A DNA stretch of 64,000 bases, from contig CATQHZ020000001.1 of the NCBI GenBank assembly GCA_958296135.2, positions 320,001 through 384,000 of the forward strand, read 5' to 3'. Below the pieces are notes generated by a model. That model had not been told where the DNA came from and ran no database searches. It saw only the letters and a program-made list of their open reading frames with translations. Position numbers and translations under genes: made by a program. This document shows positions 1 to 64,000 of this stretch, in pieces. Position 1 is the stretch's first letter, and every line of letters begins with the position of its first letter. This stretch comes from an uncultured Poribacteria bacterium (lineage in GTDB: Bacteria > Poribacteria > WGA-4E > WGA-3G).

Positions 1-243
1 CAGGCAGCGGAAACCATGCGGCCATCATCCCGACTGTAAGGGCTGGGATTCATGTGTCACGCCCATCAGGCAGAATTACTCAATTATTTCCTTTTTTGCC
101 GCTAATCTTGACTTGTCTGAGTGGTGCTAATCCTTATCACATCGCACAGATCAAGACGAATCAACGTAATCTGGTATTATACCACCCTTTTTCAGAAATA
201 GCAATGGAAATTCAACAATTTCCCCCGATTTTGAAAAATAAAT

Positions 244-272
244 TTGACAATTCACCTCGTTTGTGGTATACT
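244..272 (+). promoter_or_regulatory. sigma70-type promoter upstream of TonB-dependent receptor pair
   Basis: TTGACA (244-249), 17-nt spacer ending TGG, TATACT (267-272). Confidence 0.65.
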
Positions 273-588
273 ATATAACGGCTCGCATGGACAAGCGTCC
301 ACCGTTCTTTGGAACAACGTGGCTATCCGACAGCGAGCAATGCATAGAATTCTTTTACAGAACTATCCGAGGGTATTGTTTAACTTTGTAATATGTGGCT
401 ATGAAAGTGTGCTACATAAGTGGTATCAGGCAATTCTGTTCAAGCTTGCGTGTACGACGCGACCGCGAAGGTTGCGCATCTCCACGCGCCTTGTCGCACG
501 GGTTGTGCCATGAACATAAGTTAGAGGATACCCTTTTGTTATTTTAACGTGAAATGAGAAATGTATCCAATCAAGGAGTATATAGAAT

Positions 589-3156
589 ATGAAACGAATA
601 GTAGAATCTAAACCTATCGTTTTTGTGTTTAGCATGATTGCCGTGCTTTTCGCACTATTCCCGGTGCTCGTGCAGGCTGACTTGCACGAAAGCACCGAAG
701 AGGAGGTTGCCGCTGAAACGGACACCGAAGAAGCAGCGGAACAAACCTTAAGCGCAGATGTCGTGCAGATCGAAGGTGTCGTCACCGTCGGTTCGCGCGC
801 GCAACCGCGCTCCGTTATTGAGTCCGCCGTGCCGATTGATGTCATCGGCGGCGGCGAATTTGTCAAGCAGGGCGGCACAGACTTGAATAACCTGCTGCGA
901 AACGTCGTCCCGTCCTACAATATCAATACGCAACCTATCAGCGATGCCGCAACCGTTGTGCGCCCAGCGAACCTGCGCGGACTCGCACCAGACCACACGT
1001 TGGTGCTTGTCAACGGTAAACGCCGCCACCGTGCCTCCGTGATTTACTGGCTCGGCAACGGTATCTCCGATGGCGCGCAGGGGCCAGACCTCTCCGCTAT
1101 TCCCGCCATCGCGCTGAAACAGGTGGAAGTGCTCCGTGACGGCGCATCGGCACAGTACGGCTCCGATGCCATTGCCGGTGTGATGAACTTCCAACTGCGC
1201 GACAACTACGAAGGCCTTTCCATTGAAACCAAAGCCGGTGCATTCCAAGACGGCGACGGCGAATTGTATTCTATCGCCGCCAATCTCGGCATCGGGCGGA
1301 AAGACCTCTGGACGAATCTGAGCGTTGAATACGGCTATGCCGGTGACACTATCCGTTCTATCCAACGTATTGATGCCGCTGGGCTGGTTGCCGCAGGCAA
1401 TACCCGTGTGAACGATCCGGCGCAGATTTGGGGACAGCCCGAAATTGCAGGCGACTTGAAGCTCTTCGCCAATTACGGCGCAACCCTCGTTGAAGACGTT
1501 GCCAACTTCTACGGACATGCCAACTACGCTCAAAAGCGCGTTGAGGGCGGATTCTTCTTCCGGAATCCGAACACTCGCGGCGGCGTATTTAGCAACGATA
1601 GCGGAAAGACGCTGCTCATCGGCAATTTGAGCGGGACAGGCGAAACGCCTGTCGTTGCTATCACCAACAACGTTCCTGACGCGGCGGCCCTGGGCACCGT
1701 CAAAGACGACGACAACTTGTTCTCATTCCAAGAAATGTTTGCCGGTGGTTTCACACCGCGCTTCGGCGCGGATACGAATGATAAATCTGTCGTCCTTGGA
1801 CTACGCGGAACAGTTGCAGAAAAATTGGGCTGGGACATAAGTGCTTCTCATGGAGAACACGTGGCGGATTTCTTTATCAACAATACCGTCAATGCATCCT
1901 TGGGTCCCGACACACCGACCGAATTCAATCCGGGTGACTACATTCAGTGGGATCTCAACTTTAATGCGGACTTCACGTATCCGGTCATGGACGAGTTATT
2001 CCTCGCGGCCGGGGCTGAATATCGGATAGAACGCTTTGAGATTGTGCAGGGCCAACCCGAATCCTTTGAAATCGGCCCCCTGGCTGCCCAGGGATTCAGT
2101 GCCGCATCCAACGGGTTCCCCGGCTTCAGCGATGTTGCCTCCGGCAGCTGGAACCGCTCCAACGCCGCAGGCTATGTTGAAGCAGAATTCCGGCCGATGC
2201 AAAACTGGCTGGTTGGTGCCGCCGTCCGCGGTGAAAACTTCGATGACTTCGGAAGCACGCTCAACTACAAATTGGCGACGAACCTTGGAGTCACGGATGA
2301 ACTCAGGTTGCGTGGCAGCTTCAGCACCGGATTCAGGGCACCGACACCCGGACAACAGAACGCCTTTAACGTCACAACCGAATTCGACGTGGATAATAAT
2401 GACCTGGTGAACAACGGCACAATCCCATCAACAAACGCCGCTGCCGAACTCAAAGGCGGAGAACCGCTTCAGCCGGAAACGTCAATCAATATCACGGCAG
2501 GCATCCTCGTGTTGCTCTCCGAAGTCAACGTTACCCTCGACTACTTCAACATTGAGGTGAGAGACCGGTTGTCGCTCTCAAAGAACTATGAACTGTCTGA
2601 CGCAGAGCGGACGCAACTCCTCGCAGCGGGTATCACGAGCGCGGGAAATCTGCAAAGATTCCGGTTCTTTGTCAACGACTTCGACACCCGCACACAAGGA
2701 ATTGATATCGTCCTCACCGCACCGGTAGGAAAAGGCGATGTCAGCCTCGCCTATAACTATACCGATACCGTAGTGACAGACTATAACCCGGAAACACTGG
2801 ATAACCAGCGTATCCGGCTCCTAGAAGAGGGCGTTCCGAAAAACCGATGGAATCTTACCATGCGGCAACCCCTGAACGCGAACTGGGATATCTTGGGACG
2901 CGCGAGTTACTTCGGCGGCTGGTGGGAAGGCACGCTCGTCGAATACGAATTTAGCAGCGAGATTGTGTTTGATGTGGAAACCACCTACTCATTCACCGAC
3001 ACCGGCATCTCGCTCACCGTCGGCGCGCAGAACATCTTGAATAACTATCCCGATAAAATTCTACAACCCTATAGATTCGGTAACCTGTACGGCGAATACA
3101 GCCCCTTTGGTTTTGCCGGCGCGTTCTGGTACGCCAAAGCAAACTACAATTTCTAG
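589..3156 (+). CDS. TonB-dependent outer-membrane receptor
   Basis: Signal peptide; plug motifs LRGLAPDHTLVLVNGKR and VEVLRDGASAQYGSDAIAGV; STGFRAPT; C-terminal Phe; AAGGAG RBS. Confidence 0.95.
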   Translation: MKRIVESKPIVFVFSMIAVLFALFPVLVQADLHESTEEEVAAETDTEEAAEQTLSADVVQIEGVVTVGSRAQPRSVIESAVPIDVIGGGEFVKQGGTDLNNLLRNVVPSYNINTQPISDAATVVRPANLRGLAPDHTLVLVNGKRRHRASVIYWLGNGISDGAQGPDLSAIPAIALKQVEVLRDGASAQYGSDAIAGVMNFQLRDNYEGLSIETKAGAFQDGDGELYSIAANLGIGRKDLWTNLSVEYGYAGDTIRSIQRIDAAGLVAAGNTRVNDPAQIWGQPEIAGDLKLFANYGATLVEDVANFYGHANYAQKRVEGGFFFRNPNTRGGVFSNDSGKTLLIGNLSGTGETPVVAITNNVPDAAALGTVKDDDNLFSFQEMFAGGFTPRFGADTNDKSVVLGLRGTVAEKLGWDISASHGEHVADFFINNTVNASLGPDTPTEFNPGDYIQWDLNFNADFTYPVMDELFLAAGAEYRIERFEIVQGQPESFEIGPLAAQGFSAASNGFPGFSDVASGSWNRSNAAGYVEAEFRPMQNWLVGAAVRGENFDDFGSTLNYKLATNLGVTDELRLRGSFSTGFRAPTPGQQNAFNVTTEFDVDNNDLVNNGTIPSTNAAAELKGGEPLQPETSINITAGILVLLSEVNVTLDYFNIEVRDRLSLSKNYELSDAERTQLLAAGITSAGNLQRFRFFVNDFDTRTQGIDIVLTAPVGKGDVSLAYNYTDTVVTDYNPETLDNQRIRLLEEGVPKNRWNLTMRQPLNANWDILGRASYFGGWWEGTLVEYEFSSEIVFDVETTYSFTDTGISLTVGAQNILNNYPDKILQPYRFGNLYGEYSPFGFAGAFWYAKANYNF

Positions 3157-3166
3157 GGTTGTTGTT

Positions 3167-3198
3167 AGGGCGGATATCTTATATCCGCCCTTTTTTTT
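3167..3198 (+). terminator. REP family C hairpin plus T-tract, likely intrinsic terminator
   Basis: AGGGCGGATAT-CTT-ATATCCGCCCT followed by T-run. Confidence 0.7.
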
Positions 3199-3253
3199 AT
3201 GCAGGAACTATCTCCTGAACGCAACACTTAAAAATTAAAAGGAGCTCCGAACG

Positions 3254-5887
3254 ATGAAGCACACCGACACGCTTATACTTCGCAGACCCGGTTTTCCTAA
3301 TCTGCCTTCTTGCACGCAGAAAATAATGATGCTTGCCCTCTGCGTTTTGGTCTCCCTTTTCCCTGCAATAGCACAGGCTGACAGGCATGAAACCATCGAA
3401 GAAGTAGTTCCCACTGAAACGGAAGTTGAAGCGGCAGAAGTCGTGCAGATTGAAGGTGTCGTCACCGTTGGTACCCGCGCACAACCGCGCTCTGTCATCG
3501 ACTCCGCTGTGCCGATCGATGTCCTTGGCGGCCAAGAATTCATCAAACAAGGCGGCACAGACTTACCCGATCTGCTCAGAAATATCGTCCCCTCTTACAA
3601 TGTGAACGCGCAGCCGATTAGCGATGCCGCCACCGTCGTGCGCCCAGCGAACCTGCGCGGACTCGCACCAGACCACACGCTACTCCTTGTCAACGGCAAA
3701 CGCCGCCATCGCGCCTCCGTGATTTATTGGCTCGGAAACGGCCTCTCTGATGGCGCACAAGGCGCAGACCTCTCGCCTATCCCCTCCATTGCCTTGAAGC
3801 AAGTAGAGATGCTCCGCGACGGGGCCTCGGCGCAGTACGGCTCCGATGCCATCGCTGGCGTGATGAATCTGAAGTTGAAAGATAGTTACAAAGGCGGTTC
3901 TTTCCAAATCAAACCCAGTATTTTCCAAGCCGGCGATGGGTTCGCATATTCTTTCGCTGGAAATATCGGGCTCGGACGCGAAGACCTCTGGGCAAACCTC
4001 AGTCTGGAATACGGCAACGCTGACGAGACAGACCGGTCAGTGCAGCGCACCGATGCATCGGCACTCATCGCAGCAGGAAATACCGATGTGGCAGACCCGG
4101 CGCAACCGTGGGGCCTCCCCATTGTCAGAAATGACATCAAATTTTTCGCCAACTACGGCGCGGATATTACGGATACGATAGAATTCTATGGGCATGGAAA
4201 CTACGCACAGAAAGAGGTGGAAGGCGGATTCTACTTCCGGGACCCGAACACCCGAGGGGCCGTCTATAGTAACGATGACGGTGCAACGCTGCTTGTTGGA
4301 CGGTTGTCCGGGACAGGCGAAATACCGGAAGTCAAGATAACCAACAATGTCCCAGATCCGGCCGCTTTGCAGCAGGTTTTCTCGGATCCGAACCTTTTCA
4401 CCTTCCAAGAACTCTTCCCCGGCGGTTTCACGCCACGCTTCGGCGCGAATACCGTCGATGCCTCAGGCCTCCTTGGATTCAAAGGCATCGTAGCCGAGAA
4501 ACTCGGATGGGATCTGAGTACTTCCTACGGAAGACATGCCTCTGATTTCTTTATCAAAAATACCGTCAATGCCTCCCTCGGCCCGGACACGCCTACCGAA
4601 TTTGACCCGGGCGATTATATCCAAGTTGACACAAACGTGAACCTTGACATCACCTATCCGCTACACGAAAAGGTGTTCCTCGCCGCTGGCACCGAATATC
4701 GGACAGAAACCTTTGAGATTGTAGCCGGACAGCCGGCGTCCTGGGAAATTGGCCCGCTGGCAAGCCAAGGCTTTAGTTCCGGTTCCAACGGATTCCCCGG
4801 CTTCAGCGATATTGCCGCAGGCAGGTGGACTCGCGCCAACTACGCCGGCTACGTGGAAACGGAACTGAAACCGCTTGACTATTGGCTGCTCGGGCTTGCA
4901 CTCCGCGGCGAATACTTTGACGATTTCGGGAGCACCCTGAACTACAAGGTGGCTACGAATTTCGGCATTACCGACTCGATGAAAGCACTCGCCGCAATGG
5001 AGATGCCTGTTGACTGGCGCGTGCGCGGCAGCTATAATACCGGGTTCAGGGCACCGACACCCGGACAGCAGAACGCCTTTAACGTCACAACCGAATTCGG
5101 TGAAGACGAAAAGTTAATCAATAAAGGCACTATTCCCTCAACGCATGCCGCCGCAGCACTAGTGGGAGGAACGGCTCTTGAACCCGAAACCTCAACCAAC
5201 ATCACGCTCGGAACGGTTGTCAGCCACGACAGCGTTAGTGTCACGGTAGACTATTTCAATATCCGAGTGGAAGACCGGCTCGCTCCCTCAAGAGACTTCA
5301 CGCGCGGCAAGGATATTAGTGAAACGGATATCCAGAAACTCGTAGCCGAAGGAATCACGAGTGCTGGCAACCTGCAGGAGTTCAGGTTCTTTACCAACGA
5401 ATTTGAAACCAGCACGCAAGGGATTGATGTCGTACTCACTATCCCCGTGCTTGAAGGCGCAGTCAGTCTCGCTTACAACTGGACACGCACCGAAGTTACC
5501 GACCGGAATGCAGATATTCTGGACGACAAACGCGTCAGACTCTTGGAAGAAGGACTGCCGCGACACCGCGGGAATGTCACATTGACACAAGAAATCCTTG
5601 ATAACTTGGGCGTGCTTGGACGTGTCAATTACTATGGCCCGTGGTATGAAAACGCTGTCGGCGAACAAACTTATGGCGGCGCGGTTTTAGTCGCTCTTGA
5701 GGCAAACTATGCGTTTATAGCGAACATGTCTCTCACTGTCGGCGTTCAAAATGTCCTCAACGTTGAACCTGACAATGTCACCGAGGGAGAACTTCCATCG
5801 GACAGAGTGGGCAGACCTTTTGGCGAGTATAGTCCTTATGGGTTTGGCGGCGCGTTCTGGTACGCCAAGGTGAATTACGATTTTTAG
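3254..5887 (+). CDS. TonB-dependent outer-membrane receptor (tandem paralog of 589..3156)
   Basis: Same plug and barrel motifs, long near-identical DNA blocks shared with upstream gene, C-terminal Phe. Confidence 0.95.
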   Translation: MKHTDTLILRRPGFPNLPSCTQKIMMLALCVLVSLFPAIAQADRHETIEEVVPTETEVEAAEVVQIEGVVTVGTRAQPRSVIDSAVPIDVLGGQEFIKQGGTDLPDLLRNIVPSYNVNAQPISDAATVVRPANLRGLAPDHTLLLVNGKRRHRASVIYWLGNGLSDGAQGADLSPIPSIALKQVEMLRDGASAQYGSDAIAGVMNLKLKDSYKGGSFQIKPSIFQAGDGFAYSFAGNIGLGREDLWANLSLEYGNADETDRSVQRTDASALIAAGNTDVADPAQPWGLPIVRNDIKFFANYGADITDTIEFYGHGNYAQKEVEGGFYFRDPNTRGAVYSNDDGATLLVGRLSGTGEIPEVKITNNVPDPAALQQVFSDPNLFTFQELFPGGFTPRFGANTVDASGLLGFKGIVAEKLGWDLSTSYGRHASDFFIKNTVNASLGPDTPTEFDPGDYIQVDTNVNLDITYPLHEKVFLAAGTEYRTETFEIVAGQPASWEIGPLASQGFSSGSNGFPGFSDIAAGRWTRANYAGYVETELKPLDYWLLGLALRGEYFDDFGSTLNYKVATNFGITDSMKALAAMEMPVDWRVRGSYNTGFRAPTPGQQNAFNVTTEFGEDEKLINKGTIPSTHAAAALVGGTALEPETSTNITLGTVVSHDSVSVTVDYFNIRVEDRLAPSRDFTRGKDISETDIQKLVAEGITSAGNLQEFRFFTNEFETSTQGIDVVLTIPVLEGAVSLAYNWTRTEVTDRNADILDDKRVRLLEEGLPRHRGNVTLTQEILDNLGVLGRVNYYGPWYENAVGEQTYGGAVLVALEANYAFIANMSLTVGVQNVLNVEPDNVTEGELPSDRVGRPFGEYSPYGFGGAFWYAKVNYDF

Positions 5888-5897
5888 GGGCGCAACT

Positions 5898-6084
5898 CGT
5901 TTTTTCATCGTAGCGCGGGGGCCGTTACGCCGAAACGTTGTCATCTCTGCAGCCTCGCTGCAGAGATGTCCACTGTCCCCCGCGACACCTCAACCGCGTT
6001 TTTTCATCGTAGCGCGGGGGCCGTTACGCCGAAACGTTGTCATCTCTGCAGCCTCGCTGCAGAGATGTCCACTGTCCCCCGCGA
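5898..6084 (+). repeat. Two direct copies (99-bp period) of REP family A carrying the ~50-bp cargo hairpin
   Basis: GTAGCGCGGGGGCC-GTTACGCCGAAACGTTGTCATCTCTGCAGCCTCGCTGCAGAGATGTCCAC-TGTCCCCCGCG at 5910 and 6009. Confidence 0.9.
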
Positions 6085-6257
6085 GGCCACAACCGCTTAA
6101 ACGGTAGAAGAAACCTCCTAGTCCTGATACCTCATTTGACTTTTCTTTTCAAACGTGGTAGACTTAAAAATATTTTGACAACAAGATGCCGCGGCCGTGA
6201 GGGTTTACCGCGGTATCCCAATCGAAGCAGCACCCTCATTTTTTAAGGAGACTTTTC

Positions 6258-7472
6258 ATGAACTTTCAACAGAAAACCGAGAGAACCGCGCTGAGACGCA
6301 TCATGGCGTGCGGGCTTATCGCCTCATTTTTCCTTATGGGCATCGTGTTCTCCGCTTGTGAACGGGCAGAACAAATGATGGCACCCGCGGAAGAACCGAT
6401 GGTGACTCCCGAAGAGGCGGATACCATAGTCAAACTCGGTATGCTCTATTCATCACCTTTGCCGGGTACCACGCTGTCTGGCGCGGAATTAGCCGTCAGT
6501 GAGATAAATGCAGCAGGCGGTATCAACGGCATGTCGGTTGCGCTCATCGCGAAAGATGATACCAACGATACAGCAATGAGCGTGGCACTGGCAAACGAAC
6601 TGATTGCCGCGGGCGTAGCAGGCATCATCGGACCGGACTTTTCTGTGCATGCTTTTCAAGTTGGCCCGGTTGTCCAAGCCGCAGGCATCCCTATGATAAC
6701 GACGTATCCCACGAACCCTACCGTCCCCGACGCGGGTGACTTCGTGTTTATGGGCGCGTTCACCGATAACTACCAAGGCGAACTGATAGCCAAGTTTGCC
6801 GCTGAATCGCTGAGTGCCAAGAAAGCCGCCATCCTGACGCAAAGCGGCCTCGCCTACTCGGAAGGATTATCGCAATACTTTAAAGTCAGCCTCATGGCAT
6901 CGGGGGAAGGCGTTGAAGTGCTGCAAGTTTTCTACGATGAAAACGATACCGATTTCACAACGCAACTCACAGAAATTGCCGCGATGGAACCCGATGTCAT
7001 CTTTATACCCGACTTCGTGCCAATGGTGACGACAGCGATTCAGCAGGCAAGAGCAGCCGGCATCACTGCCACCTTCCTCGGCGGCGATGGATGGGATAAT
7101 CCACAACTGCTGGAAATGGGCGGCGACGCACTTGAAGGCAGCTTCTTCGTCAATCACTTCTCGGGACTGCTCGGAGCCGACCTCGGTGAAGATACAAGTC
7201 ACTTCGTAGCGGCTTACACGGAAAAGTATGGGATGGCACCGGATGGTCCCGCCTCGCTCGGATACGATGCCGTTCGGATAATGGTGCAGGCGATGCAGCG
7301 CGCTGGCGATATGAGTGGTGATGCCATTCGCGCCCAGGTCGCGGCAACGATGGACTACAGCGGCGCAACGCTGCTCTCCAAGTTTGACGAAAACCGCCAT
7401 GCGATTAAGAGTGGTGTCATCATTACTATTTCAGAGGGCGCGCTTCAGACACACCAGGTCATCGCACCGTAA
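6258..7472 (+). CDS. ABC transporter substrate-binding lipoprotein, LivJ/LivK (branched-chain amino acid) family
   Basis: Lipobox VFSAC; GAELAVSEINAAGGING; DFTTQLT; FLGGDGWD; LGYDAV. Confidence 0.9.
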   Translation: MNFQQKTERTALRRIMACGLIASFFLMGIVFSACERAEQMMAPAEEPMVTPEEADTIVKLGMLYSSPLPGTTLSGAELAVSEINAAGGINGMSVALIAKDDTNDTAMSVALANELIAAGVAGIIGPDFSVHAFQVGPVVQAAGIPMITTYPTNPTVPDAGDFVFMGAFTDNYQGELIAKFAAESLSAKKAAILTQSGLAYSEGLSQYFKVSLMASGEGVEVLQVFYDENDTDFTTQLTEIAAMEPDVIFIPDFVPMVTTAIQQARAAGITATFLGGDGWDNPQLLEMGGDALEGSFFVNHFSGLLGADLGEDTSHFVAAYTEKYGMAPDGPASLGYDAVRIMVQAMQRAGDMSGDAIRAQVAATMDYSGATLLSKFDENRHAIKSGVIITISEGALQTHQVIAP

Positions 7473-7486
7473 CCTCGCTTTCTGCT

Positions 7487-7517
7487 AGGCGGAGCATCCC
7501 TGTTCCGCCTCTTTTTT
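7487..7517 (+). terminator. Intrinsic terminator-like hairpin
   Basis: AGGCGGAGCA-TCCC-TGTTCCGCCT then CTTTTTT. Confidence 0.6.
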
Positions 7518-7620
7518 GATGCTTTTTCATAGGACTATGACACTCCTTGATGCAATCCGCACGAACATGACTTGTCCTTAGCAATAACATTTGTTTTCAA
7601 CCCCGAAATGGAGGATTCCA

Positions 7621-8853
7621 ATGAACTATCAACGAAACATGCCAGAGCGTGCGGTTATCCATCGTGTGACGGTTTACGGCGCGTTGGCATCGCTTTTTCT
7701 CATGTGCCTCATGTTTTCCGCGTGTGAGCGCATCCAACAAACTGTCGTCCCCGGTGAACAACCGACAGTTTCTCCTGGGGACAGTGACGAAACAATCAAG
7801 ATCGGCATGCTTTATTCCTTACCCGCCCCGGGAACGACGCTGTCTGGCGCGGAATTGGCCGTCAGCGAGTTCAACGCGGCAGGCGGCATCAACGGTGTGC
7901 CGATAACCCTCATCGCGAAGGATGATGGCAACGAACCGGAACGCAGTGCCGAATTGGCAAGAGAACTGATTGCTGAAGGCGTGATAGGCATCGTCGGGCC
8001 GGACTGGGATCCGCAGTCTTGGGCAGTAGGACCGCTCGCCCAAAGCGCGCAGATTCCCATGGTGACGACGTATCCCACCAACCCGAATAACCCCGATGCC
8101 GGTGACTTTGTGTTTATGAGTGCCTACACCGATAATTACCAAGGCGAATTGATTGCCAAGTTCGCGCTTGAATCGTTAGAGGCAACGACTGCTGCTATCC
8201 TGAGTGAGCAAAGCACGGCTTACACGGGAACCTACGCGGAAGCCCTTAGGGAGTTCTTCACGAACAACTTTACCGCGGGCGGCGGCACTATCGTCGCGCA
8301 GCAATTTTACGAAAAAGATGCTACCGATTTTACAACGCAATTGACAGCCATTGCCGCAGCATCACCCGATGTCGTCTTTGTGCCCGGCTTCATGCCGGAA
8401 GTCGCGCACGTCATTCAGCAAGGGAAAACGGCGCTCGGTATGACTGCAACCTTCCTCGGTGGCGATGGCTGGGATAACCCACAGTTGATTCCTGTCGGAG
8501 GCGCGGCATTGGAAGGAAGTTTCTTCGTCAATCACTTCGCAGCACAACCGGAGGCAAATCTGACACCGGAAGAGGCGCGTCAATTTGTGACGGCATATAC
8601 GGCAATGTTCGGGGTGCCGCCGGATGGTCCCGCGTCCTTGGGATATGATGCCGTTCGGATTCTCGCGCAGGCGATGCAACGCGCCGAAACCTTGACAGGC
8701 CCTGCCATTCGCGATGAAATCGCCGCAACGATGAACTACAGCGGCGCATCCACAATTGCCCGTTACGACGAAAACCGCTACGCGATTAAGAGCGGGGTTA
8801 TCAACACGATTACCGATGGTGTGATTCAGCTGCATCAAGTGATTACCCCTTGA
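7621..8853 (+). CDS. LivJ/LivK-family substrate-binding lipoprotein (paralog of 6258..7472)
   Basis: Lipobox MFSAC and the same family motifs; GGAGG RBS before ATG 7621. Confidence 0.9.
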   Translation: MNYQRNMPERAVIHRVTVYGALASLFLMCLMFSACERIQQTVVPGEQPTVSPGDSDETIKIGMLYSLPAPGTTLSGAELAVSEFNAAGGINGVPITLIAKDDGNEPERSAELARELIAEGVIGIVGPDWDPQSWAVGPLAQSAQIPMVTTYPTNPNNPDAGDFVFMSAYTDNYQGELIAKFALESLEATTAAILSEQSTAYTGTYAEALREFFTNNFTAGGGTIVAQQFYEKDATDFTTQLTAIAAASPDVVFVPGFMPEVAHVIQQGKTALGMTATFLGGDGWDNPQLIPVGGAALEGSFFVNHFAAQPEANLTPEEARQFVTAYTAMFGVPPDGPASLGYDAVRILAQAMQRAETLTGPAIRDEIAATMNYSGASTIARYDENRYAIKSGVINTITDGVIQLHQVITP

Positions 8854-8877
8854 TCGAAGGGACGCAGAACAAACACC

Positions 8878-8904
8878 GTAGGCGCGGTTTGAAACCGCGC
8901 CTAC
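8878..8904. repeat. REP family B palindrome
   Basis: GTAGGCGCGGTTTGAAACCGCGCCTAC; related copies near 26365, 36335, 54012, 59120, 62469. Confidence 0.85.
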
Positions 8905-8943
8905 GGACAAATTAGTTTTTGTGTGAGTCAGGAGAAACGCACC

Positions 8944-9996
8944 ATGACAATAGGATTAGGCGTTATCGGAATGAATCCCACCAACATGGGTTCAACCGCA
9001 GCACTACTAAAAGATGTGCCAGACCTGGGATATGAACTCCGTGGTATCTGTGCAAAGCGCGCGGAAGTGCTGGAACCTTATGCGCAGCAACTCGGCATCG
9101 ATTTCTGGACGACAGATTACCGCGAACTCGTCCAGCGCGACGATATTGAGGTAATCGCTGTCTATTCCCCAGATCATCTGCACGCAGCGCATTGCATCGC
9201 CGCTATAGAGGCAGGGAAGCACGTCGTCTGCACCAAACCAATGGTGACAACGTTGGCAGACGCACAGCACCTCGTCGAACTGGTGCGGAAGCACAACATC
9301 AAGTTTCTCGTTGGACAGACGATGCGGTTTGACTTGCAATTTCTAACAATGAAGAAACTCTTTGATGACGGTGACCTGGGTGACATCATGGTGGCAGATG
9401 CCTACTATGTCCACGATATGCGCGAGGTTTACGATTTCACCCCGTGGCGGCTCCACGCACCGCAAGATCTGATGTTCGGCGGCGTGGTGCATCCCGTTGA
9501 CATTCTGCGCAGCTTCCTCGGCGATGTTGAGGAGGTGCATGCCTACGGGACGAAAGGCTCGCTCACGCCGGCATACCCGCTCAGGAACAATTTCTTCCTA
9601 AATCTCAAGTTTAAAAGTGGACAGATTGCACGCGCAATGGGGCTTTACGACATCGTCCACCCGCCGATGCCGATGATGCAGGTGTCTCTATACGGCAGCA
9701 AAGGCACGATGATAGGCGACTTTACCGATAACAAAGGTGGGCAAGTGAAATTGATGCTTGACAAAATGGCGGCGAGGGAGCCGTTTGAGATGACGTGCCC
9801 GCCGGAAGTGGACACGAGCGTGTATGGGCACGGACAAACGGTTATCCGATATATGCGCCATTTTCAGGAGTGTCTTGAGAGGGATTTAGCACCGTCGCCG
9901 GGTGTGGTTGATGGCGCGAAGTCCATCGCTGTCGGCGTAGCGGCGTGGGAATCCATTGAAACTGGGCAACCCGTGCCGGTCTTCAACGAATTTTAG
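8944..9996 (+). CDS. Gfo/Idh/MocA family oxidoreductase
   Basis: N-terminal Rossmann strand, SPDHLH, GKHVVCTKP, VHPVD motifs; alternative start GTG 8923. Confidence 0.9.
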   Translation: MTIGLGVIGMNPTNMGSTAALLKDVPDLGYELRGICAKRAEVLEPYAQQLGIDFWTTDYRELVQRDDIEVIAVYSPDHLHAAHCIAAIEAGKHVVCTKPMVTTLADAQHLVELVRKHNIKFLVGQTMRFDLQFLTMKKLFDDGDLGDIMVADAYYVHDMREVYDFTPWRLHAPQDLMFGGVVHPVDILRSFLGDVEEVHAYGTKGSLTPAYPLRNNFFLNLKFKSGQIARAMGLYDIVHPPMPMMQVSLYGSKGTMIGDFTDNKGGQVKLMLDKMAAREPFEMTCPPEVDTSVYGHGQTVIRYMRHFQECLERDLAPSPGVVDGAKSIAVGVAAWESIETGQPVPVFNEF

Positions 9997-10002
9997 AGGA
10001 AT

Positions 10003-10036
10003 AACGGGCCCACGCTGGCATTTGTGCGGGCCCGTT
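10003..10036. terminator. Hairpin between convergent genes
   Basis: AACGGGCCC...GGGCCCGTT inverted repeat. Confidence 0.5.
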
Positions 10037-10041
10037 CGCGG

Positions 10042-10676
10042 TTAGTCCTTCTTCTCAGCCGTGTCGGCGGGGTGCGGCGGTGCTGGGATAAATTTCCAGC
10101 CTTGCTTTTTCAACTCCGCCTCTTGCGCCTTCAGATGTTCAAAGTATTCTTCTTGGGTGCTGAATCGCGCCTGTTCCGCCCGCATTTCCGCACTAATCTT
10201 CCGCTTGATACGATAGCATTCCTCAAGGATGGGATCCGTGTAGGTGCCGGGCACTACGTCCGGGTGCAGGTGCTTATCAGGGGTTTCTTTCACGGTAAAT
10301 TCCTCCATAAGTGTTGTCGGCGTGCAGATAGCGAAATGGCGATATGGGCCGCGTCTGCTTCCAAATTGGGCGGGACAGCTCTTGCATCGCGCAACTTCTG
10401 ACTCAAATCATCAGCCGCCGGTGATTTTTCCAATACCGGTAGGCCCGCTAATGCTGCAAGCCGCTTCCCTGCCTCGGTTGGATTGCCAGCACTCACCTCG
10501 TTCACAACAACACGTGAAACGACAAACTCAAATCTCTCGGCATATTCTTGCCAGAACCGCTGCGTTGCCCGCTGCCACGCCGCTATTCGCGGATTGGCAC
10601 TCAGAAGTGCTACTAAGTAACTAATGACTGTCGTTTCAACGTAGACTCTCGGTTTTCTATCGCTATAGTTTCGCAC
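10042..10676 (-). pseudogene. PIN-domain (VapC-like) toxin with internal deletion and frameshift; the C-terminal frame runs into a small antitoxin-like domain (10042..10308)
   Basis: VYVETTVISYL...DAAHIAI in one frame; family C-terminal ICTP..LME in another frame continuing into TDPILEECYRIK; middle LLTWNxxH segment absent. Confidence 0.7.
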
Positions 10677-10770
10677 AAAACCCTTTCCTGTGAAAAAGTC
10701 AATCTGTCGCGTTCAAAATATCCCCTTCATTATACCCCATAAAAACCGAAAAGTCAACATTAAATTTTTC

Positions 10771-10817
10771 TTGACATTTAAGTTGATATAATGTATAATT
10801 TAGTCATACCTAAATTA
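10771..10817 (+). promoter_or_regulatory. Consensus sigma70 promoter overlapped by DtxR/MntR-type operator
   Basis: TTGACA 10771-10776, 17 nt, TATAAT 10794-10799; inverted repeat TAATTTAG-tcatac-CTAAATTA 10796-10817. Confidence 0.85.
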
Positions 10818-10881
10818 ATTTCTAAATGTCCCTAACAATCTTGGCAGGCAGTGCCTAAATTTTGGGGATACAGACGCAAAT

Positions 10882-11562
10882 GTGGAAATAGGAATGATGC
10901 TGACACACGCAGCTGAGGACTATCTCAAGTCCATCTATAAGTTACAAGAAAAGGGCAGTAAGGTGTCAACCGGCCTTTTAGCCGAGACGCTCAACGTTAA
11001 GCCCGCTTCAGCGACCGGCATGCTGAAAAAACTGAAGACGATGAAATTGGTGTGCCAAGAACGGTATCAGGAAATCACGCTGACTGCGGCAGGCGAGGCA
11101 ATCGCGCTGGAAATCATTCGGCACCACCGCTTGCTGGAGCTCTACCTGTTCAAGGCACTCGGTGTGCCGTGGGAGAGTGTGCATGAAGAAGCCGAGAAAC
11201 TGGAGCATGTCATTTCCGAAGATGTGGAAGAACGGATAGATGCCATCCTCGGCTATCCAACCGCCGACCCGCACGGCGCGCCGATACCCGATAAGAACGG
11301 CGTTGTTACGCGAACCGCTGACGCATCGATGACAACGCTTCGCAAAGGACAATCGTGCATTGTCGCCGAAGTCAGCGATACTGATTCAGCATTGCTACAA
11401 TATGTCGGCGAGTTGAACCTTTATCCCGGCACCGCCTTTCAGGTGCTTGATGTCGCCCCGTTTGAGGGGCCTTTTACCATTGACATCGCGGGACAGCAAG
11501 CTGTCATCGGACGCGAGGTCGCGAAGCACATTTTTGTCGCCGAAGTGCGGGAAGAAGGATAA
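10882..11562 (+). CDS. mntR: DtxR/MntR/TroR family metal-dependent repressor with FeoA-like C-terminal domain
   Basis: EDYLKSIY, RHHRLLELYL, VHEEAEKLEH, DPHGAPIP; start may be ATG 10894. Confidence 0.92.
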   Translation: MEIGMMLTHAAEDYLKSIYKLQEKGSKVSTGLLAETLNVKPASATGMLKKLKTMKLVCQERYQEITLTAAGEAIALEIIRHHRLLELYLFKALGVPWESVHEEAEKLEHVISEDVEERIDAILGYPTADPHGAPIPDKNGVVTRTADASMTTLRKGQSCIVAEVSDTDSALLQYVGELNLYPGTAFQVLDVAPFEGPFTIDIAGQQAVIGREVAKHIFVAEVREEG

Positions 11563-11565
11563 AAA

Positions 11566-12714
11566 ATGGAACGACACAACACTACCCCGACTACCCCGAC
11601 GGATAGCAAAACGCTCAAAACGTGGAAACACCACCTGCAGGATGAGGTAGATGCCAGGTTCCTTTACGAGGTTTTCACCGAACTTGAGCCAGATGCGAAG
11701 CGTAAAAAAATATTAGGCGGGTTAGCAGCCGTCGAAGACGAGCACGTCACCCGATGGCAGCAGCTGCTCGCTGTCTCTAACGTCAAGCATAAGCCGCCGC
11801 AACCGACAGTGAAGGCGCGGCTGATGGCGTGGTGCGCCCGCCGGTTTGGCGGCGAATTCTTCCTCGCGCAAATGCTGAACGCGGAAGCGGGGGAAGTCAA
11901 GGACTACCTAACGCTCCATAAAAACAGCACGCACTCAGGCGCGAAAGAGATGGCACTCGATCTGGCGAAAGAATCCGCCAAGCACACCGAAAGTCTGCAG
12001 GAACTGACCGGCACCAGCGAAGAACCGTGGCACAAAACCGAATCCGGCGGCATGGTAGGCAACGTTGTCTACGGCTTTAACGATGGGCTCACAGCGAACT
12101 TCGGCCTCGTCGCCGGCGTCATCGCCGCGACGCAGGATACCTCTATCATTCTCGTGACCGGCATCGTTGGCACCGTCGCCGACGCGCTCTCTATGGGCGC
12201 CTCCGGGTACCTCGCAGCGAAAAGCGAATTGGAGGTATACGAGCACGAGATTAAGGTTGAATATGATGAAATTTGCTTCATGCCGGACCTCGAGGAAGAC
12301 GAACTCGCGCTTATCTATGAGGCACGCGGCATCGCACCAGAGCCTGCACGAAACCTCGCGCGGGAAATCATGCAGGACCCCGAGCGGGCCCTCGCTGAAA
12401 AGATACAGTCGGAACTCAAGATAGGCGAAACATACACTACACCGTTCAAAGAAGGGTGGATCACCGGGTTAGCCACCGCCATAGGGGCTTTTATTCCAGT
12501 GGCTCCCTTCTTGTGGCTCTCCGGGACCCTCGCTGTCTGGCTCGCATTCGCGCTCGCCATGCTGTCGCACTTCGCTGTCGGCGGAACGCGAAGCCTGTTC
12601 ACCGGACGCGGCCTCATTCGGAGTGGGATTGACATGTTTGCCGTCGGCCTCGGTGTCGCAGGCGTAGGATACATCGTCGGGGCACTTTTAGAACACTTTT
12701 TCTTTGGAAATTAG
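11566..12714 (+). CDS. VIT1/CCC1 family Fe/Mn transporter with N-terminal ferritin/rubrerythrin-like domain
   Basis: ExxH motifs (EDEH, ESAKH) in N-domain; VYGFNDGL and ALSMGASGYL VIT1 motifs. Confidence 0.88.
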   Translation: MERHNTTPTTPTDSKTLKTWKHHLQDEVDARFLYEVFTELEPDAKRKKILGGLAAVEDEHVTRWQQLLAVSNVKHKPPQPTVKARLMAWCARRFGGEFFLAQMLNAEAGEVKDYLTLHKNSTHSGAKEMALDLAKESAKHTESLQELTGTSEEPWHKTESGGMVGNVVYGFNDGLTANFGLVAGVIAATQDTSIILVTGIVGTVADALSMGASGYLAAKSELEVYEHEIKVEYDEICFMPDLEEDELALIYEARGIAPEPARNLAREIMQDPERALAEKIQSELKIGETYTTPFKEGWITGLATAIGAFIPVAPFLWLSGTLAVWLAFALAMLSHFAVGGTRSLFTGRGLIRSGIDMFAVGLGVAGVGYIVGALLEHFFFGN

Positions 12715-12812
12715 GCGCACCCAGTAGGAGAGAGCTCCCAGTCTTGAGCCCGCGTGCATCAGAACCGGGCGGCACCTCCTACTGAATGCCTATAGCGAAA
12801 GGAACTAAGGCT

Positions 12813-13772
12813 ATGCAGCGAATAAACATCGTTTTAAGGCATTGCTTGATTGCACTAGGTATCATAGCCCTACTGACATGCATCGGCTGTGATGGAAAGA
12901 GACAGCCCGATGCCGCAATGGCAGGGCGGCTCCGCGTCGTCACGACAATCGGGATGATAACCGACATCGTCAAAAACGTCGGCGATGCGCATGTTGAAGT
13001 AACGGGACTGATGGGGCCCGGCGTAGATCCGCACCTTTACAAAGCCACCGCCGGCGACGTGGCACGTTTGGCATCCGCGAAACTCATTTTCTACAACGGG
13101 CTGCACCTTGAGTCAAAAATGGGCGAAATCCTCGCCAAGATGACTGGGAATACGAAAACCGTCGCTGTTACTGATGATGTCAACCGGGCGCGGCTCCTAA
13201 CGCCACCCGAATTTGAGGGACAATACGACCCGCACTTATGGTTTGACGTGACGCTGTGGATGAAAGCCGTGGAAAAGGTGCGCGACACCCTCACTGAAAT
13301 CGACCCGGGACATCAAGCCGACTACGAGGCGAACGCCGAACGTTACCTCGCCGAACTCGCCAAACTGCATCGGTATGTCAAAACGCAGGCGGAGAAAGTA
13401 CCGCCGGAACAACGCGTGCTTGTAACGGCGCACGATGCTTTTAATTACTTCGGGAATGCCTACGGATTTGAGGTGCGCGGACTACAAGGCATTAGCACGG
13501 CAACCGAGGCTGGCATCGCAGACGTTCAAGAGTTGGCAACCTTTATCGCCGAGCGGCGTATCCCAGCAATCTTTGTGGAATCCTCAGTCTCTTCACGGAG
13601 CATTGAAGCGGTGAAAGCCGCTGTCAAATCGAGAGGGTTCAACGTTGAAATCGGGGGAGAACTTTTCTCAGATGCGATGGGCACCGAAGGGACTCCCGAA
13701 GGTACTTATATCGGCATGGTGCAGCACAATATCGATACAATTGTCACCGCATTGACAGCAGTGCAACCGTAA
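12813..13772 (+). CDS. troA: Mn/Zn/Fe ABC transporter substrate-binding lipoprotein
   Basis: Lipobox CIGC; GPGVDPHLY, YDPHLWFD, TAHDAFNYF, LFSDAMG. Confidence 0.92.
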   Translation: MQRINIVLRHCLIALGIIALLTCIGCDGKRQPDAAMAGRLRVVTTIGMITDIVKNVGDAHVEVTGLMGPGVDPHLYKATAGDVARLASAKLIFYNGLHLESKMGEILAKMTGNTKTVAVTDDVNRARLLTPPEFEGQYDPHLWFDVTLWMKAVEKVRDTLTEIDPGHQADYEANAERYLAELAKLHRYVKTQAEKVPPEQRVLVTAHDAFNYFGNAYGFEVRGLQGISTATEAGIADVQELATFIAERRIPAIFVESSVSSRSIEAVKAAVKSRGFNVEIGGELFSDAMGTEGTPEGTYIGMVQHNIDTIVTALTAVQP

Positions 13773-13893
13773 AAAACGCCACGCCAGCACGTAGGGCGAG
13801 GGCCTGTCTCTTGATGTCTCACATGAAAATACACTTCGGCGCGTAGCGCGAGGCCCTGTCCCTCGCGCTCTAATACTCAGAGGAGGAGCCGGC

Positions 13894-14634
13894 GTGAATA
13901 CTCTCGAAACGAAAGCCATTGAGGTAACCGACCTCACCGTCGCATATCAGGAAAAACCGGTCTTGTGGGATGTCGATCTGGACGTGCCCCCCGGCGTGCT
14001 GCTAGCAATCGTCGGCCCCAACGGTGCCGGCAAAACGACGCTGATTAAGGCGATTTTGGGACTTGTCCGCCCCGCCGCGGGGCGCGTCTTAATTTACGAG
14101 AAACCTTATCCCGCGCAACGGCGAATTGTCGGATATGTCCCGCAACGCGGCAGTGTCGACTGGGATTTTCCCACCAATGTCCTAGATGTCGTGATGATGG
14201 GACGTTACGGCAATTTGGGCTGGATCCGGCGACCGGGGAAGGCGGAACGTGAACTCGCGATGAACGCACTAGAAAAAGTCGGCATGCAGGCGTATGCAGA
14301 AAGGCAGATAAGCCAACTCTCCGGCGGACAGCAGCAGCGCGTCTTCCTCGCCCGCGCCCTCGTCCAAGATGCCACCGTCTATTTCATGGACGAACCGTTC
14401 CAAGGAGTTGACGCAACGACAGAACGCGCAATCGTGGCACTGCTGCAAGAGCTCCGGGCGAACGGCAAAACAGTCGTCGTCGTGCATCATGATCTTCAGA
14501 CTGTCACAGACTATTTTGACTGGGTGATGCTCTTAAACATCCATCGCATTGCCAGCGGACCGGTTGAAGAAACGTTCACCTCGGACAATTTACGCCAGAC
14601 ATACGGCGGACGCGTCGCTTTCATGAAAAATTAA
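13894..14634 (+). CDS. troB: Metal ABC transporter ATP-binding protein
   Basis: [32 protein letters not shown]. Confidence 0.95.
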
Positions 14635-14648
14635 GAATCCTTCGTCAC

Positions 14649-14695
14649 GTAGCGCAAGAGCCCAGCGAGCACGAATCGCCGAGAGTTTCGCTCGC
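14649..14695 (+). repeat. REP family A variant carrying cargo type 2
   Basis: GTAGCGCAAGAGC-CCAGCGAGCACGAATCGCCGAGAGTTTC-GCTCGC; similar to 25855-25902 and reverse 28076-28109. Confidence 0.65.
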
Positions 14696-14708
14696 AATCG
14701 TTCAACCT

Positions 14709-15698
14709 ATGAAAACGCTCATACCTTTTAATTACACACTCATAGTTGTCGCCATCGGTTCGGCACTGCTCGGTATCATCAGCGGCGCGCTCGGCACTTA
14801 CGCCGTTTTGCGGCGGCAGAGCCTCCTCGGCGATGCTATCTCGCACGCCGCACTGCCCGGCATCGCCATCGCATTTTTGCTCACCGGCAGCAAAACGCCG
14901 CTGATTCTAGTGCTCGGTGCCGCTCTGGCCGGATGGCTCGGCACACTGCTGATTTTAAGCATCATCAAACTCACCCGCATCAAATACGACAGCGCGCTCG
15001 CGCTCGTGCTCTCCACCTTTTTCGGATGCGGGTTAGTCCTGCACACCCTCATTCAGCGGACCGGCAATGCGAATCAGGCGGGGCTAGATACGTTCCTCTT
15101 CGGGCAAGCCGCTTCGCTTCTGGAACGCGATGTGCTGACGATGGGCATCCTCGGCGGTATCGCGCTTCTCATCATGTCTCTCTTTTGGAAAGAGTTGAAA
15201 CTGCTCGTTTTTGATGAGGCGTTCGCGACATCGATCGGCTTGCCGGTCCGCGCCCTCGATATTCTACTGACGAGTCTCTTAACCGTCGCCATTGTCCTCG
15301 GTTTACAAGCGGTAGGTGCTGTGCTGATGAGCGCGATGTTAGTTGCCCCTGCTGTTGCGGCGCGGCAATGGACAGACCGGCTCGCGCACATGGTGCTTCT
15401 CGCCGCGCTCTTTGGTGCAATCGCCGGGGTGAGCGGAACGGTTATCAGTAGCAGTGCCTCACGCATCCCAACCGGGCCAACTATCGTGCTATGTGCAACA
15501 GTCATCGTCGGATTCTCCATCGCACTTGCACCGAACCGAGGGCTGGTGTGGCACTGGGTGCGGCAGAGAAAAAATAAGGCGAGGATGCAACGGCATGGTA
15601 AGACAACCTTCACCGCGCAAGAGAAACTCGCCGAACGCCTCGCGACAGACAGAAAATTGTTGGAAAGTCCTCAGCGTGAAGGGGATTTGGAGGCATAA
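14709..15698 (+). CDS. troC: Metal ABC transporter permease
   Basis: LRRQSLLGDAISHAALPG; FLFGQA; PTGPTIV. Confidence 0.92.
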   Translation: MKTLIPFNYTLIVVAIGSALLGIISGALGTYAVLRRQSLLGDAISHAALPGIAIAFLLTGSKTPLILVLGAALAGWLGTLLILSIIKLTRIKYDSALALVLSTFFGCGLVLHTLIQRTGNANQAGLDTFLFGQAASLLERDVLTMGILGGIALLIMSLFWKELKLLVFDEAFATSIGLPVRALDILLTSLLTVAIVLGLQAVGAVLMSAMLVAPAVAARQWTDRLAHMVLLAALFGAIAGVSGTVISSSASRIPTGPTIVLCATVIVGFSIALAPNRGLVWHWVRQRKNKARMQRHGKTTFTAQEKLAERLATDRKLLESPQREGDLEA

Positions 15699-15752
15699 AG
15701 GCTGCGGACAGATATAGAAATCTGTCCTTACAATTACTGTGCGGGGAATACT

Positions 15753-16862
15753 ATGGCAATCCATCAACTTGAAATCCAACTCATCGCGATTGTTGTCGCC
15801 GTGGCTTGTGCCTTGCCCGGCGTATTCCTCGTCCTCCGCAGGATGACGCTGATGAGCGACGCGATTAGCCACGCAATCCTCCCAGGCATCGTGCTCGCCT
15901 TCTTTCTCACAGAAAGCCTCTCGTCACCGCTCCTCATTCTGGCAGCGGCCGGCACCGGGGTCCTCACCGTCCTTGTCGTTGAACTGCTACAACGGACGAA
16001 ACTGGTAAAAGCGGACGCAGCGATAGGGTTGACATTCCCCGCGCTTTTCAGCATCGGCGTTATCCTCATTTCGCGGTTCGCCGGCAACGTGCATCTTGAT
16101 ATGGATGCCGTGCTACTCGGCGAACTCGCGTATGCGCATTTAAACCGATTAGAGGTTTTTGGCATCAATCTGGGCCCCGTATCCCTCTACGTCATGGGCA
16201 CGATTTTGGTGCTGAACCTCACCTTTATTCTCCTCTTTTACAAGGAACTGAAAGTCGCCACGTTTGATGCGAGTTTGGCTGCCTCGCTCGGTTTCGCGCC
16301 CGCGCTCATTCACTACGGGTTGATGACGTTGGTATCCATCACGACGGTGGGCGCGTTTGACGCAGTCGGCTCCATCTTAGTCGTCGCGTTGATTGCCGGC
16401 CCGCCTGCAACTGCGTATCTGATAACAGACAGTCTTGCGCGGATGCTCATCCTGAGTGCTATCCTCGGCAGCGTGAACGCTGTCAGCGGCTACTGGCTCG
16501 CGCACCTCTTCGATGTCTCCATTGCCGGCGCGATTGCGACGACGACGCTGCTCATGTTCGGCATCATATTTTTGGGTGTGCCCGAGCGCGGGGTTATCGC
16601 CATTGCACGCCGCCGACACCGCCAGAAGTTGGAATTTGCACAGACGATGCTCGTCATCCATCTCCTCAATCACGAAGGTTTGCCAGAAGCCGCGCAGGAA
16701 TCACAGGTATCTCATCTTCAGGAACATCTACGGTGGGAGGGGCAGTTCGCCGCCCAAATCGTGAGATACGCTTTAGAGAATCGCTGCGTATCCCAAGCGA
16801 ATGGGCAATTGGCCTTGACAGCGCGCGGGCGGGGTATTGCCCAGGAGGCACTCGTTCAATAA
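15753..16862 (+). CDS. troD: Metal ABC transporter permease with soluble C-terminal extension
   Basis: LRRMTLMSDAISHAILPG; HLDMDAVLLGE; ~80-aa soluble tail ending LTARGR. Confidence 0.9.
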   Translation: MAIHQLEIQLIAIVVAVACALPGVFLVLRRMTLMSDAISHAILPGIVLAFFLTESLSSPLLILAAAGTGVLTVLVVELLQRTKLVKADAAIGLTFPALFSIGVILISRFAGNVHLDMDAVLLGELAYAHLNRLEVFGINLGPVSLYVMGTILVLNLTFILLFYKELKVATFDASLAASLGFAPALIHYGLMTLVSITTVGAFDAVGSILVVALIAGPPATAYLITDSLARMLILSAILGSVNAVSGYWLAHLFDVSIAGAIATTTLLMFGIIFLGVPERGVIAIARRRHRQKLEFAQTMLVIHLLNHEGLPEAAQESQVSHLQEHLRWEGQFAAQIVRYALENRCVSQANGQLALTARGRGIAQEALVQ

Positions 16863-17321
16863 AACCAAATTAGGCTGACCAGGATGCGTCGCCCACCAGC
16901 AGCGCGAACCTGAAATAAGTAGCGCGTAACTGCACTTTTTTGCCCACAAAAAACTTGTATTAAAATGTGCGTTTTGGTATGCTATGAGATGGGTGAATTC
17001 AGAAGGAATTGCACTGCAGTGTGTTACAGCGTTCCGCGCCATCCACGAGATGAAGCCCTCAGGAAACGCATGGACATGCTCTCGGAAAAATCTACCTAAA
17101 TCCAATGTTGCGGAAAAAATAATGCAAGGATACCTGTCTTGACAAAGATCACGTCTATCAAGACAGGCGAGCTGCGTTGTCAGACCGACTGACTACCGTG
17201 CAGGCAGTTTGCAAAAGACGTGACCGTTGTCAGATTGCCAAACCACTGTGAAGATGGTCTGGTAGGGAAACGTCATTAAACCAGCAGCACCTCGCCGAAC
17301 GCATTGCGAACGACAAAAAAT

Positions 17322-18452
17322 ATGAAAAACTACCGTATTGCAATCATTGGCCTCGGCGGCATGGGAAAGGCGCATGCCGAGGCAGTAGAATTAGAGGAAA
17401 ATTGTGAACTCGTCGCCGGGGCAGAGATTGATCTGGGGCGCGCGGCAGCGTGGGGAAAACGCTTCAATGTCACAGCCCTCTATGACGATTACGAGAAAAT
17501 GCTTGATGAGCAACACTCCGACATTGTCATTGTCCCAACGCAGGCACCGATGCACTACGCACCGACGATAGCGGCGGCACAGCGCGGCATCCACGTTTTC
17601 TGTGAAAAGCCGATTGCGTTGAACCTTATTGAGGCGGACGAGATGGTTGAAACCTGCGCCCGGCACAGCGTCAAGTTCGCCATTAACCACATCAAACGCG
17701 CCAGTCCCTACAATCGGCATGTCCTGTCGCTGATCGACAGCGGGGACATCGGCGACGTAGTCCTGCTGAAGGCGACAGACAAAGGCGGCAGGAAGGTTGG
17801 CAATTCGCTGATGGAGATGGGCACGCATCTCTACGATTGGGTACGGCTCTTCGGCGGCGATGTGGAGTGGGCACACGCGCACCTCGTTCAGATGGACGGC
17901 CGCGAGTCAACCGTTGACGACATTAAACATACCCAAGAAGTGCATCCGCACGACAGAGATGCAGGAATTGTGCTTGGCGAACGCGGACACGCCGCCTTCC
18001 GCTTCAAAAACGGCATCCATGCGGATGTCCAATACCTCGCGCAGCCGCAGACGAACGATAACGGCTACGGCATCGATATCATCGGTACCGAAGGACGCAT
18101 CGCTGTCCGAGAGAGCGTCGGCACGACGATGTTTATCCATCGCGGACAACACAAAACACCGGCAGATGCGTGGGAACCGGTGCATCTACCCGCGGAAGAC
18201 TTGGACGCGCACGGCAATCCGCGAGATAACGCATCGGTGCGGCTGTTATTGCAACGCCTAATGCTCCGAGATCTGATTGAAGCCATTGAGGCAGACCGGG
18301 AGCCGTTCGCAAGCGGCAGGGATGGACGGGATTGTCTTGAGATGATTCATGCGACGTGGGAGTCGCATCGTCGGCAGGCACGGGTGTATCTGCCGTTAAC
18401 GTCGCGCGAACATCCGCTTGAACGGTGGCAGAGAGAGGCGGGTGAAGTGTAA
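17322..18452 (+). CDS. Gfo/Idh/MocA family oxidoreductase
   Basis: IAIIGLGGMG, HVFCEKP, MGTHLYD. Confidence 0.9.
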   Translation: MKNYRIAIIGLGGMGKAHAEAVELEENCELVAGAEIDLGRAAAWGKRFNVTALYDDYEKMLDEQHSDIVIVPTQAPMHYAPTIAAAQRGIHVFCEKPIALNLIEADEMVETCARHSVKFAINHIKRASPYNRHVLSLIDSGDIGDVVLLKATDKGGRKVGNSLMEMGTHLYDWVRLFGGDVEWAHAHLVQMDGRESTVDDIKHTQEVHPHDRDAGIVLGERGHAAFRFKNGIHADVQYLAQPQTNDNGYGIDIIGTEGRIAVRESVGTTMFIHRGQHKTPADAWEPVHLPAEDLDAHGNPRDNASVRLLLQRLMLRDLIEAIEADREPFASGRDGRDCLEMIHATWESHRRQARVYLPLTSREHPLERWQREAGEV

Positions 18453-18754
18453 AGTTCCAAGCGACTGAGTTCTCAAGACCTTGGTATTCGGGGTGTCCCT
18501 GCCGCCCCCTAGTGATTCTGGTTGCCGCCTTGACTACTCACACCGAATTGCTGGCAGACGCGTACAACTTGGCAATTCGCATCTTCCTGATCCCCCAGGG
18601 CATCGGATATCTGATTATTGGCGTGGAAACGTATACAGAATTTGGTGAATAATCGCGGTTACCATAGAAAAGGTGACGCACATGCAGAATACACGCATTT
18701 CTGATGAGGAGGGTTTGCCGAGCGCACCAGCAAACTCAGCTACAGGAGATAACG

Positions 18755-19630
18755 ATGAACGCAAAATCAATCGCGCGGCGTTTTGGATTGAGCACGGACG
18801 AACTTTCACAGTGGAACGAGAACGGTTACCTCGTCCGCTTGGATGTATTCACCGCTGAAGAGAACGATGCACTCCGTCAAGTCGCTGAAAACATTGTCGA
18901 TGGAAAACGCCCGTTTCCATCCGCACATATCGATCAGAACGCACTTGTGAAAGACGGGAAAGTGGAGGAGGCAGGCATCTACGCAATGCACAAGATTCAT
19001 CATCCGAGTTGTTACTGCCCAGAATTCCTCGCCCGTGTGCGAGACCCGCGGCTAACGGACCCGCTCGTCGATCTGCTTGGACCCGATATCCTCGGCATCA
19101 ACAATCTATTTATCTGGAAAGCTCCCAAGATTGGCCTCGGCTTCCCATGGCATCAAGACAAGTTCTACTTCCGTAGCCGATTTAAGACTGATACGACTAT
19201 CGGGACGTGGACTGCTATTGACGCGGCAGACCGGGAGAACGGCTGTCTCTATGTTATCCCCGGCAGCCACAAAGGCCATATTTTTCAGCACGATAACCTT
19301 GATGGCCCACAACAACAGGAGTTCAAACTCGCTCGCGGGGTCCGCGACGAAGACGGTGTTGCAGTAGAAGTGCCGCCCGGCGCGGTAATCTGGTTCCACA
19401 GTCACCTCCTGCATAAAAGCATGGACAACCACAGCCTGCGATTTCGCCGCAGCTACGTCTCCCATTACCTCAGTGCACACGCAGAATGGGCACGGCCTCC
19501 ATCGGAGAGGGGTCGAGGCCAACCTGTCATGTGGATTCGCGGTGAGACTTTCCACGACAAGATCCACGAAGTTGAACGCGACGTACTCGTTCCTGAATCC
19601 GAAGGAAAAATGGAACTTCGTCCAACTTGA
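18755..19630 (+). CDS. Phytanoyl-CoA dioxygenase (PhyH) family Fe(II)/2OG oxygenase
   Basis: PWHQD (HxD), ENGCLYVIPGSH, LLHKS..N...RR; AGGAG RBS before 18755. Confidence 0.92.
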   Translation: MNAKSIARRFGLSTDELSQWNENGYLVRLDVFTAEENDALRQVAENIVDGKRPFPSAHIDQNALVKDGKVEEAGIYAMHKIHHPSCYCPEFLARVRDPRLTDPLVDLLGPDILGINNLFIWKAPKIGLGFPWHQDKFYFRSRFKTDTTIGTWTAIDAADRENGCLYVIPGSHKGHIFQHDNLDGPQQQEFKLARGVRDEDGVAVEVPPGAVIWFHSHLLHKSMDNHSLRFRRSYVSHYLSAHAEWARPPSERGRGQPVMWIRGETFHDKIHEVERDVLVPESEGKMELRPT

Positions 19631-19797
19631 TTTCACGGTAAGAAAGCATAATCGCGCTACAGCCTGCACAACTGCAGGACATGTCTCAAAACCAACCCCG
19701 TACGGTTTGAAACCGCACCTGCCGGATTTTTTTATTTCTCACTATCCTTTTTAGCCTGAGATGACTCTATATAACAGAACAAACGCAAAACGAGCCC

Positions 19798-19967
19798 GTA
19801 GGAGAGACCTCCCGCGTCTTGACACAGCGCACATCGGGACAGGGATGTCCCTCCTACTGAACACATCGGGACAGGGATGTCCTTCCTACATGAACACATC
19901 GGGACAGGGATGTCCCTCCTACATGAACACATCGGGACAGGGATGTCCCTCCTACTGAACACATCGG
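19798..19967. repeat. REP family D: one forward unit plus four tandem 32-33-bp reverse units
   Basis: GTAGGAGAGACCTCCCGCGTCT then 4x ACACATCGGGACAGGGATGTCC(C/T)TCCTAC(A)TGA. Confidence 0.9.
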
Positions 19968-20013
19968 CAACGCGCGTCCAGGGAACAACGAATTTGCGTC
20001 AACCTAAAGGAAA

Positions 20014-21633
20014 ATGAAAATGAAAAACCGAAATCAACAGGGCGAGCGGCACAAATGGAGTTCCGCCAAAACCGACTACGCGAGGCATTACCAACGAATC
20101 TGGTTCTCCATACTGGTTCTTGGAGCATTCCTATCAGGATGCATGATGTCATCCGGTGACCGGATCCGGCCATCCGTTGCCGCCGCCGAATTTAGTTTTC
20201 AGCAGGCCGAGGTTATCACCGGCCCCGCGAAACACCAAACCGTCTTGACCGGATTCCTACTCGGAGGCCCTATCGCGGAAATTGTCGTTGTGAATAGCGA
20301 CCGCGGCTTACGCATCTACGCGTTTAACGAGGGCACCTGGGTGCCGAAACTCAACGCAACGCTGCGTCCTGATGTGTTGTTCGTTGACGTAGCTAACATC
20401 GGTGGACGCGACCGGCTGATAACCTACGAACGCGGCAGCCTGAACTGGTTCGAGCCGGAATCGGCGACGGCACACACACTGGTGGAGGTTCCATCTATCA
20501 ATCCGCCTCCCACAGGCGAAATCCCGCATGTTGACATCACTCGCGATGTGAACGGTGACGGCCTTGACGATCTGGTAGTGCCAGACTTCGATGGATTCTC
20601 GGTATTCGTCCAACTGAACGATGGCGTATTCGCCGAACCAGTGAAACTCGGCACCTCCACCGAGATGGATAGCCTCTACGAAGCCGATGGATATCGACAC
20701 TATCCATGGAAACAGAATCGCATCCACGAAATGGACTATAACCGAGACGGCCGCAGCGATCTGGTATTCTGGGACGAAGCCCATTTTGAAGTTCACCTTC
20801 AGAACGAGCAGGGCATGTTTGCCCCGGTAGCCAAAACTTTCACTACCGATGTGGCATTTGACTCCGATAACCTCGGCACCCTCGCCGCGCCGCAAAAAAC
20901 TCGCCAGCGACAGAAAGACCACGGACTGACAGGAAAAATGACCGGGAGAGTGCTGCACGCGTTCACCGACATGAACGGCGACAGCATCGCCGACATCGGG
21001 ATTTTCTCTCTGAAGGGCGGAGGCCTGTGGAACATGTACTCCACCTACGAGGTGCATTTCGGCACGCCGACACCTGATGGCGGCATCATGTTCGCACCAG
21101 AGGAAAGCACTGAACTCCTGTCGGACGGCATCCCGTTTGGCATGGAACAACATGACTTCAACTTTGACGGCCAGGTCGACATGATGTTCACAATTCTCAA
21201 ACCGCGCGTCTTCAAGGCTATCGGCATGATTATTGACTCATTGCTGACAGGTTCGGTGACGATGGAGCTCAAGTTCTACCGCATGGAAAGCGGCAGTTAT
21301 CCCGACAAACCCACTACCTCTCGGCCGATCAGAGTCGAAACGACTGGCAAGTCAGGGGAAAGATCGCTCTATCCATCAGTACTCATCGGGGATGTGAACG
21401 GCGACAGACGCGCGGACTTGCTGGTGCAGCAGGGCAGGAAAGAGCTGCGCGTCTTCCTCGGTGTGCCGGGACCGGAACTGTTCACTCGGCGGGCTCAGAA
21501 GGTGGCAGTCTCAATGCCTCATGAGGAATACACTTGGCTAGTAGAGCTCAACAAGGACAGCAAACAGGACATCCTCATGCATCACCCATCCACTACCGAG
21601 CCACATCGGGTGACAACGCTGATCACTCGATGA
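20014..21633 (+). CDS. FG-GAP/VCBS repeat lipoprotein
   Basis: Repeated DxNGDGxxD motifs (DVNGDGLDD, DYNRDGRSD, DFNFDGQVD, DVNGDRRAD); FLSGC lipobox. Confidence 0.85.
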   Translation: MKMKNRNQQGERHKWSSAKTDYARHYQRIWFSILVLGAFLSGCMMSSGDRIRPSVAAAEFSFQQAEVITGPAKHQTVLTGFLLGGPIAEIVVVNSDRGLRIYAFNEGTWVPKLNATLRPDVLFVDVANIGGRDRLITYERGSLNWFEPESATAHTLVEVPSINPPPTGEIPHVDITRDVNGDGLDDLVVPDFDGFSVFVQLNDGVFAEPVKLGTSTEMDSLYEADGYRHYPWKQNRIHEMDYNRDGRSDLVFWDEAHFEVHLQNEQGMFAPVAKTFTTDVAFDSDNLGTLAAPQKTRQRQKDHGLTGKMTGRVLHAFTDMNGDSIADIGIFSLKGGGLWNMYSTYEVHFGTPTPDGGIMFAPEESTELLSDGIPFGMEQHDFNFDGQVDMMFTILKPRVFKAIGMIIDSLLTGSVTMELKFYRMESGSYPDKPTTSRPIRVETTGKSGERSLYPSVLIGDVNGDRRADLLVQQGRKELRVFLGVPGPELFTRRAQKVAVSMPHEEYTWLVELNKDSKQDILMHHPSTTEPHRVTTLITR

Positions 21634-21704
21634 ACAAAAGTTTATAGGAAAGCACCCTTCCGATAAAACCCCGTTAGGGATGCAATGTTTATAGGAGAAA
21701 AATC

Positions 21705-22220
21705 GTGACACGCTTGATTTCTTGCCTCATCTGCCTCTTTTTGGGAGTCACTCTCAGTTTCTCGGTGAAGGCGCAAGAAACTGAACTCACCAAAGATTAC
21801 GGAATCGGATTTCAGGGAGCTACACCCGCATTTGGGGGCATCAGTTTTCGCTATTGCGGCCTGGCACCCGTATATCTGCAAACCGTTGGGCGTTTTATGC
21901 GCATCGACCAGGAGACCGACCACGTGTTAGGCGCAGGCGTTTCATACGCCATATTTGAGAAGCAACGCCGGTGGAACATCGCTCGACTTTATTTTACGTT
22001 AGAAGGCGGCTGGCGATATAAAAAAGCCTCGGAACTCCCAACCACCACGACGCTGGCAGGTGGACTCGCTTTTGGCGGCGAACTCGTGTTTTCACTCGGC
22101 GGAATTCCCCTCGGTTTGAACGTGGCAATCGGCCAGGGGTTCGGCAGGGAAAGCACGAGCACTGAATCTAAGCCTCTTGCTGGCGTTTACGTCGGCGCGG
22201 GGGTACATGCCTATTTTTAG
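21705..22220 (+). CDS. Hypothetical exported protein, small outer-membrane beta-barrel-like
   Basis: Signal peptide, amphipathic Gly/aromatic strands, ends GVHAYF. Confidence 0.65.
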
Positions 22221-22245
22221 GTCTCTTTTTCAACAAGGATCAGAT

Positions 22246-24546
22246 ATGCACAAAAACAGCAACTGCTTGGCATTTATCTTCTTGCTACTTGCTATCACGC
22301 GCATCGGACTAGCCGACGAATCCGCGCTTAAAAACCCTGACGGGACATGGAAATGGACGAACCGGCTCATCCATGAAACAAGTCCCTATTTACAGCTTCA
22401 CGCGCACAATCCTGTAGACTGGTACCCGTGGGGCGATGAAGCACTCGCGCAGGCGAAAGCGGAGAACAAATTGATTTTCCTGTCTGTCGGCTATGCCACC
22501 TGCTATTGGTGCCACGTGATGGAACGCCAAGTCTTCTCAAATCCAGAAATCGCTAATCAGATGAACGCGGCGTTCATTAACATCAAGATCGACCGGGAGG
22601 AACGTCCAGACCTGGATGACATCTACATGACTGCAACGCAGCTCCTCATCGGCCGCGGCGGATGGCCGAACTCTGTCTTCCTCACCCCTGATTTAAAGCC
22701 GTTTTACGCCGGCACCTATTTCCCACCGACAGATATGCCGGGCAGACCGGGGTTCCCTACGATTTTAGAGGCAGTTCAGGAGGCGTGGACAACGCGGGAA
22801 TCGGAAGTCATCGCAGCGGCGGAACAACTCGTCGTGGCCATTGAAAACGCCACCAGCCGAAGGTTCATGTCGCTCTCCCCCGAACTCCCGAAGCGTGAAC
22901 TTATCACCGCCGCCATTGAGAAACTGCGCGGCACCTATAGCCAGAAATATGGTGGATTTGGCGGCGCGCCGAAGTTCCCAGAACCTGCTAACCTGGAGCT
23001 GCTCATCAGTGAATACGAACGCGCTTCGGATGCCGCCCTCCTAGAGATGGTAACCCACACGCTGGAGATGATGGCGCGCGGCGGAATCTATGACCAGGGC
23101 GGCGGCGGGTTCCATCGGTATGCTGTCGATGAAAAGTGGCTTGTCCCACACTTTGAGAAGATGCTCTACGACAACGCGCAACTCGCGAAAATCTATCTGC
23201 AAGTCTACGCGTTAACGAAAGAACCGCGCTATCAACGGATTGCTGAAGAGATTTTCACCTTTGTCGCCCGCGAGATGACAGCACCGGAAGGCGGATTTTA
23301 CGCCGCCTTGGATGCCGAAACCGATGCAGAAGAGGGAAAGTTCTATGTCTGGACAGCAGCGGAAATTGAGGGTATTCTCAAGAACAAGAACGCGAAGGCG
23401 TTCGCCAAGGTCTATGGATTAAACAAAGGCCCCAACTTTGAGGGCAAAAATGTCTTGTATGTCCCCACTGGGATAGGAGAGGCAGAAATTGCCGCGGTTG
23501 CTACTGAACGTGAAGCACTTCTCGCCGCGCGTTCGTTGCGCGAACGTCCGCTTTTGGACACAAAAATTATCGTCAGTTGGAACGGTCTGATGATAGACGC
23601 GCTCGCGAAGGGATATGAAGTGCTTGGAGACGAACGGTATCTCAATGCCGCGCAGAAAGCCGCTGAATTTATCCTAATCGCACTGAAACAACCAAACGGA
23701 CAATTGTGGCATACCTATACCGCCGGTGTCGCCAAATATGATGGGTATCTCGACGACTACGCCTTTTTCGTGCGCGGTTTGCTCAGCTTGTATCACGTGA
23801 CAAGCGAAACCCGTTGGCTGCGCGAGGCGCGAGAACTTACGGATACGATGATAGAACGCTTCTGGGACGACAAAAACGGCGGCTTCTATTTCACGCAGGC
23901 AGACGCGCAACACCTCATCGTCCGGACGAAAAAGCCGTTTGATGCCGCGCTGCCTTCCGGCAACGCCGTTGCTGTCCACAATTTTTTAACGCTAGGGGAT
24001 GCTTATCGGAACCACACTGAACAAACCCTGGTCAGTTTTCGTGCGGCGATGGAACAGCATCCGACCTCTTTCACGCACACTCTCTTCGCGCTGAATCGCT
24101 ATTTATCAGGCAGTGCGCGCTTTCAAAGCACGCCTACGGATGAAGTAGTCTCCGCAATAGCGACAATGAAACGCGTTGATGAACAAGGGTTTGAGGTAGA
24201 AGTAGCACTTAAAATTAAGGAGAGGTGGCACATTAACGCGAATCCGACTGCGCGCTTGCAAAGCGCGCCGCTAATTCCGACAACCCTCACCGTGGACGCA
24301 GATGCACCCGTCGAGATTGTCGCGGTGGCATACCCGAAAGGGATCTCGGCGCAATTCGCCTTCAGCGAAGAACCTTTGACAATCTATGAAGGCGAACTGA
24401 TAATTTCCGTTCAATTGAAACGTAAACCGGTGGTAGAAGAAACCTCCCGGGCGCAATTCTTCACGCTGAATCTCACTTATCAACCGTGCAATGAGACAGC
24501 GTGTTTACTGCCGCAGGTGCTTGACATCCCGATAGAATTCCCGTAA
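22246..24546 (+). CDS. YyaL/SSP411 (DUF255) thioredoxin-domain protein with C-terminal DsbD-N-like domain
   Basis: [43 protein letters not shown]; tail WHINAN...[10 protein letters not shown]. Confidence 0.9.
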
Positions 24547-24601
24547 ATACACAATTGTCAGGGCGGATGTCGTTCATATCCACCCGTGTATCGCAACGCT
24601 C

Positions 24602-25522
24602 ATGATGTCGCCAACAAACCACACAATTACTGCAATTACCGGCATTAAAGTCGGCCACGCCACCAATCCCACTGCCAGAACCGGTTGCACCGTCATCCTC
24701 TGTGAAGAAAGTGCGACAGCAGGCGTTGATGTGCGCGGCTCTGCCCCCGGCACGCGGGAGACAGAGGCTATTCGCCCCGGCCGCCTCGTCCAAAAAGCTC
24801 ACGCCGTATTGCTGACCGGCGGCAGTGCCTTCGGGCTAGATGCAGCAAGCGGTGTCGTCCAATACCTTGAGGAACGAAACGTCGGGTTTCTGGCAGGACC
24901 TGTACGCGTCCCGATTGTCCCCGCCGCCGTGATTTTCGACTTGGGGGTAGGCGACGCGAGGGTGCGGCCAGACCGGCAGATGGGATATGACGCATGCCTT
25001 AATGCCTCCGACGAACTTGTGCCGATGGGACCTGTCGGTGCAGGAACAGGGGCCACCGTCGGCAAGGGACCCAGAGTAGAGGCATCTCCTGGTGGCATCG
25101 GTTCGGCGTGTCGGCAACTCACCGATGGGCTGCTTGTCGGTGCGATTATGGTAGTGAATGCCCTCGGTAACGTCGTGCATCCGAAGACCGGGGAGATTGT
25201 CGCAGGAGCGAAGGAAAACGGCGCATTCGTGGATATTACCGAACGATTATTGGGGGCAGAACTTTTCGCGGGGACAAACACCACTATTGGCGTGATTGCG
25301 ACAAACGCCGCCCTCTCGCCTGCGGAAGTGACGAAAGTGGCAGAGATGGGGCACGATGGCCTCGCGCGTGCCATTCGGCCTGCACACACAATGTTCGATG
25401 GCGATACGCTCTTCGCGCTCTCCATCGGCACGCATACAAGCGATGTCAACACGGTGGGCATCCTCGCCGCAGAAGTTGTCGCTGAGGCAATTGTAAAAGC
25501 GGTTACCTCTCCTTTCCTTTAA
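24602..25522 (+). CDS. P1/S58 family peptidase (DmpA-like)
   Basis: GVDVRGSAPGTRET, LTGGSAFGL, NTTIGV, PAHTMFDGDT. Confidence 0.92.
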   Translation: MMSPTNHTITAITGIKVGHATNPTARTGCTVILCEESATAGVDVRGSAPGTRETEAIRPGRLVQKAHAVLLTGGSAFGLDAASGVVQYLEERNVGFLAGPVRVPIVPAAVIFDLGVGDARVRPDRQMGYDACLNASDELVPMGPVGAGTGATVGKGPRVEASPGGIGSACRQLTDGLLVGAIMVVNALGNVVHPKTGEIVAGAKENGAFVDITERLLGAELFAGTNTTIGVIATNAALSPAEVTKVAEMGHDGLARAIRPAHTMFDGDTLFALSIGTHTSDVNTVGILAAEVVAEAIVKAVTSPFL

Positions 25523-25541
25523 CGAAATCTTCCTATTTCTC

Positions 25542-26389
25542 GTCGCGCGAGGGCCGTTACGCCGAAACGTTGTCATCTCTGCAGCCTCGTTGCAGAGATG
25601 TCCACTGTCCCCCGCAATCCCTGCAAGCGTTACCGTAGCGCGAGGGCCGTTACGCCGAAACGTTGTCATATCTGCAGCCTCGTTGCAGAGATGTCCACTG
25701 TCCCTCGTGGGCACCCAACCTAAACGAAAAACAGCCCCGGAACCGTCGCGCGAGGGCCGTTACGCCGAAACGTTGTCATCTCTGCAGCCTCGTTGCAGAG
25801 ATGTCCACTGTCCCTCGCGAGTCCTTGGACCGAACGAAGAACCTCCCTTGAACCGTAGCGCGAGGGCCCGGCGATCGCTAATCGCCGAGGGTTCCCCTCG
25901 CGATCTCCCGACTAAACGAAAAACGTCCGCAGCCCCCGGGTTTCGGTCTTGTCTGCGACGATCGATGGATGGCGAGGCACAGGACCTCGCCCTACGGTTT
26001 GAGAGGCATTTTTAGTCCCCGTCGCGCGAAGGCCTGTCCCCCGCAATCCCTGCAAGTGTTACCGTAGCGCGGTGGCCTGTCCCTCGCGAGCCCTCAACCT
26101 AAACGAAGAACCTCCCTTGAACCGTAGCGCGAGGGCCTGTCCCTCGCGATCTCCCGACCTGAACGAAAAACCTCCCTTGAACCGTAGCGCGAGGGCCTGT
26201 CCCTCGCGATCTCCCGACCTGAACGAAGAACCTCCCTTGAACCGTAGCGCGAGGGCCTGTCCCTCGCGATCTCCCGACCTGAACGAAGAACCTCCCTTGA
26301 ACCGTAGCGCGAGGGCCTGTCTCCCGCGATGCTGTTTCTGTCTGAATTCAGACAGACATAGGATTGCGCGGTTTCCAACCGCGCCTACG
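25542..26389. repeat. BIME-like mosaic array of about 11 family A REP units plus one family B; includes four 60-bp tandem units (26102-26329)
   Basis: Units at 25542, 25635, 25745 (cargo 1), 25855 (cargo 2), ~25970 reverse, 26021, 26064, 26124, 26184, 26244, 26304. Confidence 0.92.
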
Positions 26390-26396
26390 AAACTGC

Positions 26397-28028
26397 TCAG
26401 ACAGATGAAGGCCGTTCCTGCATCACAGGAATGACGTAACTCCGAATCGTCAATCCGTCCAGTGTTTCTGTTGTCACGCGTGGCTGCGGCTTTGCGCGAT
26501 GATCGAAGACGACGTAGTATCCCTCTGTCACCCGTTCCAATGTCAGATAGGCAGCGAGTTGCGCGATTCCCTCCCGGTAACTCTTCTCGCCTTGCCAGAT
26601 TTTGGTTTCGACGATGTATTTCCGGTTGCGGTGGTTCACGAGAAGATCGATCCGGCCCCGCCCTGTTTGCACTTCAAGATGCATTACGCCTTGAACTTGC
26701 CGGACAACCTGGTCCAGATAAGCGAACAGGAGGTGCTGTCCGACATACTCTTTCGGTTTCTGTGGTACGTGGAGGAGGCGAAAACCGACGCGCGCAATGA
26801 AATCTTGGAAGTTATTCAACAGCTGCTCCATGTCAATTCGTCCTTCCGGCGTGAGGCAATCGCGATATCCGTTGCCGGTGTCTTGCGGGTAGTATTCGCC
26901 TTCCAGTCCGTTCCTCGGCGGCTTGAACGTCCGCAGGATACGGTAGAGATAAATCGGGTTTGCAATCTCACACATGCCATCTTCTCCCGCCACGATGACA
27001 CCGTAGGTGGCGAGTTCACTGATGATGTCATCGTCCCAATCGAACTCCACGCCTTCATCATAAGAAGCGATTTGCATCAGACGCCTTTCAAAGCGAGCGT
27101 CACGCCGAACATTGGTAGTGAGATGTTGGATGTTGACATTTCGCTCCCGAAGGATGCGCCAATGCGCTTTTGAAAAGTGCTGCATATCAATCGGAGTCGT
27201 TTTCGGAATGTCCATCTCTTCTGTCAGGATTTGCGCAAGGCGATTGACGAGCACGGGCTGTCCGGCTGTCTGCTTGTGGACATTCTCAATCACCTCCGAC
27301 GCGAAGGTTTGACCGGCTTCCTCTGTATACTGCCCAAGGAGTTCTTCCACCTGCGCGCGGGTAAAGTTTGGTAGGGCAAACTCGTCCTGAATGTTGAACG
27401 GCGAGATAGTCCTGTCGTAGTTCAACTGCGTGAGACTCTTCACACCGACGATACCGACGCTGTAGGGACACCGCGACACCGCATCGGAAAGGTAGATTTG
27501 GCGGAGCGCATGAAGAAAACCTCGCACAGCCCCGAGCGGAATCCCATCAAATTCGTCAATGATGATGACAACCCGTAACGCCTCTTCCGATTTCTCTACC
27601 GAGCCGGCCTTCTCGGGATTTAGCAACCTCGCGAGGTGCCTAAAAAATCCTCTCATTGAAACGTGATCGGTTATCTGGGAATCTTCCAAAAAGCGCGTTA
27701 ACGCATCGGATAGAACGATACCACGCCTTTGGAATTCTTCTTTCATTGCCAGGCAAATATCTTCGCAGAGGTAGCCGTAAAAAGGGGCCGGCTCAATATC
27801 AACAAACACTTGGAAATCCAAGTGGATAGGGAAGTAGAGCGGTTCTTCTTCCTCCAATTTTTCGAGTGCCCATCGGAAAAAAGTCGTCTTGCCTGTCTGC
27901 CGTGGCGCGAAGAGCACGATGTAGCGTCCCTCTTTCAAACGGGTGACGAAATCGGCGAGTTCATCGGCGCGAGAGACGACGTAGTGCTTCTCCGGATACA
28001 CGCGCCCTTGCGTCCAAAATCTTTTCAT
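26397..28028 (-). CDS. AAA-like (STAND-type) ATPase fused to C-terminal PD-(D/E)XK nuclease-like domain
   Basis: Walker A APRQTGKTT, Walker B IIIDEFD, GQP motif; C-terminal GRGRID...YIVETK. Confidence 0.85.
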   Translation of the reverse strand: MKRFWTQGRVYPEKHYVVSRADELADFVTRLKEGRYIVLFAPRQTGKTTFFRWALEKLEEEEPLYFPIHLDFQVFVDIEPAPFYGYLCEDICLAMKEEFQRRGIVLSDALTRFLEDSQITDHVSMRGFFRHLARLLNPEKAGSVEKSEEALRVVIIIDEFDGIPLGAVRGFLHALRQIYLSDAVSRCPYSVGIVGVKSLTQLNYDRTISPFNIQDEFALPNFTRAQVEELLGQYTEEAGQTFASEVIENVHKQTAGQPVLVNRLAQILTEEMDIPKTTPIDMQHFSKAHWRILRERNVNIQHLTTNVRRDARFERRLMQIASYDEGVEFDWDDDIISELATYGVIVAGEDGMCEIANPIYLYRILRTFKPPRNGLEGEYYPQDTGNGYRDCLTPEGRIDMEQLLNNFQDFIARVGFRLLHVPQKPKEYVGQHLLFAYLDQVVRQVQGVMHLEVQTGRGRIDLLVNHRNRKYIVETKIWQGEKSYREGIAQLAAYLTLERVTEGYYVVFDHRAKPQPRVTTETLDGLTIRSYVIPVMQERPSSV

Positions 28029-28161
28029 GCTTTCTCCCTCTTGTCAAACACATCGAAAAACTTAGCATCGAGAACGGCGATGAAACCCTCGGCGATTCGT
28101 GCTCGCCGGATGACGAGAATACCCTTCCAAATCATCAATCCCGCTCGCCGAACGCTTCGCG

Positions 28162-29547
28162 CTAAGACGAAGAAATCGGTTGCCCTCGCAATTCCGGCGG
28201 AATCGCAATCCCGAATTCTTGCAATACCGTCGGTGCAATGTCATATAAGTGCCGCGCTGGCATATAGCCAGTCGCCTTGCATTGCCGGGACTTCATAACG
28301 AAGATGCCTGTCTGCGCGTGGTTACAATCGTCCGGGCCGGTGTCGTTTTCGTAGGTATAAATACTATTGTAGCCGACGCTGCCCACCGAACGCCAATAGA
28401 GATTACCGAAATAGGCGATGAGGTCCGGCGCGATGTTTCGGCATTTTCTATAAACTTCTTCCGGTTTAAAGACGCGCGTGCCGATGTTTTCACCGGTTTC
28501 ATCAACGATTGCTTCCAGCCGCGCCTTCAATTCATTGCGAACCTTTTCGTAATCCTGCGGTGGGATGATTCCATGAGGCTCCCTGCCCTTCACGTTCAGA
28601 AAGATGCGTCCATAATACCCGCCTTCACCCCACGCCTGTGTGCAATGCCAATCTACTAAATCCGGAGAAAAAGGCGTGATTTCTTCCGGGCGCGTTTTCA
28701 ACGTCAGGTATCCGTGTTGCTGCAGCCATTCGTTAACACAGATACCGCCGTCCATCCGCTTGGCACCGTGGTCAGAAACGATTAGGACGGTAGTGTTTTC
28801 GTCAATCAATTCTAACAGCCTGGCTAATTCAGCATCAAGCATGGCATAATATCGGCGCATCGTATCTGAAAAGGGAGAATCCGGTTCATGCTGTCGGTGC
28901 GATGTATCCCAAAACCGCCAGAAGGCGTGGTGAAGCCGGTCGGAGCCCATCTCCACCATCATGAACAGCTCCCAGGGTTTTGTCTTGAGCAGGTGCCGTG
29001 CCAGTTTGAAGCGCGCCGCTGTCATTTTAAACAGAGCGCGTTCTAATTCGGTGCGCCGCTCTGTCCGAAAATTCGGGACATCAATCATGTAATCGCTGGC
29101 GACTTGCGCGATTTCGCGCTTGAGTCGTGGCGGAAAGCACCACTGCGAATTGAGGCTCGGCGTGAGAAAGCTGCTCGCCATCCATCCCGGAAACGGCTTC
29201 GGCGGATACGTCAGCGGCACGCCTAAGACGACAGACTTTTTCCCGTGAGCCCCGACGATGTCCCACAACGTCGGCAAGGTGACAGCGTGCGAATTGACGA
29301 TGTAGAGGTTCTCGTAGGAATAATCTTTCCGGTTGCGAAAGCCGTAGATGCCGATTTCGCCCGGGTCTCGGCCCGTCATCATGCACATCCACGCAGGCAC
29401 GGTGATAGGCGGAATCGTGCTTTCCAATTGTCCATAAATCCCAGTTTCCATTAAACGGCGTGTGTGCGGCATGTCGTCCCTGAACGCGTCAAAAACAAGT
29501 TCGGGTGCGGCGCAATCCCAACCGATGATGAGAACGCGTTTTTTCAA
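28162..29547 (-). CDS. Alkaline phosphatase superfamily protein (type I phosphodiesterase/NPP-like)
   Basis: IIGWDCA, STIPPITVPAW (Thr nucleophile), DRLHH, VSDHG; TTG start at 29547 after GGAG. Confidence 0.88.
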   Translation of the reverse strand: MKKRVLIIGWDCAAPELVFDAFRDDMPHTRRLMETGIYGQLESTIPPITVPAWMCMMTGRDPGEIGIYGFRNRKDYSYENLYIVNSHAVTLPTLWDIVGAHGKKSVVLGVPLTYPPKPFPGWMASSFLTPSLNSQWCFPPRLKREIAQVASDYMIDVPNFRTERRTELERALFKMTAARFKLARHLLKTKPWELFMMVEMGSDRLHHAFWRFWDTSHRQHEPDSPFSDTMRRYYAMLDAELARLLELIDENTTVLIVSDHGAKRMDGGICVNEWLQQHGYLTLKTRPEEITPFSPDLVDWHCTQAWGEGGYYGRIFLNVKGREPHGIIPPQDYEKVRNELKARLEAIVDETGENIGTRVFKPEEVYRKCRNIAPDLIAYFGNLYWRSVGSVGYNSIYTYENDTGPDDCNHAQTGIFVMKSRQCKATGYMPARHLYDIAPTVLQEFGIAIPPELRGQPISSS

Positions 29548-29725
29548 AATAATCTCTCCTTCAAGCCAGAGCGGTTCAGTCCTCACATTTTCTCGCCCTT
29601 CGTCCATCCTTACACTCGGGTGCAACCGGCGCGCCCATTCTGCATGCGTCTTGGAAAAATTGCCCGATTTCATTCTGAAAGTTCGTTTAATCTTGTCCTG
29701 TTCGGGCTTGGGATAACTACCCCCT

Positions 29726-30244
29726 TCACCCCGTTGATATCACCGGTAAGCTCCCAACCAAACGCACCGTATCCACACTCACTGTCACAACGCGCCCGAT
29801 CAAATCCACAAGATACCGCGGCGCATCAACACGGTTCGGATCGTTCACAATGCCGCTCCGTTTATCTGTTTTCACGCGGTACTGAGCGACGAGCCACTCT
29901 AACGCTGAACGGTTCCCCAACCGATACGCAAACGCCTCTGGCGGAATCCCATCAAGCGTCAGGAATTCGTTATAGACAAGCCGCGTCTTCTCCTTGGCGA
30001 ATTTCATCCGTTCCACGCGCCAATTCACTGGCACATCCGGGGTTTCAAGCCACCGTAAATTTTCGTATTCCGGCACCGCTTCATAGTCGACGTGGAGAGA
30101 TGCTAACTGTTTGCCTATCGTCACGAACCCCCGGAAATCCGGCGCGAAGGGGAGGTGCGGCAGCGAGCGCGTGAGGTTCACCCGAAGGGTGGCGTAGTAG
30201 TCGCGCACCGGCTTGCTGTCGGGTTTTAGGGTTAATTTCCGCAT
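29726..30244 (-). pseudogene. Internally deleted type ISP/IIG-like restriction-modification gene (C-terminal specificity domain remains)
   Basis: LPHLPF, LASLHVDYE, YNEFLTLDGIP, YRLGNRSALEW, DKRSGIVNDPN typical of the type ISP C-terminus; only ~20 aa precede it. Confidence 0.75.
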
Positions 30245-30448
30245 AAAGGTGATGATAACAGAATGGATATTCAGTATCAAGGTTAAAACCGTAGGGGGTG
30301 TTAGGTTGCTAGAGTCCAAAGCACGCGAGGGACAGGTTTCCCTCGCGCTACGGTTAAAACGGGTATCCGTAGGGTGAAGGCCTGTCCCTCGCCATGCATC
30401 GGTTGGGAACTCGCGACACGGGAATCAGACGGTTGTTTTATATTGATG

Positions 30449-31801
30449 TCAAGCCCACCGCGGGTTTCTGCCGCCGAATCGCTGTTCGCTGATGTTCCAC
30501 AATTCTGATAGCCCGAGCTGCTGAATATGCTCAATGCCCGGAAGACAGGCATCGTTGATGCGTGTGAGCCATCGTTGGAGCTCTGCCTCTAACTCCGCCT
30601 TGAGGTGCTGCGAATTCTCATCGTCAATCAGGTTGTTTAACTGATACGGATCAGTGTGGTTATCGTAAAGCAGCCATCCGGTGCCATCATAATGGCGCGC
30701 GTAGGTGTGGCGGTGTGTGCGAACCCCGCGCCACTCGCGGATACCGGCGTTGAAGCCTTCGCTACCGTGCAACGGAATTTCCAGCAAAACTGACTGCGGT
30801 TCATCAATTGGCTTGCCAAGCATTGCCCCGGAAAGATCGGTGCCTTCCACCCCATCAGGAATGTCAAGTCCAGACAGCGACAACAGACTCGGCATGAAAT
30901 CGACGAGGCTCAGCAACGTTTCACGCGTGACACCTGCTGGAATTTTGCCCGGCCAACGAATCAGGAAGGGGATGCGCACCGATTCGTCCCACGGGCGTTC
31001 CTTTCTGACATGCCCTTGGCTGCCGAGCATATCACCGTGGTCGGACGTATAAACAAGGATGGTGTTCTCGGCGATACCCATGTCTTCAAGCGATGCCATC
31101 AAACGTCCCAGATTCTCATCCAAGGCAGTGATATGCGCGTAGTAACCTGAGATGTCCTGCCGCGTCTGCGGCGTGTCTACTGCATTCGGACGCAGCTGGA
31201 TTTCTTCCGGCGGGTACAGTGCCTTGTAGCGTTCGGAGACATGTTCGTAGGGGTTATGCGGCGGCCCCCAACTCAGATAGAGGCAGAACGGTTCATCGGC
31301 GTGTTCGCGGCAGAATTGAATGGCGCGCGCTGTCTGAAAATCGGGTTCATAGCCTTCAATCTGCATCCGGTTCCCGACGTTATCGTGGTAGGGCGCGTTG
31401 AAATAGTTGTGGTGGCAATTCCAGCCGAGCCACTCATCAAAGCCGAACCGCATCGCCGGCGTGATGAATTTATCCCGCGGCATACCGCCGAGGTGCCACT
31501 TGCCGATGTAGCCGGTAGCGTAGCCAGCAGCCTTGAATACCGCCGCGATGCCGGTTTCAGACAACGGTAACGGCAAATCGTTGGAGACAGCTTTATGGCT
31601 CAAGGGATGCTTGCCTGTCATGAGACACCCGCGCGCCGGCACACACAGCGGGACGTTGGTGAAGGTGTTCGGAAAAAAGATTCCCTCCCGCGCCAGCGTA
31701 TCCATGGCGGGTGTCTGCACCTGACTATTTCCTGCACAGCCGACATCGCATCCGCGGTGCTGGTCTCCGAAAACAAAGATGAGATTGGGTTGACGTTGCA
31801 T
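30449..31801 (-). CDS. Cys-type sulfatase
   Basis: PNLIFVFGDQHR, CVPAR (CxPxR), GYATGYIGKWHL, TSDHG. Confidence 0.95.
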   Translation of the reverse strand: MQRQPNLIFVFGDQHRGCDVGCAGNSQVQTPAMDTLAREGIFFPNTFTNVPLCVPARGCLMTGKHPLSHKAVSNDLPLPLSETGIAAVFKAAGYATGYIGKWHLGGMPRDKFITPAMRFGFDEWLGWNCHHNYFNAPYHDNVGNRMQIEGYEPDFQTARAIQFCREHADEPFCLYLSWGPPHNPYEHVSERYKALYPPEEIQLRPNAVDTPQTRQDISGYYAHITALDENLGRLMASLEDMGIAENTILVYTSDHGDMLGSQGHVRKERPWDESVRIPFLIRWPGKIPAGVTRETLLSLVDFMPSLLSLSGLDIPDGVEGTDLSGAMLGKPIDEPQSVLLEIPLHGSEGFNAGIREWRGVRTHRHTYARHYDGTGWLLYDNHTDPYQLNNLIDDENSQHLKAELEAELQRWLTRINDACLPGIEHIQQLGLSELWNISEQRFGGRNPRWA

Positions 31802-31843
31802 TTTTTCCTCAAATTTCGGGGGGGGGTATAGAAATCCCCCTAA

Positions 31844-32881
31844 TTATTGCATCCACGTATAAATTTTGCGGAGGATACCCTCGCTCTGCGCCCAGAATGC
31901 CCGTTTTAGTGGCGAAACGACTTTCGTATAGTGACAGAAATTGCACCGCTTAGCGCGGTATTGCTCCTTGTGCGCGATTAATCCTTTGTTTTCCGGCGGC
32001 GACGCGCCAAAGTCCATCCAATCGTATCCCGCCTCGCATGCCCACGTGATAATGTAGTGGAAAATCGCGTTGTTTGGACGATATTGCAGAAACGCCGGCA
32101 CAGAAGCCTCGCACCACAGCGTTACCGTCCGATTGAAGTGGAGGTAGAGGAGCCCGGCGATAATCGTGCCATCGTAGGTAGCGACTGCCAGTTTCGCAAG
32201 GTTACGCTGCATTAAAGCACGCATGAGCGACAGCGGTTTCGGCGTGCCGCCCAATCGTCTCACTGTGTTTAGATACATTTCGTAAAAGACTGCGAGTTCC
32301 GCCTCACTCTCTGTATCCGTAACGAGCACCCCCGATTTCTCTGCTTTTCGCACTGCCCCGCGGACGCGTTTATTGTAGGCATGCCAGAGGGAGCCGACAT
32401 CTCCGTTCGTCTGTAAAAGATGCGTGAAATGTTCGGTGCGTTCGTAACCCATTTCAGAGAACATGTCGCCGTATGTTGTGCTGTGCTGCGGCGAAAATGT
32501 CCACCGCCGCTCACACCAACCATTTTCCGTCGATGCTGTCTCAAGATAAGTTTCTATCGCCGCCATTAATTCAACGCGATTAACCTGCACCGAATCGATA
32601 AGATGCATCCCCCCGCATAGGTTCCACGGTAATGAGTGCCACAATTTAATGCCCGGCATCGGTTGAAACACGAACGCCGGCAAACCGCCGATGCCCGTAT
32701 CCTGTTCCTTAACCAACAGATACGCGGGCGTGAGTTGTTTGAAGGCACTGTCCAGCGCGTCACGCCACGCAAGGGACTGGAAGGCGGTGCTTCCGCTGCA
32801 CTGCAGGATGAGCGTGTCCCATCTGTCGCTATTTTGTGTGGTAAGTGGCTCTAGCGTTATTTGTATTTCCTTACGGCGCAT
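31844..32881 (-). CDS. GNAT/FemAB-like acyltransferase
   Basis: RGAVRKAEKSG, YRPNNAIF, WMDFGAS, GLIAHKEQ. Confidence 0.8.
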   Translation of the reverse strand: MRRKEIQITLEPLTTQNSDRWDTLILQCSGSTAFQSLAWRDALDSAFKQLTPAYLLVKEQDTGIGGLPAFVFQPMPGIKLWHSLPWNLCGGMHLIDSVQVNRVELMAAIETYLETASTENGWCERRWTFSPQHSTTYGDMFSEMGYERTEHFTHLLQTNGDVGSLWHAYNKRVRGAVRKAEKSGVLVTDTESEAELAVFYEMYLNTVRRLGGTPKPLSLMRALMQRNLAKLAVATYDGTIIAGLLYLHFNRTVTLWCEASVPAFLQYRPNNAIFHYIITWACEAGYDWMDFGASPPENKGLIAHKEQYRAKRCNFCHYTKVVSPLKRAFWAQSEGILRKIYTWMQ

Positions 32882-33002
32882 TGTGGTGTTCCTGACGTGA
32901 TGGATTGTTTGGGCAAATCTCGTCAGAGGCCCTTTACGGCACTTATGATACCTAAAAACATGCTTTTTTTCAAGTTTTGAATTGCTACTCCCAGAACGAT
33001 TC

Positions 33003-33107
33003 AATCCGCCCATCTGTCGCTCGGGTCTCCTGCTGCGCAGCCTGATTCCGAACCGCTCAAGAGCTGGCTAGCTGTTCTCCCTACGCGGGCGAGTCCCGGC
33101 GTGGATT
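33003..33107 (-). ncRNA. Putative structured RNA upstream of the GNAT/FemAB gene (family unassigned, strand inferred)
   Basis: Nested complementary segments: AATCC(A)CGCC/GGCGGATT, TCGCCCG/CGAGCGA, GAACAGCT/AGCGGTTC. Confidence 0.4.
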
Positions 33108-33147
33108 TTCACGAGTGCCATCAAAAACGGAAAACTAAATTGTCCTG

Positions 33148-33176
33148 TTGCTATTCCCGCGAAGATATGCTATAAT
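33148..33176 (+). promoter_or_regulatory. sigma70 promoter with extended -10
   Basis: TTGCTA, 17 nt, TGcTATAAT. Confidence 0.65.
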
Positions 33177-33215
33177 ACCCATAAAACCCGTTTTCATCCC
33201 TCGCGAGGTTTCACG

Positions 33216-33860
33216 ATGCATACGAACAACGGATTTTCGGAATTAGCGAAACTGATGTTTAAGAATTCAAGCAACGCCGAAAAACTTAAACGGCTCCTCA
33301 CCTCTCAATATTCAGAAGCAGAGCTGGTGGGTTATCTTCAAAGCGAAAACCCGCTCACGATGCGTGCGGCGGCATCCGCGCTCAAACTCATCGGCAACGA
33401 AGAAGTCGTGCCTGCACTAGTCGACGCACTCAAGGACGATGACCTTGGCACCCGCCTTAGGGCCGAAAGCGCGCTGTGGCACATCTGGTCGCGCTCCGGT
33501 GACGCTTCTATCGATAAAATGCTCGACGAAGGCAAATCCCTCCTGAAAAACGAGGCGTATGAAAAGGCCGTTGAACGTTTCACTGAGGTGATTGAGGCCG
33601 CCCCGGAGTTCGCTGAAGGCTACAACCAGCGCGCCATCGCCTACTTTCTCATAGAAGAATGGAGCCAATCCATCCGAGACTGTAAGCGCGCCGTCGCGCG
33701 CAACCCGAACCACTTCGGCGCGTTCGCCGGGATGGGACACGGCTACGTCAGGCTCGGAAGAATTGAAGAGGCAATTGACGCATACAAAAAGGCGTTGATT
33801 ATTAACCCGAACCTTATCTCCATCGCTGAGGCAATTTTACGGCTCCGGGAAGATGACTAA
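33216..33860 (+). CDS. HEAT-repeat plus TPR protein
   Basis: AAASALKLIG...VPALVDALKD HEAT; three TPRs (AEGYNQRA, FGAFAGMG). Confidence 0.85.
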   Translation: MHTNNGFSELAKLMFKNSSNAEKLKRLLTSQYSEAELVGYLQSENPLTMRAAASALKLIGNEEVVPALVDALKDDDLGTRLRAESALWHIWSRSGDASIDKMLDEGKSLLKNEAYEKAVERFTEVIEAAPEFAEGYNQRAIAYFLIEEWSQSIRDCKRAVARNPNHFGAFAGMGHGYVRLGRIEEAIDAYKKALIINPNLISIAEAILRLREDD

Positions 33861-34633
33861 TGCTTGGTTTCCGCCGCTACTCCCTCGCGCTCACGGTGCT
33901 TCTCGCTAGTTTCTTGTCGTGGATAATATATCTCTTGCTAACGCGCGCGAAATTGGGTTCGCCTGCGGAATGTTTTGCCTTCGCGCAAGTGTGCGTTGTG
34001 CTTCTGGCGGCACCTTATCTCGCCGCCTGCGCGAGCCGTACTAAAGTGGTAACGGGCTCAGGCAAACCCATTCTACTAACACTCAGCCCCATCTCAGCAG
34101 GGAACCTTCTCTTAACGCAGCTCGTCACAAGTCAGATGCCGCTCTTGTGCTGGGCGTTTTTATCAACAAGTCTCCTTTTCTTCGTAACGGAGCTGCCGTT
34201 AGTGAAGGCGTTACAGCTGCTCGCCGTGCTCGGGATTTACAGTTTTTCGGCGGGGGCTGTCGGGATGTGGGGTGCGAAGGTTTTTCGGGACACCTTCTTC
34301 GGCGCAGAATTCGCCTATCTCCTATGGGGCGCAACCATTGGCAGTATGTTTTTACTGATACCTTTAGAACGTTATATGGGCAACGTTCAACCGATAATTC
34401 CGCTGGTTCTCCACGCGAATCCGCTGATTGCCGTGTGCGCGATTTTGGGGGAGACAGACATCTTCAGGACCCCGGTGCTCTACGAGTTAACGCCGATTCC
34501 ATCATATCTTTTCGCCTATCCGCCATGGTATCTCGTGTGTTTCTGGCAGGTATTAATCGGGGGAATCTGTCTATTTGGAATTACAAAAAATTCACCAAAA
34601 CTGGCAAGAAAAGACAACGTCTTTTCGGCCTGA
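33860..34633 (+). CDS. Integral membrane protein (ABC-2 permease-like)
   Basis: Multiple hydrophobic helices, NP motif; start coupled to upstream stop (TAATG). Confidence 0.6.
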   Translation: MLGFRRYSLALTVLLASFLSWIIYLLLTRAKLGSPAECFAFAQVCVVLLAAPYLAACASRTKVVTGSGKPILLTLSPISAGNLLLTQLVTSQMPLLCWAFLSTSLLFFVTELPLVKALQLLAVLGIYSFSAGAVGMWGAKVFRDTFFGAEFAYLLWGATIGSMFLLIPLERYMGNVQPIIPLVLHANPLIAVCAILGETDIFRTPVLYELTPIPSYLFAYPPWYLVCFWQVLIGGICLFGITKNSPKLARKDNVFSA

Positions 34634-34691
34634 GAAGACAACCTTTCACATCACAACAGCAGCCAAACAACCGAAAGGAAATACAAAAAAC

Positions 34692-36119
34692 ATGGCTAGG
34701 ACAGAACAACCTATCATTAGCATTTCGGGTATCCGCGGCAAAGTCGGCGTTTCGTTGGATGCGCAGCTCATCACACAGTTTGCGACAGCTTTCGGCACGT
34801 TTGTGGGCGGCAGAACGGTAGTTATCGGCAGAGATTCTCGGACGTCTAGTCCGATGCTCCGGCACGCGGTGCTTGCCGGGCTTTTCGCCACCGGGTGTCG
34901 CGTGATTGACGTTGGGCTCTGTCCGACACCCACCATTCTGCTGATGGCGAAGGCACTTGACGCGCAAGGGTGCGTTACCATCACCGCCAGTCACAACCCC
35001 GTAGAGTGGAACGGTATTGAGTTTGCATCGGCATCCGGAAGGCTTTTAACGCAGGCGGAACGCGACGCATTCGCGCGCATCTATGAATCCGAAGATTTCG
35101 CGCTCGCACCATGGAACGAACAAGGACGGCTAGAAACGTGCAGCGATGCCACGGCGTATCATCTCACGAAGATTTTGAGTTCTCCTTGGATTGAACAAGA
35201 TTTCATCCGAAAAGCGAACCTCAAGGTGGTGCTGGATTGCGGCAACGGCGCAGGAAGCGTTATTAGCCCGACGCTCTTGCGAGAGCTCGGCTGTCGGGTT
35301 GTCGAACTCAACTGTGTTCCTGATGGACACTTCCGTCGGCCTGCTGAACCCACGCCTGATGCGATAGGTGAACTCTGTGAAACGGTGCGCGCCACCCACG
35401 CCGATATCGGGTTTGCGCACGATGGCGATGCCGACAGGCTCGTCATTGTAACGGAACGCGGGGTGCCGCTGAGCGGCGAATGGACGCTCGCGCTCATCAC
35501 CGATTTTATCCTCAACCAGACGAACGGAGATGTCGTCGCAACGGTATCCACAAGTCGGATGTTAGATGATGTCGCCGCGCAACACGGCGTTATGCTCCAT
35601 CGCACGAAAGTCGGTGTCGGCTGGGTGGTGGAGAAAATGCACGAGGTGAACGCGGTTATCGGCGGCGAAGGCACCGGCGGCGTTATTTATCCCAACATCC
35701 ACCACACCACCGATGGCATTGCCTCGATTGCGGCGATTGTGCAACGTCTGGCTGAAGCGCGCTTGAAAAGCGCGTCTACCGGCGATGTGGATGGCACGGT
35801 GACAGCACTGATGGAAAGCCTGCCGCACTATGAGATGTGCAGGAAGAAACTGGAGATACCTTCGCAAGAAATCGCAACGCAGGTAATTGCGCGCGCCGAA
35901 GAAATGTATGCCGGTAGGCAAGCCCTACAGCACTTGAAACTTGACTTGACAGACGGCATCAAACGCATCTGGGACGACAGATGGGTGAACATCCGCAAAT
36001 CGGGAACCGAGCCTGTCATTCGGGTGTTCAGCGAAGCACCTACAGCTGCAGCAGCGGCGGCTCTGTGTGACGAGACGCTTGAGACACTGAAAATGTTAAT
36101 GAAACAAATCCGCCGTTAA
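34692..36119 (+). CDS. glmM: Phosphoglucosamine mutase / phosphomannomutase
   Basis: SISGIRG, TASHNP, DGDADR, GGEGTGG, RKSGTEP. Confidence 0.85.
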   Translation: MARTEQPIISISGIRGKVGVSLDAQLITQFATAFGTFVGGRTVVIGRDSRTSSPMLRHAVLAGLFATGCRVIDVGLCPTPTILLMAKALDAQGCVTITASHNPVEWNGIEFASASGRLLTQAERDAFARIYESEDFALAPWNEQGRLETCSDATAYHLTKILSSPWIEQDFIRKANLKVVLDCGNGAGSVISPTLLRELGCRVVELNCVPDGHFRRPAEPTPDAIGELCETVRATHADIGFAHDGDADRLVIVTERGVPLSGEWTLALITDFILNQTNGDVVATVSTSRMLDDVAAQHGVMLHRTKVGVGWVVEKMHEVNAVIGGEGTGGVIYPNIHHTTDGIASIAAIVQRLAEARLKSASTGDVDGTVTALMESLPHYEMCRKKLEIPSQEIATQVIARAEEMYAGRQALQHLKLDLTDGIKRIWDDRWVNIRKSGTEPVIRVFSEAPTAAAAAALCDETLETLKMLMKQIRR

Positions 36120-36388
36120 CTGCGTTATTTATCACGTGATATGATTGACGCAAAATTGGATTTTGCGGGGAAGCGCGCTTTGATGAAGTTTTCGTATGAA
36201 ATCGGACAATTTTTCCGGTGGGCATGCAGCAACTGTACGCCTGTCGTGCCGAATTGTAACGGCGGATTTCTATATCCGCCCATCGGTTGGAATTACCCGT
36301 TTATTTTTTAATCTTCATCAAGCGCGCCCGGTGCTGGCGCGGTTCAAAACCGCGCCTACCGGATAAGCAAAACGAATAGGAGCGAATT

Positions 36389-37618
36389 ATGGAAGCCTTG
36401 AAACTCGCCTGTATCGGCGGCGGAAGTGGACTGTCGGCACTGCTCAGCGGCATCAAGCACCACGCAGACACACACCTCGGAGACGATAACATCATTGATT
36501 TGGATAACCTGGCCGCAATCGTTACCGTATCTGACGATGGCGGGAGCTCCGGACGCCTCGTCGAAGAGTTTGACGTGCTTCCCCCCGGCGACATTCGCAG
36601 ACTGCTGTTTACGTTATCCGATGCAGATGAACTCGCCGGACTGTTTGAATACCGATTCTCAAGCAACGGCGAACTCGGGGGGCATACCATCGGCAATATC
36701 CTCCTCACGGCATTGACTGAATTGAAGGGCAATTTTCCAAAGGCCATCCAAGCCGCATCCCGGCTCCTCGCTGTGCGCGGCAGGATTATCCCGGTGACGT
36801 TAGACTACACCGTGCTTTGTGCGGAACTCGCCGACGGTGAGATTGTCCGCGGCGAATCGACTATCCCCAAACGGGAGAATCGCGAACCTATCAAGCGCGT
36901 CTTTTTTGAGCGGCGCGAGAACGGGAAGACGCACCATCCCCCTGGCGAAACCTACGAATGCCAAGCACACGAAGAGGCGATAGAGGCACTGCTAAACGCC
37001 GATGTCATTATCATCGGACCGGGAAGTCTCTACACCAGCATCATGCCCAATCTCGTGATTAAAGGCATCGTTGATGCCATCCAACGTTCCAACGCCATGA
37101 AAATCTACGTCTGCAATGTGATGACGCAGCCGGGTGAAACCGATGGCTACGCTGTGACAGACCACGTTAACGCCGTCCTCGGCCACGCAAAAATCGCGTT
37201 GCAATACGTCTTGGTAAATAATCAACCCGCGCCGAATGAGGTAATTCAGGAATATGTGCGGCAGGAACTGCTCGCGCAGTTAACCCGCATCCGGTCGCTC
37301 TCCGAAGAGGGGCTCTCCATGCTTTACGAAAACAAAGCACACCCGATGGACGTGATGAATCTCGCCAAGCACATTTCACTGCTGTCATCTGAGACGATGC
37401 TGGTGGCCGATGCCTCGAAAGTGCAGGTATCCTACAATCCTGAACGCGAAAACCTTGAGGCAGAGGGGATGACTGTCGTTGAGGCAGACCTGATTCGCGA
37501 CATGGTGGTGACAGAAGGCGGCGTTGAAATGAACGTCATCCGCCACGCACCGGAGAAACTCGTCCGCAGCCTCGTTAAAATTATGCGCAATCATGAGAAG
37601 TTAAATGAATCAATCTAA
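36389..37618 (+). CDS. yvcK: YvcK/CofD-family gluconeogenesis factor
   Basis: IGGGSGL, VTVSDDGGSSG, PPGDIR, GPGSLYTS, MTQPGET. Confidence 0.9.
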   Translation: MEALKLACIGGGSGLSALLSGIKHHADTHLGDDNIIDLDNLAAIVTVSDDGGSSGRLVEEFDVLPPGDIRRLLFTLSDADELAGLFEYRFSSNGELGGHTIGNILLTALTELKGNFPKAIQAASRLLAVRGRIIPVTLDYTVLCAELADGEIVRGESTIPKRENREPIKRVFFERRENGKTHHPPGETYECQAHEEAIEALLNADVIIIGPGSLYTSIMPNLVIKGIVDAIQRSNAMKIYVCNVMTQPGETDGYAVTDHVNAVLGHAKIALQYVLVNNQPAPNEVIQEYVRQELLAQLTRIRSLSEEGLSMLYENKAHPMDVMNLAKHISLLSSETMLVADASKVQVSYNPERENLEAEGMTVVEADLIRDMVVTEGGVEMNVIRHAPEKLVRSLVKIMRNHEKLNESI

Positions 37619-38163
37619 AAAAAACGAGGTACATTGTCGCTCCCGCTTCGCAGGCGGAGGCACCGGACAATGAACCTCGTGTTTATGGGTGCTGCGGAAA
37701 GTCGATACCCGCAGTCGTCAGTTGATGTGACATACGTATCCGCCTTCTCATCAAAAGCATCGGATATGCAAGTCTTGACAATGTCAAGACGGCCTGATAA
37801 GACAACATTCTCTGCTCAGGAGTAGCTGAAGAACGCATTGCGAAATACAGAATTAACCGCGTGGCAACTTGGAAGCAGAGATACCTTGGGAAGCAATGTG
37901 AGAAGCGAATCTGTCACAAATCTGTGACACATCATCGATAAAAGCCTCCCAACGGAACTCGTCCTGCTGTGCTTTCGCTATCGCAAGATACAGAGCCAAT
38001 TCGTAGAAACTGGAATGGTTCGTCGACGTATCCTTGGAATGCATGGGATTACCTCCTTCTGATTAACATATTTTACGATATAGGATAAAACGGATGCATT
38101 GCAGAGACGGTTACAACTTTTTTATCAAGTTTCAGTTGATTTTCTTAATTCTCATCTTAAAAG

Positions 38164-38192
38164 TTGACATTTCCCCGTAATTTTTGTATCAT
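38164..38192 (+). promoter_or_regulatory. sigma70 promoter directly abutting the MTase start codon
   Basis: TTGACA 38164-38169, 17 nt, TATCAT 38187-38192; ATG at 38199. Confidence 0.7.
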
Positions 38193-38198
38193 ATCCCC

Positions 38199-39500
38199 AT
38201 GGAAAACAGAGACAACGTTACCAAAATTATCAACGACTTCGGCGAAAGCATTGTCCAAGTGACAGGCGACATTCCGGTCAACTTGCCTGCGAAGGCTGGA
38301 AACCGGTTTTTGTTCATCAGCCACGATCAGCGGTTTCTCACGCACGCCTTGCATAAGTACCCCGCTAAGTTCTTCCCCGAATTGCCGCGCTGGCTCATCA
38401 AGCGGTATTCGGAGGAAAACGAACGCGTCCTCGATCCGTTTTCGGGCAGCGGAACAACCAACGTCGAGGCACTGCTAGCGCGTCGGCATTCTGTCGGCAT
38501 CGATGTCGATCCGTTCTGCCGTTTCATCGCAAAGGTGAAGGTAACGCCGCTCCCAGAAAAGGCATTGCGGGCCGCGCGAAAATCGCTGTTGGATGCCGTC
38601 CTAAGTTACCGCTCCTCCCTCGTCGGTGAAGCAGATCTGCCGGATTTTCCCTACCGTGACAACTGGTTCAATAAGGAAATTCTCTGGGAGATGTCCTATC
38701 TGAAAAAGGCGGTAGCTTCGCTTGATGCCAGCGAAGCGGTGAAGGATTTCTTCCGCGTCTGTTTCTCGTCGATTATCCGAACTGTCTCCAATGCCGATGA
38801 CAACTGCACCCGCACCGTCATCCGGAAGAAACTGAACAAACAGGTCCGGCCCGGCGACGCGCTGAACCGATTCGCGAAAACGGTGCTTGACAAGGTGCCG
38901 AAGATGGTGGCGTTCTCTCAAACCTATCCGCACGGGGTAACTACCGATTTTCCGGCGGATATGGACGCGCTGAATATCCGTTACGAGGAGAATTCCTTTG
39001 AACTCGCGTTGACTTCGCCGCCGTATGTCAACGCCGTTGACTATCCACGCACGCACCAATTGGAGATGTATTGGCTCGGCTTCGCACGCGAATTCTTAAC
39101 CGATTTAAAGAAGCGTAACGTTGGGACAGAAAGTGTCTCGGCTCGCGATTACAAAATGCTGCACGAAACCGGGGTGCCGGAAGCGGATAGCGTTATCGCA
39201 AGCATCTTTGAAGATGACCCGAGGCGTGCGTTCATCGCCTTCAAATACCTTGACGACATGCGGCAGAACCTCGCCGAAGTCTACAAAGTTTTGCGCCCGG
39301 GCGGCAGATACGTCATCGTCGTCGGGAACAATCGCATCCGTGGAAGGCTGTTTGAGAGTTGGAAATATCTCATGCCCATGGCTGAAGCCATCGGGTTTGA
39401 AGTTGAAACTTACTTCGGCTCGGAGATTATTAAGCACTTTATCAAGGTGCCGCGAAGTGAACGTATTAACACCGACTGGATCCTCGTCCTGATAAAATAA
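38199..39500 (+). CDS. Amino (likely N4-cytosine) DNA methyltransferase, motif I before motif IV
   Basis: HKYPAKF, LDPFSGSGTT, TSPPY, LRPGG. Confidence 0.9.
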   Translation: MENRDNVTKIINDFGESIVQVTGDIPVNLPAKAGNRFLFISHDQRFLTHALHKYPAKFFPELPRWLIKRYSEENERVLDPFSGSGTTNVEALLARRHSVGIDVDPFCRFIAKVKVTPLPEKALRAARKSLLDAVLSYRSSLVGEADLPDFPYRDNWFNKEILWEMSYLKKAVASLDASEAVKDFFRVCFSSIIRTVSNADDNCTRTVIRKKLNKQVRPGDALNRFAKTVLDKVPKMVAFSQTYPHGVTTDFPADMDALNIRYEENSFELALTSPPYVNAVDYPRTHQLEMYWLGFAREFLTDLKKRNVGTESVSARDYKMLHETGVPEADSVIASIFEDDPRRAFIAFKYLDDMRQNLAEVYKVLRPGGRYVIVVGNNRIRGRLFESWKYLMPMAEAIGFEVETYFGSEIIKHFIKVPRSERINTDWILVLIK

Positions 39501-39518
39501 GCGTTCGGAGGCAGGAAC

Positions 39519-40046
39519 ATGGCAAACACCGAAGAGAGGGGGAGACAAGCATCTGTAGATGGTTTTGCTCACGAGCATATCGTTGCTGGGATTTTAATGA
39601 AAAGATACCAGAACGTTTCGTTGGTGGACTTACCCCTATCGCCCTATGACATCATCATCGTCCTTCAAGATGCAGAGGGACGTGAGGAGATCATTCGGGC
39701 GCAAGTCAAAACCGCTAGGCAATCTGTCACTTTCACTGGGGGCTCAAGAGGCGGGGTTGATAGAGCCTATAAATCGGGCGTTAAAGCATATACGCAATCC
39801 ACGGTAACTTCAGATGTTGTCATCGGGATTCATCCGATAAGCGATAACGCGTATGAGCTCTATTTTGTTCCGACGGTGCTCATTGAACGTCTGGATCAGA
39901 AGAGCATCTCTATCAACAAGATAAGGGATTTGAAGGAAAATTACGTCATTCTGGAAAACTGCAAGAATGAAGAGTTAATCGTCCAAAAGTGCAAAGAATA
40001 CGGAATCCTTCAAAATTCCATCGTTCAAGGAAGTTTCATAAGTTAG
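39519..40046 (+). CDS. PD-(D/E)XK endonuclease, probable restriction partner
   Basis: G..HE, PYDII...AQVKT motif; more AT-rich; 18 bp after the MTase. Confidence 0.7.
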   Translation: MANTEERGRQASVDGFAHEHIVAGILMKRYQNVSLVDLPLSPYDIIIVLQDAEGREEIIRAQVKTARQSVTFTGGSRGGVDRAYKSGVKAYTQSTVTSDVVIGIHPISDNAYELYFVPTVLIERLDQKSISINKIRDLKENYVILENCKNEELIVQKCKEYGILQNSIVQGSFIS

Positions 40047-40193
40047 TTTGCCTAGCAACGGACGCGCGGGAGCCCATCCAACGCCGGACACCAATCTACG
40101 CGAAAAGGTCTTTGGAAAACTTCGCTCATTGGGGCAATCGGGGCACGGCGAGGGACAGGCCATCGCCCTACGGGCCACGGGATAGCATATTTC

Positions 40194-40223
40194 TTGACTT
40201 GCAATGCATTTTCGTGGTATAAT
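40194..40223 (+). promoter_or_regulatory. Promoter of glnS-gltX
   Basis: TTGACT, 18 nt, TGgTATAAT. Confidence 0.65.
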
Positions 40224-40259
40224 ATCGCGCGTAAACCTTTTTTATCACGGAGACTTGTT

Positions 40260-41996
40260 ATGAAAAATTCGGACGCTGCTCCAAAACATAACACCGAAAA
40301 CGGGGACAAACCGGCCGCCAAAGCCAATCTCGACTTCATCCGCCAAGAAGTTGAGAAGGACCTGGGGGCAAACGCCTATGGTGGGAAGGTGCATACCCGA
40401 TTCCCGCCGGAACCGAGCGGCTACCTCCACATCGGGCACGCCAAAGCCATCTGTATTAACTTCCTGATCGCCGAAGACTACGGCGGACTTTACAACCTCC
40501 GCTTCGACGACAGCAATCCCATCACGGAAGAACACGAGTATGTGGAGGCGATTAAGCGCGATGTCCGCTGGCTCGGTTTTGACTGGGAAGAACGCGAATA
40601 CTACGCCTCCGATTACTTTGAGACGCTCTATGGCTACGCTATTAAACTCATCGAAAAGGGAAAGGCGTATGTCTGCGATTTGACACCCGACGAGATGCGC
40701 GGCTATCGCGGCACCCTGGTCAAACCCGGTAAAGAGAGTCCCCACCGAAACCGTTCTGTTGAGGAGAATCTGGCGTTATTCAGAGGCATGCGCGCCGGAG
40801 AATTTCCAGACGGGGCGCGCACCCTTCGCGCCAAAATTGATATGGCGAGCCCCAATTTCAACATGCGCGACCCGGTGATGTATCGCGTACTCCGCGCGCC
40901 GCATTACCGATACGGCACCCAGTGGTGCATCTATCCCACCTACGATTTCACGCACGGACAATCGGATTCCATCGAGGGCATCACGCATTCGCTATGCGAC
41001 GTGCAATTTGAAGACCATCGTCCCCTTTACGACTGGTTTTTAGAGGCATTGGAGATTTACCAGCCTCGGCAGATAGAATTTGCTCGCCTGAATCTGACGC
41101 ACACGGTATTGGGCAAACGGAAATTGAGGGTGCTTGTGCAGGAGGGGCACGTCAACGGCTGGGATGATCCGCGCCTGCCGACGCTCGCCGGGATGCGCCG
41201 TCGGGGTTATACCCCGGAGGCGATTCGCGATTTCTGCAACCGCATCGGCGTTTCAAAGGCGGACAATCTCATTGAGATGAGTCAGTTGGAGTATTCCATC
41301 AGGAACGATTTGAATCAGCGAGCACCGCGCGTCATGGCAGTGCTGAACCCAGTCAAAGTGGTTATTGACAACTATCCGGAGGGACAGGTAGAATGGCTGG
41401 CGGCTGAAAACAACCCGGAAGATGAGCACGCTGGCACGCGGCAAATCCCGTTTTCGCGCGAACTTTACATTGAACGCGAAGATTTTATGGAAGACCCGCC
41501 TCGGAAATTCTTCCGATTGGCCCCCGGACGCGAGGTGCGCCTCAAGCATGCCTACTACCTCACATGCGAAAGCATCGTGAAAGACCCGGGCACCGGCGAC
41601 ATCGTTGAAATCCACTGCACTTATGACCCGGGCACACGAGGCGGCTGGTCTGCCGATGGCCGCAGGGTGCGCGGCACCTTGCACTGGGTATCCGCCGTGC
41701 ACGCTGTTGATGCCGAAACGCGCCTCTATGAGTCACTTTTCACGGAACGTGAACCGGAGAACGCCGCCGACGGCACCAACTGGACGAAATTCATCAATCC
41801 CAACTCCTTGGAAGTTTTAACCGGGTGCAAGGTTGAACCGAGCCTCGTCGGCGTGTCGCACGGAACGCGGTATCAGTTCCTCCGGATAGGCTATTTCTGC
41901 GTAGATCCGGATACAACAGTGGATAAGTTGGTATTCAACCGCACCGTCCCGCTGCGAGATAGCTGGGCGAAAATTCAGCGAGGACAGAAGAAATGA
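40260..41996 (+). CDS. glnS: Glutamine--tRNA ligase
   Basis: [52 protein letters not shown]. Confidence 0.96.
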
Positions 41997-43552
41997 ACCC
42001 ACACTCAGTAGGAGAGCCCTCCCGGTCTCGACAGCAGAACACAGTAGGAGAGCCCTCCCGGTCTCGACATCAGAACCCAGTAGGAGAGACCTCCCGGTCT
42101 CGACAGCAGATCAGAGTCCGGATGGCCCCTTCACCGACCGGATTCTTACACATCGGCAGCGCGCGTACCGCGTTATTCAATTGGTTATTTGCCCGACATC
42201 ACAGCGGGACGTTCATCCTCCGCATCGACGACACCGATGCCGCCCGCTCCACCGATGAATCGATGCGCGAGATTTACGATTCACTGCGGTGGCTAGGGCT
42301 CGATTGGGACGAAGGCGGCGAGAAAGGCGGCCCGCACGCACCTTATGTCCAATCGGAACGGCGAGACATTTATGAAACGCACGTTCAGCGGTTGCTAGAG
42401 AGTGGCCACGCCTACCCCTGCTACTGCACACAGGAAGAGTTGGATGCGATTCGCGCGCACTCCCGTGCCGAGAAGCAAAATCGCGCCTACGATGGGCGGT
42501 GCCGACATCTCACATCGGTAGACAAGGAACATCTCGCCGCCAAAGGCAGAAAACCGACGGTGCGTATCAAAATGCCGGACGAACCAATCCGTGTAGTGGA
42601 CATCGTCCTCGGCACGCGAGACATCGACCCGGGCACGCTGGAAGACGAGGTAATCGTCCGTTCAAACGGCATGCCGAGTTACAATCTAACGTCGATTATC
42701 GACGACGCGGAGATGCAGATAACGCACGTGATTCGGGGAACGGAGCATCTCAACAACACGCCGAAGCAGATTGCCATCGCGAACGCGCTCGGTTTAAATG
42801 TGCCGCAGTTCGCGCATATCCCGCTGGTTTTGGATAATACCGGGAGGAAACTGAGCAAACGGCACCACGGAGAGCTCGTCGCTGTCAGTCGGTATCGCGA
42901 GGAGGGGTATCTCCCCGAGGCGATGCTGAACTTCGTCGCGCGACTCGGCTGGTCCTTCGATGACAAACAGGAGATTTTCTCGGTTGAGGAACTCATCGAA
43001 AAGTTTGATTTGGCCCGGGTCGGCAAGAGCGGCAGTGTTTTTGACATTAAGAAACTGGATTGGCTCAACACGCACTACATCGGCGAGTTGGATATTTCGG
43101 CGCGCACGGATGTTGTCATGCCGTTCTGGGAGAAGGCAGGGTTTGATGTGGCAGCCGAACCGCGCGAACGGTTGGAAAGCATTGTTACCGCAGTCGGTGA
43201 ACGCCTCACAAAATTGCAGGACATTATTCCGCAGACCGGCTATTTCTTCACCGCTCCGTCTGAATACGAACCGAAAGCTGTCAAGAAGTGGTGGAAGAAG
43301 GACGCGCTGGACATCTTGACAGCCCTCGGTGCCGTTTTGGCAGCGGTAGAACCGTTTGAGCTGGAAACAGTCGAGTCGGTAATCTGGCAATACACGGAGG
43401 AGCATAACATCAAGCGCGTTGTTGCGATGCAGACACTGCGGATTGCGCTGACAGGCACATCGTTCGGGCCGAGTCTGTTTGACATTCTCGTCTTGCTTGG
43501 GAGAGATGAAGTGCTCACTCGAATTCAGAAGGCGATTCAGTTTCTTCAATAA
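41993..43552 (+). CDS. gltX: Glutamate--tRNA ligase with N-terminal REP-derived 12-aa x3 repeat
   Basis: [21 protein letters not shown] zinc motif, KLSKR; ATGA overlap with glnS. Confidence 0.95.
42006..42109 (+). repeat. Three tandem 36-bp REP family D units inside gltX
   Basis: CAGTAGGAGAG(C/A)CCTCCCGGTCTCGACA at 42006, 42042, 42078. Confidence 0.9.
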
Positions 43553-43610
43553 ACTATCTACCTCATTAACCGTAGGGCGAGGGCCAGGGGAAATCGAAAG
43601 GAGAACACTC

Positions 43611-44894
43611 ATGAAAAGAAAACTCGCTATCCACGGCGGACCGCGGACTGTTGCCGATGGGTTCATCAAACCGTGGCCGCACGTCACCGATGCCGATAGA
43701 GCCGCTATCGCCGAGGTGCTAGCCTCCGAAAAGATTACCGAACAGCAACGGATTCAATCCGAAGGGCTGGCGCGGGAGTGGGCAGAATACATGGGCGTTC
43801 GGTATTGCATTCCTGTCAACAGCGGTACCGCTGCACTGCATCTGTGCGTCGCCGGTGTCGGCATTGAACCGGGTGACGAGGTGATTATCCCGGCGTTCAC
43901 CTTTTGGGCGACAGCGGCGGCTGTCCTTCATCACAACGCTATTCCGGTTTTTGTTGACATCGATGCGATTACCTATTGCCTTGACCCGAGCCAGATCGAA
44001 GCGAAAATCACGGAGCGGACGCGCGCGATTCTGCCTGTCCATATTCACGGCATGCCCGCCGATATGGACGCAATTCTGACGATTGCCAAAAAGCACAATC
44101 TGAAGGTAATTGAGGACGTTGCGCAGGCGCACGGTGCGCGGTATAAAGGCACATATTGCGGCGCGTTTGGCGAAGCGGCCGGATACAGCACGCAGGCATC
44201 CAAAACGTTGAGTAGCGGATGCCAAGGCGGCTTGTTCACCACCGACGATGAGCAGATTTACCGGCGCGCGGCGTTGTTGCAGTATTTCGGCGAAATCGTC
44301 GTGCCCGGGCGCGAACGTGAGGAGCAGGAATACAACGCCTACGGACTCGGCTGGATGTATCGCGGCGATATGTTCAGTCAGGCGTTCATCCGCAGCCAAC
44401 TCAAGCGACTAGATGAAAACAACGCGATGCGCATCAGGAATTGCGACTATCTGACAGAACACCTGAACGAGATTGACGGTATTGAGACGCCGGCCGTCCC
44501 AGAAGGGTGTGAACCTGTCTACTACAACTACGTCATCGGCTTCGATCCGGCGGCGTTAGGGTTAAACATTTCGGCACGAACTTTGCGCGAGAAGGTGCAG
44601 GCCGCATTGCGCGATGAAGGTGTGCCGACAGGACAGTGGCAACGGCTGCCGGTACCCTCACAAGAGATTTTTCAAAACCAGACCGGCTATGGCAAAGGGT
44701 GCCCGTGGCGATGCAACCAGTCGAACGTGGCATATAAAACGGAGGATTACCCGAAAGCCGTAGAATTTATCGATTCGCACTGCTACCTCTTTGATGTCAA
44801 TCCACCGAATGGACTTGAATTGATGCGGCTGTATGTTGAAGCGGTCCGCAAAGTGATGGAGCAAATTGATGCGGTGCTTGCGGTACAAAATTAA
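43611..44894 (+). CDS. DegT/DnrJ/EryC1/StrS PLP-dependent aminotransferase
   Basis: NSGTAALH, PVHIHG, IEDVAQAHGA, STQASKTL. Confidence 0.92.
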   Translation: MKRKLAIHGGPRTVADGFIKPWPHVTDADRAAIAEVLASEKITEQQRIQSEGLAREWAEYMGVRYCIPVNSGTAALHLCVAGVGIEPGDEVIIPAFTFWATAAAVLHHNAIPVFVDIDAITYCLDPSQIEAKITERTRAILPVHIHGMPADMDAILTIAKKHNLKVIEDVAQAHGARYKGTYCGAFGEAAGYSTQASKTLSSGCQGGLFTTDDEQIYRRAALLQYFGEIVVPGREREEQEYNAYGLGWMYRGDMFSQAFIRSQLKRLDENNAMRIRNCDYLTEHLNEIDGIETPAVPEGCEPVYYNYVIGFDPAALGLNISARTLREKVQAALRDEGVPTGQWQRLPVPSQEIFQNQTGYGKGCPWRCNQSNVAYKTEDYPKAVEFIDSHCYLFDVNPPNGLELMRLYVEAVRKVMEQIDAVLAVQN

Positions 44895-45053
44895 TCGTGG
44901 GAGTCGTGCATCGCAGGAAGAGTTCGGCAGGACAACTGCTTATCCTCTGTAGTGCGGGCTCGGGCGAGCCCGAACAGGTCAAAAGCATCGGTTGTGTCTC
45001 CGCGACTTCGGTAATCTCTTCGGCGCGCGAAAGTGCGGTTTGCCGCGTACGAA

Positions 45054-45998
45054 TCATCTCTGCGAATTCCGCTCTGCAAACAGACGCGTTTGCGCCGAAT
45101 ACTCCTCAATCCTCTCGTTGGCAAGCGCGATATACTTTTCCTCAACGTCATAACCAATAGAGTACCGCCCGGCTTTCAAGGCACTCAAGCAGGTTGTCCC
45201 GCTGCCACAAAACGGATCCAAGACGACATCGCCTTCAAACGTATACAACTGAATCAGGCGGTGCGGCAATTCCTCCGGAAACGGCGCAGGATGCCCGATG
45301 CTTTTCGCCGAGGCCGCGGGAAAAGTCCAGACGCTTTTCGTCCATTCCAAAAAATCTTCTTTGCGGATAGTAGAATTCGCAACATTGCGCTTCCGCGAAA
45401 ACGTATCCTTGGAAAAGACGAGGATGTATTCGTGGATGTCCCGCAGCACCGGATTCGCCGCCGACATCCAACTCCCCCATGCAGTCGAAGAGCCCGCGCT
45501 TGAACCTTTGTTCCAGATGAGCTCCCCGCGCATATAGTAGCCGATTTCCAGCATATCTTCAATGATGTAACTATGCAGCGGGATGTAGGGCTTCCTCCCT
45601 AAATTAGCGATGTTAATGCAGGCTCTGCCGCCTGTCACCAATGTCCGATAAGTCTCCGCGAAGACAGACCTGAGCAGCTCCCTATACTCCGCCAGCGATA
45701 AATCCTCGTCGTATTCCTTTTTCGCGTTGTAGGGCGGCGAGGTTACCATCAGATGGATGCTTCCATCGGGAATTTCGGTCATCTGCGCGCTGGTTTTGCA
45801 ATAGAGGCGGTTTAGCGTTTCGGCTGGGATCGGGTTTTCTATCCACTCGTCAACTTCAGGCAATTTCTGCTCTGCATAAAGTTGGCTATTGTAAAATTCA
45901 CTTGAATCGTGTCCGGCTCTTTTCGGCATGCCGAACGCGCTAGTCTGGGTCCCGCGCTTTTTTGGTTTTGGATTGGGTTCATTCATGTTTTTCCGCAT
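45054..45998 (-). CDS. Orphan site-specific amino DNA methyltransferase (beta class)
   Basis: VTSPPYN then HPAPFP and VLDPFCGSGTT. Confidence 0.92.
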   Translation of the reverse strand: MRKNMNEPNPKPKKRGTQTSAFGMPKRAGHDSSEFYNSQLYAEQKLPEVDEWIENPIPAETLNRLYCKTSAQMTEIPDGSIHLMVTSPPYNAKKEYDEDLSLAEYRELLRSVFAETYRTLVTGGRACINIANLGRKPYIPLHSYIIEDMLEIGYYMRGELIWNKGSSAGSSTAWGSWMSAANPVLRDIHEYILVFSKDTFSRKRNVANSTIRKEDFLEWTKSVWTFPAASAKSIGHPAPFPEELPHRLIQLYTFEGDVVLDPFCGSGTTCLSALKAGRYSIGYDVEEKYIALANERIEEYSAQTRLFAERNSQR

Positions 45999-46089
45999 TC
46001 ATCTCATTGAGCCATGATGCGATAACGCCCTTGGAACGTAGGACGGGGCTGTCCTCCGCCATGCTGTGGTTTGCTCATGCATCAACATT

Positions 46090-46311
46090 GCGAGGGACAG
46101 TGGACATCTCTGCAGCGAGGCGGCAGAGATGACAAAGTTAAAGTAAGTAAGGTAGCGTGTTTACGCGGGGCGACACACGCACATTTTCTGTAGACGTGAC
46201 CGTGTTTACGCGGGGCGACACACGCACATTTTCTGTAGACGTGACCGTGTTTACGCGGGGCGACACACGCACATTTTCTGTAGGCGTGACCGTGACGGCC
46301 CTCGCGCTACG
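46090..46311 (-). repeat. Cargo-1 REP A interrupted by three tandem 45-bp units (46156-46290)
   Basis: Flanks GCGAGGGACAGTGGACATCTCTGCAGCGAGG and GGCCCTCGCGCTAC; unit CGTGTTTACGCGGGGCGACACACGCACATTTTCTGTAG(A/G)CGTGAC. Confidence 0.9.
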
Positions 46312-46337
46312 GGAGGGAGAAGGTTATCACGATTGTA

Positions 46338-47306
46338 TTACCTATCTACCAGCCAAAGCTCTCCTTCGCTAACATTGGCGAGTTGCTTCAGCATTACTGC
46401 CCCCGGGAAATTTGGTGCCATCCCGATGCCCATGGCGAAAATCCGGCCGTTGCCGGCAGCGTGTCGCCCAACTAACGCCAAATCTGGGCTCTCAAGCGTC
46501 GTCGGAATGCCGTCGCTAAAAAGGACAACGATCGTTGGCACAGTCTCGGCTATCGCTGTCAACGCCGTTAACATGTCCTGATCGGTGCCTTTTGAGCGCA
46601 TTTGTGCTTGGATGTCCGCCAGATATGCCGCTCCCGCGCTCACCGTATCCTCTGTCACAGGGATAAAGCCGTCCTGATAAACGACGAGTTCCGCGCTAAA
46701 CGCCATGATATTAAAACTATCGTGCGCCTCAAGGAAAGTCAGCGAGTCACGCAGGAGGTTAACAATCTTCCGCAGTTTCGCCTCCGGAAGGTTCTGCATG
46801 CTGGTAGAGAGATCGATGCAGTAGACGATGCGTTGCGCACCCTCCTGTGCCTCAATGAATTTCACCAGTCGGCTTTTGGGGCGCGTCTCTGTCTTCGGTT
46901 TCTTGACAAAGGGACGTTCGATGCTCTTCTGCACACGCGGCGCGTTCCCAAATTCAACGGTAGTCGTCGCCGGTCCGACGGCATCGCCGATGTTGAGCTC
47001 CCCGAACGGCTGGAACGGTGCCGGTTCTGCGGCGGAGACCACGCCTCGGTTGCTAGGCGGCGCGTTACTCGTGAGGATTTTTAGGCGCGGCTGACTCACG
47101 TCCCGCGTCTTTTGATGCCGGACTTGGGTGCGTTTCGGTGGCGTGACGCGGCGCACCTTCGGCTTCTCTTCCGAGATAAGTATCGCGTTGATGCTAGCGA
47201 CTTCGCGCGTCGGGTTGGTGCTGAACCAGAAGAGGACTCCGATAACGCCGACGATGGCGTGCAACGCTACTGAGATGAGTAAGGATTTGCTGGATTTTGA
47301 TTTCAT
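46338..47306 (-). CDS. Membrane-anchored VWA-domain protein
   Basis: N-terminal SxxxH TM helix, Pro/Lys linker, MIDAS DLSTS, FSDG. Confidence 0.85.
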   Translation of the reverse strand: MKSKSSKSLLISVALHAIVGVIGVLFWFSTNPTREVASINAILISEEKPKVRRVTPPKRTQVRHQKTRDVSQPRLKILTSNAPPSNRGVVSAAEPAPFQPFGELNIGDAVGPATTTVEFGNAPRVQKSIERPFVKKPKTETRPKSRLVKFIEAQEGAQRIVYCIDLSTSMQNLPEAKLRKIVNLLRDSLTFLEAHDSFNIMAFSAELVVYQDGFIPVTEDTVSAGAAYLADIQAQMRSKGTDQDMLTALTAIAETVPTIVVLFSDGIPTTLESPDLALVGRHAAGNGRIFAMGIGMAPNFPGAVMLKQLANVSEGELWLVDR

Positions 47307-47369
47307 TGTTAAGAACCCTATTAACAGACTGATACCAAACGGCGTTAAATTGCCAGTGAGTTTGGTATT

Positions 47370-47861
47370 TCACAATGCGTGCAACATTTTCTCTGCAATA
47401 GCATCGACAACCGAAATCGCCACACTATTACCTGCCAGCTTTCTCGATTGCATCAAGCCTCCCACGATTTGGAGCTCCTCAGAGAAACCCTGCAAACGCA
47501 ACACTTCCCTGCCCGAGGGCCGCCGAATCCCGTTTACCAAAAGAGAGTTGTAGGATGCCCCCGCCCTTAACGCACACGAAAAAGGACGCACCGAAATGTT
47601 GCCGCCCTTGTTCTCATGTCAAATTGAGGGATAGAACGGCTCGACCTTAGACTATGCCGACAGGTGTTCCTGTATCACGGCGAATGTTTTTCCCTTGTCG
47701 TGAGAGCGCAGTTGCTTCACGTTGTCAAGGAGGAAAGCGGGAGAGTGCTTTTGCTTCAAGATGCGCGCGATGTCAAAAAATAGCGTGCCGCGTGTATCTT
47801 CAAACCCTTGCTTATCGCCGAGAATGCTGACGAAGATGTCGATGAAGGTGAAGCCGTTCAT
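47370..47861 (-). pseudogene. dcm: Degraded C5-cytosine DNA methyltransferase
   Basis: FTFIDIF joined directly to GFEDTRGTLFF; DNV for ENV; REVLRLQGF and GNSV; PCQ motif missing; two in-frame stops. Confidence 0.85.
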
Positions 47862-47876
47862 TAATTCTCCGTTATC

Positions 47877-48386
47877 TTAATAGTTTGTTACAGGAATTCC
47901 CATCTTTGCGAGAACCTGCTTAAACCTCTTGCGTCTCCATTCTGAGGGCGCGGGATCGTGGAGGGCAGTCTGAACTGTCAAGACCGTTAAGACCTCTTGC
48001 GTATCGCGCTTTGTGATTTTAACTTGGTTTGAGGTTGCGTAAGTTTGCACAATATAGTCAGCGTCAATTTCATCAAACGCGAAAAACCTCTCGGTTAATT
48101 TCATGCGAGCTGCTTGGTTGCCCTCGACTCCCTCAGTTACTTGCTCTGTTGTAACCTCTTTCGTTGAGGGCCGCGTAACCACTTTGACACCTGCACCAAG
48201 GATGGCTCGCTCTATTTCGTTTGCAAAAGTCACCTCGGTCAGATAGTCATTTGCTGGAATGACAACGAAGGATGGCGATGGCGGCACATCGCGAAGGACG
48301 ACAAATCGTGTTTGAGCACAGCCGGTTATGCTCAAGACTAGCCCGAGCAATGCCATGAACAAGAGTTTATTTTGATTAAAGGACAT
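47877..48386 (-). CDS. Hypothetical lipoprotein
   Basis: Lipobox ITGC; AAAGGG RBS. Confidence 0.7.
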   Translation of the reverse strand: MSFNQNKLLFMALLGLVLSITGCAQTRFVVLRDVPPSPSFVVIPANDYLTEVTFANEIERAILGAGVKVVTRPSTKEVTTEQVTEGVEGNQAARMKLTERFFAFDEIDADYIVQTYATSNQVKITKRDTQEVLTVLTVQTALHDPAPSEWRRKRFKQVLAKMGIPVTNY

Positions 48387-48637
48387 TTGATTCCCTTTCT
48401 CGCGCGTAGTTATGGAGACATCGTGACATTTTAATGCTCGGCAACGCGTTCCAAACTACGCGATTTGTTCATCCGCTTGATCCTAACGCGCTTTCATCTA
48501 TTCGACTTGTTGTACCAAAAGACGGTGGGCGAGAGGTAACTTGGTTTTCAAGAGTTTGGAAAAACTTGTGGATGAGTTCCCCTTTACTAGGTTAATGAAA
48601 TTTTACCCTAATTTGGGAAAAATTTCAAGAATAAAAT

Positions 48638-48666
48638 TTGACATTTCCACACATTTTGTGTATAAT
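48638..48666 (+). promoter_or_regulatory. Consensus sigma70 promoter
   Basis: TTGACA-17-TATAAT. Confidence 0.8.
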
Positions 48667-48712
48667 TAATGTTATCTATACTACTTCACATGAGGTGAAA
48701 GGAATCTCTCCT

Positions 48713-49333
48713 ATGAAAAAGCATTGGTCGAAACCCTTTATCCTATCTTCTGGAAAGCCTCGTGGCGTTCAACCTAAATTCAGAGAAGTTGAACTCACCA
48801 GGAAAGGATTTGACAAATTGTGCTACATGGGGCCATGCCCATGGTGGAGAAAAACAGACCCTGAAGACAAATTTCTGATGGATTTGTGCTACTCTCCGAT
48901 AAAAGAGGTCGCCGAAAAAGTAATTGAGGCATCAAAAGTTAACCGTCAGCACGTCCCATGTCCTCACAAGGTTTTCACGAACCTGCCAATGCGAGCTAGC
49001 ACGGATCGCGAGGATGGGAGGAAAGAAGAACATCCTTGGTTCAGTCGACATGCCAAATTGTGCTCTGGGTTCAATAGAGAACTCATGGGGCACATTTGGA
49101 TTCGTAATTTATCAGAGGCAATCCCTGCTGAGAACAAAGAAGAGTGTTCCTTCTACTTGGAAGATGGCAATCACAGAGCACTCGTTTACGCGGTGCTGAT
49201 TGCCTTGGGGAAAGAAGTTTACCAACCTGTTAAAGCGTTACACGCAACAACATGGGATTTTGATATTCTCAGTCACCCCACTGAGCGTCAACAGAATTTA
49301 GTTGATGATGGCGAGCTGCCTGAAAATGACTAA
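48713..49333 (+). CDS. Hypothetical protein with ParB/Srx-like DGNHR motif
   Basis: FYLEDGNHRALVYA; AAAGGA RBS; AT-richer than flanks. Confidence 0.6.
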   Translation: MKKHWSKPFILSSGKPRGVQPKFREVELTRKGFDKLCYMGPCPWWRKTDPEDKFLMDLCYSPIKEVAEKVIEASKVNRQHVPCPHKVFTNLPMRASTDREDGRKEEHPWFSRHAKLCSGFNRELMGHIWIRNLSEAIPAENKEECSFYLEDGNHRALVYAVLIALGKEVYQPVKALHATTWDFDILSHPTERQQNLVDDGELPEND

Positions 49334-49464
49334 ATTCATTGTACTTGTGCTGAAGTGGCGCGAGATTCGGATCGCGCACAGCAGAGGGAAAAGAAAGTAG
49401 GTGCCGTGCAGGATACACGCCCCACGTCTCTAAAAACTGGTGACTAACCTATCCCGCAACAACC

Positions 49465-49497
49465 ACGGGCGATGGATAACCATCCATCGCCCGTTTT
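49465..49497 (+). terminator. Intrinsic terminator
   Basis: ACGGGCGATGGAT-AACC-ATCCATCGCCCGT-TTT. Confidence 0.7.
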
Positions 49498-49772
49498 CAA
49501 ATTTCAAAGCGAATTGAGTTGATTAGCGTGTGAAGTTGCACCGTTTTCCTAAAGCGAAATTTCTTACGGTAGGAGCGACTTCCCTGTTGCGACATCACGG
49601 CCTTCGCTGTCGGAAGACTGCTTCTACCGGGAAGTCTACTATAGTGCTTGCCCTACAGACGCGGACAATTCAAATGAATTTCGTATAAGATGCCTCAGCG
49701 CGATTCCAATACTCCCAGTAACCCCTAATCTTGGAAATCTTGGAAATCCTGCTAATCCTGATTCAGACAAAT

Positions 49773-49931
49773 GGGATTACCGAAGCATGGCGAGGGACAG
49801 ACACTGCTGCCGCGCTGCGGTGGCTTCGGCGGCGTTCACAGGGATTACCGAAGCATGGCGAGGGACAGTGGACATCTCTGCAGCGAAGCTGCAGAGATGA
49901 CAGCGTTTCGGCGTAACGGCCCTCGCCCTAC
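49773..49931 (-). repeat. Two REP A-derived units sharing a 28-bp flank but with different cargo
   Basis: GGGATTACCGAAGCATGGCGAGGGACAG at 49773 and 49841. Confidence 0.8.
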
Positions 49932-49950
49932 GAAACCCGGGGTTATTCCC

Positions 49951-52900
49951 CTAGCGCATCGTAACGCGCTCAGGCTTTTCTAACTTCCGACGGAGGACGA
50001 TACCCCACTGACCCACAACCCACAGCGCACTCCCATCTTTCGCACGCGTGATGACATAGAGGGCATTGTCTATATCGGTGTGCTCCTGTTCCCACGTCTC
50101 CCCGCCATCAGTTGAATGGAGAATCATCCCCTTTTCACCGACGACGTAGAGTTCCTCTTCGGAGAGTGCCAAAATGCCGTGGAGCGTTTTGGTAGTCCCG
50201 CTTGATTTCGCCTCCCACGTAAACCCGCCATCGGTGGTTTTCAAAACGATGCCGTGCAGGCCGACTGCCCACCCTTTGCGCTTGGCAATAAAGGAGACAG
50301 CGTTCAGATCATAGCCGGTCTGCGTTTCATGGAATCGCCAATACTCGCCGCCGTTGATGGTGCGTTGGATGATGCCGCTATGTCCCACCGCCCAACCAAG
50401 TGGTGCGAACTTCATGTCAATGTGCACCAGATCCTTGCCGGTAGTGGTGCGTTGCGGTGTCCACGTCGGACCGCCGTCTTTATTATGGATGATTTGTCCA
50501 TCGCTGCCGGCCGCCCATCCTTCGGAGAACTTGCCGAAGTCAATGGCGTTCATGGCGAAACTGCGAGGCGGATCTCCCTCCATAAAAGGCGGTCTTTCCG
50601 GCGTATCCCCCGCTGTCCACGTCTGTCCATCGGTGGTATAAAGCACCGTTCCATCGCGTTGCATTGCCCATCCCCACTTCGGTTCAAGACTCGTAAAGTG
50701 GACACCGATGAGTCGTTGGCGCGTTTGACCCCGCAGCGATTTCCAATTCTGGCCCCCGTCTTGCGTTTCCAAAAGCACGCCGTTGTCCCCGGCGATCCAG
50801 CCGTTCTGTTCATCGTAGAAGAGGACATCTCGGAAGTTATCCACCTGCGCTTCGCCGAGTTGGCGTTCCCAGGTTTGTCCGCCATCCGCGGTGTGGTAAA
50901 TTTTCCCCGCGCTGCCGACTGCCCACGCTTGTTGTGCGTCTAAGAAGTAGACGCTGGCAATGTCCTGTCCGCCGCGTCGCCGCCGCTGCGGTTCAGGCGG
51001 AGAGACCTCCTGGTCCCGATTGGCCGTAGGCGGATCCTCCCGGTCCCGATTCCGTTGCGCGTTGTCAGATGGAAGTTCTCCCTCTGGCGCGAAGCGTCCG
51101 GGAAGCTGCGTCTGCGTGCGCAGTTGATTTTGGATGGCCTCCGCCGGGTCTTCGTCGTATTGCAACGTGGGGCCTTCGGATTCTTCAGAGGCCGCGGAAT
51201 CACGAGGGACAGGCCCTCGCGCTACGTTGTCGGAGGCGTTTTCGGGTTGTCCCATCGCGAGCACTTGGCCGGGGATAGAGACAGGAATTGCCTTCCAATT
51301 TTCTCCTTGACTATCAGTAATGAAGGCGTTGCCGCCCGCGCCGAATGCCCACGCGTCTGTATGTGAACGGAACGTAACGCGTCGGATGCCCCGCGCTCCT
51401 GACTTCGCCGTTCGCAATTTCCACGTCTTTCCGCCATCTGTCGTCAACAGCGAGTTGCCGTTGCCTAGAATTACCCAACCGTTCGTCGTGTCCGCAAAAT
51501 GGACAGCAACACCGGCCTGGTTAGTCTTGGCCTGAATTTTCCAATAATCGCCGCCATCAATAGTGTGAAGGATAAAGCCGCCATCTCTGCGCTGCGGCGT
51601 GACGGCCCATCCCTCCTGACTGTTAATGAAGTGGATATCCGTAATCGCTTGCATCGTCGTGCCGGTTTTCTGAAGTTTCCACGTCTTTCCGCCATCTGTC
51701 GTGTGTAAGGTTTGTCCAATGTCCGCGCCGAGCCATCCCTCTTGCGGATTGAGGAATTGCACCGTGCTAATCCGGCGCAGGTTTTGCAGCGTCTTCCGGA
51801 CAACCTGCCACGTCTTCCCCGCGTTTTCCGTGCGGAGCAAAACACCAGAGCCAAAAATCCAACCGTGTTTGTCATCAACGAATTCAACTTGGCGCAGATT
51901 TTCACTCACGCCGCTGTGTTGTGGCAGCCATGTTTGCCCGCCATCCATTGTATGCGCAATGACACCGCTAGAACCGACAGCCCAACCGTGCTGTGCATCG
52001 ACGAAATACGTATCGGAGAAATTCGTCTGCCACGTCGCTTGACGGATAATATCCCAATGATACACGACAGGTTCAAGAGGTTCCTCTTCTGTCTCTGCCT
52101 CCGCCACTTCCTCTGCGACAGGCGGCAACTTCGCTGGGAGCTCCGCCTCTTCTACCGAATACCGCATCGCGATGCCGCCCTTACCCACCGCGACGACTCC
52201 CTGCGGCGAGAGTGCCAATCCGTAAAGATCATTATCTGTGCCGCTCTCTTGCAGTTCCCACTTCGCGCCGCCGTTCGTCGTGGTGAGCATCATGCCGTTA
52301 TCACCGACAATCAAGCCGTGCTGCGTATCGGCAAAATAGAGTTTGTTCAGATTTTCTTGGGTGCCGCTTCGTTGAAAATTCCACTTCGCGCCGCCGTTTT
52401 TGGTGAACAAAATCTCGCCGAATTGCCCGACAATCCAGCCGGTGTTTTCATCGGCAAAATAGACAGCGTAGAGCTCGTTGTAGGTGCCGGTGGTTTGATG
52501 ACTCCAGGTCAGTCCACCATCGCGGGTGGTAAGGCAGATGCCGGGCCATCCGATTGCCCAGCCTCGCTTATCATTGAGGAAGTAAACCCCTTTGAGCATG
52601 TGAAATTCGCCGGGGGTTTGTTGCACCCAAGTTTCGCCGCCATCTGCAGTGTGCAAAATCGTGCTGAGGTCACCGACAATCCACCCTTTCTTTGGACTCA
52701 TAAAGTGAACGGAGCGGAGGGTGTAGCCGCCACCGCCAAACTGGCGTTCCCAATTCGCGCCGCCATCGTTGGTATGCACAATAAGCCCGCGTTCGCCGAC
52801 TGCCCAGCCGTGCTTATCGGTGGCAAAATAGATGCTCCAAATGCCGTCCCAGATGTCGGTATCCAGTTCGTTCCACGTTTGGCCGCCGTCGTTACTCATC

Positions 52901-53985
52901 GCCATCGTGCCGCGCCTGCCGACAGCAATGGCGCGGTTCGCATCGGTAAATTGGACATTCTGCAGGTCATTCGCCGTAGTGCCGCTGGTTATCGTCCACG
53001 TCGCGCCGGCATCTTCGGTGTGCAAAATCGTGCCGTACCAGCCGACGGCCCACGCCTCTTTGCGGGAAGTCCACTGCACCGCGGTGAGATTATTTTCGGT
53101 GCCGCTCTCGATTAACTGCCAATTGTCGCCGCCATCTTCGGTGCGCGTGATAAACCCGACATCCGCGACAGCGATGCCGTAATTCTCATCGGTGAAGTGG
53201 ATGCTGTTGACAGTATCGCGGACATGTCCGTTGATGAGGGGGATGCGGCTATCTTGGCGTTCCCAGTTCGCGCCGCCGGTGGTAGTGTGAAAAATAGAGC
53301 CATCGCTGCCAGCAAGCCAGCCTTCATTCTCACTAATGAAGAAGATTTTTTTGTTATCGTTAATCATCCGGTCGCGTTCGCCTTCAAAGCGGTTGCTCTG
53401 CTCGCGCCATTCTTTGCCAGCGGTTTCAGTATGAAAAATCCGGTCATATTCGCCGACAACCCATCCGCGCGAATCGTCCACGAACCAGATGCCGTTGAGC
53501 GGGAATTCGCTGACATATTCGTAGCGTTTCCATTCCTTCCCGCCGTTTTCGGTATAAAGCACATCAGCATCTTCACCGACGATCCAACCCTCTTTAGAAT
53601 TGGCGAAGAAGACATCTCGGAGCATGGCGTATGTTCCACTGCGCTGCAGCGTCCAATGTCGCCCTCCGTCATCCGTCGTGGCGATGAGGCCCTCGTCCCC
53701 GACAGCCCATCCATACTGCGCGTTGGTAAAATAGACTGCCTTGAAATCGCCGGTTACGTCAACTTCTTGTTTTTGCCACGTTTTTCCACCATCTTTCGTA
53801 TGGATGATGAGGCCTTCCAATCCGACGCTCCACCCCTGCTTCGCGTTGACGAAGTGGATATCGGTAAAGTGCGTCTCCCAGTCTGCCTTCCGCGTTGCTT
53901 CTCTCCGCACGCATCCATTGAGAAGAGTCAGCGCGCAAATGAGAAGCACGATGGCTAGAGGCGTTGCATAGTTCTTAGTTTTCAT
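49951..53985 (-). CDS. Large YCF48/BNR-repeat beta-propeller lipoprotein
   Basis: Lipobox LNGC; more than 25 repeats of F.d...GW.VG..G.I.hT.DGG.tW. Confidence 0.92.
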   Translation of the reverse strand: MKTKNYATPLAIVLLICALTLLNGCVRREATRKADWETHFTDIHFVNAKQGWSVGLEGLIIHTKDGGKTWQKQEVDVTGDFKAVYFTNAQYGWAVGDEGLIATTDDGGRHWTLQRSGTYAMLRDVFFANSKEGWIVGEDADVLYTENGGKEWKRYEYVSEFPLNGIWFVDDSRGWVVGEYDRIFHTETAGKEWREQSNRFEGERDRMINDNKKIFFISENEGWLAGSDGSIFHTTTGGANWERQDSRIPLINGHVRDTVNSIHFTDENYGIAVADVGFITRTEDGGDNWQLIESGTENNLTAVQWTSRKEAWAVGWYGTILHTEDAGATWTITSGTTANDLQNVQFTDANRAIAVGRRGTMAMSNDGGQTWNELDTDIWDGIWSIYFATDKHGWAVGERGLIVHTNDGGANWERQFGGGGYTLRSVHFMSPKKGWIVGDLSTILHTADGGETWVQQTPGEFHMLKGVYFLNDKRGWAIGWPGICLTTRDGGLTWSHQTTGTYNELYAVYFADENTGWIVGQFGEILFTKNGGAKWNFQRSGTQENLNKLYFADTQHGLIVGDNGMMLTTTNGGAKWELQESGTDNDLYGLALSPQGVVAVGKGGIAMRYSVEEAELPAKLPPVAEEVAEAETEEEPLEPVVYHWDIIRQATWQTNFSDTYFVDAQHGWAVGSSGVIAHTMDGGQTWLPQHSGVSENLRQVEFVDDKHGWIFGSGVLLRTENAGKTWQVVRKTLQNLRRISTVQFLNPQEGWLGADIGQTLHTTDGGKTWKLQKTGTTMQAITDIHFINSQEGWAVTPQRRDGGFILHTIDGGDYWKIQAKTNQAGVAVHFADTTNGWVILGNGNSLLTTDGGKTWKLRTAKSGARGIRRVTFRSHTDAWAFGAGGNAFITDSQGENWKAIPVSIPGQVLAMGQPENASDNVARGPVPRDSAASEESEGPTLQYDEDPAEAIQNQLRTQTQLPGRFAPEGELPSDNAQRNRDREDPPTANRDQEVSPPEPQRRRRGGQDIASVYFLDAQQAWAVGSAGKIYHTADGGQTWERQLGEAQVDNFRDVLFYDEQNGWIAGDNGVLLETQDGGQNWKSLRGQTRQRLIGVHFTSLEPKWGWAMQRDGTVLYTTDGQTWTAGDTPERPPFMEGDPPRSFAMNAIDFGKFSEGWAAGSDGQIIHNKDGGPTWTPQRTTTGKDLVHIDMKFAPLGWAVGHSGIIQRTINGGEYWRFHETQTGYDLNAVSFIAKRKGWAVGLHGIVLKTTDGGFTWEAKSSGTTKTLHGILALSEEELYVVGEKGMILHSTDGGETWEQEHTDIDNALYVITRAKDGSALWVVGQWGIVLRRKLEKPERVTMR

Positions 53986-54254
53986 TTGTTCTCTCCGTTC
54001 TGTTAACCCGTGGGCGCGGTTTGGAACCGCGCCCACGGGATTCGTTCAGCGTCAGTCCTTAAGCGGCGTGCTGCGGGACAGGCCATCAATCTACATTGCA
54101 ATTCGTTCGGCGTGCCGGACTCGGACATCGCTCTCTGCTTCTTGGCGGCCCTCCATCTTGCCGCGAATCCAGCCTATCTCGCGTTCTATCGATTCAAAAT
54201 GCTGCTGCGTCTCAGTTCGTCCGGTCGGAGGGTAGGCACCGCACTACATAACCT

Positions 54255-54430
54255 ATGAGAATCTCGTCAAAGGTAGACTTATCTGGAAACCTGTGCAAAG
54301 TCTACGAGTCTCTGAGAGGTTAGCGGTTTCCTGCTTCTTCCGCGCACACGCGGGTTCTGATGCCAGCCTACCCAAGTAGGTGTTACAGCATCTCCACAGG
54401 CGTTTAGACTCTCGTCCGTGCTAGACGCGA
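54255..54430 (-). ncRNA. Putative omega-RNA (reRNA) overlapping the tnpB 3' end
   Basis: ACGCCTGTGGAGA...GAAGCAGGAA segment typical of TnpB 3' ends; terminal hairpin GTAGACTT/AAGTCTAC; limits approximate. Confidence 0.55.
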
Positions 54431-55523
54431 GTTGTCGAAGGTTTATAGCGGCGTTAACATCCCGATCTTCAACGAATCCACACACGCCGCAGTGGTATTC
54501 TCTGTCCTTGAGCGTCAGTTTGAATTCGCCACGTTTGACGTAGCCACAAGAACTGCATCGCTGTGTTGACGGCCAGAACTCATCTGCTGACACAATACGG
54601 ATACCCCGGCGCACCGCTTTGTATTTAAGTTTGACGAGAAAACCACCGAGGCTTGCGTCAGCGAGTGCCTTGCTAAGCTTGCGATTTTTCATCAAACCTT
54701 TCACGGTGAGGCTCTCGATGCCAAGCACTGAAATGCCTTTCAGAATGCGATGTGTCGCCTGATGATGGGCATCGGTTCGCACATTGGCGATACGGGCATG
54801 CAGGCGGGCGAGGCGTTCCTTCGCCTTCCACCAATTCCGACTAAGAAACGTTTTTCTAGCGAGTGCCTTATTTGCACGGCGTAGTTTGCGTTCATTGACG
54901 CGCAAGGCACGCGGATTTTCATAGACAGTGCCATCGTCCATCGTGGCGAGGGCAGAGATGCCGACATCACAACCTGCAGGGGGCAGTGCTGACGTGTCGG
55001 GCGGTTCCGGGACATCAACTTCGACGAGGATGCTGATAAACCAGGTGCTGGTTTCCTTTCGCGATACGAAGGCGCGGCGAATCTCGCCAACATAGCGTGG
55101 TTTCTCTCGCAACCTCACATGCCCTATTTTCGGGAGGACAGCAGCGTTACCATCCGCCGTGATACGGACACTGCCAACGCCGTTGTCAATTTGGAACGAC
55201 GGATACCTTGATTTATGCGTCTTCCGCTTGGGACGATTGTTCTGTCCGGACTTCCAACGTTGGCGAGCATCGTCAAAGGCGTGGATAGCATTCTTACCGG
55301 CGTTCTGCGAGCAGTCCGCGAATTCGGGGAACACGTCCCGTTTGCGGGCATTGAATGCCTTCTTAATGTCGTAGACAGACATCCAACGCGCTGCGTCACG
55401 GGATTCCGAGTGCGCCGCATTATATGCAACACGGGCGAAATCCACGTGACGACAGAACATCGCAACTGGTTCCTCGCTAGGGTTGAGTGCTATCTTCTGG
55501 GCTCGTAGTGCCATCGGAGTCAC
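54279..55523 (-). CDS. tnpB: TnpB RNA-guided endonuclease (IS200/IS605 or IS607 accessory), no tnpA
   Basis: KIALNP N-terminus, RuvC GCDVG / IESL / DRDVNAAINL, Zn finger CSSCG..CGVCG. Confidence 0.93.
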   Translation of the reverse strand: MTPMALRAQKIALNPSEEPVAMFCRHVDFARVAYNAAHSESRDAARWMSVYDIKKAFNARKRDVFPEFADCSQNAGKNAIHAFDDARQRWKSGQNNRPKRKTHKSRYPSFQIDNGVGSVRITADGNAAVLPKIGHVRLREKPRYVGEIRRAFVSRKETSTWFISILVEVDVPEPPDTSALPPAGCDVGISALATMDDGTVYENPRALRVNERKLRRANKALARKTFLSRNWWKAKERLARLHARIANVRTDAHHQATHRILKGISVLGIESLTVKGLMKNRKLSKALADASLGGFLVKLKYKAVRRGIRIVSADEFWPSTQRCSSCGYVKRGEFKLTLKDREYHCGVCGFVEDRDVNAAINLRQLASSTDESLNACGDAVTPTWVGWHQNPRVRGRSRKPLTSQRLVDFAQVSR

Positions 55524-55616
55524 CGTTCCCGTTGGGTGTCACCTGCTGCTAGATAGGTGGGGCGAGAGACACGGCGGGAAGCCGCACTTAGCCGTCTCGC
55601 CCCCAACGGTAACTAC

Positions 55617-55645
55617 ATTCTACCACAAATCCACGGCGACTGCAA
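55617..55645 (-). promoter_or_regulatory. tnpB promoter
   Basis: TTGCAG, 17 nt, TGgTAGAAT on the minus strand. Confidence 0.6.
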
Positions 55646-55739
55646 ATAAAAATGCACACGGCTAGATTCGGGCAGGTACGCCTAGTATCTCATAGAGTTA
55701 TCGCCACTGCACCGAGCCCTAGAGATGCGTCAATTCTGC

Positions 55740-56609
55740 TCAATACCCGCTGTCGCCACCGAAAAAACCTGACAGTGCAACCGCAATGCCTATCGCGATG
55801 ACTACCGGCAGCGCGACGAGTGCTATCTGGACAGACGCAGATTTCCGCCTGCCTACCCAGGCCATCGCAGGCGAAACGGTTAACAAAATTGCGCTCACCG
55901 CTGGAACTTCCGCATAGAAATAGCCGTTTAACCACAACCCCACAAGTAAGAATGCCACACCCATCGATGCAGCCGGCAGAAAGAGCTCGGGAAGGGAGGC
56001 AGCCTTGCCAGAAATTCGCGGGAAGATGAGCATAGCCATCCACACAGAGGCGAGCATTGCGACTAAAATTCCCGCGTGTTGCGCAAGCCGCAGGCTCCCC
56101 GAAAACGCGAGGATGAGCGCGCTGCCGCCCGCTATGCCGAAAAGCACGAATGGCCGAGAGGCACCTTTAGGTAAGAGATCGATGCCTTTCTCTGCCACCA
56201 GCCAGAAAAAGAAAATCGCCAGCGTGAGACATACCCACCAGATGAGTCCTTCAAGATTCCCCCACGTATATTTAAACGTCGCGTTGAGGATAAGCCGCGG
56301 GATAACGACAGCGAGCGCGAGATGCACGAACAAGCGGGCCCGGGGCGGCATCCACCGAACGCCTTCAATAGCAATCGCGGCAAGCGCAAGGTAGAAAATC
56401 CAATGGAGCCCTTCCTTCGGCGGAAGCGGCATTTTGCCTTCTAGTCCAAGATACCCAACGATGTATCCGCTTCCTATTGCAAGCGCGGCGAGGTGCGCTC
56501 GGACATTTGAGCCTTCGGATTGCGGCCAGAGGGACGCACCTGCAAAAATGCCGCCGCAGACGATGGCTGGCAAAATCAGACTAAAGAAGATAGCGGTGAA
56601 AGAGAGCAT
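55740..56609 (-). CDS. Hypothetical polytopic membrane protein
   Basis: About 9 hydrophobic helices; follows yceI. Confidence 0.75.
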   Translation of the reverse strand: MLSFTAIFFSLILPAIVCGGIFAGASLWPQSEGSNVRAHLAALAIGSGYIVGYLGLEGKMPLPPKEGLHWIFYLALAAIAIEGVRWMPPRARLFVHLALAVVIPRLILNATFKYTWGNLEGLIWWVCLTLAIFFFWLVAEKGIDLLPKGASRPFVLFGIAGGSALILAFSGSLRLAQHAGILVAMLASVWMAMLIFPRISGKAASLPELFLPAASMGVAFLLVGLWLNGYFYAEVPAVSAILLTVSPAMAWVGRRKSASVQIALVALPVVIAIGIAVALSGFFGGDSGY

Positions 56610-56640
56610 TGCTCGCTGTCCTTTTTTGAACGGAGAACGC

Positions 56641-57216
56641 CTATTTTTTCATCCCTTCAACGCTCACCGTGATGCGGATGTCGTCGCTGACAGCACCTAT
56701 GCCGTAGGCCATTCCGAAATCGGTTCGTTTGATGTTAAAGGTTGTCTCAAAACCGATGATGGCTGTCCCTTGTGGGTTCTTCCCTTTCCCGGTCATTTCC
56801 ACCTCAACCGTTACGGATTTCTTCACGCCGTGCAGCTCAAGCTCGCCTGTCACTTCTAGCGTATCCTCGTCTACCTTCTTAACTTCTGTGCTTTTGAAGG
56901 TAATGACAGGGAATTGCTTAGCATTGAAGAAATCGGGGCTTCTGAGGTGCTGGTCGCGTTTTTCGTTCCCGGTGTCAACACTCGCCGCCTTGACTTCAAG
57001 TTCTATCCTGCTATTCGCAGCGTCGGTTTCGTCGATGGCGAGTTTGCCCGAAAATTCGTTAAACCTTCCGTAGTTGTAACTCACACCCATGTGTTTGGCA
57101 CGGAAGATAATCATTGAATGCGAGGCATCAACTTCATAGGTATCCGCCGCATCCGCCAATTGTAACACGCCTGTCATCCCGATGAGCAGGAGCAGGCAGA
57201 GAAAAATGGTTCTCAT
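56641..57216 (-). CDS. yceI: YceI family periplasmic protein
   Basis: YEVDASHS, SVDTGNEKRDQHLRSPDFF, IKRTDFGM. Confidence 0.93.
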   Translation of the reverse strand: MRTIFLCLLLLIGMTGVLQLADAADTYEVDASHSMIIFRAKHMGVSYNYGRFNEFSGKLAIDETDAANSRIELEVKAASVDTGNEKRDQHLRSPDFFNAKQFPVITFKSTEVKKVDEDTLEVTGELELHGVKKSVTVEVEMTGKGKNPQGTAIIGFETTFNIKRTDFGMAYGIGAVSDDIRITVSVEGMKK

Positions 57217-57335
57217 AGTAAGTCTCCTTTTTGTAGTGGTTGAAACAAGATACCCTATTTTCGCAGATATGTCAAGGAAAAAAGACGACTGTAAGGGCGG
57301 ATGTCTCTATCCGCCCGCAGCGCGCATCCATGCGC

Positions 57336-58685
57336 TTAAACCAGCCAAAACACCAGCACGCCAAATATCGGCAGTAACGCCACCAAGATTTTCGCCTCCA
57401 GTAGGTAACGTTTATAGCGGAGGATAGAGGCACTGCCTTCTATTACCTTGTCTATGAAATTGATTCGCCGGAAAATCGATGGATGCGTGTTGAAAAGTTC
57501 AAAGAACCGCCGAATGGATGCCGGCAGCGCGTTCAGCACGGCCAGTTTCAGCAACGCTTCTTTGAACGCCGCCGATTTGCCTGTCAACTCAACGGCATAC
57601 AAATCTGCCTGATGTTCAAACCGTCGCGACAGATACCGGAAGATAAACACGAAATAGAGGATAAAAAATACCAGCCAGCATAAAGTGAGGAGCATCGGTA
57701 CATCCGCTAGCAGCGGTGTAAGCGGTTCCTCAACAAACCGATAAAAGAGCCCGGCACTCAACATATAGATGACTGAAAACAGCACATACGTCGGAATGTG
57801 TCTGTAACGGATATGTCCCAGTTCGTGCGCGACTACCGTCTCAATCTCGTCTTCTGTGAAGTAGTAGAGGAGTACATCCGTTAAAAAGATGCGGCGGTTC
57901 CACAGCGCGGTGCCGGCTACGGCGGCGTTTGCGATGGAGAGGGAGCCAGTTTTCCAGACGACTATCTCCCGATACTTGACACCGCTCTGTTTTGTTAACC
58001 GTTCCAACTTCTGCTTCAATGGCCCCGCCGGTAAGGGCTCGGATTTCCACAGAAATTGCACGAACAGCGGCGCGAACAGATACACAAACACCAATGCCGG
58101 TAGCAGAACCACCCCGATTAAAATCCACTCATGCGTCACGAGGAAATACTGCATCCGATACGGAAGCACTAACAGCACGTCGTGGGTAAAGAAATAGATA
58201 AACATCGGGACTACCGGGAATAGCAGCAGCTTGAACTGAAGGCTGAGAAGTTCCCGATAACGCACCTGCCCACTCCGATTGACTTGATAGAACGCGAACC
58301 GTATCGAGACTAACCCGATGACAAGCGGGACCAGGGCCACCGCATACTGCAGCGTCTGCGTCGGGAAGACGGTGATATATTGCTCAATGAGTCCCGGCAG
58401 ATTCAGCAGATATAGGTTGCCTAAATACGCCACTAAACTCAGACACTCAAAAATGACTATCAGGCGTTTGAGAGTGTGGAGTTTCGGGAGGTTATCCTCC
58501 ACGTCTGCGGGGAATACGCGGCTGGCACACACCGTTACACAATACGCGAGAAAGGCGGGTGCCACGGTAAGCGCGAACGTCCAGAGCAGCCGTTGCGCGA
58601 TACCGAGCGTGATGTCTGTCTCCGGCTGTTCAAAGTTTAAGAGGAAGAGCATCCCCGCGAGTAAAATAATGCTTATCTGTCCCAT
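57336..58685 (-). CDS. M48 family (Ste24/HtpX-like) membrane metallopeptidase
   Basis: ANAA, VAHELGH, FEHQADLYA, THPSIFRRI. Confidence 0.9.
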   Translation of the reverse strand: MGQISIILLAGMLFLLNFEQPETDITLGIAQRLLWTFALTVAPAFLAYCVTVCASRVFPADVEDNLPKLHTLKRLIVIFECLSLVAYLGNLYLLNLPGLIEQYITVFPTQTLQYAVALVPLVIGLVSIRFAFYQVNRSGQVRYRELLSLQFKLLLFPVVPMFIYFFTHDVLLVLPYRMQYFLVTHEWILIGVVLLPALVFVYLFAPLFVQFLWKSEPLPAGPLKQKLERLTKQSGVKYREIVVWKTGSLSIANAAVAGTALWNRRIFLTDVLLYYFTEDEIETVVAHELGHIRYRHIPTYVLFSVIYMLSAGLFYRFVEEPLTPLLADVPMLLTLCWLVFFILYFVFIFRYLSRRFEHQADLYAVELTGKSAAFKEALLKLAVLNALPASIRRFFELFNTHPSIFRRINFIDKVIEGSASILRYKRYLLEAKILVALLPIFGVLVFWLV

Positions 58686-58788
58686 TCTGTCCTCGTCTTC
58701 TGGGTTTGCAACAAACCCAATCATCGTTTGTGTGGCATGTCCCCGGTAACAGACGCTCGTGCAACCGCGGGGTAGCAATCCTTTCCGT

Positions 58789-58845
58789 GACTTACGCAAA
58801 CTCCTAAAACGTATGTCCGGTAAGGGTTTGTTCCGCGTAAGTCCT
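58789..58845. repeat. Short MITE-like element with GACTTACGC/GCGTAAGTC terminal inverted repeats
   Basis: Perfect 9-bp IR; related ends at 54049-54059 and 59090-59100. Confidence 0.5.
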
Positions 58846-58920
58846 AATTGTTATATTTTACCGTATCTCATCCGAAAAATCAACGAAATTTTACGCGTCA
58901 CATTCGTTTATAAAAAATGT

Positions 58921-58950
58921 TTGACATTTTTTCGCAAAACATGGTATAAT
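58921..58950 (+). promoter_or_regulatory. Promoter upstream of the OmpA-family gene
   Basis: TTGACA, 18 nt, TGgTATAAT. Confidence 0.7.
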
Positions 58951-59234
58951 AAATAGAAAAATCGCCTATTGTTGTCCCTCAAACTGTAGGAAGAGCGTCT
59001 CGCCTTTGACGTGCAGCCTTTTCCAAAGCTCGCGGATGGCGTGTGACGCGCATCATTTGTTCCTACTCAGCGGGATTCGCATAGATAACAGGACTGACGC
59101 AAAAATCCACGTTACTGGAGTGCGCGCTCCCAAAACGCGCCTACGCGGAAAGTGCAGTCCACGATAATTTTGCATACGATTCGTCCCGATACCGAGGCTT
59201 TTAATCGGAACACGGGGCATAACCGGAGGAATCC

Positions 59235-60110
59235 ATGAAAACTAGAACCGCTTTCACGTTGATAACTCTCTTGGGCATCGCCCTGGTCATCACTGGCTGT
59301 GGCAAACTGGACCAGGAGGAGTTTGAAATGTGGCAGAACGAGCATGTCTCACAGGTGGAGAAAACCAACGCCGAGATGTCCAACAAGATTACCATGTTAG
59401 ACACCAAAGTCGATGGGCAGAAGATGGCACTGATGGAGGACATTTCCGAGGCAAAGGATGAGGCGATTGCCGCCTCCCAGCAAGGCGATGCCGATACCAT
59501 TGCCGCCGCCATGCAAAACGCGAAGGAGCTTGACGCGAAACTTCGCGCAGACCTGACTGAGACTGTTGAAATGCAGTCCGAAAAAGCCATGAAGCTCGCC
59601 AAAGAGGGCGATGCTGAACTCGAGAAGCAGCTCATGGCGGAATCCAAAGCCACTGAGGCACAGGCGGATGAGATTAAGCAGCTCAGAGCCAAAGTCATGG
59701 CGTTGGAAGATAAGGTCGAAGAGGTGGAGATGGAAGTCGCCGCGAAGCCGATGCTGCTCACTACTGTCCAATTCGCCAGTGGGCAAACGGGGCTCTCCAG
59801 CAAGGCAAAATCGATGCTTGATGAGATTGTTGAGCAGCTGATGTCCGAATCAGATGCGACGATCCAAGTTATCGGGCATTCGGATGGCGCGCCAGTGCTG
59901 CGGGGCACATATCGCAGCAACTGGGATCTATCTCAGGCGCGTGCAAATGCCGCCGCCAAATACCTGAAATCGAAGGGCATTGATGCCGGCAGAATCGAAG
60001 CAGTCGGCAAAGCGCACACCGATCCGGTTGCACCACAGAATACTTCTGCCGGTAGAGCGATGAATCGGCGTGTAGAAGTCATTTTGCTGCCCCTGGGCGC
60101 GATGATGTAG
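59235..60110 (+). CDS. OmpA/MotB C-terminal domain lipoprotein with coiled-coil N-terminus
   Basis: Lipobox ITGC; IGHSD, NWDLSQARA, NRRVEV. Confidence 0.92.
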   Translation: MKTRTAFTLITLLGIALVITGCGKLDQEEFEMWQNEHVSQVEKTNAEMSNKITMLDTKVDGQKMALMEDISEAKDEAIAASQQGDADTIAAAMQNAKELDAKLRADLTETVEMQSEKAMKLAKEGDAELEKQLMAESKATEAQADEIKQLRAKVMALEDKVEEVEMEVAAKPMLLTTVQFASGQTGLSSKAKSMLDEIVEQLMSESDATIQVIGHSDGAPVLRGTYRSNWDLSQARANAAAKYLKSKGIDAGRIEAVGKAHTDPVAPQNTSAGRAMNRRVEVILLPLGAMM

Positions 60111-60241
60111 GTTCCCCGTATGGCGAGGGAAACCTGTCTCTCGCCATGCTCTCATCTTGTAAGGGCGGATGTCCATATCCGCCCGCGCGTTTCATTATAA
60201 CGGCGGATGTCGATATCCGTCCCACCGAGGAGAACGCAGCC

Positions 60242-60928
60242 ATGCGTCTTATCTTAGTCGGATGCTTGCTAATGCTACTCATTCCCAGCTCGTTACTGGC
60301 AGAATCCCCCGATGCCGCTGCTGTCCGGCCGTCACCTGTCTTACGGACGTTTTTCGCGAAGCATTTCCGATTTTCATCCGTGCAAGCCTCCCTCTTCTCA
60401 TACAAACCGGAGCTCGGCAATTTAACCGATGTCCTGCGAAACGCTGGGGTGTCCGAAATCCCGGCGGTTTTGATGCCGATAGTATCCGTTGTTTTTTCGC
60501 ACACAGTTGAGTTAGATTCCCGGCTGGAAATCGGTTATTGGCAGATGCAGCTGGACATTCCGCCGCCCACATCAGCGACGCTCACAACGACGCTAGTGCC
60601 AGTTTCGTATCAGCTGCTCTATCGGCCCGTGCTGCTATCGGAATTCGTGCCGGTTTATTTCGGGGGCGGCATCGGCTTTCTCGGCGCGAATTTCGGCGGC
60701 AGCGCGATTCCCCTTATTAGTCAACAAGGCATCTCATTTGATGGCAGCTCTTCGGGGTTAACCGGATACGTTGTCCTCGGTGCTGAACTGTTTCGCTGGG
60801 AGGACACTCTGGCTTTTCATTTAGAGTTAAAGCGAGTTCTCAAGACGGTAGAAACGACGGGGGATGTGCCGCTCAACGTGATTCTAGATGGCACTGCGAT
60901 TGGGCTCGGGGTCAGCATGTGGTTTTAG
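60242..60928 (+). CDS. Hypothetical outer-membrane beta-barrel protein
   Basis: Signal peptide, PVYFGGGIG, C-terminal SMWF. Confidence 0.65.
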   Translation: MRLILVGCLLMLLIPSSLLAESPDAAAVRPSPVLRTFFAKHFRFSSVQASLFSYKPELGNLTDVLRNAGVSEIPAVLMPIVSVVFSHTVELDSRLEIGYWQMQLDIPPPTSATLTTTLVPVSYQLLYRPVLLSEFVPVYFGGGIGFLGANFGGSAIPLISQQGISFDGSSSGLTGYVVLGAELFRWEDTLAFHLELKRVLKTVETTGDVPLNVILDGTAIGLGVSMWF

Positions 60929-60938
60929 CGGCATTGTT

Positions 60939-62456
60939 GTGAACTATACAAAAACCGTGAAACATGGCAAACACATTCTCCCCATTCTCCTCTGCATCGG
61001 GCTTGGCGCAATCATCGGACGCTACGCTGGTACACCACTCCCACTCCTCTGCCTGCTCGCCGTGACAGGCACCTTTGTCTTCATTGACATGGAACTCGCT
61101 GTCTATGTGCTGTTAATCGCGCTCCCGTTTTCATTCCGTTACATCCTGCCAGGCCGCTTTGAAATTCAGACACCGACAGAACCGCTGTTAGGCATGCTGG
61201 TCGCGGTTTACTGGGTGAAAAAGAGTGTCGCGTTCTCGCAAGAAAAGCGCGATGCCAAAGCGCGCCTACCGGTAGCAGAAACGTTTCCATTCCTCGCGCC
61301 GCTCTGTGGCTATATTTTTATTACGTTCCTATCCGCAATCAACACACCAGACCTGCTCGGAACCCTCAAGGGTGCGACGCGCGCGACTGCCTATATGATG
61401 TTCAGTTTGGTGGTGTATGCGGTGTTTAGTCCGCGGGCCATCGGGATGTTGAGGGACAGGCCCTCAACCTACAGAATTGGGAACGTGTTGGGGGACAGGC
61501 CCTCAACCTACGGAGTGAGGAAGTTGAAGCGGCTCTTAATCGCCACCTTTCCCGCCGCTGCCATCGCCGTTATCTGGACGATCTTCGTCCTTATCTACCA
61601 CATTGACGAGTGGCAGTGGACAAGCGCGTATCGGCATGCACCGTTTACCAACTACTCCGTTTACGGCTCCTTCACAGCCGTATTTTTCTTAATCTGTCTC
61701 AGCCGACTGCTCTTTGATACTACGCCTTACGATAAGGTGCTGTGGTTCGGATGGTTCGCCTGCTTCGCGCTTGGGCTCATTATGTGCTTTTCGAGAGGCG
61801 TGTGGCTTTCGGTTATCGTTGCAGTGGGGTTTATGTTGTTGCAAGTCGGCAATCGCAACAAGGAGAACGCGCGGACAAGTGGCGTGACGCAGAAAAAGAT
61901 TCTGTTCCTCGGAGCCGCCTGCCTAATATTATTGGTATGCCTCAATCTGCCGGGTGTTTACAGCATCGTCATTGAACGGATTGCCACCACGGTGGACACT
62001 AGTTATGCCTCAAATCAGGCGCGGCTCCTCCGATGGGCACAAGCGGTGACGATTTTCCTTGAAAACCCCATTTTGGGCAAAGGTTACGGGGCGTTCGCCA
62101 TGCTTTACGAGGAAGATGTCGCGCTCGTGGGAACATACACGGCGCAGTTTCAACTCGGCGCGCACAGCGAATATCTGCAGATACTTGCGGAATTAGGCAT
62201 TATTGGCTTCATCGCATGGATATGGCTCAACCTCGCTTTCTTAAGATACGGGTTTCGCGCACTCAAACGGATGAACAGCCAGGCAGACAGCTTTTACCGT
62301 GCCACCGTCATCGGGCTCATGGCGGCAGAAATCTCGCTGATGGTGCATTTTATCGTAAACAACCTCCTAAACGGCGATGCCATCGGCATTCCGTTCTGGG
62401 GCATTTATGGACTATTGCCGGCTGTCGTGCAGATGCACGCGCGGCAGAAGGAATAA
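60939..62456 (+). CDS. O-antigen ligase (Wzy_C) family protein
   Basis: FSRGVW, PILGKGYG, AHSEYLQILAELGIIG. Confidence 0.9.
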   Translation: MNYTKTVKHGKHILPILLCIGLGAIIGRYAGTPLPLLCLLAVTGTFVFIDMELAVYVLLIALPFSFRYILPGRFEIQTPTEPLLGMLVAVYWVKKSVAFSQEKRDAKARLPVAETFPFLAPLCGYIFITFLSAINTPDLLGTLKGATRATAYMMFSLVVYAVFSPRAIGMLRDRPSTYRIGNVLGDRPSTYGVRKLKRLLIATFPAAAIAVIWTIFVLIYHIDEWQWTSAYRHAPFTNYSVYGSFTAVFFLICLSRLLFDTTPYDKVLWFGWFACFALGLIMCFSRGVWLSVIVAVGFMLLQVGNRNKENARTSGVTQKKILFLGAACLILLVCLNLPGVYSIVIERIATTVDTSYASNQARLLRWAQAVTIFLENPILGKGYGAFAMLYEEDVALVGTYTAQFQLGAHSEYLQILAELGIIGFIAWIWLNLAFLRYGFRALKRMNSQADSFYRATVIGLMAAEISLMVHFIVNNLLNGDAIGIPFWGIYGLLPAVVQMHARQKE

Positions 62457-62519
62457 ACGAACCCCATCGGCGCGGTTGCAAATCGCGTCTACCGAACGGG
62501 GAGTATTGAGGAGACATTT

Positions 62520-63878
62520 ATGAACATTATCCATATTATTTCAGACACATTCCGGCGCGATAACCTCGCGATTTATGGCGATAAGGGATACACGCCTTCC
62601 CTGAACGCCTTCGCCGAAAAATGCGTCGTTTTTGACAAGGCTTATGTCTGTAGTTACCCGACCGTGCCGATCCGCGGCGAGCTGGTAACAGGACAGGTGG
62701 GTGTATGCCGGCGGGGATGGGAACCCCTCAAGCGCGATGTGCCAGTGATTGCGAACGCACTCACCAAGGCAGGCGTTGTCAGCATGATGATTGCGGATAC
62801 GCCGCACCATCTCAACAACGGATTCTTTTATCATCGCGGGTTCACGGGATGGAAATGGATTCGCGGGCAGGAAGGCGACTGTTTAGAGACGCAGGCCTAC
62901 GACTACGAATCGCCTCAGTCCCTGCAGTATCGCGAATACACCCGCACGCATCCGCAACGGTTGCCCCTCGGGCTCGGCAATCACCTCCGAAACATTGCGT
63001 TTCGGCAGAACGAGGCAGATACTTTCGTCGCGCAAACCGTGCAGACAGCGTGCGACTGGCTGGAGCGGAACTACCAACACGAAAACTTCTATCTGATGGT
63101 GGATACCTTCGACCCGCACGAACCGTGGGACGCGCCTGAATGGTATCTTCGGCGGTTCGATGATAGCGATTACGACGGCCCTGAGCCCATCTACCCGCCT
63201 TACGGTCCGAATCCGATGGACGCACGTTCAACGCAACGCCTCAACGCGCTCTACCGCGCCGAAGCATCGCTGGTGGACAACTGGCTCGGGCAGCTCCTCC
63301 GCAAAATTGACTATATGGGGTTGATGGAAAACACCATGATAATCTTCATGGCTGACCACGGTTTCCTCTTAGGCGAGCATGGACTTCTCGCCAAGAACCT
63401 GAGCATGTATGAAGAGATTGTCCACATCCCCCTGCTAGTTTATCACCCGGATGCAACCCCTCGGCACACCGATGCATTGGCGAGTATCGTTGACCTCCCG
63501 GCGACGGTGCTGGATGTTTTCGGCGCAGAACGCGGCGCGCAAATCGAAGGCAACAGCCTGCTCCCTGCCATCATAGGGGATACGGACACCGGGCGCGAGT
63601 ATGCGATTACGCACGGCGCATGGGTAGGCGGCTGGAGCCCCGATGGCGGCAGCCCACACGGGAACGTGACAGACGGCACCTGGGCGCTCCTGTTAGAAAA
63701 CAAGGGCGCGCCGAAGCAGCTGTTCCACCTCCCCTCCGACCCGGGGCAGCTGCACAATCGCTTCAATTCGGATGCAGCAGAGGCGCGACGGCTCTATCAG
63801 GCGTTCTTGGACTTCTTGGCGCAGCACGGCGCACCGGCGGCAATGGTGACAGAGTTCCAGAATCGTTGGCCTGCGTGA
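62520..63878 (+). CDS. Sulfatase-family hydrolase with TxPxR motif
   Basis: IISDTFRRD, PTVPIR, FDPHEPWD, MADHG. Confidence 0.88.
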   Translation: MNIIHIISDTFRRDNLAIYGDKGYTPSLNAFAEKCVVFDKAYVCSYPTVPIRGELVTGQVGVCRRGWEPLKRDVPVIANALTKAGVVSMMIADTPHHLNNGFFYHRGFTGWKWIRGQEGDCLETQAYDYESPQSLQYREYTRTHPQRLPLGLGNHLRNIAFRQNEADTFVAQTVQTACDWLERNYQHENFYLMVDTFDPHEPWDAPEWYLRRFDDSDYDGPEPIYPPYGPNPMDARSTQRLNALYRAEASLVDNWLGQLLRKIDYMGLMENTMIIFMADHGFLLGEHGLLAKNLSMYEEIVHIPLLVYHPDATPRHTDALASIVDLPATVLDVFGAERGAQIEGNSLLPAIIGDTDTGREYAITHGAWVGGWSPDGGSPHGNVTDGTWALLLENKGAPKQLFHLPSDPGQLHNRFNSDAAEARRLYQAFLDFLAQHGAPAAMVTEFQNRWPA

Positions 63879-63913
63879 TAAAACGCAATCCACCTCATCT
63901 GTCCGTATCCATT

Positions 63914-63939
63914 GTAAGGGCGGATTTCTATATCCGCCC
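63914..63939 (+). repeat. REP family C
   Basis: GTAAGGGCGGATTTCTATATCCGCCC; relatives at 3167, 24561, 36260, 57291, 60158. Confidence 0.8.
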
Positions 63940-64000
63940 ATTTCCGCGCCTACCCCCGCGTCCAATCCATCACTACCCCCAAATACTCATCCTTCCGGTC

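Follow-up and report, generated by a model that had tools for sequence, protein, structure and literature searches.

GTAG-tagged REP hairpins in a Poribacteria genome carry discrete modules at a single loop position

The window, a stretch of 64,000 nucleotides from an uncultured Poribacteria bacterium (contig CATQHZ020000001.1), contains a family of short GC-rich REP hairpins. The left arm, GTAGCGCGAGGGCC, is matched 22 times with at most two mismatches (0.75 expected from shuffles), and the full GTAG-tagged unit consists of GTAGCGCGAGGGCC followed by TGTCCCTCGCG, the boundary between the two being the loop point that takes cassettes. In the consensus left arm GTAG stands directly before the palindrome; GTCG and other tags are minor. 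The empty unit folds into an 8-bp GC stem with the 5-nt loop CCTGT (−10.8 kcal/mol, z −4.3), and the stem is perfect in 405 of 711 empty copies. Genome-wide, 1598 left arms are found, every one on contig C1. Their loops fall into discrete classes at a fixed site: empty (about 711), carrying a cassette A (about 190–230) or carrying a cassette B (about 190–250), with extra loop modules of 23–197 nt present in roughly a quarter to a third of REP copies. An earlier sequence-only reading of the window had proposed that the hairpins carry different cassettes at one loop position, and the excess of arms, the matches to the cassette core and the invariant junctions across the genome bear this out. By crude ORF calls, 460/711 empty, 149/190 A-filled and 154/190 B-filled copies are intergenic; the genic share is too high, since spurious ORFs extend through REP arrays.

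Seven copies of cassette A had been noted in the window, and all are present where they were placed (the cassette core gives seven matches, with none expected). An A-filled REP of the GGGGG/CCCCC arm type with a 50-nt cassette lies on the plus strand at 5910–5984 (arm and core matches, fold) and is followed in tandem, with a 99-nt period, by a second at 6009–6083 (plus strand; arm and core matches). Three further plus-strand copies, identified by A core matches, carry a private CCTCGT loop variant: 25542–25616, which has a GTCG tag; 25635–25709, which has one extra change and a supporting fold; and 25745–25819, whose flanks are unrelated. On the minus strand, positions 49857–49931 hold an A-filled REP of the GGGCG..CGCC arm type (arm and core matches, fold). 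The remaining copy, previously given as reverse 46090, needs amending, as the minus-strand REP at 46089–46310 carries a long A of 197 nt, composed of GTCACG, three 45-nt units, CTTA repeats and the common 3′ hairpin part. The three proposed copies of cassette B fared unevenly: the plus-strand REP at 25855–25902 carries a canonical 23-nt cassette (fold), the plus-strand unit at 14649–14696 (left-arm match) is decayed, and the minus-strand site at 28086–28108 has the B core intact, but no REP arms can be recognised around it, a rare exception. A supposed third cassette at 49800–49838 (minus strand) occurs once in the whole genome and is therefore regarded as a degenerate REP-like stretch, not a cassette family. 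REP arrays in the window have a 60-nt period, as in the four tandem empty units at 26124–26328 (plus strand; arm matches), and doublets also occur. One such doublet, empty and located at 26021–26088 (plus strand), is a local paralogue of the A-filled doublet at 25542–25709, the two sharing a linker found nowhere else in the genome.

Cassette A, 50 nt long, adds a side hairpin inside the REP loop; in the unit at 5910 the REP stem closes a junction with an inner hairpin of 11–12 bp (−25.3 kcal/mol, z −6.3). No variable insertion point was seen genome-wide: GGGCC directly precedes A at 230 places and the REP right arm follows in 206 of 215 A 3′ ends. A always lies between GGGCC and TGTCCC, with an exact empty site, no target duplication and 1 nt of junction ambiguity, and no reversed copies of A or B were found. 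A has conserved termini, GTYACG at the 5′ end and 40 nt with an 11-bp hairpin at the 3′ end; the middle between them varies and in the long form contains one to three tandem 45-nt units. GTCACG starts both A and its 45-nt unit and resembles the REP tag GTAGCG. Further inserts are located within A’s own hairpin loop. At A positions 22/42, a compensatory replacement of C-G by A-T keeps the inner stem. Three common polymorphisms within the 50 nt, spaced 11–25 nt apart, are in mutual linkage equilibrium. With its fixed short 5′ target, single orientation and lack of target duplication, A resembles a PATE-like miniature derived from IS200/IS605; however, such an element has subterminal hairpins at both ends that a TnpA recognises, and A has one strong hairpin, near its 3′ end, the 5′ part forming only a weak 4-bp helix. 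No full-length relative sharing A’s ends was found, and in spans of up to 8 kb no gene is bracketed by A ends.

Cassette B (23 nt in the source genome) lengthens the REP hairpin, the unit at 25855 folding at −19.2 kcal/mol as against the value for an empty REP given above. It is not a pure insertion, as the loop TGT is also replaced by TT(C/T). Sister species carry a 29-nt cassette C in the same loop, and either B or C extends the hairpin from 8 bp to roughly 17–19 bp. A compensatory change from G-C to C-G keeps the inner stem of C. The REP family itself is confined to the genus: the empty 25-mer occurs 478 times in the source genome (G000), 750 and 3625 times in two sister species of the same genus (G001 and G002) and in none of 28 further genomes from the family or order. 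The loop modules differ between the sister species. Cassette A has no match in G001, G002, G003 or G006, and B has one match in G001; in 340 kb sampled from G002, C occupies 27 of 274 REPs, and it is present in G001, with no copy in G000. In JGI metagenome contigs the scan for the A core was empty, and five 19-nt matches in the junction scan are attributable to chance. No direct case of an orthologous site empty in one genome and filled in another emerged; REP arrays turn over between the three species, and public contigs break at arrays.

Within the genome, cassette polymorphism, which the sequence-only reading had implied, is seen between recently duplicated, otherwise identical sites. Among 188 REP pairs with at most five mismatches per 35-nt flank (chance rate 0.0002 of pairs), nine are A/empty, five A/B and two B/empty, and in aligned duplicates a precise A indel of 50 nt is flanked on either side by about 120 nt without a difference. 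In the window, the A-filled doublet and its empty paralogue are identical at 101 of 120 positions, with two precise gaps. The three local A copies at 25542, 25635 and 25745 differ by no more than 1 in 50 nt and share a variant private to them genome-wide; set against the 16% divergence of the doublets, this near-identity indicates that the A copies are younger than the duplication. The precise indels in duplicates, together with identical A variants in neighbours with unrelated flanks, thus demonstrate that existing REPs acquire modules in situ.

The spread of the modules favours nearby, co-oriented REPs and is independent of outer arms and flanks. Pairs of 50-nt A copies are identical in 33% of cases if less than 2 kb apart and in 3.6% if distant (32% and 3.5% when only dissimilar flanks are considered). 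Neighbours within 1 kb share orientation in ratios (same:opposite) of 53:1 for AA, 42:3 for BB, 319:130 for EE (both empty) and 56:26 for AB, and flanks are dissimilar in 30 of the 53 co-oriented AA pairs. The C-rich strand is the one that bears GTAG in 59% of empty, 77% of A-filled and 80% of B-filled REPs (Fisher test against empty, 5e-5 for A and 8e-7 for B); GC skew is irregular in this genome, and equating it with replication direction is an assumption. Crude gene calls reveal no orientation bias relative to flanking genes (tandem contexts 52 vs 47 for A, 48 vs 48 for B). Cassettes occupy 137 (A) and 118 (B) separate loci and are spread over three or four compensated arm haplotypes in proportions like those of empty REPs (p=0.09 for a difference). 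Their position and orientation never vary, and they are confined to REPs with a GGGCC-TGTCCC loop: variant loops with GGTCC or TGTGCC are found in 100 of the 711 empty REPs but in none of the 190 A-filled and none of the 190 B-filled copies, and family-3 REPs comprise 284 empty units and one filled.

A RAYT-like gene had been expected near such repeats. A Y1 transposase ORF (L002, 1411–1956), one of two Y1 genes in the genome, is indeed flanked by REPs of family-1 and family-3, A- and B-filled copies included. In NCBIfam it matches REP_Tyr_transpos best (E 1.5e-15; 57 bits, below the curated cut-off of 80); it scores 29.8 bits against Pfam Y1_Tnp (cut-off 23), and its protein matches PDB 4ER8 with E 0.029. 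No homologue of this protein was found in G001 or G002, though both have the REP, and the RAYT link is therefore one of position only. Insertion sequences as a source of the cassettes did not hold up. The genome, which is 94.7% complete, contains no match to the IS110 transposase (DEDD, PF01548), whose gene a REP-targeting IS110-family element would place between the split REP halves, and the ends of the 34 TnpB elements are unlike the cassettes. The suggestion of tiny non-autonomous elements or a capture mechanism agrees with the discrete, polymorphic and lineage-specific nature of the units; the IS110 gene, matching IS ends and, within 8 kb, an autonomous version are all missing.

The reading we lean towards, tentatively and at slightly less than an even chance as a whole, is that a genus-restricted, RAYT-associated family of GTAG-tagged hairpins offers a permissive loop site for hairpin-forming modules, and that these pass from REP to REP through copying that is specific to orientation. 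For the copying, template switching is favoured over loop-targeted ssDNA transposition. During replication, a nascent strand would stall at a REP hairpin and switch template to another co-oriented REP, whose identical inner stem would serve as landing pad; after copying the loop of the second REP the strand would switch back, so that whole loops would be exchanged precisely. Dispersal across the genome would be left to the ordinary RAYT-driven and duplication-driven spread of cassette-carrying REP units. Loop swapping rather than simple insertion is seen in the TT(C/T) that B brings in place of TGT and in A/B swaps between identical flanks. A need for matching inner stems is indicated by the lack of cassettes in REPs with the GGTCC or TGTGCC loop and their near-absence from family-3 REPs, and there is no dedicated element (no IS110 gene, unrelated TnpB ends, no long cassette version). 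Against template switching, the shared inner stem measures only 5–6 nt, very little homology for frequent events. Furthermore, conserved ends around a variable middle are typical of non-autonomous transposons, a strand-specific ssDNA transposase would fit the global strand bias equally well, and the linkage equilibrium of the A polymorphisms is hard for template switching and transposition alike. The lack of a direct empty/filled difference at orthologous sites, the sub-threshold NCBIfam score of the L002 protein, its missing homologues in G001 and G002 and the irregular GC skew also weigh against the reading.

It is possible, if doubtful, that the cassettes, or A at any rate, are minute non-autonomous ssDNA transposons that parasitise the REP. 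When a REP hairpin is extruded on one template strand, they would enter its exposed single-stranded loop (GGCC^TGTCC). A Y1/HUH enzyme, the RAYT itself or a transposase since lost, would mobilise them in trans, and the nesting of REP, A and 45-nt units or hairpin-loop inserts would reflect repeated loop targeting. The invariant junctions and orientation, the exact empty form without target duplication, the conserved termini, the tag-like GTCACG, the inserts in A’s own hairpin loop, gains younger than their flanks and the two Y1 genes are all in keeping with this. So are the GC-skew bias and the co-oriented local copies, which are expected for HUH ssDNA transposition; the lagging-strand template is the target of the IS200/IS605 family according to the available part of PMC6006769. 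IS200/IS605-type elements, however, have a hairpin per end where A has one strong hairpin in total, B replaces the loop instead of inserting, neither an autonomous copy nor a matching IS end was found, and A is absent from four related genomes, with no true copy in the JGI contigs. In addition, group-3 TnpA-REP enzymes acting on perfect palindromes require loop bases for activity (PMC8266576, in the portion available), and a RAYT may therefore fail to recognise filled REPs. With the same doubt, the cassettes may be viewed as hyperparasites of a domesticated repeat, that is, gene-less, single-hairpin ssDNA elements specific to the single-stranded loop of REP hairpins extruded on one replication template strand, with up to three nesting levels (REP, A, then 45-nt units or further loop inserts) and a set evolved separately in each species of the genus; if so, they would constitute a class of loop-targeting mobile DNA smaller than any described transposable element. 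Improbably, in our view, movement at the cassette level might be absent altogether: A, B and empty REPs would be ordinary subfamilies of single origin, like the Y, Z1 and Z2 REPs of E. coli or the long-loop GTAG-14 REPs of Bradyrhizobium, amplified as whole units, and the discordant paralogues rare precise deletions. Whole-unit dispersal must in fact occur, given the number of separate A and B loci. B also looks amplified on an AAAACC loop background (76 copies vs 92 empty), where A never occurs, and the variants of C follow arm type in the G002 sample, with exceptions. Published GTAG REP families have alternative loop types whose abundance varies by species (PMC3733652, available part). On the other hand, local A copies are nearly identical (0–1 per 50 nt) on differing arms and flanks and in a paralogous doublet diverged by 16%, precise loss by slippage is unlikely since A is flanked by only 1 nt of microhomology, and A/B swaps occur between identical flanks. 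The even distribution of cassettes over arm haplotypes and the linkage equilibrium of arms and cassette variants also speak against subfamilies as the sole explanation. A main role as RNA (3′-UTR stem-loops or small RNAs), with the modules as selected helices rather than products of DNA-level events, appears very improbable. The folds are stable, and in both A and C the inner stem is preserved through a few compensatory changes, but orientation tracks GC skew and not the flanking genes, and an Rfam search of the window at gathering score was empty (the best array match, with E up to 1 admitted, has E 0.99).

Among known systems, the closest are the ‘REPtrons’, REP/BIME/REPIN repeats with a RAYT (TnpA-REP). 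The likeness extends to a short GC-rich palindrome with a GTAG tag on its 5′ side, to hundreds or thousands of copies in arrays and doublets within one genus, and to repeats flanking a Y1 transposase gene. Unlike REPtrons, the present family has discrete loop modules of 23–197 nt, gained in place and lineage-specific, and its flanked Y1 protein is divergent, falling below the NCBIfam cut-off and lacking a homologue in two sister species. The small dispersed repeats (SDR) of cyanobacteria are reportedly mobile and very small, with precise insertion that often places one repeat inside another and within hairpin contexts; organisms and sequences are different, and we know of no RAYT or GTAG link for them. 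IS elements, of the IS110 family and others, reportedly target REPs, as does ISPpu9 in the source available to us. These share the REP as a specific insertion target, whereas the inserts described here are 23–197 nt long and non-coding, in a genome without an IS110 transposase. In the available text of Croucher et al. (2011; PMC3049150), the BOX repeats of Streptococcus pneumoniae are modular (boxA-boxBn-boxC) with a varying number of internal modules, and repeats inserted in other repeats are reported; the 45-nt units of A behave much like boxB. BOX, RUP and SPRITE resemble MITEs in having target duplications and inverted repeats at their termini, and are neither GTAG REPs nor directed to a fixed loop target. 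The sequence-only reading knew of no earlier description of a modular REP loop, which requires correction for B-type loops. Long self-complementary loops have been described before as an alternative form in GTAG REPs: GTAG-3 of enterobacteria and GTAG-14 of Bradyrhizobium have short and long (≤27 bp) self-complementary loops on one stem family, in proportions that vary by species (Di Nocera et al., 2013; PMC3733652, available portions), and B and C match these loop types well. The same portions describe no asymmetric 50–197-nt module with its own tandem units and no gain in place, local orientation-specific spread or strand bias, and the word ‘nested’ does not occur in them. To this published GTAG REP loop variation, the A system and the gains in place add new forms of the same known kind.

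REPs are one of the commonest kinds of non-coding repeat in bacteria and, to our knowledge, their diversification and spread are poorly understood. The family considered here (family 1) is a GTAG-tagged hairpin whose two arms enclose a CCTGT loop. Its left arm, GTAGCGCGAGGGCC, occurs 22 times in the window with at most two mismatches, as against 0.75 expected from shuffles, and the empty unit, which has no module in its loop, folds into an 8-bp stem with a 5-nt loop (-10.8 kcal/mol, z -4.3). The window corresponds to positions 320001-384000 of contig C1 of the genome under study (G000), an assembly of 5.19 Mb in four contigs in which every one of the 1598 left arms lies on C1. Contig C2 (143,886 bases, 0 left arms) has a G+C content of 36.8%, where the chromosome has 54.4%; it could represent a plasmid, a different organism or a contaminant.

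Both arms were extracted genome-wide and the loop inserts sorted, as a sequence-only reading of the window had proposed, by joining each left arm to the next right arm and tolerating variation at loop positions 2-3. This yielded 711 empty REPs, 190 carrying some form of a first module, cassette A (126 A50, 19 A99, 8 A148, 6 A197 and fewer of the others), and 190 carrying some form of a second, cassette B (157 B23 and 26 B27). A further 42 have a loop four bases longer (the AAAACC type, scored as 'AACC'), 23 have other short loop variants and 102 fall into the class 'other'. The 340 left arms without a recognised right arm are mostly empty REPs whose right arms have diverged. The finding of that reading is real, and larger than its reader saw.

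Both modules occupy a fixed position and are limited to REPs with a GGGCC|TGTCCC loop; GGTCC/TGTGCC loops are present in 100/711 empty REPs, 0/190 with A and 0/190 with B. GGGCC is joined to A in 230 cases and to B in 183, while the AAAACC loop is found empty 92 times, with B 76 times and with A 0 times. The right arm directly follows the 3' end of A in 206/215 copies, and a REP left arm precedes nearly all of the 251 B cores (three or fewer mismatches). No reversed copy of A or B was found in G000. Another REP interspersed with family 1 (family 3, GTAGGGCGCGGTCC...) is empty 284 times and carries a 50-nt insert once. The seven copies of A reported in the window are all in place (core of the 50-nt cassette seven times, 0 expected), although the one on the reverse strand at 46089-46310 is a 197-nt long form rather than a 50-bp cassette. 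Three copies of B had also been described; the one at 14649 is decayed, and that at ~28086-28108 retains an intact core between unrecognisable arms. B does lie in the same REP loop, but it is a loop replacement and not the pure insertion first described, since the loop bases TGT become TT(C/T). The supposed 'third cassette' (49800-49838) has a single copy in the whole genome and hence does not represent a family.

Cassette A is itself modular. All forms have in common a 5' GTYACG and a 40-nt 3' part, which contains an 11-bp hairpin and ends in TCCAC. The long forms (99, 103, 148, 152 and 197 nt) contain one to three tandem 45-nt units together with a CTTA microsatellite. A50 looks like a deletion derivative, because its middle is short and different from that of the long forms. 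A few copies carry extra hairpin-forming inserts within the hairpin loop of A itself. As single-stranded DNA, A folds into a junction with a side hairpin (-25 kcal/mol), and B continues the stem of the REP, giving a single long hairpin (-19.2 kcal/mol). Inspection by eye around the A hairpin revealed no convincing complementarity of the IS608-style pairing between guide and cleavage site.

The REP is confined to its genus: the empty 25-mer (up to two mismatches) occurs 478 times in G000, 750 and 3625 times in the sister species G001 and G002, and 0 times in 28 further genomes searched from the family and order. Several more GTAG-tagged REP families coexist with it (window positions 26355-26390 and 36350-36385, loci L001 and L056), namely GTAGGAGAGACCTCC (around the RAYT of L001), GTAGGGCGCGGTCCTGTGC and GTAGGCGCGGTT..AACCGCGC; the RAYT of G002 is surrounded by the GTAG-tagged family TGTAGTTCGGGAGC... 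The A core has 0 matches in G001, G002, G003 and G006, and B has a single match in G001 and 0 in G002. Of 274 REPs sampled over 340 kb of G002, 228 are empty and 27 carry a different module of 28-29 nt, cassette C, at the same position and with an identical TT(T) junction on the right. Cassette C, like B, turns the REP into a single long hairpin by continuing its stem (single-stranded DNA, -21.4 kcal/mol), and its stem shows a compensatory G-C/C-G change. It is present at least six times among the first 100 matches listed for G001 and has 0 copies in G000. Given these distributions of A, B and C, a common REP bears loop modules peculiar to each lineage.

The genes at window 22229-44884 are syntenic with those of G001 and G002 (81-89% identical). 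The REP arrays between them differ in number and kind from those of the sister species at every intergenic site, so that REPs cannot be compared one to one between orthologous positions. One such site (window 43572-43585) holds a truncated REP half in G000, one complete REP in G001 (contig C168) and a 750-bp array of alternating REPs in G002, which illustrates rapid REP turnover at fixed hot spots. Eight public read runs contain part of the stretch, none of them recorded as RNA. Over window 9000-28999, the contigs of four runs break at REP arrays (e.g., 25570 and 26295), and the remaining runs contain relatives ~88-90% alike; no empty/filled polymorphism could be made out there. A scan of metagenome contigs gave 0 matches to the A core, and one with a 19-nt junction word gave five, all by chance and without REP arms; neither contained a true copy of A.

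Gain in place is documented within G000. When the 35-nt flanks on both sides were compared among 1156 REPs (five or fewer mismatches on each side), 188 pairs passed, where random pairs do so at a rate of 0.0002. These comprise 146 empty/empty, 11 A/A, 9 A/empty, 7 empty/short-loop variant, 5 B/B, 5 A/B, 2 B/empty, 2 B/short-loop variant and 1 short-loop/short-loop pairs. Alignment of C1:4018029 with 4017808, and of 4473056 with 4473306, reveals a precise 50-nt indel with ~100-120 identical nt on each side, and common flanks also join an A99 (982238) to a B23 (982048). In the window, a doublet of two A-filled REPs (25530-25750) matches an empty doublet (26009-26128) at 101/120 positions outside two precise 50-nt gaps. 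Common to both doublets are a GTCG tag, which is unusual, the right arm CCCCCGCA and a linker of 21 nt that the genome has at no other place. Between the three A copies of the array there are 0-1 differences in 50 nt; all carry CCTCGT, a loop variant private to it, and the third copy is housed in a REP with unrelated flanks. With a divergence of 2% as against 16%, the cassettes are much younger than the duplication; they entered pre-existing REPs whose outer arms were not replaced.

The spread is local and depends on orientation. Pairs of A50 copies are identical in 33% of cases when less than 2 kb apart versus 3.6% when distant, and still in 32% when their flanks are dissimilar. Among neighbours within 1 kb, 98% of A/A pairs (53 same, 1 opposite) and 93% of B/B pairs (42 and 3) have the same orientation, compared with 71% of empty/empty (319 and 130), 68% of A/B (56 and 26), 64% of A/empty (136 and 78) and 52% of B/empty pairs (88 and 82). 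Tandem duplication does not account for 30/53 of the co-oriented A/A pairs. Genome-wide, the GTAG strand coincides with the strand that is locally rich in C in 59% of empty REPs, 77% of those with A and 80% of those with B (Fisher test against empty, 5e-5 for A and 8e-7 for B). The GC skew of C1 is irregular, positive only at ~0.4-1.6 Mb and negative or near zero elsewhere, which suggests rearrangements or an unusual replication layout; genes show no co-orientation with it (1413 vs 1371, crude gene calls). The three main haplotypes with compensated arms bear A and B in approximately the proportions of empty REPs (p=0.09), and the three common polymorphisms of A show linkage equilibrium both among themselves and with the arms. 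A occupies 137 loci more than 2 kb apart and B 118; therefore, whole filled units must also disperse.

G000 contains two Y1_Tnp genes, both of which look like RAYTs rather than IS200 TnpA. The suspected link to a RAYT is one of position: a 181-aa ORF at locus L002 (C1:4791065-4791610, reverse strand) has family-1 REPs upstream, including three filled with A and one with B, and family-3 REPs downstream. Its protein is divergent. The best NCBIfam match, REP_Tyr_transpos (E 1.5e-15), reaches 57 bits, below the cut-off of 80, the match to PDB 4ER8 is weak (E 0.029), and no homologue was found in G001 or G002. In those features that could be tested, the repeat itself is a REP of the REP/RAYT kind. 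The L001 ORF matches REP_Tyr_transpos with 125 bits and is flanked by the different REP GTAGGAGAGACCTCC. Of the Y1 genes of G002, one has REPs of a further family on its flanks and the other is a broken IS605 tnpA. In contigs of other genomes, RAYT relatives are only distant (28-51% over parts, in Acidobacteriota and Bacteroidota MAGs). The suggested IS110 connection fails, with 0 IS110 transposases in G000. G000 has 34 TnpB matches (Cas12f1-like_TNB, PF07282) in several IS families of ~1.47 kb, one of them in the window (54438-54641, minus strand), and the ends of these elements are unrelated to the cassette. No autonomous version of cassette A was found in G000 over spans of up to 8 kb. Two minus-strand ORFs of the window also deserve mention. 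One, at 26397-28028, is an AAA ATPase of 543 aa that bears a PD-(D/E)XK_9 domain at its C-terminus; it lies within a REP-array intergenic region and is missing at the orthologous site of G002. Its family is represented by dozens of DNA copies, 67-75% identical, in G001 and G002. The other, of 197 aa (29726-30319), matches only the C-terminal specificity domain of Type ISP restriction enzymes, in an intergenic stretch that measures 920 bp here and 31 bp in G002 and that contains six REPs in G001.

The loop modules are discrete and lineage-specific, were gained in place, spread locally in a manner specific to orientation and are tied to a single inner-stem type. As to how they are copied, we tentatively favour a model in which replication switches template from one REP to another of the same orientation, with slightly less than even confidence. 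Such switching would explain why whole loops are swapped (A for B, and B together with the 3' loop bases belonging to it), why the inner stems must be identical, why the spread is local and co-oriented and why there is no dedicated element; the weak point of the model is that the homology used would be very short. The main rival, rather unlikely in our judgement, regards the cassettes as tiny elements that transpose as single strands into the loop and are mobilised in trans by a Y1 enzyme. Such elements would be expected to have conserved ends, as A does, to use a fixed target that is not duplicated and to show a strand bias, but a second end hairpin, an autonomous relative and an assigned enzyme are missing. 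In group-3 TnpA-REP enzymes, activity depends on loop bases (PMC8266576), so that filled REPs may not even be substrates of a RAYT.

Amplification of whole REPs as subfamilies is improbable as the sole explanation, being contradicted by the gain in place and the local co-oriented spread. Least probable is that the repeats act at the RNA level: REP orientation shows no bias relative to flanking genes (crude gene calls), and the Rfam comparison that had been advised found 0 families in the window at gathering score and, at E up to 1, one match in the array (E 0.99).

The loop of this REP family in G000 can be regarded as a docking site for modules, which appear in it, replace one another and reach neighbours of the same orientation; the asymmetry between strands is clear. 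With hundreds of such natural events, this one genome bears on whether REP dynamics are due to a single-strand transposase or to template switching at hairpins during replication. Cassettes that move by themselves would be smaller and simpler than any loop-targeting element described so far, and would lend themselves as a natural scaffold where insertions are to be directed to specific sites in DNA hairpins. Should template switching have produced them instead, they would document copy-choice between dispersed microhomologies in vivo, and strikingly so.

Nested small dispersed repeats were reportedly described by Elhai in 2008. Modular BOX A-Bn-C repeats and repeats inserted into repeats are known as well (PMC3049150). 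Di Nocera 2013 describes alternative loop types within one GTAG family, with self-complementary loops of up to 27 bp whose abundance differs by species (PMC3733652), and the literature searched yielded nothing further on REP-loop inserts. The sequence-only reading knew of no description of this architecture, which no longer applies to B and C: since long self-complementary alternative loops are already published there, these two are of a known kind. For four other features the same literature gave no description: an asymmetric, internally repetitive module confined to the REP loop, the gain in place of loop modules, their co-oriented local spread and a strand asymmetry between filled and empty REPs. 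Long alternative loops are already known, and the A system and the dynamics extend this known kind of repeat.

What the first reader, a model, noticed from the sequence alone, without database searches (positions are those of the whole stretch)
24115..61511. Recurrent in-frame colonisation of proteins by several REP families
Seen: within 64 kb at least four intact genes contain REP-derived codons from three families: YyaL (B), gltX (D x3), YCF48 protein (A) and O-antigen ligase (A-like x2). All lie in termini, linkers or probable loops, and the tandem periods are multiples of three (36 and 39 bp). Established precedent: Rickettsia palindromic elements; REPs are otherwise mostly extragenic. Inference: a genome-wide repeat-driven route to new peptide sequence, or to coding-region RNA hairpins.
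Basis: partly seen in the sequence, partly recalled or inferred. Interest (0 to 1): 0.8.

Follow-up and report, generated by a model that had tools for sequence, protein, structure and literature searches.

The report
REP repeats translated inside working genes
Short selfish hairpin repeats (REPs) that normally sit between genes have landed, in frame, inside well over a hundred intact genes of this bacterium, adding small floppy peptide segments; this is real and extensive, but the same kind of event is already known from Rickettsia and Opitutus.

Summary
All four named genes (YyaL-like, gltX, YCF48-like BNR protein, Wzy_C O-antigen ligase) carry REP-derived codons in intact frames. A fifth window gene, a phosphoglucomutase, does too.

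Ortholog alignments show genus-specific insertions whose lengths are multiples of three. They lie in an N-terminal leader, an inter-domain linker and loops. The YyaL linker site is the weak case.

Genome-wide I found 2748 GTAG-headed REP copies in six families. Of these, 2264 are intergenic and 187 lie strictly inside 144 genes. Codon-shuffled controls gave 0-1 hits. In 6 of 6 randomly sampled REP-bearing genes that I tested, the REP codons fall in gaps of orthologs from other genera. Three of these inserts are absent even from a sister species.

[quoted passage not shown] Families A and D are abundant only in this genus.

My reading is that these are tolerated, translated selfish DNA. This is a new member of a known kind: Rickettsia RPEs, and the intragenic GTAG REPs of Opitutus terrae (Di Nocera 2013). 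Earlier notes of this scan report the same phenomenon in several other genomes. Translation is inferred, because no RNA or proteome data were available.

The parts
22177..24546 (+). YyaL-like gene (thioredoxin DUF255 domain, alpha/alpha toroid, DsbD_N-like C-terminal domain); host of two REP-B copies
   Evidence: ORF. Pfam PF03190 at 3e-71 and PF11412. Orthologs have 762-835 aa open frames.
24114..24139 (-). REP-B copy 1 in YyaL, read as [10 protein letters not shown], in the linker before the C-terminal domain
   Evidence: nhmmer E 0.007. It lies in a linker of variable length, so a clean insertion is not shown. The sister species is 15 nt shorter here. It falls in a pLDDT<50 coil, residues 616-625 of the model.
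24249..24269 (-). REP-B copy 2 in YyaL, read as TARLQSAP, in a loop of the C-terminal beta domain
   Evidence: nhmmer E 0.007. It is +9 nt here and +27 nt in the sister species, against 12 of 12 orthologs from other genera. It falls in the low-confidence coil 662-666.
34575..36119 (+). Phosphoglucomutase/phosphomannomutase gene; a fifth REP-bearing gene in the window
   Evidence: Pfam PGM_PMM_I-IV (protein 12).
35755..35782 (-). REP-B copy read as ARLKSASTGD, between PGM domains III and IV
   Evidence: nhmmer E 0.011. It is a 10-aa insert present in this species and its sister, and absent in 4 of 4 other genera.
40194..41996 (+). GlnRS-type synthetase gene whose TGA stop overlaps the gltX ATG (ATGA)
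   Evidence: PF00749, PF03950, PF20974.
41993..43552 (+). gltX (glutamyl-tRNA synthetase) with a 38-residue REP-built leader before the catalytic domain
   Evidence: Pfam tRNA-synt_1c starts at residue 39. The ATGA start is conserved in all 11 relatives read.
42006..42117 (+). Three tandem REP-D units (36-nt period) read as VGEPSRSR / VGEPSRSR / VGETSRSR
   Evidence: TRF; nhmmer E 4e-7 to 2e-6. There is no ATG, GTG or TTG between 41993 and the conserved IRVRM strand. The two sister species carry 2 and 3 copies in frame. Nine relatives from other genera have an 8-21 aa leader without these units.
49951..54036 (-). YCF48-like BNR-repeat protein gene (1361 aa as the longest ORF)
   Evidence: Pfam PSII_BNR 6e-126. 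Orthologs have 1334-1417 aa open frames.
51198..51227 (-). REP-A copy read as VARGPVPRD in the acidic inter-domain linker
   Evidence: nhmmer E 3e-6. One copy here, 2 in one sister species and 3 in the other (51-nt period). None in 13 of 13 orthologs from other genera.
50994..51049 (+). Two D-like copies 30 nt apart on the strand opposite the gene, read as NRDREDPPTANRDQEVSPP
   Evidence: Repeat family D14. Only the first copy reaches nhmmer E 4e-4. The region is +4 aa against other genera. This is a weaker case.
54007..54039 (.). Palindromic REP-B at the longest-ORF start of the YCF48-like gene; probably 5' of the real start (Met 18)
   Evidence: This is an inference; the start was not tested.
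60888..62456 (+). Wzy_C / O-antigen-ligase-family membrane protein gene
   Evidence: Pfam PF04932 1e-20.
61245..61272 (-). REP-B copy read as KRDAKARLPV
   Evidence: nhmmer E 0.0017. It is +15 nt against other genera and is decayed in both sister species.
61446..61514 (-). Two REP-A-subfamily copies (39-nt spacing) read as LRDRPSTY...GDRPSTY, in a short loop between two predicted membrane helices
   Evidence: Each holds an exact 19-mer of a 34-copy subfamily. The segment is 132 nt, against 51 nt in an ortholog from another genus. The sister species have 153 and 183 nt, and the longer one carries a nested intact REP-A. Residues ~184-210 are unaligned in the hits of the 27 genomes from other genera that have a match and gapped in 10 of 10 aligned orthologs (L034 dropped because the wrong ORF was extracted).

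Best explanation
The genome, and its genus, holds a large active population of GTAG-headed REP elements: about 2750 copies in six families, with two REP-associated tyrosine transposase genes sitting in REP arrays. New copies arise by transposase-dependent spread, by tandem duplication of REP-plus-spacer units, and by re-insertion next to existing copies.

Insertions that hit genes are almost always lost. A minority survives where three conditions hold. The added length is a multiple of three. The reading frame through the element has no stop. The site tolerates extra residues, as an N-terminal leader, an inter-domain linker, or a surface or inter-helix loop does.

Surviving copies are transcribed and translated with the host gene as short Pro/Gly/Arg/Ser/Ala-rich peptides. 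They then decay, expand or are replaced independently in each species. They are best seen as tolerated passengers (selfish DNA in coding genes) that incidentally create new linker and loop sequence, not as recruited functional modules.

Shown: presence, in-frame state, insertion relative to orthologs, genus restriction, the link to the transposase genes, and frame bias. Inferred: translation, neutrality, and the mechanism of spread.
For: (1) Element identity. Consensus sequences begin with GTAG followed by a hairpin. There are 2748 non-redundant hits, 2264 of them intergenic. Density is 3.19 per kb between genes against 0.085 per kb in genes.

(2) Transposase link. One Y1 transposase gene matches NCBIfam 'REP-associated tyrosine transposase' at 93 bits (cut-off 80) and is flanked on both sides by D/D3 arrays. 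The second scores 57 bits and is flanked by A/F arrays.

(3) Not chance. Codon-shuffled genomes gave 0-1 in-CDS hits per family at E<=0.1, against 17-125 real hits.

(4) Insertions. For gltX, the YCF48-like gene, Wzy_C and YyaL site 2, the REP codons coincide with gaps in orthologs from other genera. The same holds for 6 of 6 REP-bearing genes tested from a random sample of 20: RsgA, PfkB, Fmt, MnmE, RimK and PGM. Three of these inserts are absent from the sister species.

(5) Real host genes. 17 of 20 randomly sampled REP-bearing genes have Pfam families at E<=1e-5. The flanks of the 187 copies fall into 160 unrelated groups, so paralogy does not inflate the count.

(6) Frame constraint. 36 of 36 REP tandem arrays inside genes have periods divisible by 3, against 98 of 242 outside genes. 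Every length difference read at DNA level is a multiple of 3.

(7) Frame bias, which argues for translation. B copies are read in one frame in 47 of 65 cases. D copies never use one of their five open frames (0 of 49; chi-square p 0.004). A copies favour the VARGPVPR frame in 21 of 47 cases (p 0.0002).

(8) gltX. The ATGA start overlapping the upstream stop is conserved in all 11 relatives read. No alternative start precedes the conserved IRVRM strand. The frame stays open in three species with different copy numbers.

(9) Genus restriction matches the genus-specific inserts. The A-head pattern occurs 865, 874 and 4251 times in the three species of the genus, and 0-5 times in each of 28 other genomes. 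The D-head pattern occurs 302, 120 and 1353 times, against 0-3.
Against: There is no direct evidence of transcription or translation.

The gene calls are my own crude dicodon caller. The counts of 367 and 187 are therefore estimates, and 3 of 20 sampled hosts have no Pfam family.

YyaL site 1 sits in a linker of variable length and is not a clean insertion. The YCF48-like D-like copies and the Wzy_C B site are short and decayed.

No transposase gene was found for families B and E.

Intragenic copies of A, D and E are as close to consensus, and fold as well, as intergenic copies. Simple neutral decay does not predict this. It could instead mean recent insertion, gene conversion, or selection on the hairpin.

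In the PfkB kinase the REP array goes with loss of 19 residues that all five orthologs keep. Not every insert need be harmless.
Confidence: 0.8

Rival explanations
1. The intragenic copies are kept because the hairpin itself has a function inside genes. It might act in mRNA (stability, ribosome pausing between domains, RNase processing) or in DNA (a binding site for gyrase, a nucleoid protein or the transposase). On this view the peptides are a by-product.
For: Intragenic A, D and E copies are as well preserved as intergenic ones. For family A the median profile score is 27.0 against 25.5 bits, and the median DNA folding energy is -10.5 against -9.0 kcal/mol. Intact consensus-like copies persist at the same site in three species whose flanking protein sequence has diverged 10-15%. 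Many inserts lie at domain boundaries.
Against: Copy number and exact position differ between sister species: 1, 2 and 3 copies in the YCF48-like gene, and independent sites in Fmt. Three of six sampled inserts are species-specific. Host genes are functionally unrelated. B copies inside genes are significantly more degraded than intergenic ones. Frame bias points to selection on the peptide. Recent insertion or gene conversion explains the good preservation equally well.
Confidence: 0.1
2. Part of the signal is an artefact of ORF choice. REPs near gene starts, including the gltX array, would lie in untranslated leaders or intercistronic spacers, with translation starting downstream.
For: Di Nocera et al. 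2013 argue this for most N-terminal REPs in Pseudomonas, Citrobacter and Stenotrophomonas (passages read). An ATG lies at the Met of the [10 protein letters not shown] strand in gltX. The REP-B at 54007-54039 is such a case. 75 of 367 in-CDS hits lie within 150 nt of my predicted starts.
Against: For gltX, a start at the internal Met would remove the IRVR residues, which are conserved in all 12 sequences. The upstream ATGA overlap is conserved. The leader stays open and in frame in three species with different insert lengths. The 187 'strict' copies are at least 150 nt from both gene ends and have coding-like flanks in the same frame.
Confidence: 0.07
3. The weaker matches (YyaL B copies, YCF48-like D-like copies, Wzy_C B copy) are chance or convergent GC-rich palindromes in variable linkers, not REP descendants.
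For: E-values are only 0.002-0.01. YyaL site 1 and the D-like copies show little or no length excess over orthologs.
Against: Shuffled controls gave 0 B hits in genes at E<=0.1 in three trials. Both YyaL copies use the frame that 47 of 65 intragenic B copies use. YyaL site 2 and the Wzy_C B site are longer than in all orthologs from other genera, and only in this genus.
Confidence: 0.03

Closest known systems
Intragenic GTAG-tagged REPs, especially Opitutus terrae families GTAG-17/18/19 (Di Nocera, De Gregorio & Rocco 2013, BMC Genomics 14:522, PMC3733652). I read passages and part 1 of Additional file 3.
   Same: GTAG-headed 20-40 nt hairpin repeats of several families in one genome. Singles, dimers and clusters lie inside ORFs for known proteins, tRNA synthetases among them. 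They encode 7-50 extra residues rich in G, P, A, R, S and T. The authors suggest neutral insertion in linkers and loops. The elements are associated with RAYT genes flanked by REPs (REPtrons).
   Different: The lineage and the REP sequences differ. By my estimate the count here is higher: 187 strictly internal copies in 144 genes, against about 70 O. terrae rows in part 1 of their table. Here many copies form same-orientation tandem arrays whose periods are multiples of three. Comparison of three species shows copy-number change, nested re-insertion, and independent hits in the same gene.
Rickettsia palindromic elements, RPE (Ogata et al. 2000, Science 290:347). Cited from the reference lists and text of PMC3733652 and PMC3184786; I did not read the paper itself.
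   Same: Palindromic selfish repeats inserted in frame in intact and often essential genes. They are absent from orthologs and are thought to sit on protein surfaces.
   Different: RPE-1 is about 100-150 bp. The short RPE-4 and RPE-6 belong to the CGTC-tagged class, for which no dedicated transposase is known (PMC3733652). Here the elements are 26-40 nt, GTAG-tagged and have RAYT genes. The genome is a 5-Mb one, not a reduced intracellular one.
Classical REP/BIME and REPIN-RAYT systems of Escherichia coli and Pseudomonas. Named from my own knowledge and from the text of PMC3733652.
   Same: A GTAG head plus an imperfect palindrome. Hundreds to thousands of copies, mostly between genes. A single-copy tyrosine transposase gene flanked by its own REPs.
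   Different: Those populations are almost wholly extragenic. N-terminal 'intragenic' cases there are thought to be annotation errors (PMC3733652). Here about 7% of copies are strictly internal to genes.
MITE-type repeats fused in frame to genes: ERIC/YPAL/RU-3 in enterobacteria, and RUP/BOX/SPRITE in pneumococcus (review by Delihas 2011, PMC3184786; passages read).
   Same: Small non-autonomous repeats with open frames that extend genes or sit inside them.
   Different: MITEs are 70-400 bp, have terminal inverted repeats and derive from IS elements. They mostly extend gene ends.

Membership tests
GTAG-tagged REP / RAYT (REPtron) system | Short (20-40 nt) imperfect palindrome able to form a hairpin | tested here: met
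   Family consensus sequences are 26-42 nt. Median DNA folding energy of 34-nt windows is -4.8 to -10.8 kcal/mol, against -2.4 for random coding 34-mers.
GTAG-tagged REP / RAYT (REPtron) system | Conserved GTAG tetranucleotide at one end | tested here: met
   Present in the consensus of A, B (both ends), D, D3 and F. Family E has GTAA in that place.
GTAG-tagged REP / RAYT (REPtron) system | High copy number, dispersed, predominantly extragenic | tested here: met
   2748 copies, 2264 of them intergenic. Density between genes is 37 times that within genes.
GTAG-tagged REP / RAYT (REPtron) system | RAYT gene (IS200/IS605-like Y1 transposase subgroup) flanked by its cognate REPs | tested here: met
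   C1:3734397-3734780 scores 93.2 bits on NF047646 (cut-off 80) and has D/D3 arrays on both sides. C1:4791065-4791610 scores only 57.3 bits and has A/F arrays on both sides. No such gene was found for B or E.
GTAG-tagged REP / RAYT (REPtron) system | RAYT binds and cleaves its REPs, or REPs are mobile | not testable with these tools
   There is only indirect support: species-specific insertions and a five-fold difference in copy number between sister species.
In-frame intragenic palindromic elements (RPE / intragenic REP type) | The element lies inside an ORF that stays intact and is conserved | tested here: met
   Full-length open frames in this genome and in orthologs. 17 of 20 sampled hosts have Pfam families.
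In-frame intragenic palindromic elements (RPE / intragenic REP type) | The element is absent at that site from orthologs in relatives (an insertion, not ancestral sequence) | tested here: met
   Met for gltX, the YCF48-like A site, Wzy_C and YyaL site 2, and for 6 of 6 sampled genes. Not met cleanly for YyaL site 1.
In-frame intragenic palindromic elements (RPE / intragenic REP type) | Insert length is a multiple of three and the frame through it has no stop | tested here: met
   36 of 36 in-gene arrays. All DNA-level comparisons agree.
In-frame intragenic palindromic elements (RPE / intragenic REP type) | Located in surface loops, linkers or termini of the protein | tested here: inconclusive
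   In the YyaL model (mean pLDDT 68) both sites fall in pLDDT<50 coils. The Wzy_C model is too poor to use (mean pLDDT 44.9). For the other genes the only evidence is alignment gaps between conserved blocks.
In-frame intragenic palindromic elements (RPE / intragenic REP type) | The insert is translated in vivo | not testable with these tools
   No RNA run was listed and no proteome is at hand. Translation is inferred from frame conservation and frame bias.

The most novel reading that the evidence does not exclude
In this genus the REP population may not be merely tolerated in genes. It may be a standing, lineage-specific generator of linker and loop sequence that is actively renewed. Several observations fit this. 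Intragenic copies stay as intact as intergenic ones. The same protein sites are hit again, as with the nested REP in the Wzy_C loop and the 1, 2 and 3 copies in the YCF48-like linker. Retention is strongly frame-selective, with family B read in one frame in 47 of 65 cases. Essential genes (GluRS, ValRS, MnmE, RsgA, Fmt) carry species-specific inserts. If the hairpins are kept by selection or by transposase-driven gene conversion inside coding DNA, this would be a REP/RAYT system that lives partly within the proteome and shapes more than 3% of the genes. The sister species, with five times as many copies, would be a natural experiment.
Probability: 0.12. Interest if true: 0.65.

Novelty: new member of a known kind. 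Interest (0 to 1): 0.38.

Why it matters
This case shows that intragenic REPs can reach a substantial load outside Rickettsia and Opitutus. About 3.6% of my gene calls are affected, and five families contribute. Core translation genes are among the hosts.

The three sequenced species of the genus differ five-fold in REP load. Individual in-gene insertions are present in some and absent in others. This is a good setting for three tasks:
- dating insertions;
- reading target sites and working out how REPs spread;
- measuring which peptides and protein sites tolerate random insertions.

There is also a practical point. Gene callers and homology tools will place starts wrongly or split alignments at these sites. 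In the Wzy_C search every hit from another genus was split in two.

Tried and rejected
(1) Structure mapping of Wzy_C. AlphaFold2 with a 13-row alignment gave mean pLDDT 44.9, which is unusable. I draw no conclusion about the loop from it.

(2) RNA evidence. No RNA holder was listed. The four runs found are DNA-type contigs of one sample. Their unitigs span the YCF48-like and Wzy_C inserts without differences and break inside the gltX array, as short-read graphs do at repeats. This is not independent support.

(3) A different REP in the gltX leader of another genus. I tested the idea that the leader in L007 and L008 was colonised by a REP of its own. The 13-mer of that GTAG-bearing hairpin occurs only 2-3 times in those genomes (control 0-1), so the idea is rejected.

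(4) A D-like match in YyaL at 24431-24456 (73% to the reference copy). Orthologs have the same length there and it did not reach nhmmer E<=10. I treat it as chance.

(5) First k-mer census at 12-mers. The threshold was too loose and picked up common coding words. It was replaced by 13-mers, 14-mers and profiles. One search timed out and was rerun.

(6) Paralogy as the cause of the frame bias. Rejected: the flanks form 160 unrelated groups among 187 copies.

(7) Literature on these repeats in the presumed host group. A search for 'Poribacteria' plus 'palindromic' listed 15 of 31 papers, and none of those titles or abstract starts concerned REPs. I did not confirm the organism's taxonomy. 'Sponge symbiont' comes only from an earlier unchecked note.

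Full report
**What is in the window.**
- a YyaL-like protein (PF03190, with a DsbD_N-like C-terminal domain);
- glutamyl-tRNA synthetase (PF00749 and PF19269);
- a 1361-residue YCF48-like BNR-repeat protein (PF14870);
- a Wzy_C / O-antigen-ligase-family protein (PF04932).

Their translations contain the quoted peptides [16 protein letters not shown] and DRPSTY.

**The repeats are REPs.** A k-mer census of C1 found words present several hundred times. They resolve into six families, which I label A, B, D, D3, E and F. Each is 26-42 nt long and has a hairpin core. Five of the six carry a GTAG head, and B carries one at each end.

Profile searches with nhmmer, using profiles built from the genome's own copies, gave 2748 non-redundant hits at E<=0.1: A 1015, B 489, D 405, F 381, E 270, D3 188.

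The genome holds two Y1-transposase genes. One scores 93.2 bits on NCBIfam's REP-associated tyrosine transposase model (cut-off 80) and is flanked on both sides by D/D3 arrays. The other scores 57.3 bits and is flanked by A/F arrays. This is the REPtron arrangement. I found no such gene for B or E.

The A-head pattern occurs 865, 874 and 4251 times in the three species of the genus, and 0-5 times in each of 28 other genomes of the order. The D-head pattern occurs 302, 120 and 1353 times, against 0-3.

**Check of the four sites.**

*gltX.* Three D units with a 36-nt period lie at 42006-42117 (TRF; nhmmer E 4e-7 to 2e-6). They sit between the ATG at 41993 and the first strand of the catalytic domain; the Pfam match starts at residue 39.
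- The ATG overlaps the TGA of the upstream GlnRS-type gene as ATGA.
- That ATGA and the preceding codons are conserved in all 11 relatives read.
- The nine relatives from other genera have 8-21 residues between the start and [IV][10 protein letters not shown], none of them REP-D units.
- The two sister species carry 2 and 3 D units, always in frame.
- No ATG, GTG or TTG lies between 41993 and the conserved IRVR residues.

The array is therefore almost certainly translated.

*YCF48-like gene.* One A copy at 51198-51227 is read as VARGPVPRD in an acidic linker. The sister species have 2 copies and 3 copies (51-nt period). None of 13 orthologs from other genera has it. Two D-like copies at 50994-51049 are weaker.

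*Wzy_C.* Residues ~184-210 are encoded by two copies, 39 nt apart, of an A subfamily whose stem has compensating changes. Each copy holds an exact 19-mer found 34 times in the genome.
- The hits of the 27 genomes from other genera that have a match are split around this segment.
- 10 of 10 aligned orthologs have a gap there (L034 was dropped because my script extracted the wrong ORF).
- The segment is 132 nt here, 153 and 183 nt in the sister species, and 51 nt in an ortholog from another genus.
- The 183-nt version carries a nested, intact A copy in the other orientation.
- A B copy at 61245-61272 adds 15 nt.

*YyaL.* There are two B copies (24114-24139 and 24249-24269, E 0.007 each). Both are read in the frame that most intragenic B copies use. 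Site 2 lengthens a loop that is otherwise conserved, by 9 nt here and 27 nt in the sister species, against 12 of 12 orthologs from other genera. Site 1 lies in a linker whose length varies among all relatives, so a clean insertion is not shown. In an AlphaFold2 model (mean pLDDT 68.4) both sites fall in coil segments with pLDDT below 50.

*A fifth case.* A phosphoglucomutase gene has a B copy at 35755-35782. It forms a 10-residue insert between domains III and IV, shared with the sister species and absent in 4 of 4 other genera.

**Is it more than chance, and is it genome-wide?** I made my own gene calls with a dicodon model. It gave 3976 genes covering 85.7% of C1; predicted starts are unreliable.
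- Of the 2748 REP hits, 2264 are intergenic, 117 straddle a boundary and 367 lie inside calls.
- 187 copies in 144 genes are at least 150 nt from both gene ends and have coding-like flanks in the same frame.
- Three genomes with codons shuffled within genes gave 0-1 in-gene hits per family at E<=0.1, against 17-125 real hits.
- REP density is 3.19 per kb between genes and 0.085 per kb within them. REPs are thus strongly excluded from genes, and the intragenic ones are the survivors.
- Of 20 REP-bearing genes drawn at random from the 144, 17 have Pfam families at E<=1e-5. They include CstA, RsgA, a PfkB kinase, Fmt, RimK, ValRS and MnmE.
- For six of these I fetched orthologs from one sister species and from four other genera (three for Fmt, where the fourth ortholog was broken and I left it out). 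In 6 of 6 the REP-coded residues fall exactly in gaps of the sequences from other genera.
- In RsgA, Fmt and RimK the insert is also absent from the sister species. In Fmt the sister species has a different A insertion 14 residues away.
- The flanks of the 187 copies form 160 unrelated groups, so paralogy does not inflate the count.

**Evidence that the inserts are read as protein.**
- All 36 REP-containing tandem arrays inside gene calls have periods divisible by three, against 98 of 242 outside genes. This is partly built in, because an array that breaks the frame would not be called as a gene.
- Every length difference read at DNA level is a multiple of three.
- Frame use is uneven. B copies are read as ARL[EQK][ST]APT in 47 of 65 cases. 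D copies use four of their five open frames and never the fifth (0 of 49; chi-square p 0.004). A copies favour VARGPVPR in 21 of 47 cases (p 0.0002).

Uneven frame use is what selection on the encoded peptide would produce. Untranslated DNA should not show it.

**What speaks against a simple passenger model.** Intragenic A, D and E copies match their profiles and fold as well as intergenic copies do; only B copies are more degraded. Consensus-like copies also persist at the same site in three diverged species. This fits recent or repeated insertion, or gene conversion. It equally fits selection on the hairpin, and I cannot exclude that.

In the PfkB kinase the array goes with loss of 19 residues that all five orthologs keep. 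Some inserts may therefore be damaging.

No RNA run was listed, and DNA unitigs from one sample add no independent support. The Wzy_C model was unusable.

**Comparison with what is known.** Di Nocera, De Gregorio and Rocco (2013, PMC3733652) sorted REPs into GTAG- and CGTC-tagged superfamilies and devoted a section to intragenic REPs. I read passages of the paper and part 1 of Additional file 3. That table lists about 70 rows for Opitutus terrae from three GTAG families. The rows cover singles and dimers encoding 7-50 residues, and the host genes include helicases, UvrA, DNA ligase and dehydrogenase subunits. The text also names tRNA synthetases in other species. The authors propose neutral insertion into linkers and loops, and warn that N-terminal cases are often annotation errors.

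Rickettsia RPEs are the classical precedent. I know them here from citations in PMC3733652 and in Delihas 2011 (PMC3184786), and did not read the original paper. Earlier notes of this scan report in-frame REP-like hairpins in several other genomes, all filed under the same known kind. I did not test those claims.

**Verdict.** This is a new member of a known kind.

Its distinguishing points are scale (about 187 strictly internal copies, five families, 144 genes by my estimate), in-frame tandem arrays, and a three-species comparison that shows ongoing gain, expansion, nesting and decay, including inside core translation genes.

My searches found no description of this for the present lineage. 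They cover only the held library, and I did not confirm the organism's taxonomy.

Noticed in passing
window 5898-6096 and 25530-25831: Composite 93-110-nt REP-A units. The A hairpin's loop is replaced by a second, longer palindrome of about 50 nt. About 130-200 copies of that inner module occur genome-wide, which suggests nested element-in-element growth.
   Followed up: no
window 25530-26390: An 860-nt intergenic stretch made almost entirely of REP-A and REP-F copies, including a 60-nt-period array (26061-26330). Long spurious ORFs (120-141 aa) run through it.
   Followed up: no
window 46156-46294: A 45-nt tandem repeat (3.1 copies, 98% identical) next to REP copies. About 100 copies of this unit occur genome-wide. 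It is a different repeat type of unknown nature.
   Followed up: no
window 54279-55523: A multi-copy gene on the minus strand (414 aa as the longest ORF). It is covered by repeated 12-mers and by unitigs of much higher depth that carry variant letters, so it is probably an IS transposase.
   Followed up: no
genome G000, contigs C2-C4: Three small contigs (144, 17 and 15 kb) have G+C of 0.37, 0.67 and 0.60, against 0.54 for the main contig. They may be plasmids or contamination of the bin.
   Followed up: no
genome G000 contig C1 (position not looked up): A 30-nt unit present 73 times with non-conserved flanks looks like a CRISPR repeat.
   Followed up: no
G000:C1:476259-477305 (locus L067): The PfkB-family kinase carries three REP-A copies (60-nt period) and lacks 19 residues that all five orthologs keep just upstream of the array. 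The insertion may have damaged this gene.
   Followed up: partly
G002 (sister species), whole genome: The sister species has about five times as many REP-A heads (4251 against 865) and 4.5 times as many REP-D heads (1353 against 302) in a genome only 0.5 Mb larger.
   Followed up: no
loci L073 and L089 (Fmt genes of G000 and G002): Each of the two sister species has its own REP-A insertion in the C-terminal domain of methionyl-tRNA formyltransferase. The insertions are 14 residues apart and are read in different frames.
   Followed up: partly
genome-wide, intergenic REP arrays: REP tandem arrays outside my gene calls show a mild excess of periods divisible by three (98 of 242; binomial p 0.012). 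This could reflect unrecognised coding regions or arrays that began inside genes.
   Followed up: no
family B copies inside genes, genome-wide: The frame used by most intragenic B copies would contain the TAG of the first GTAG head if the full two-headed palindrome were present. The in-gene copies therefore lack or have lost that head.
   Followed up: no
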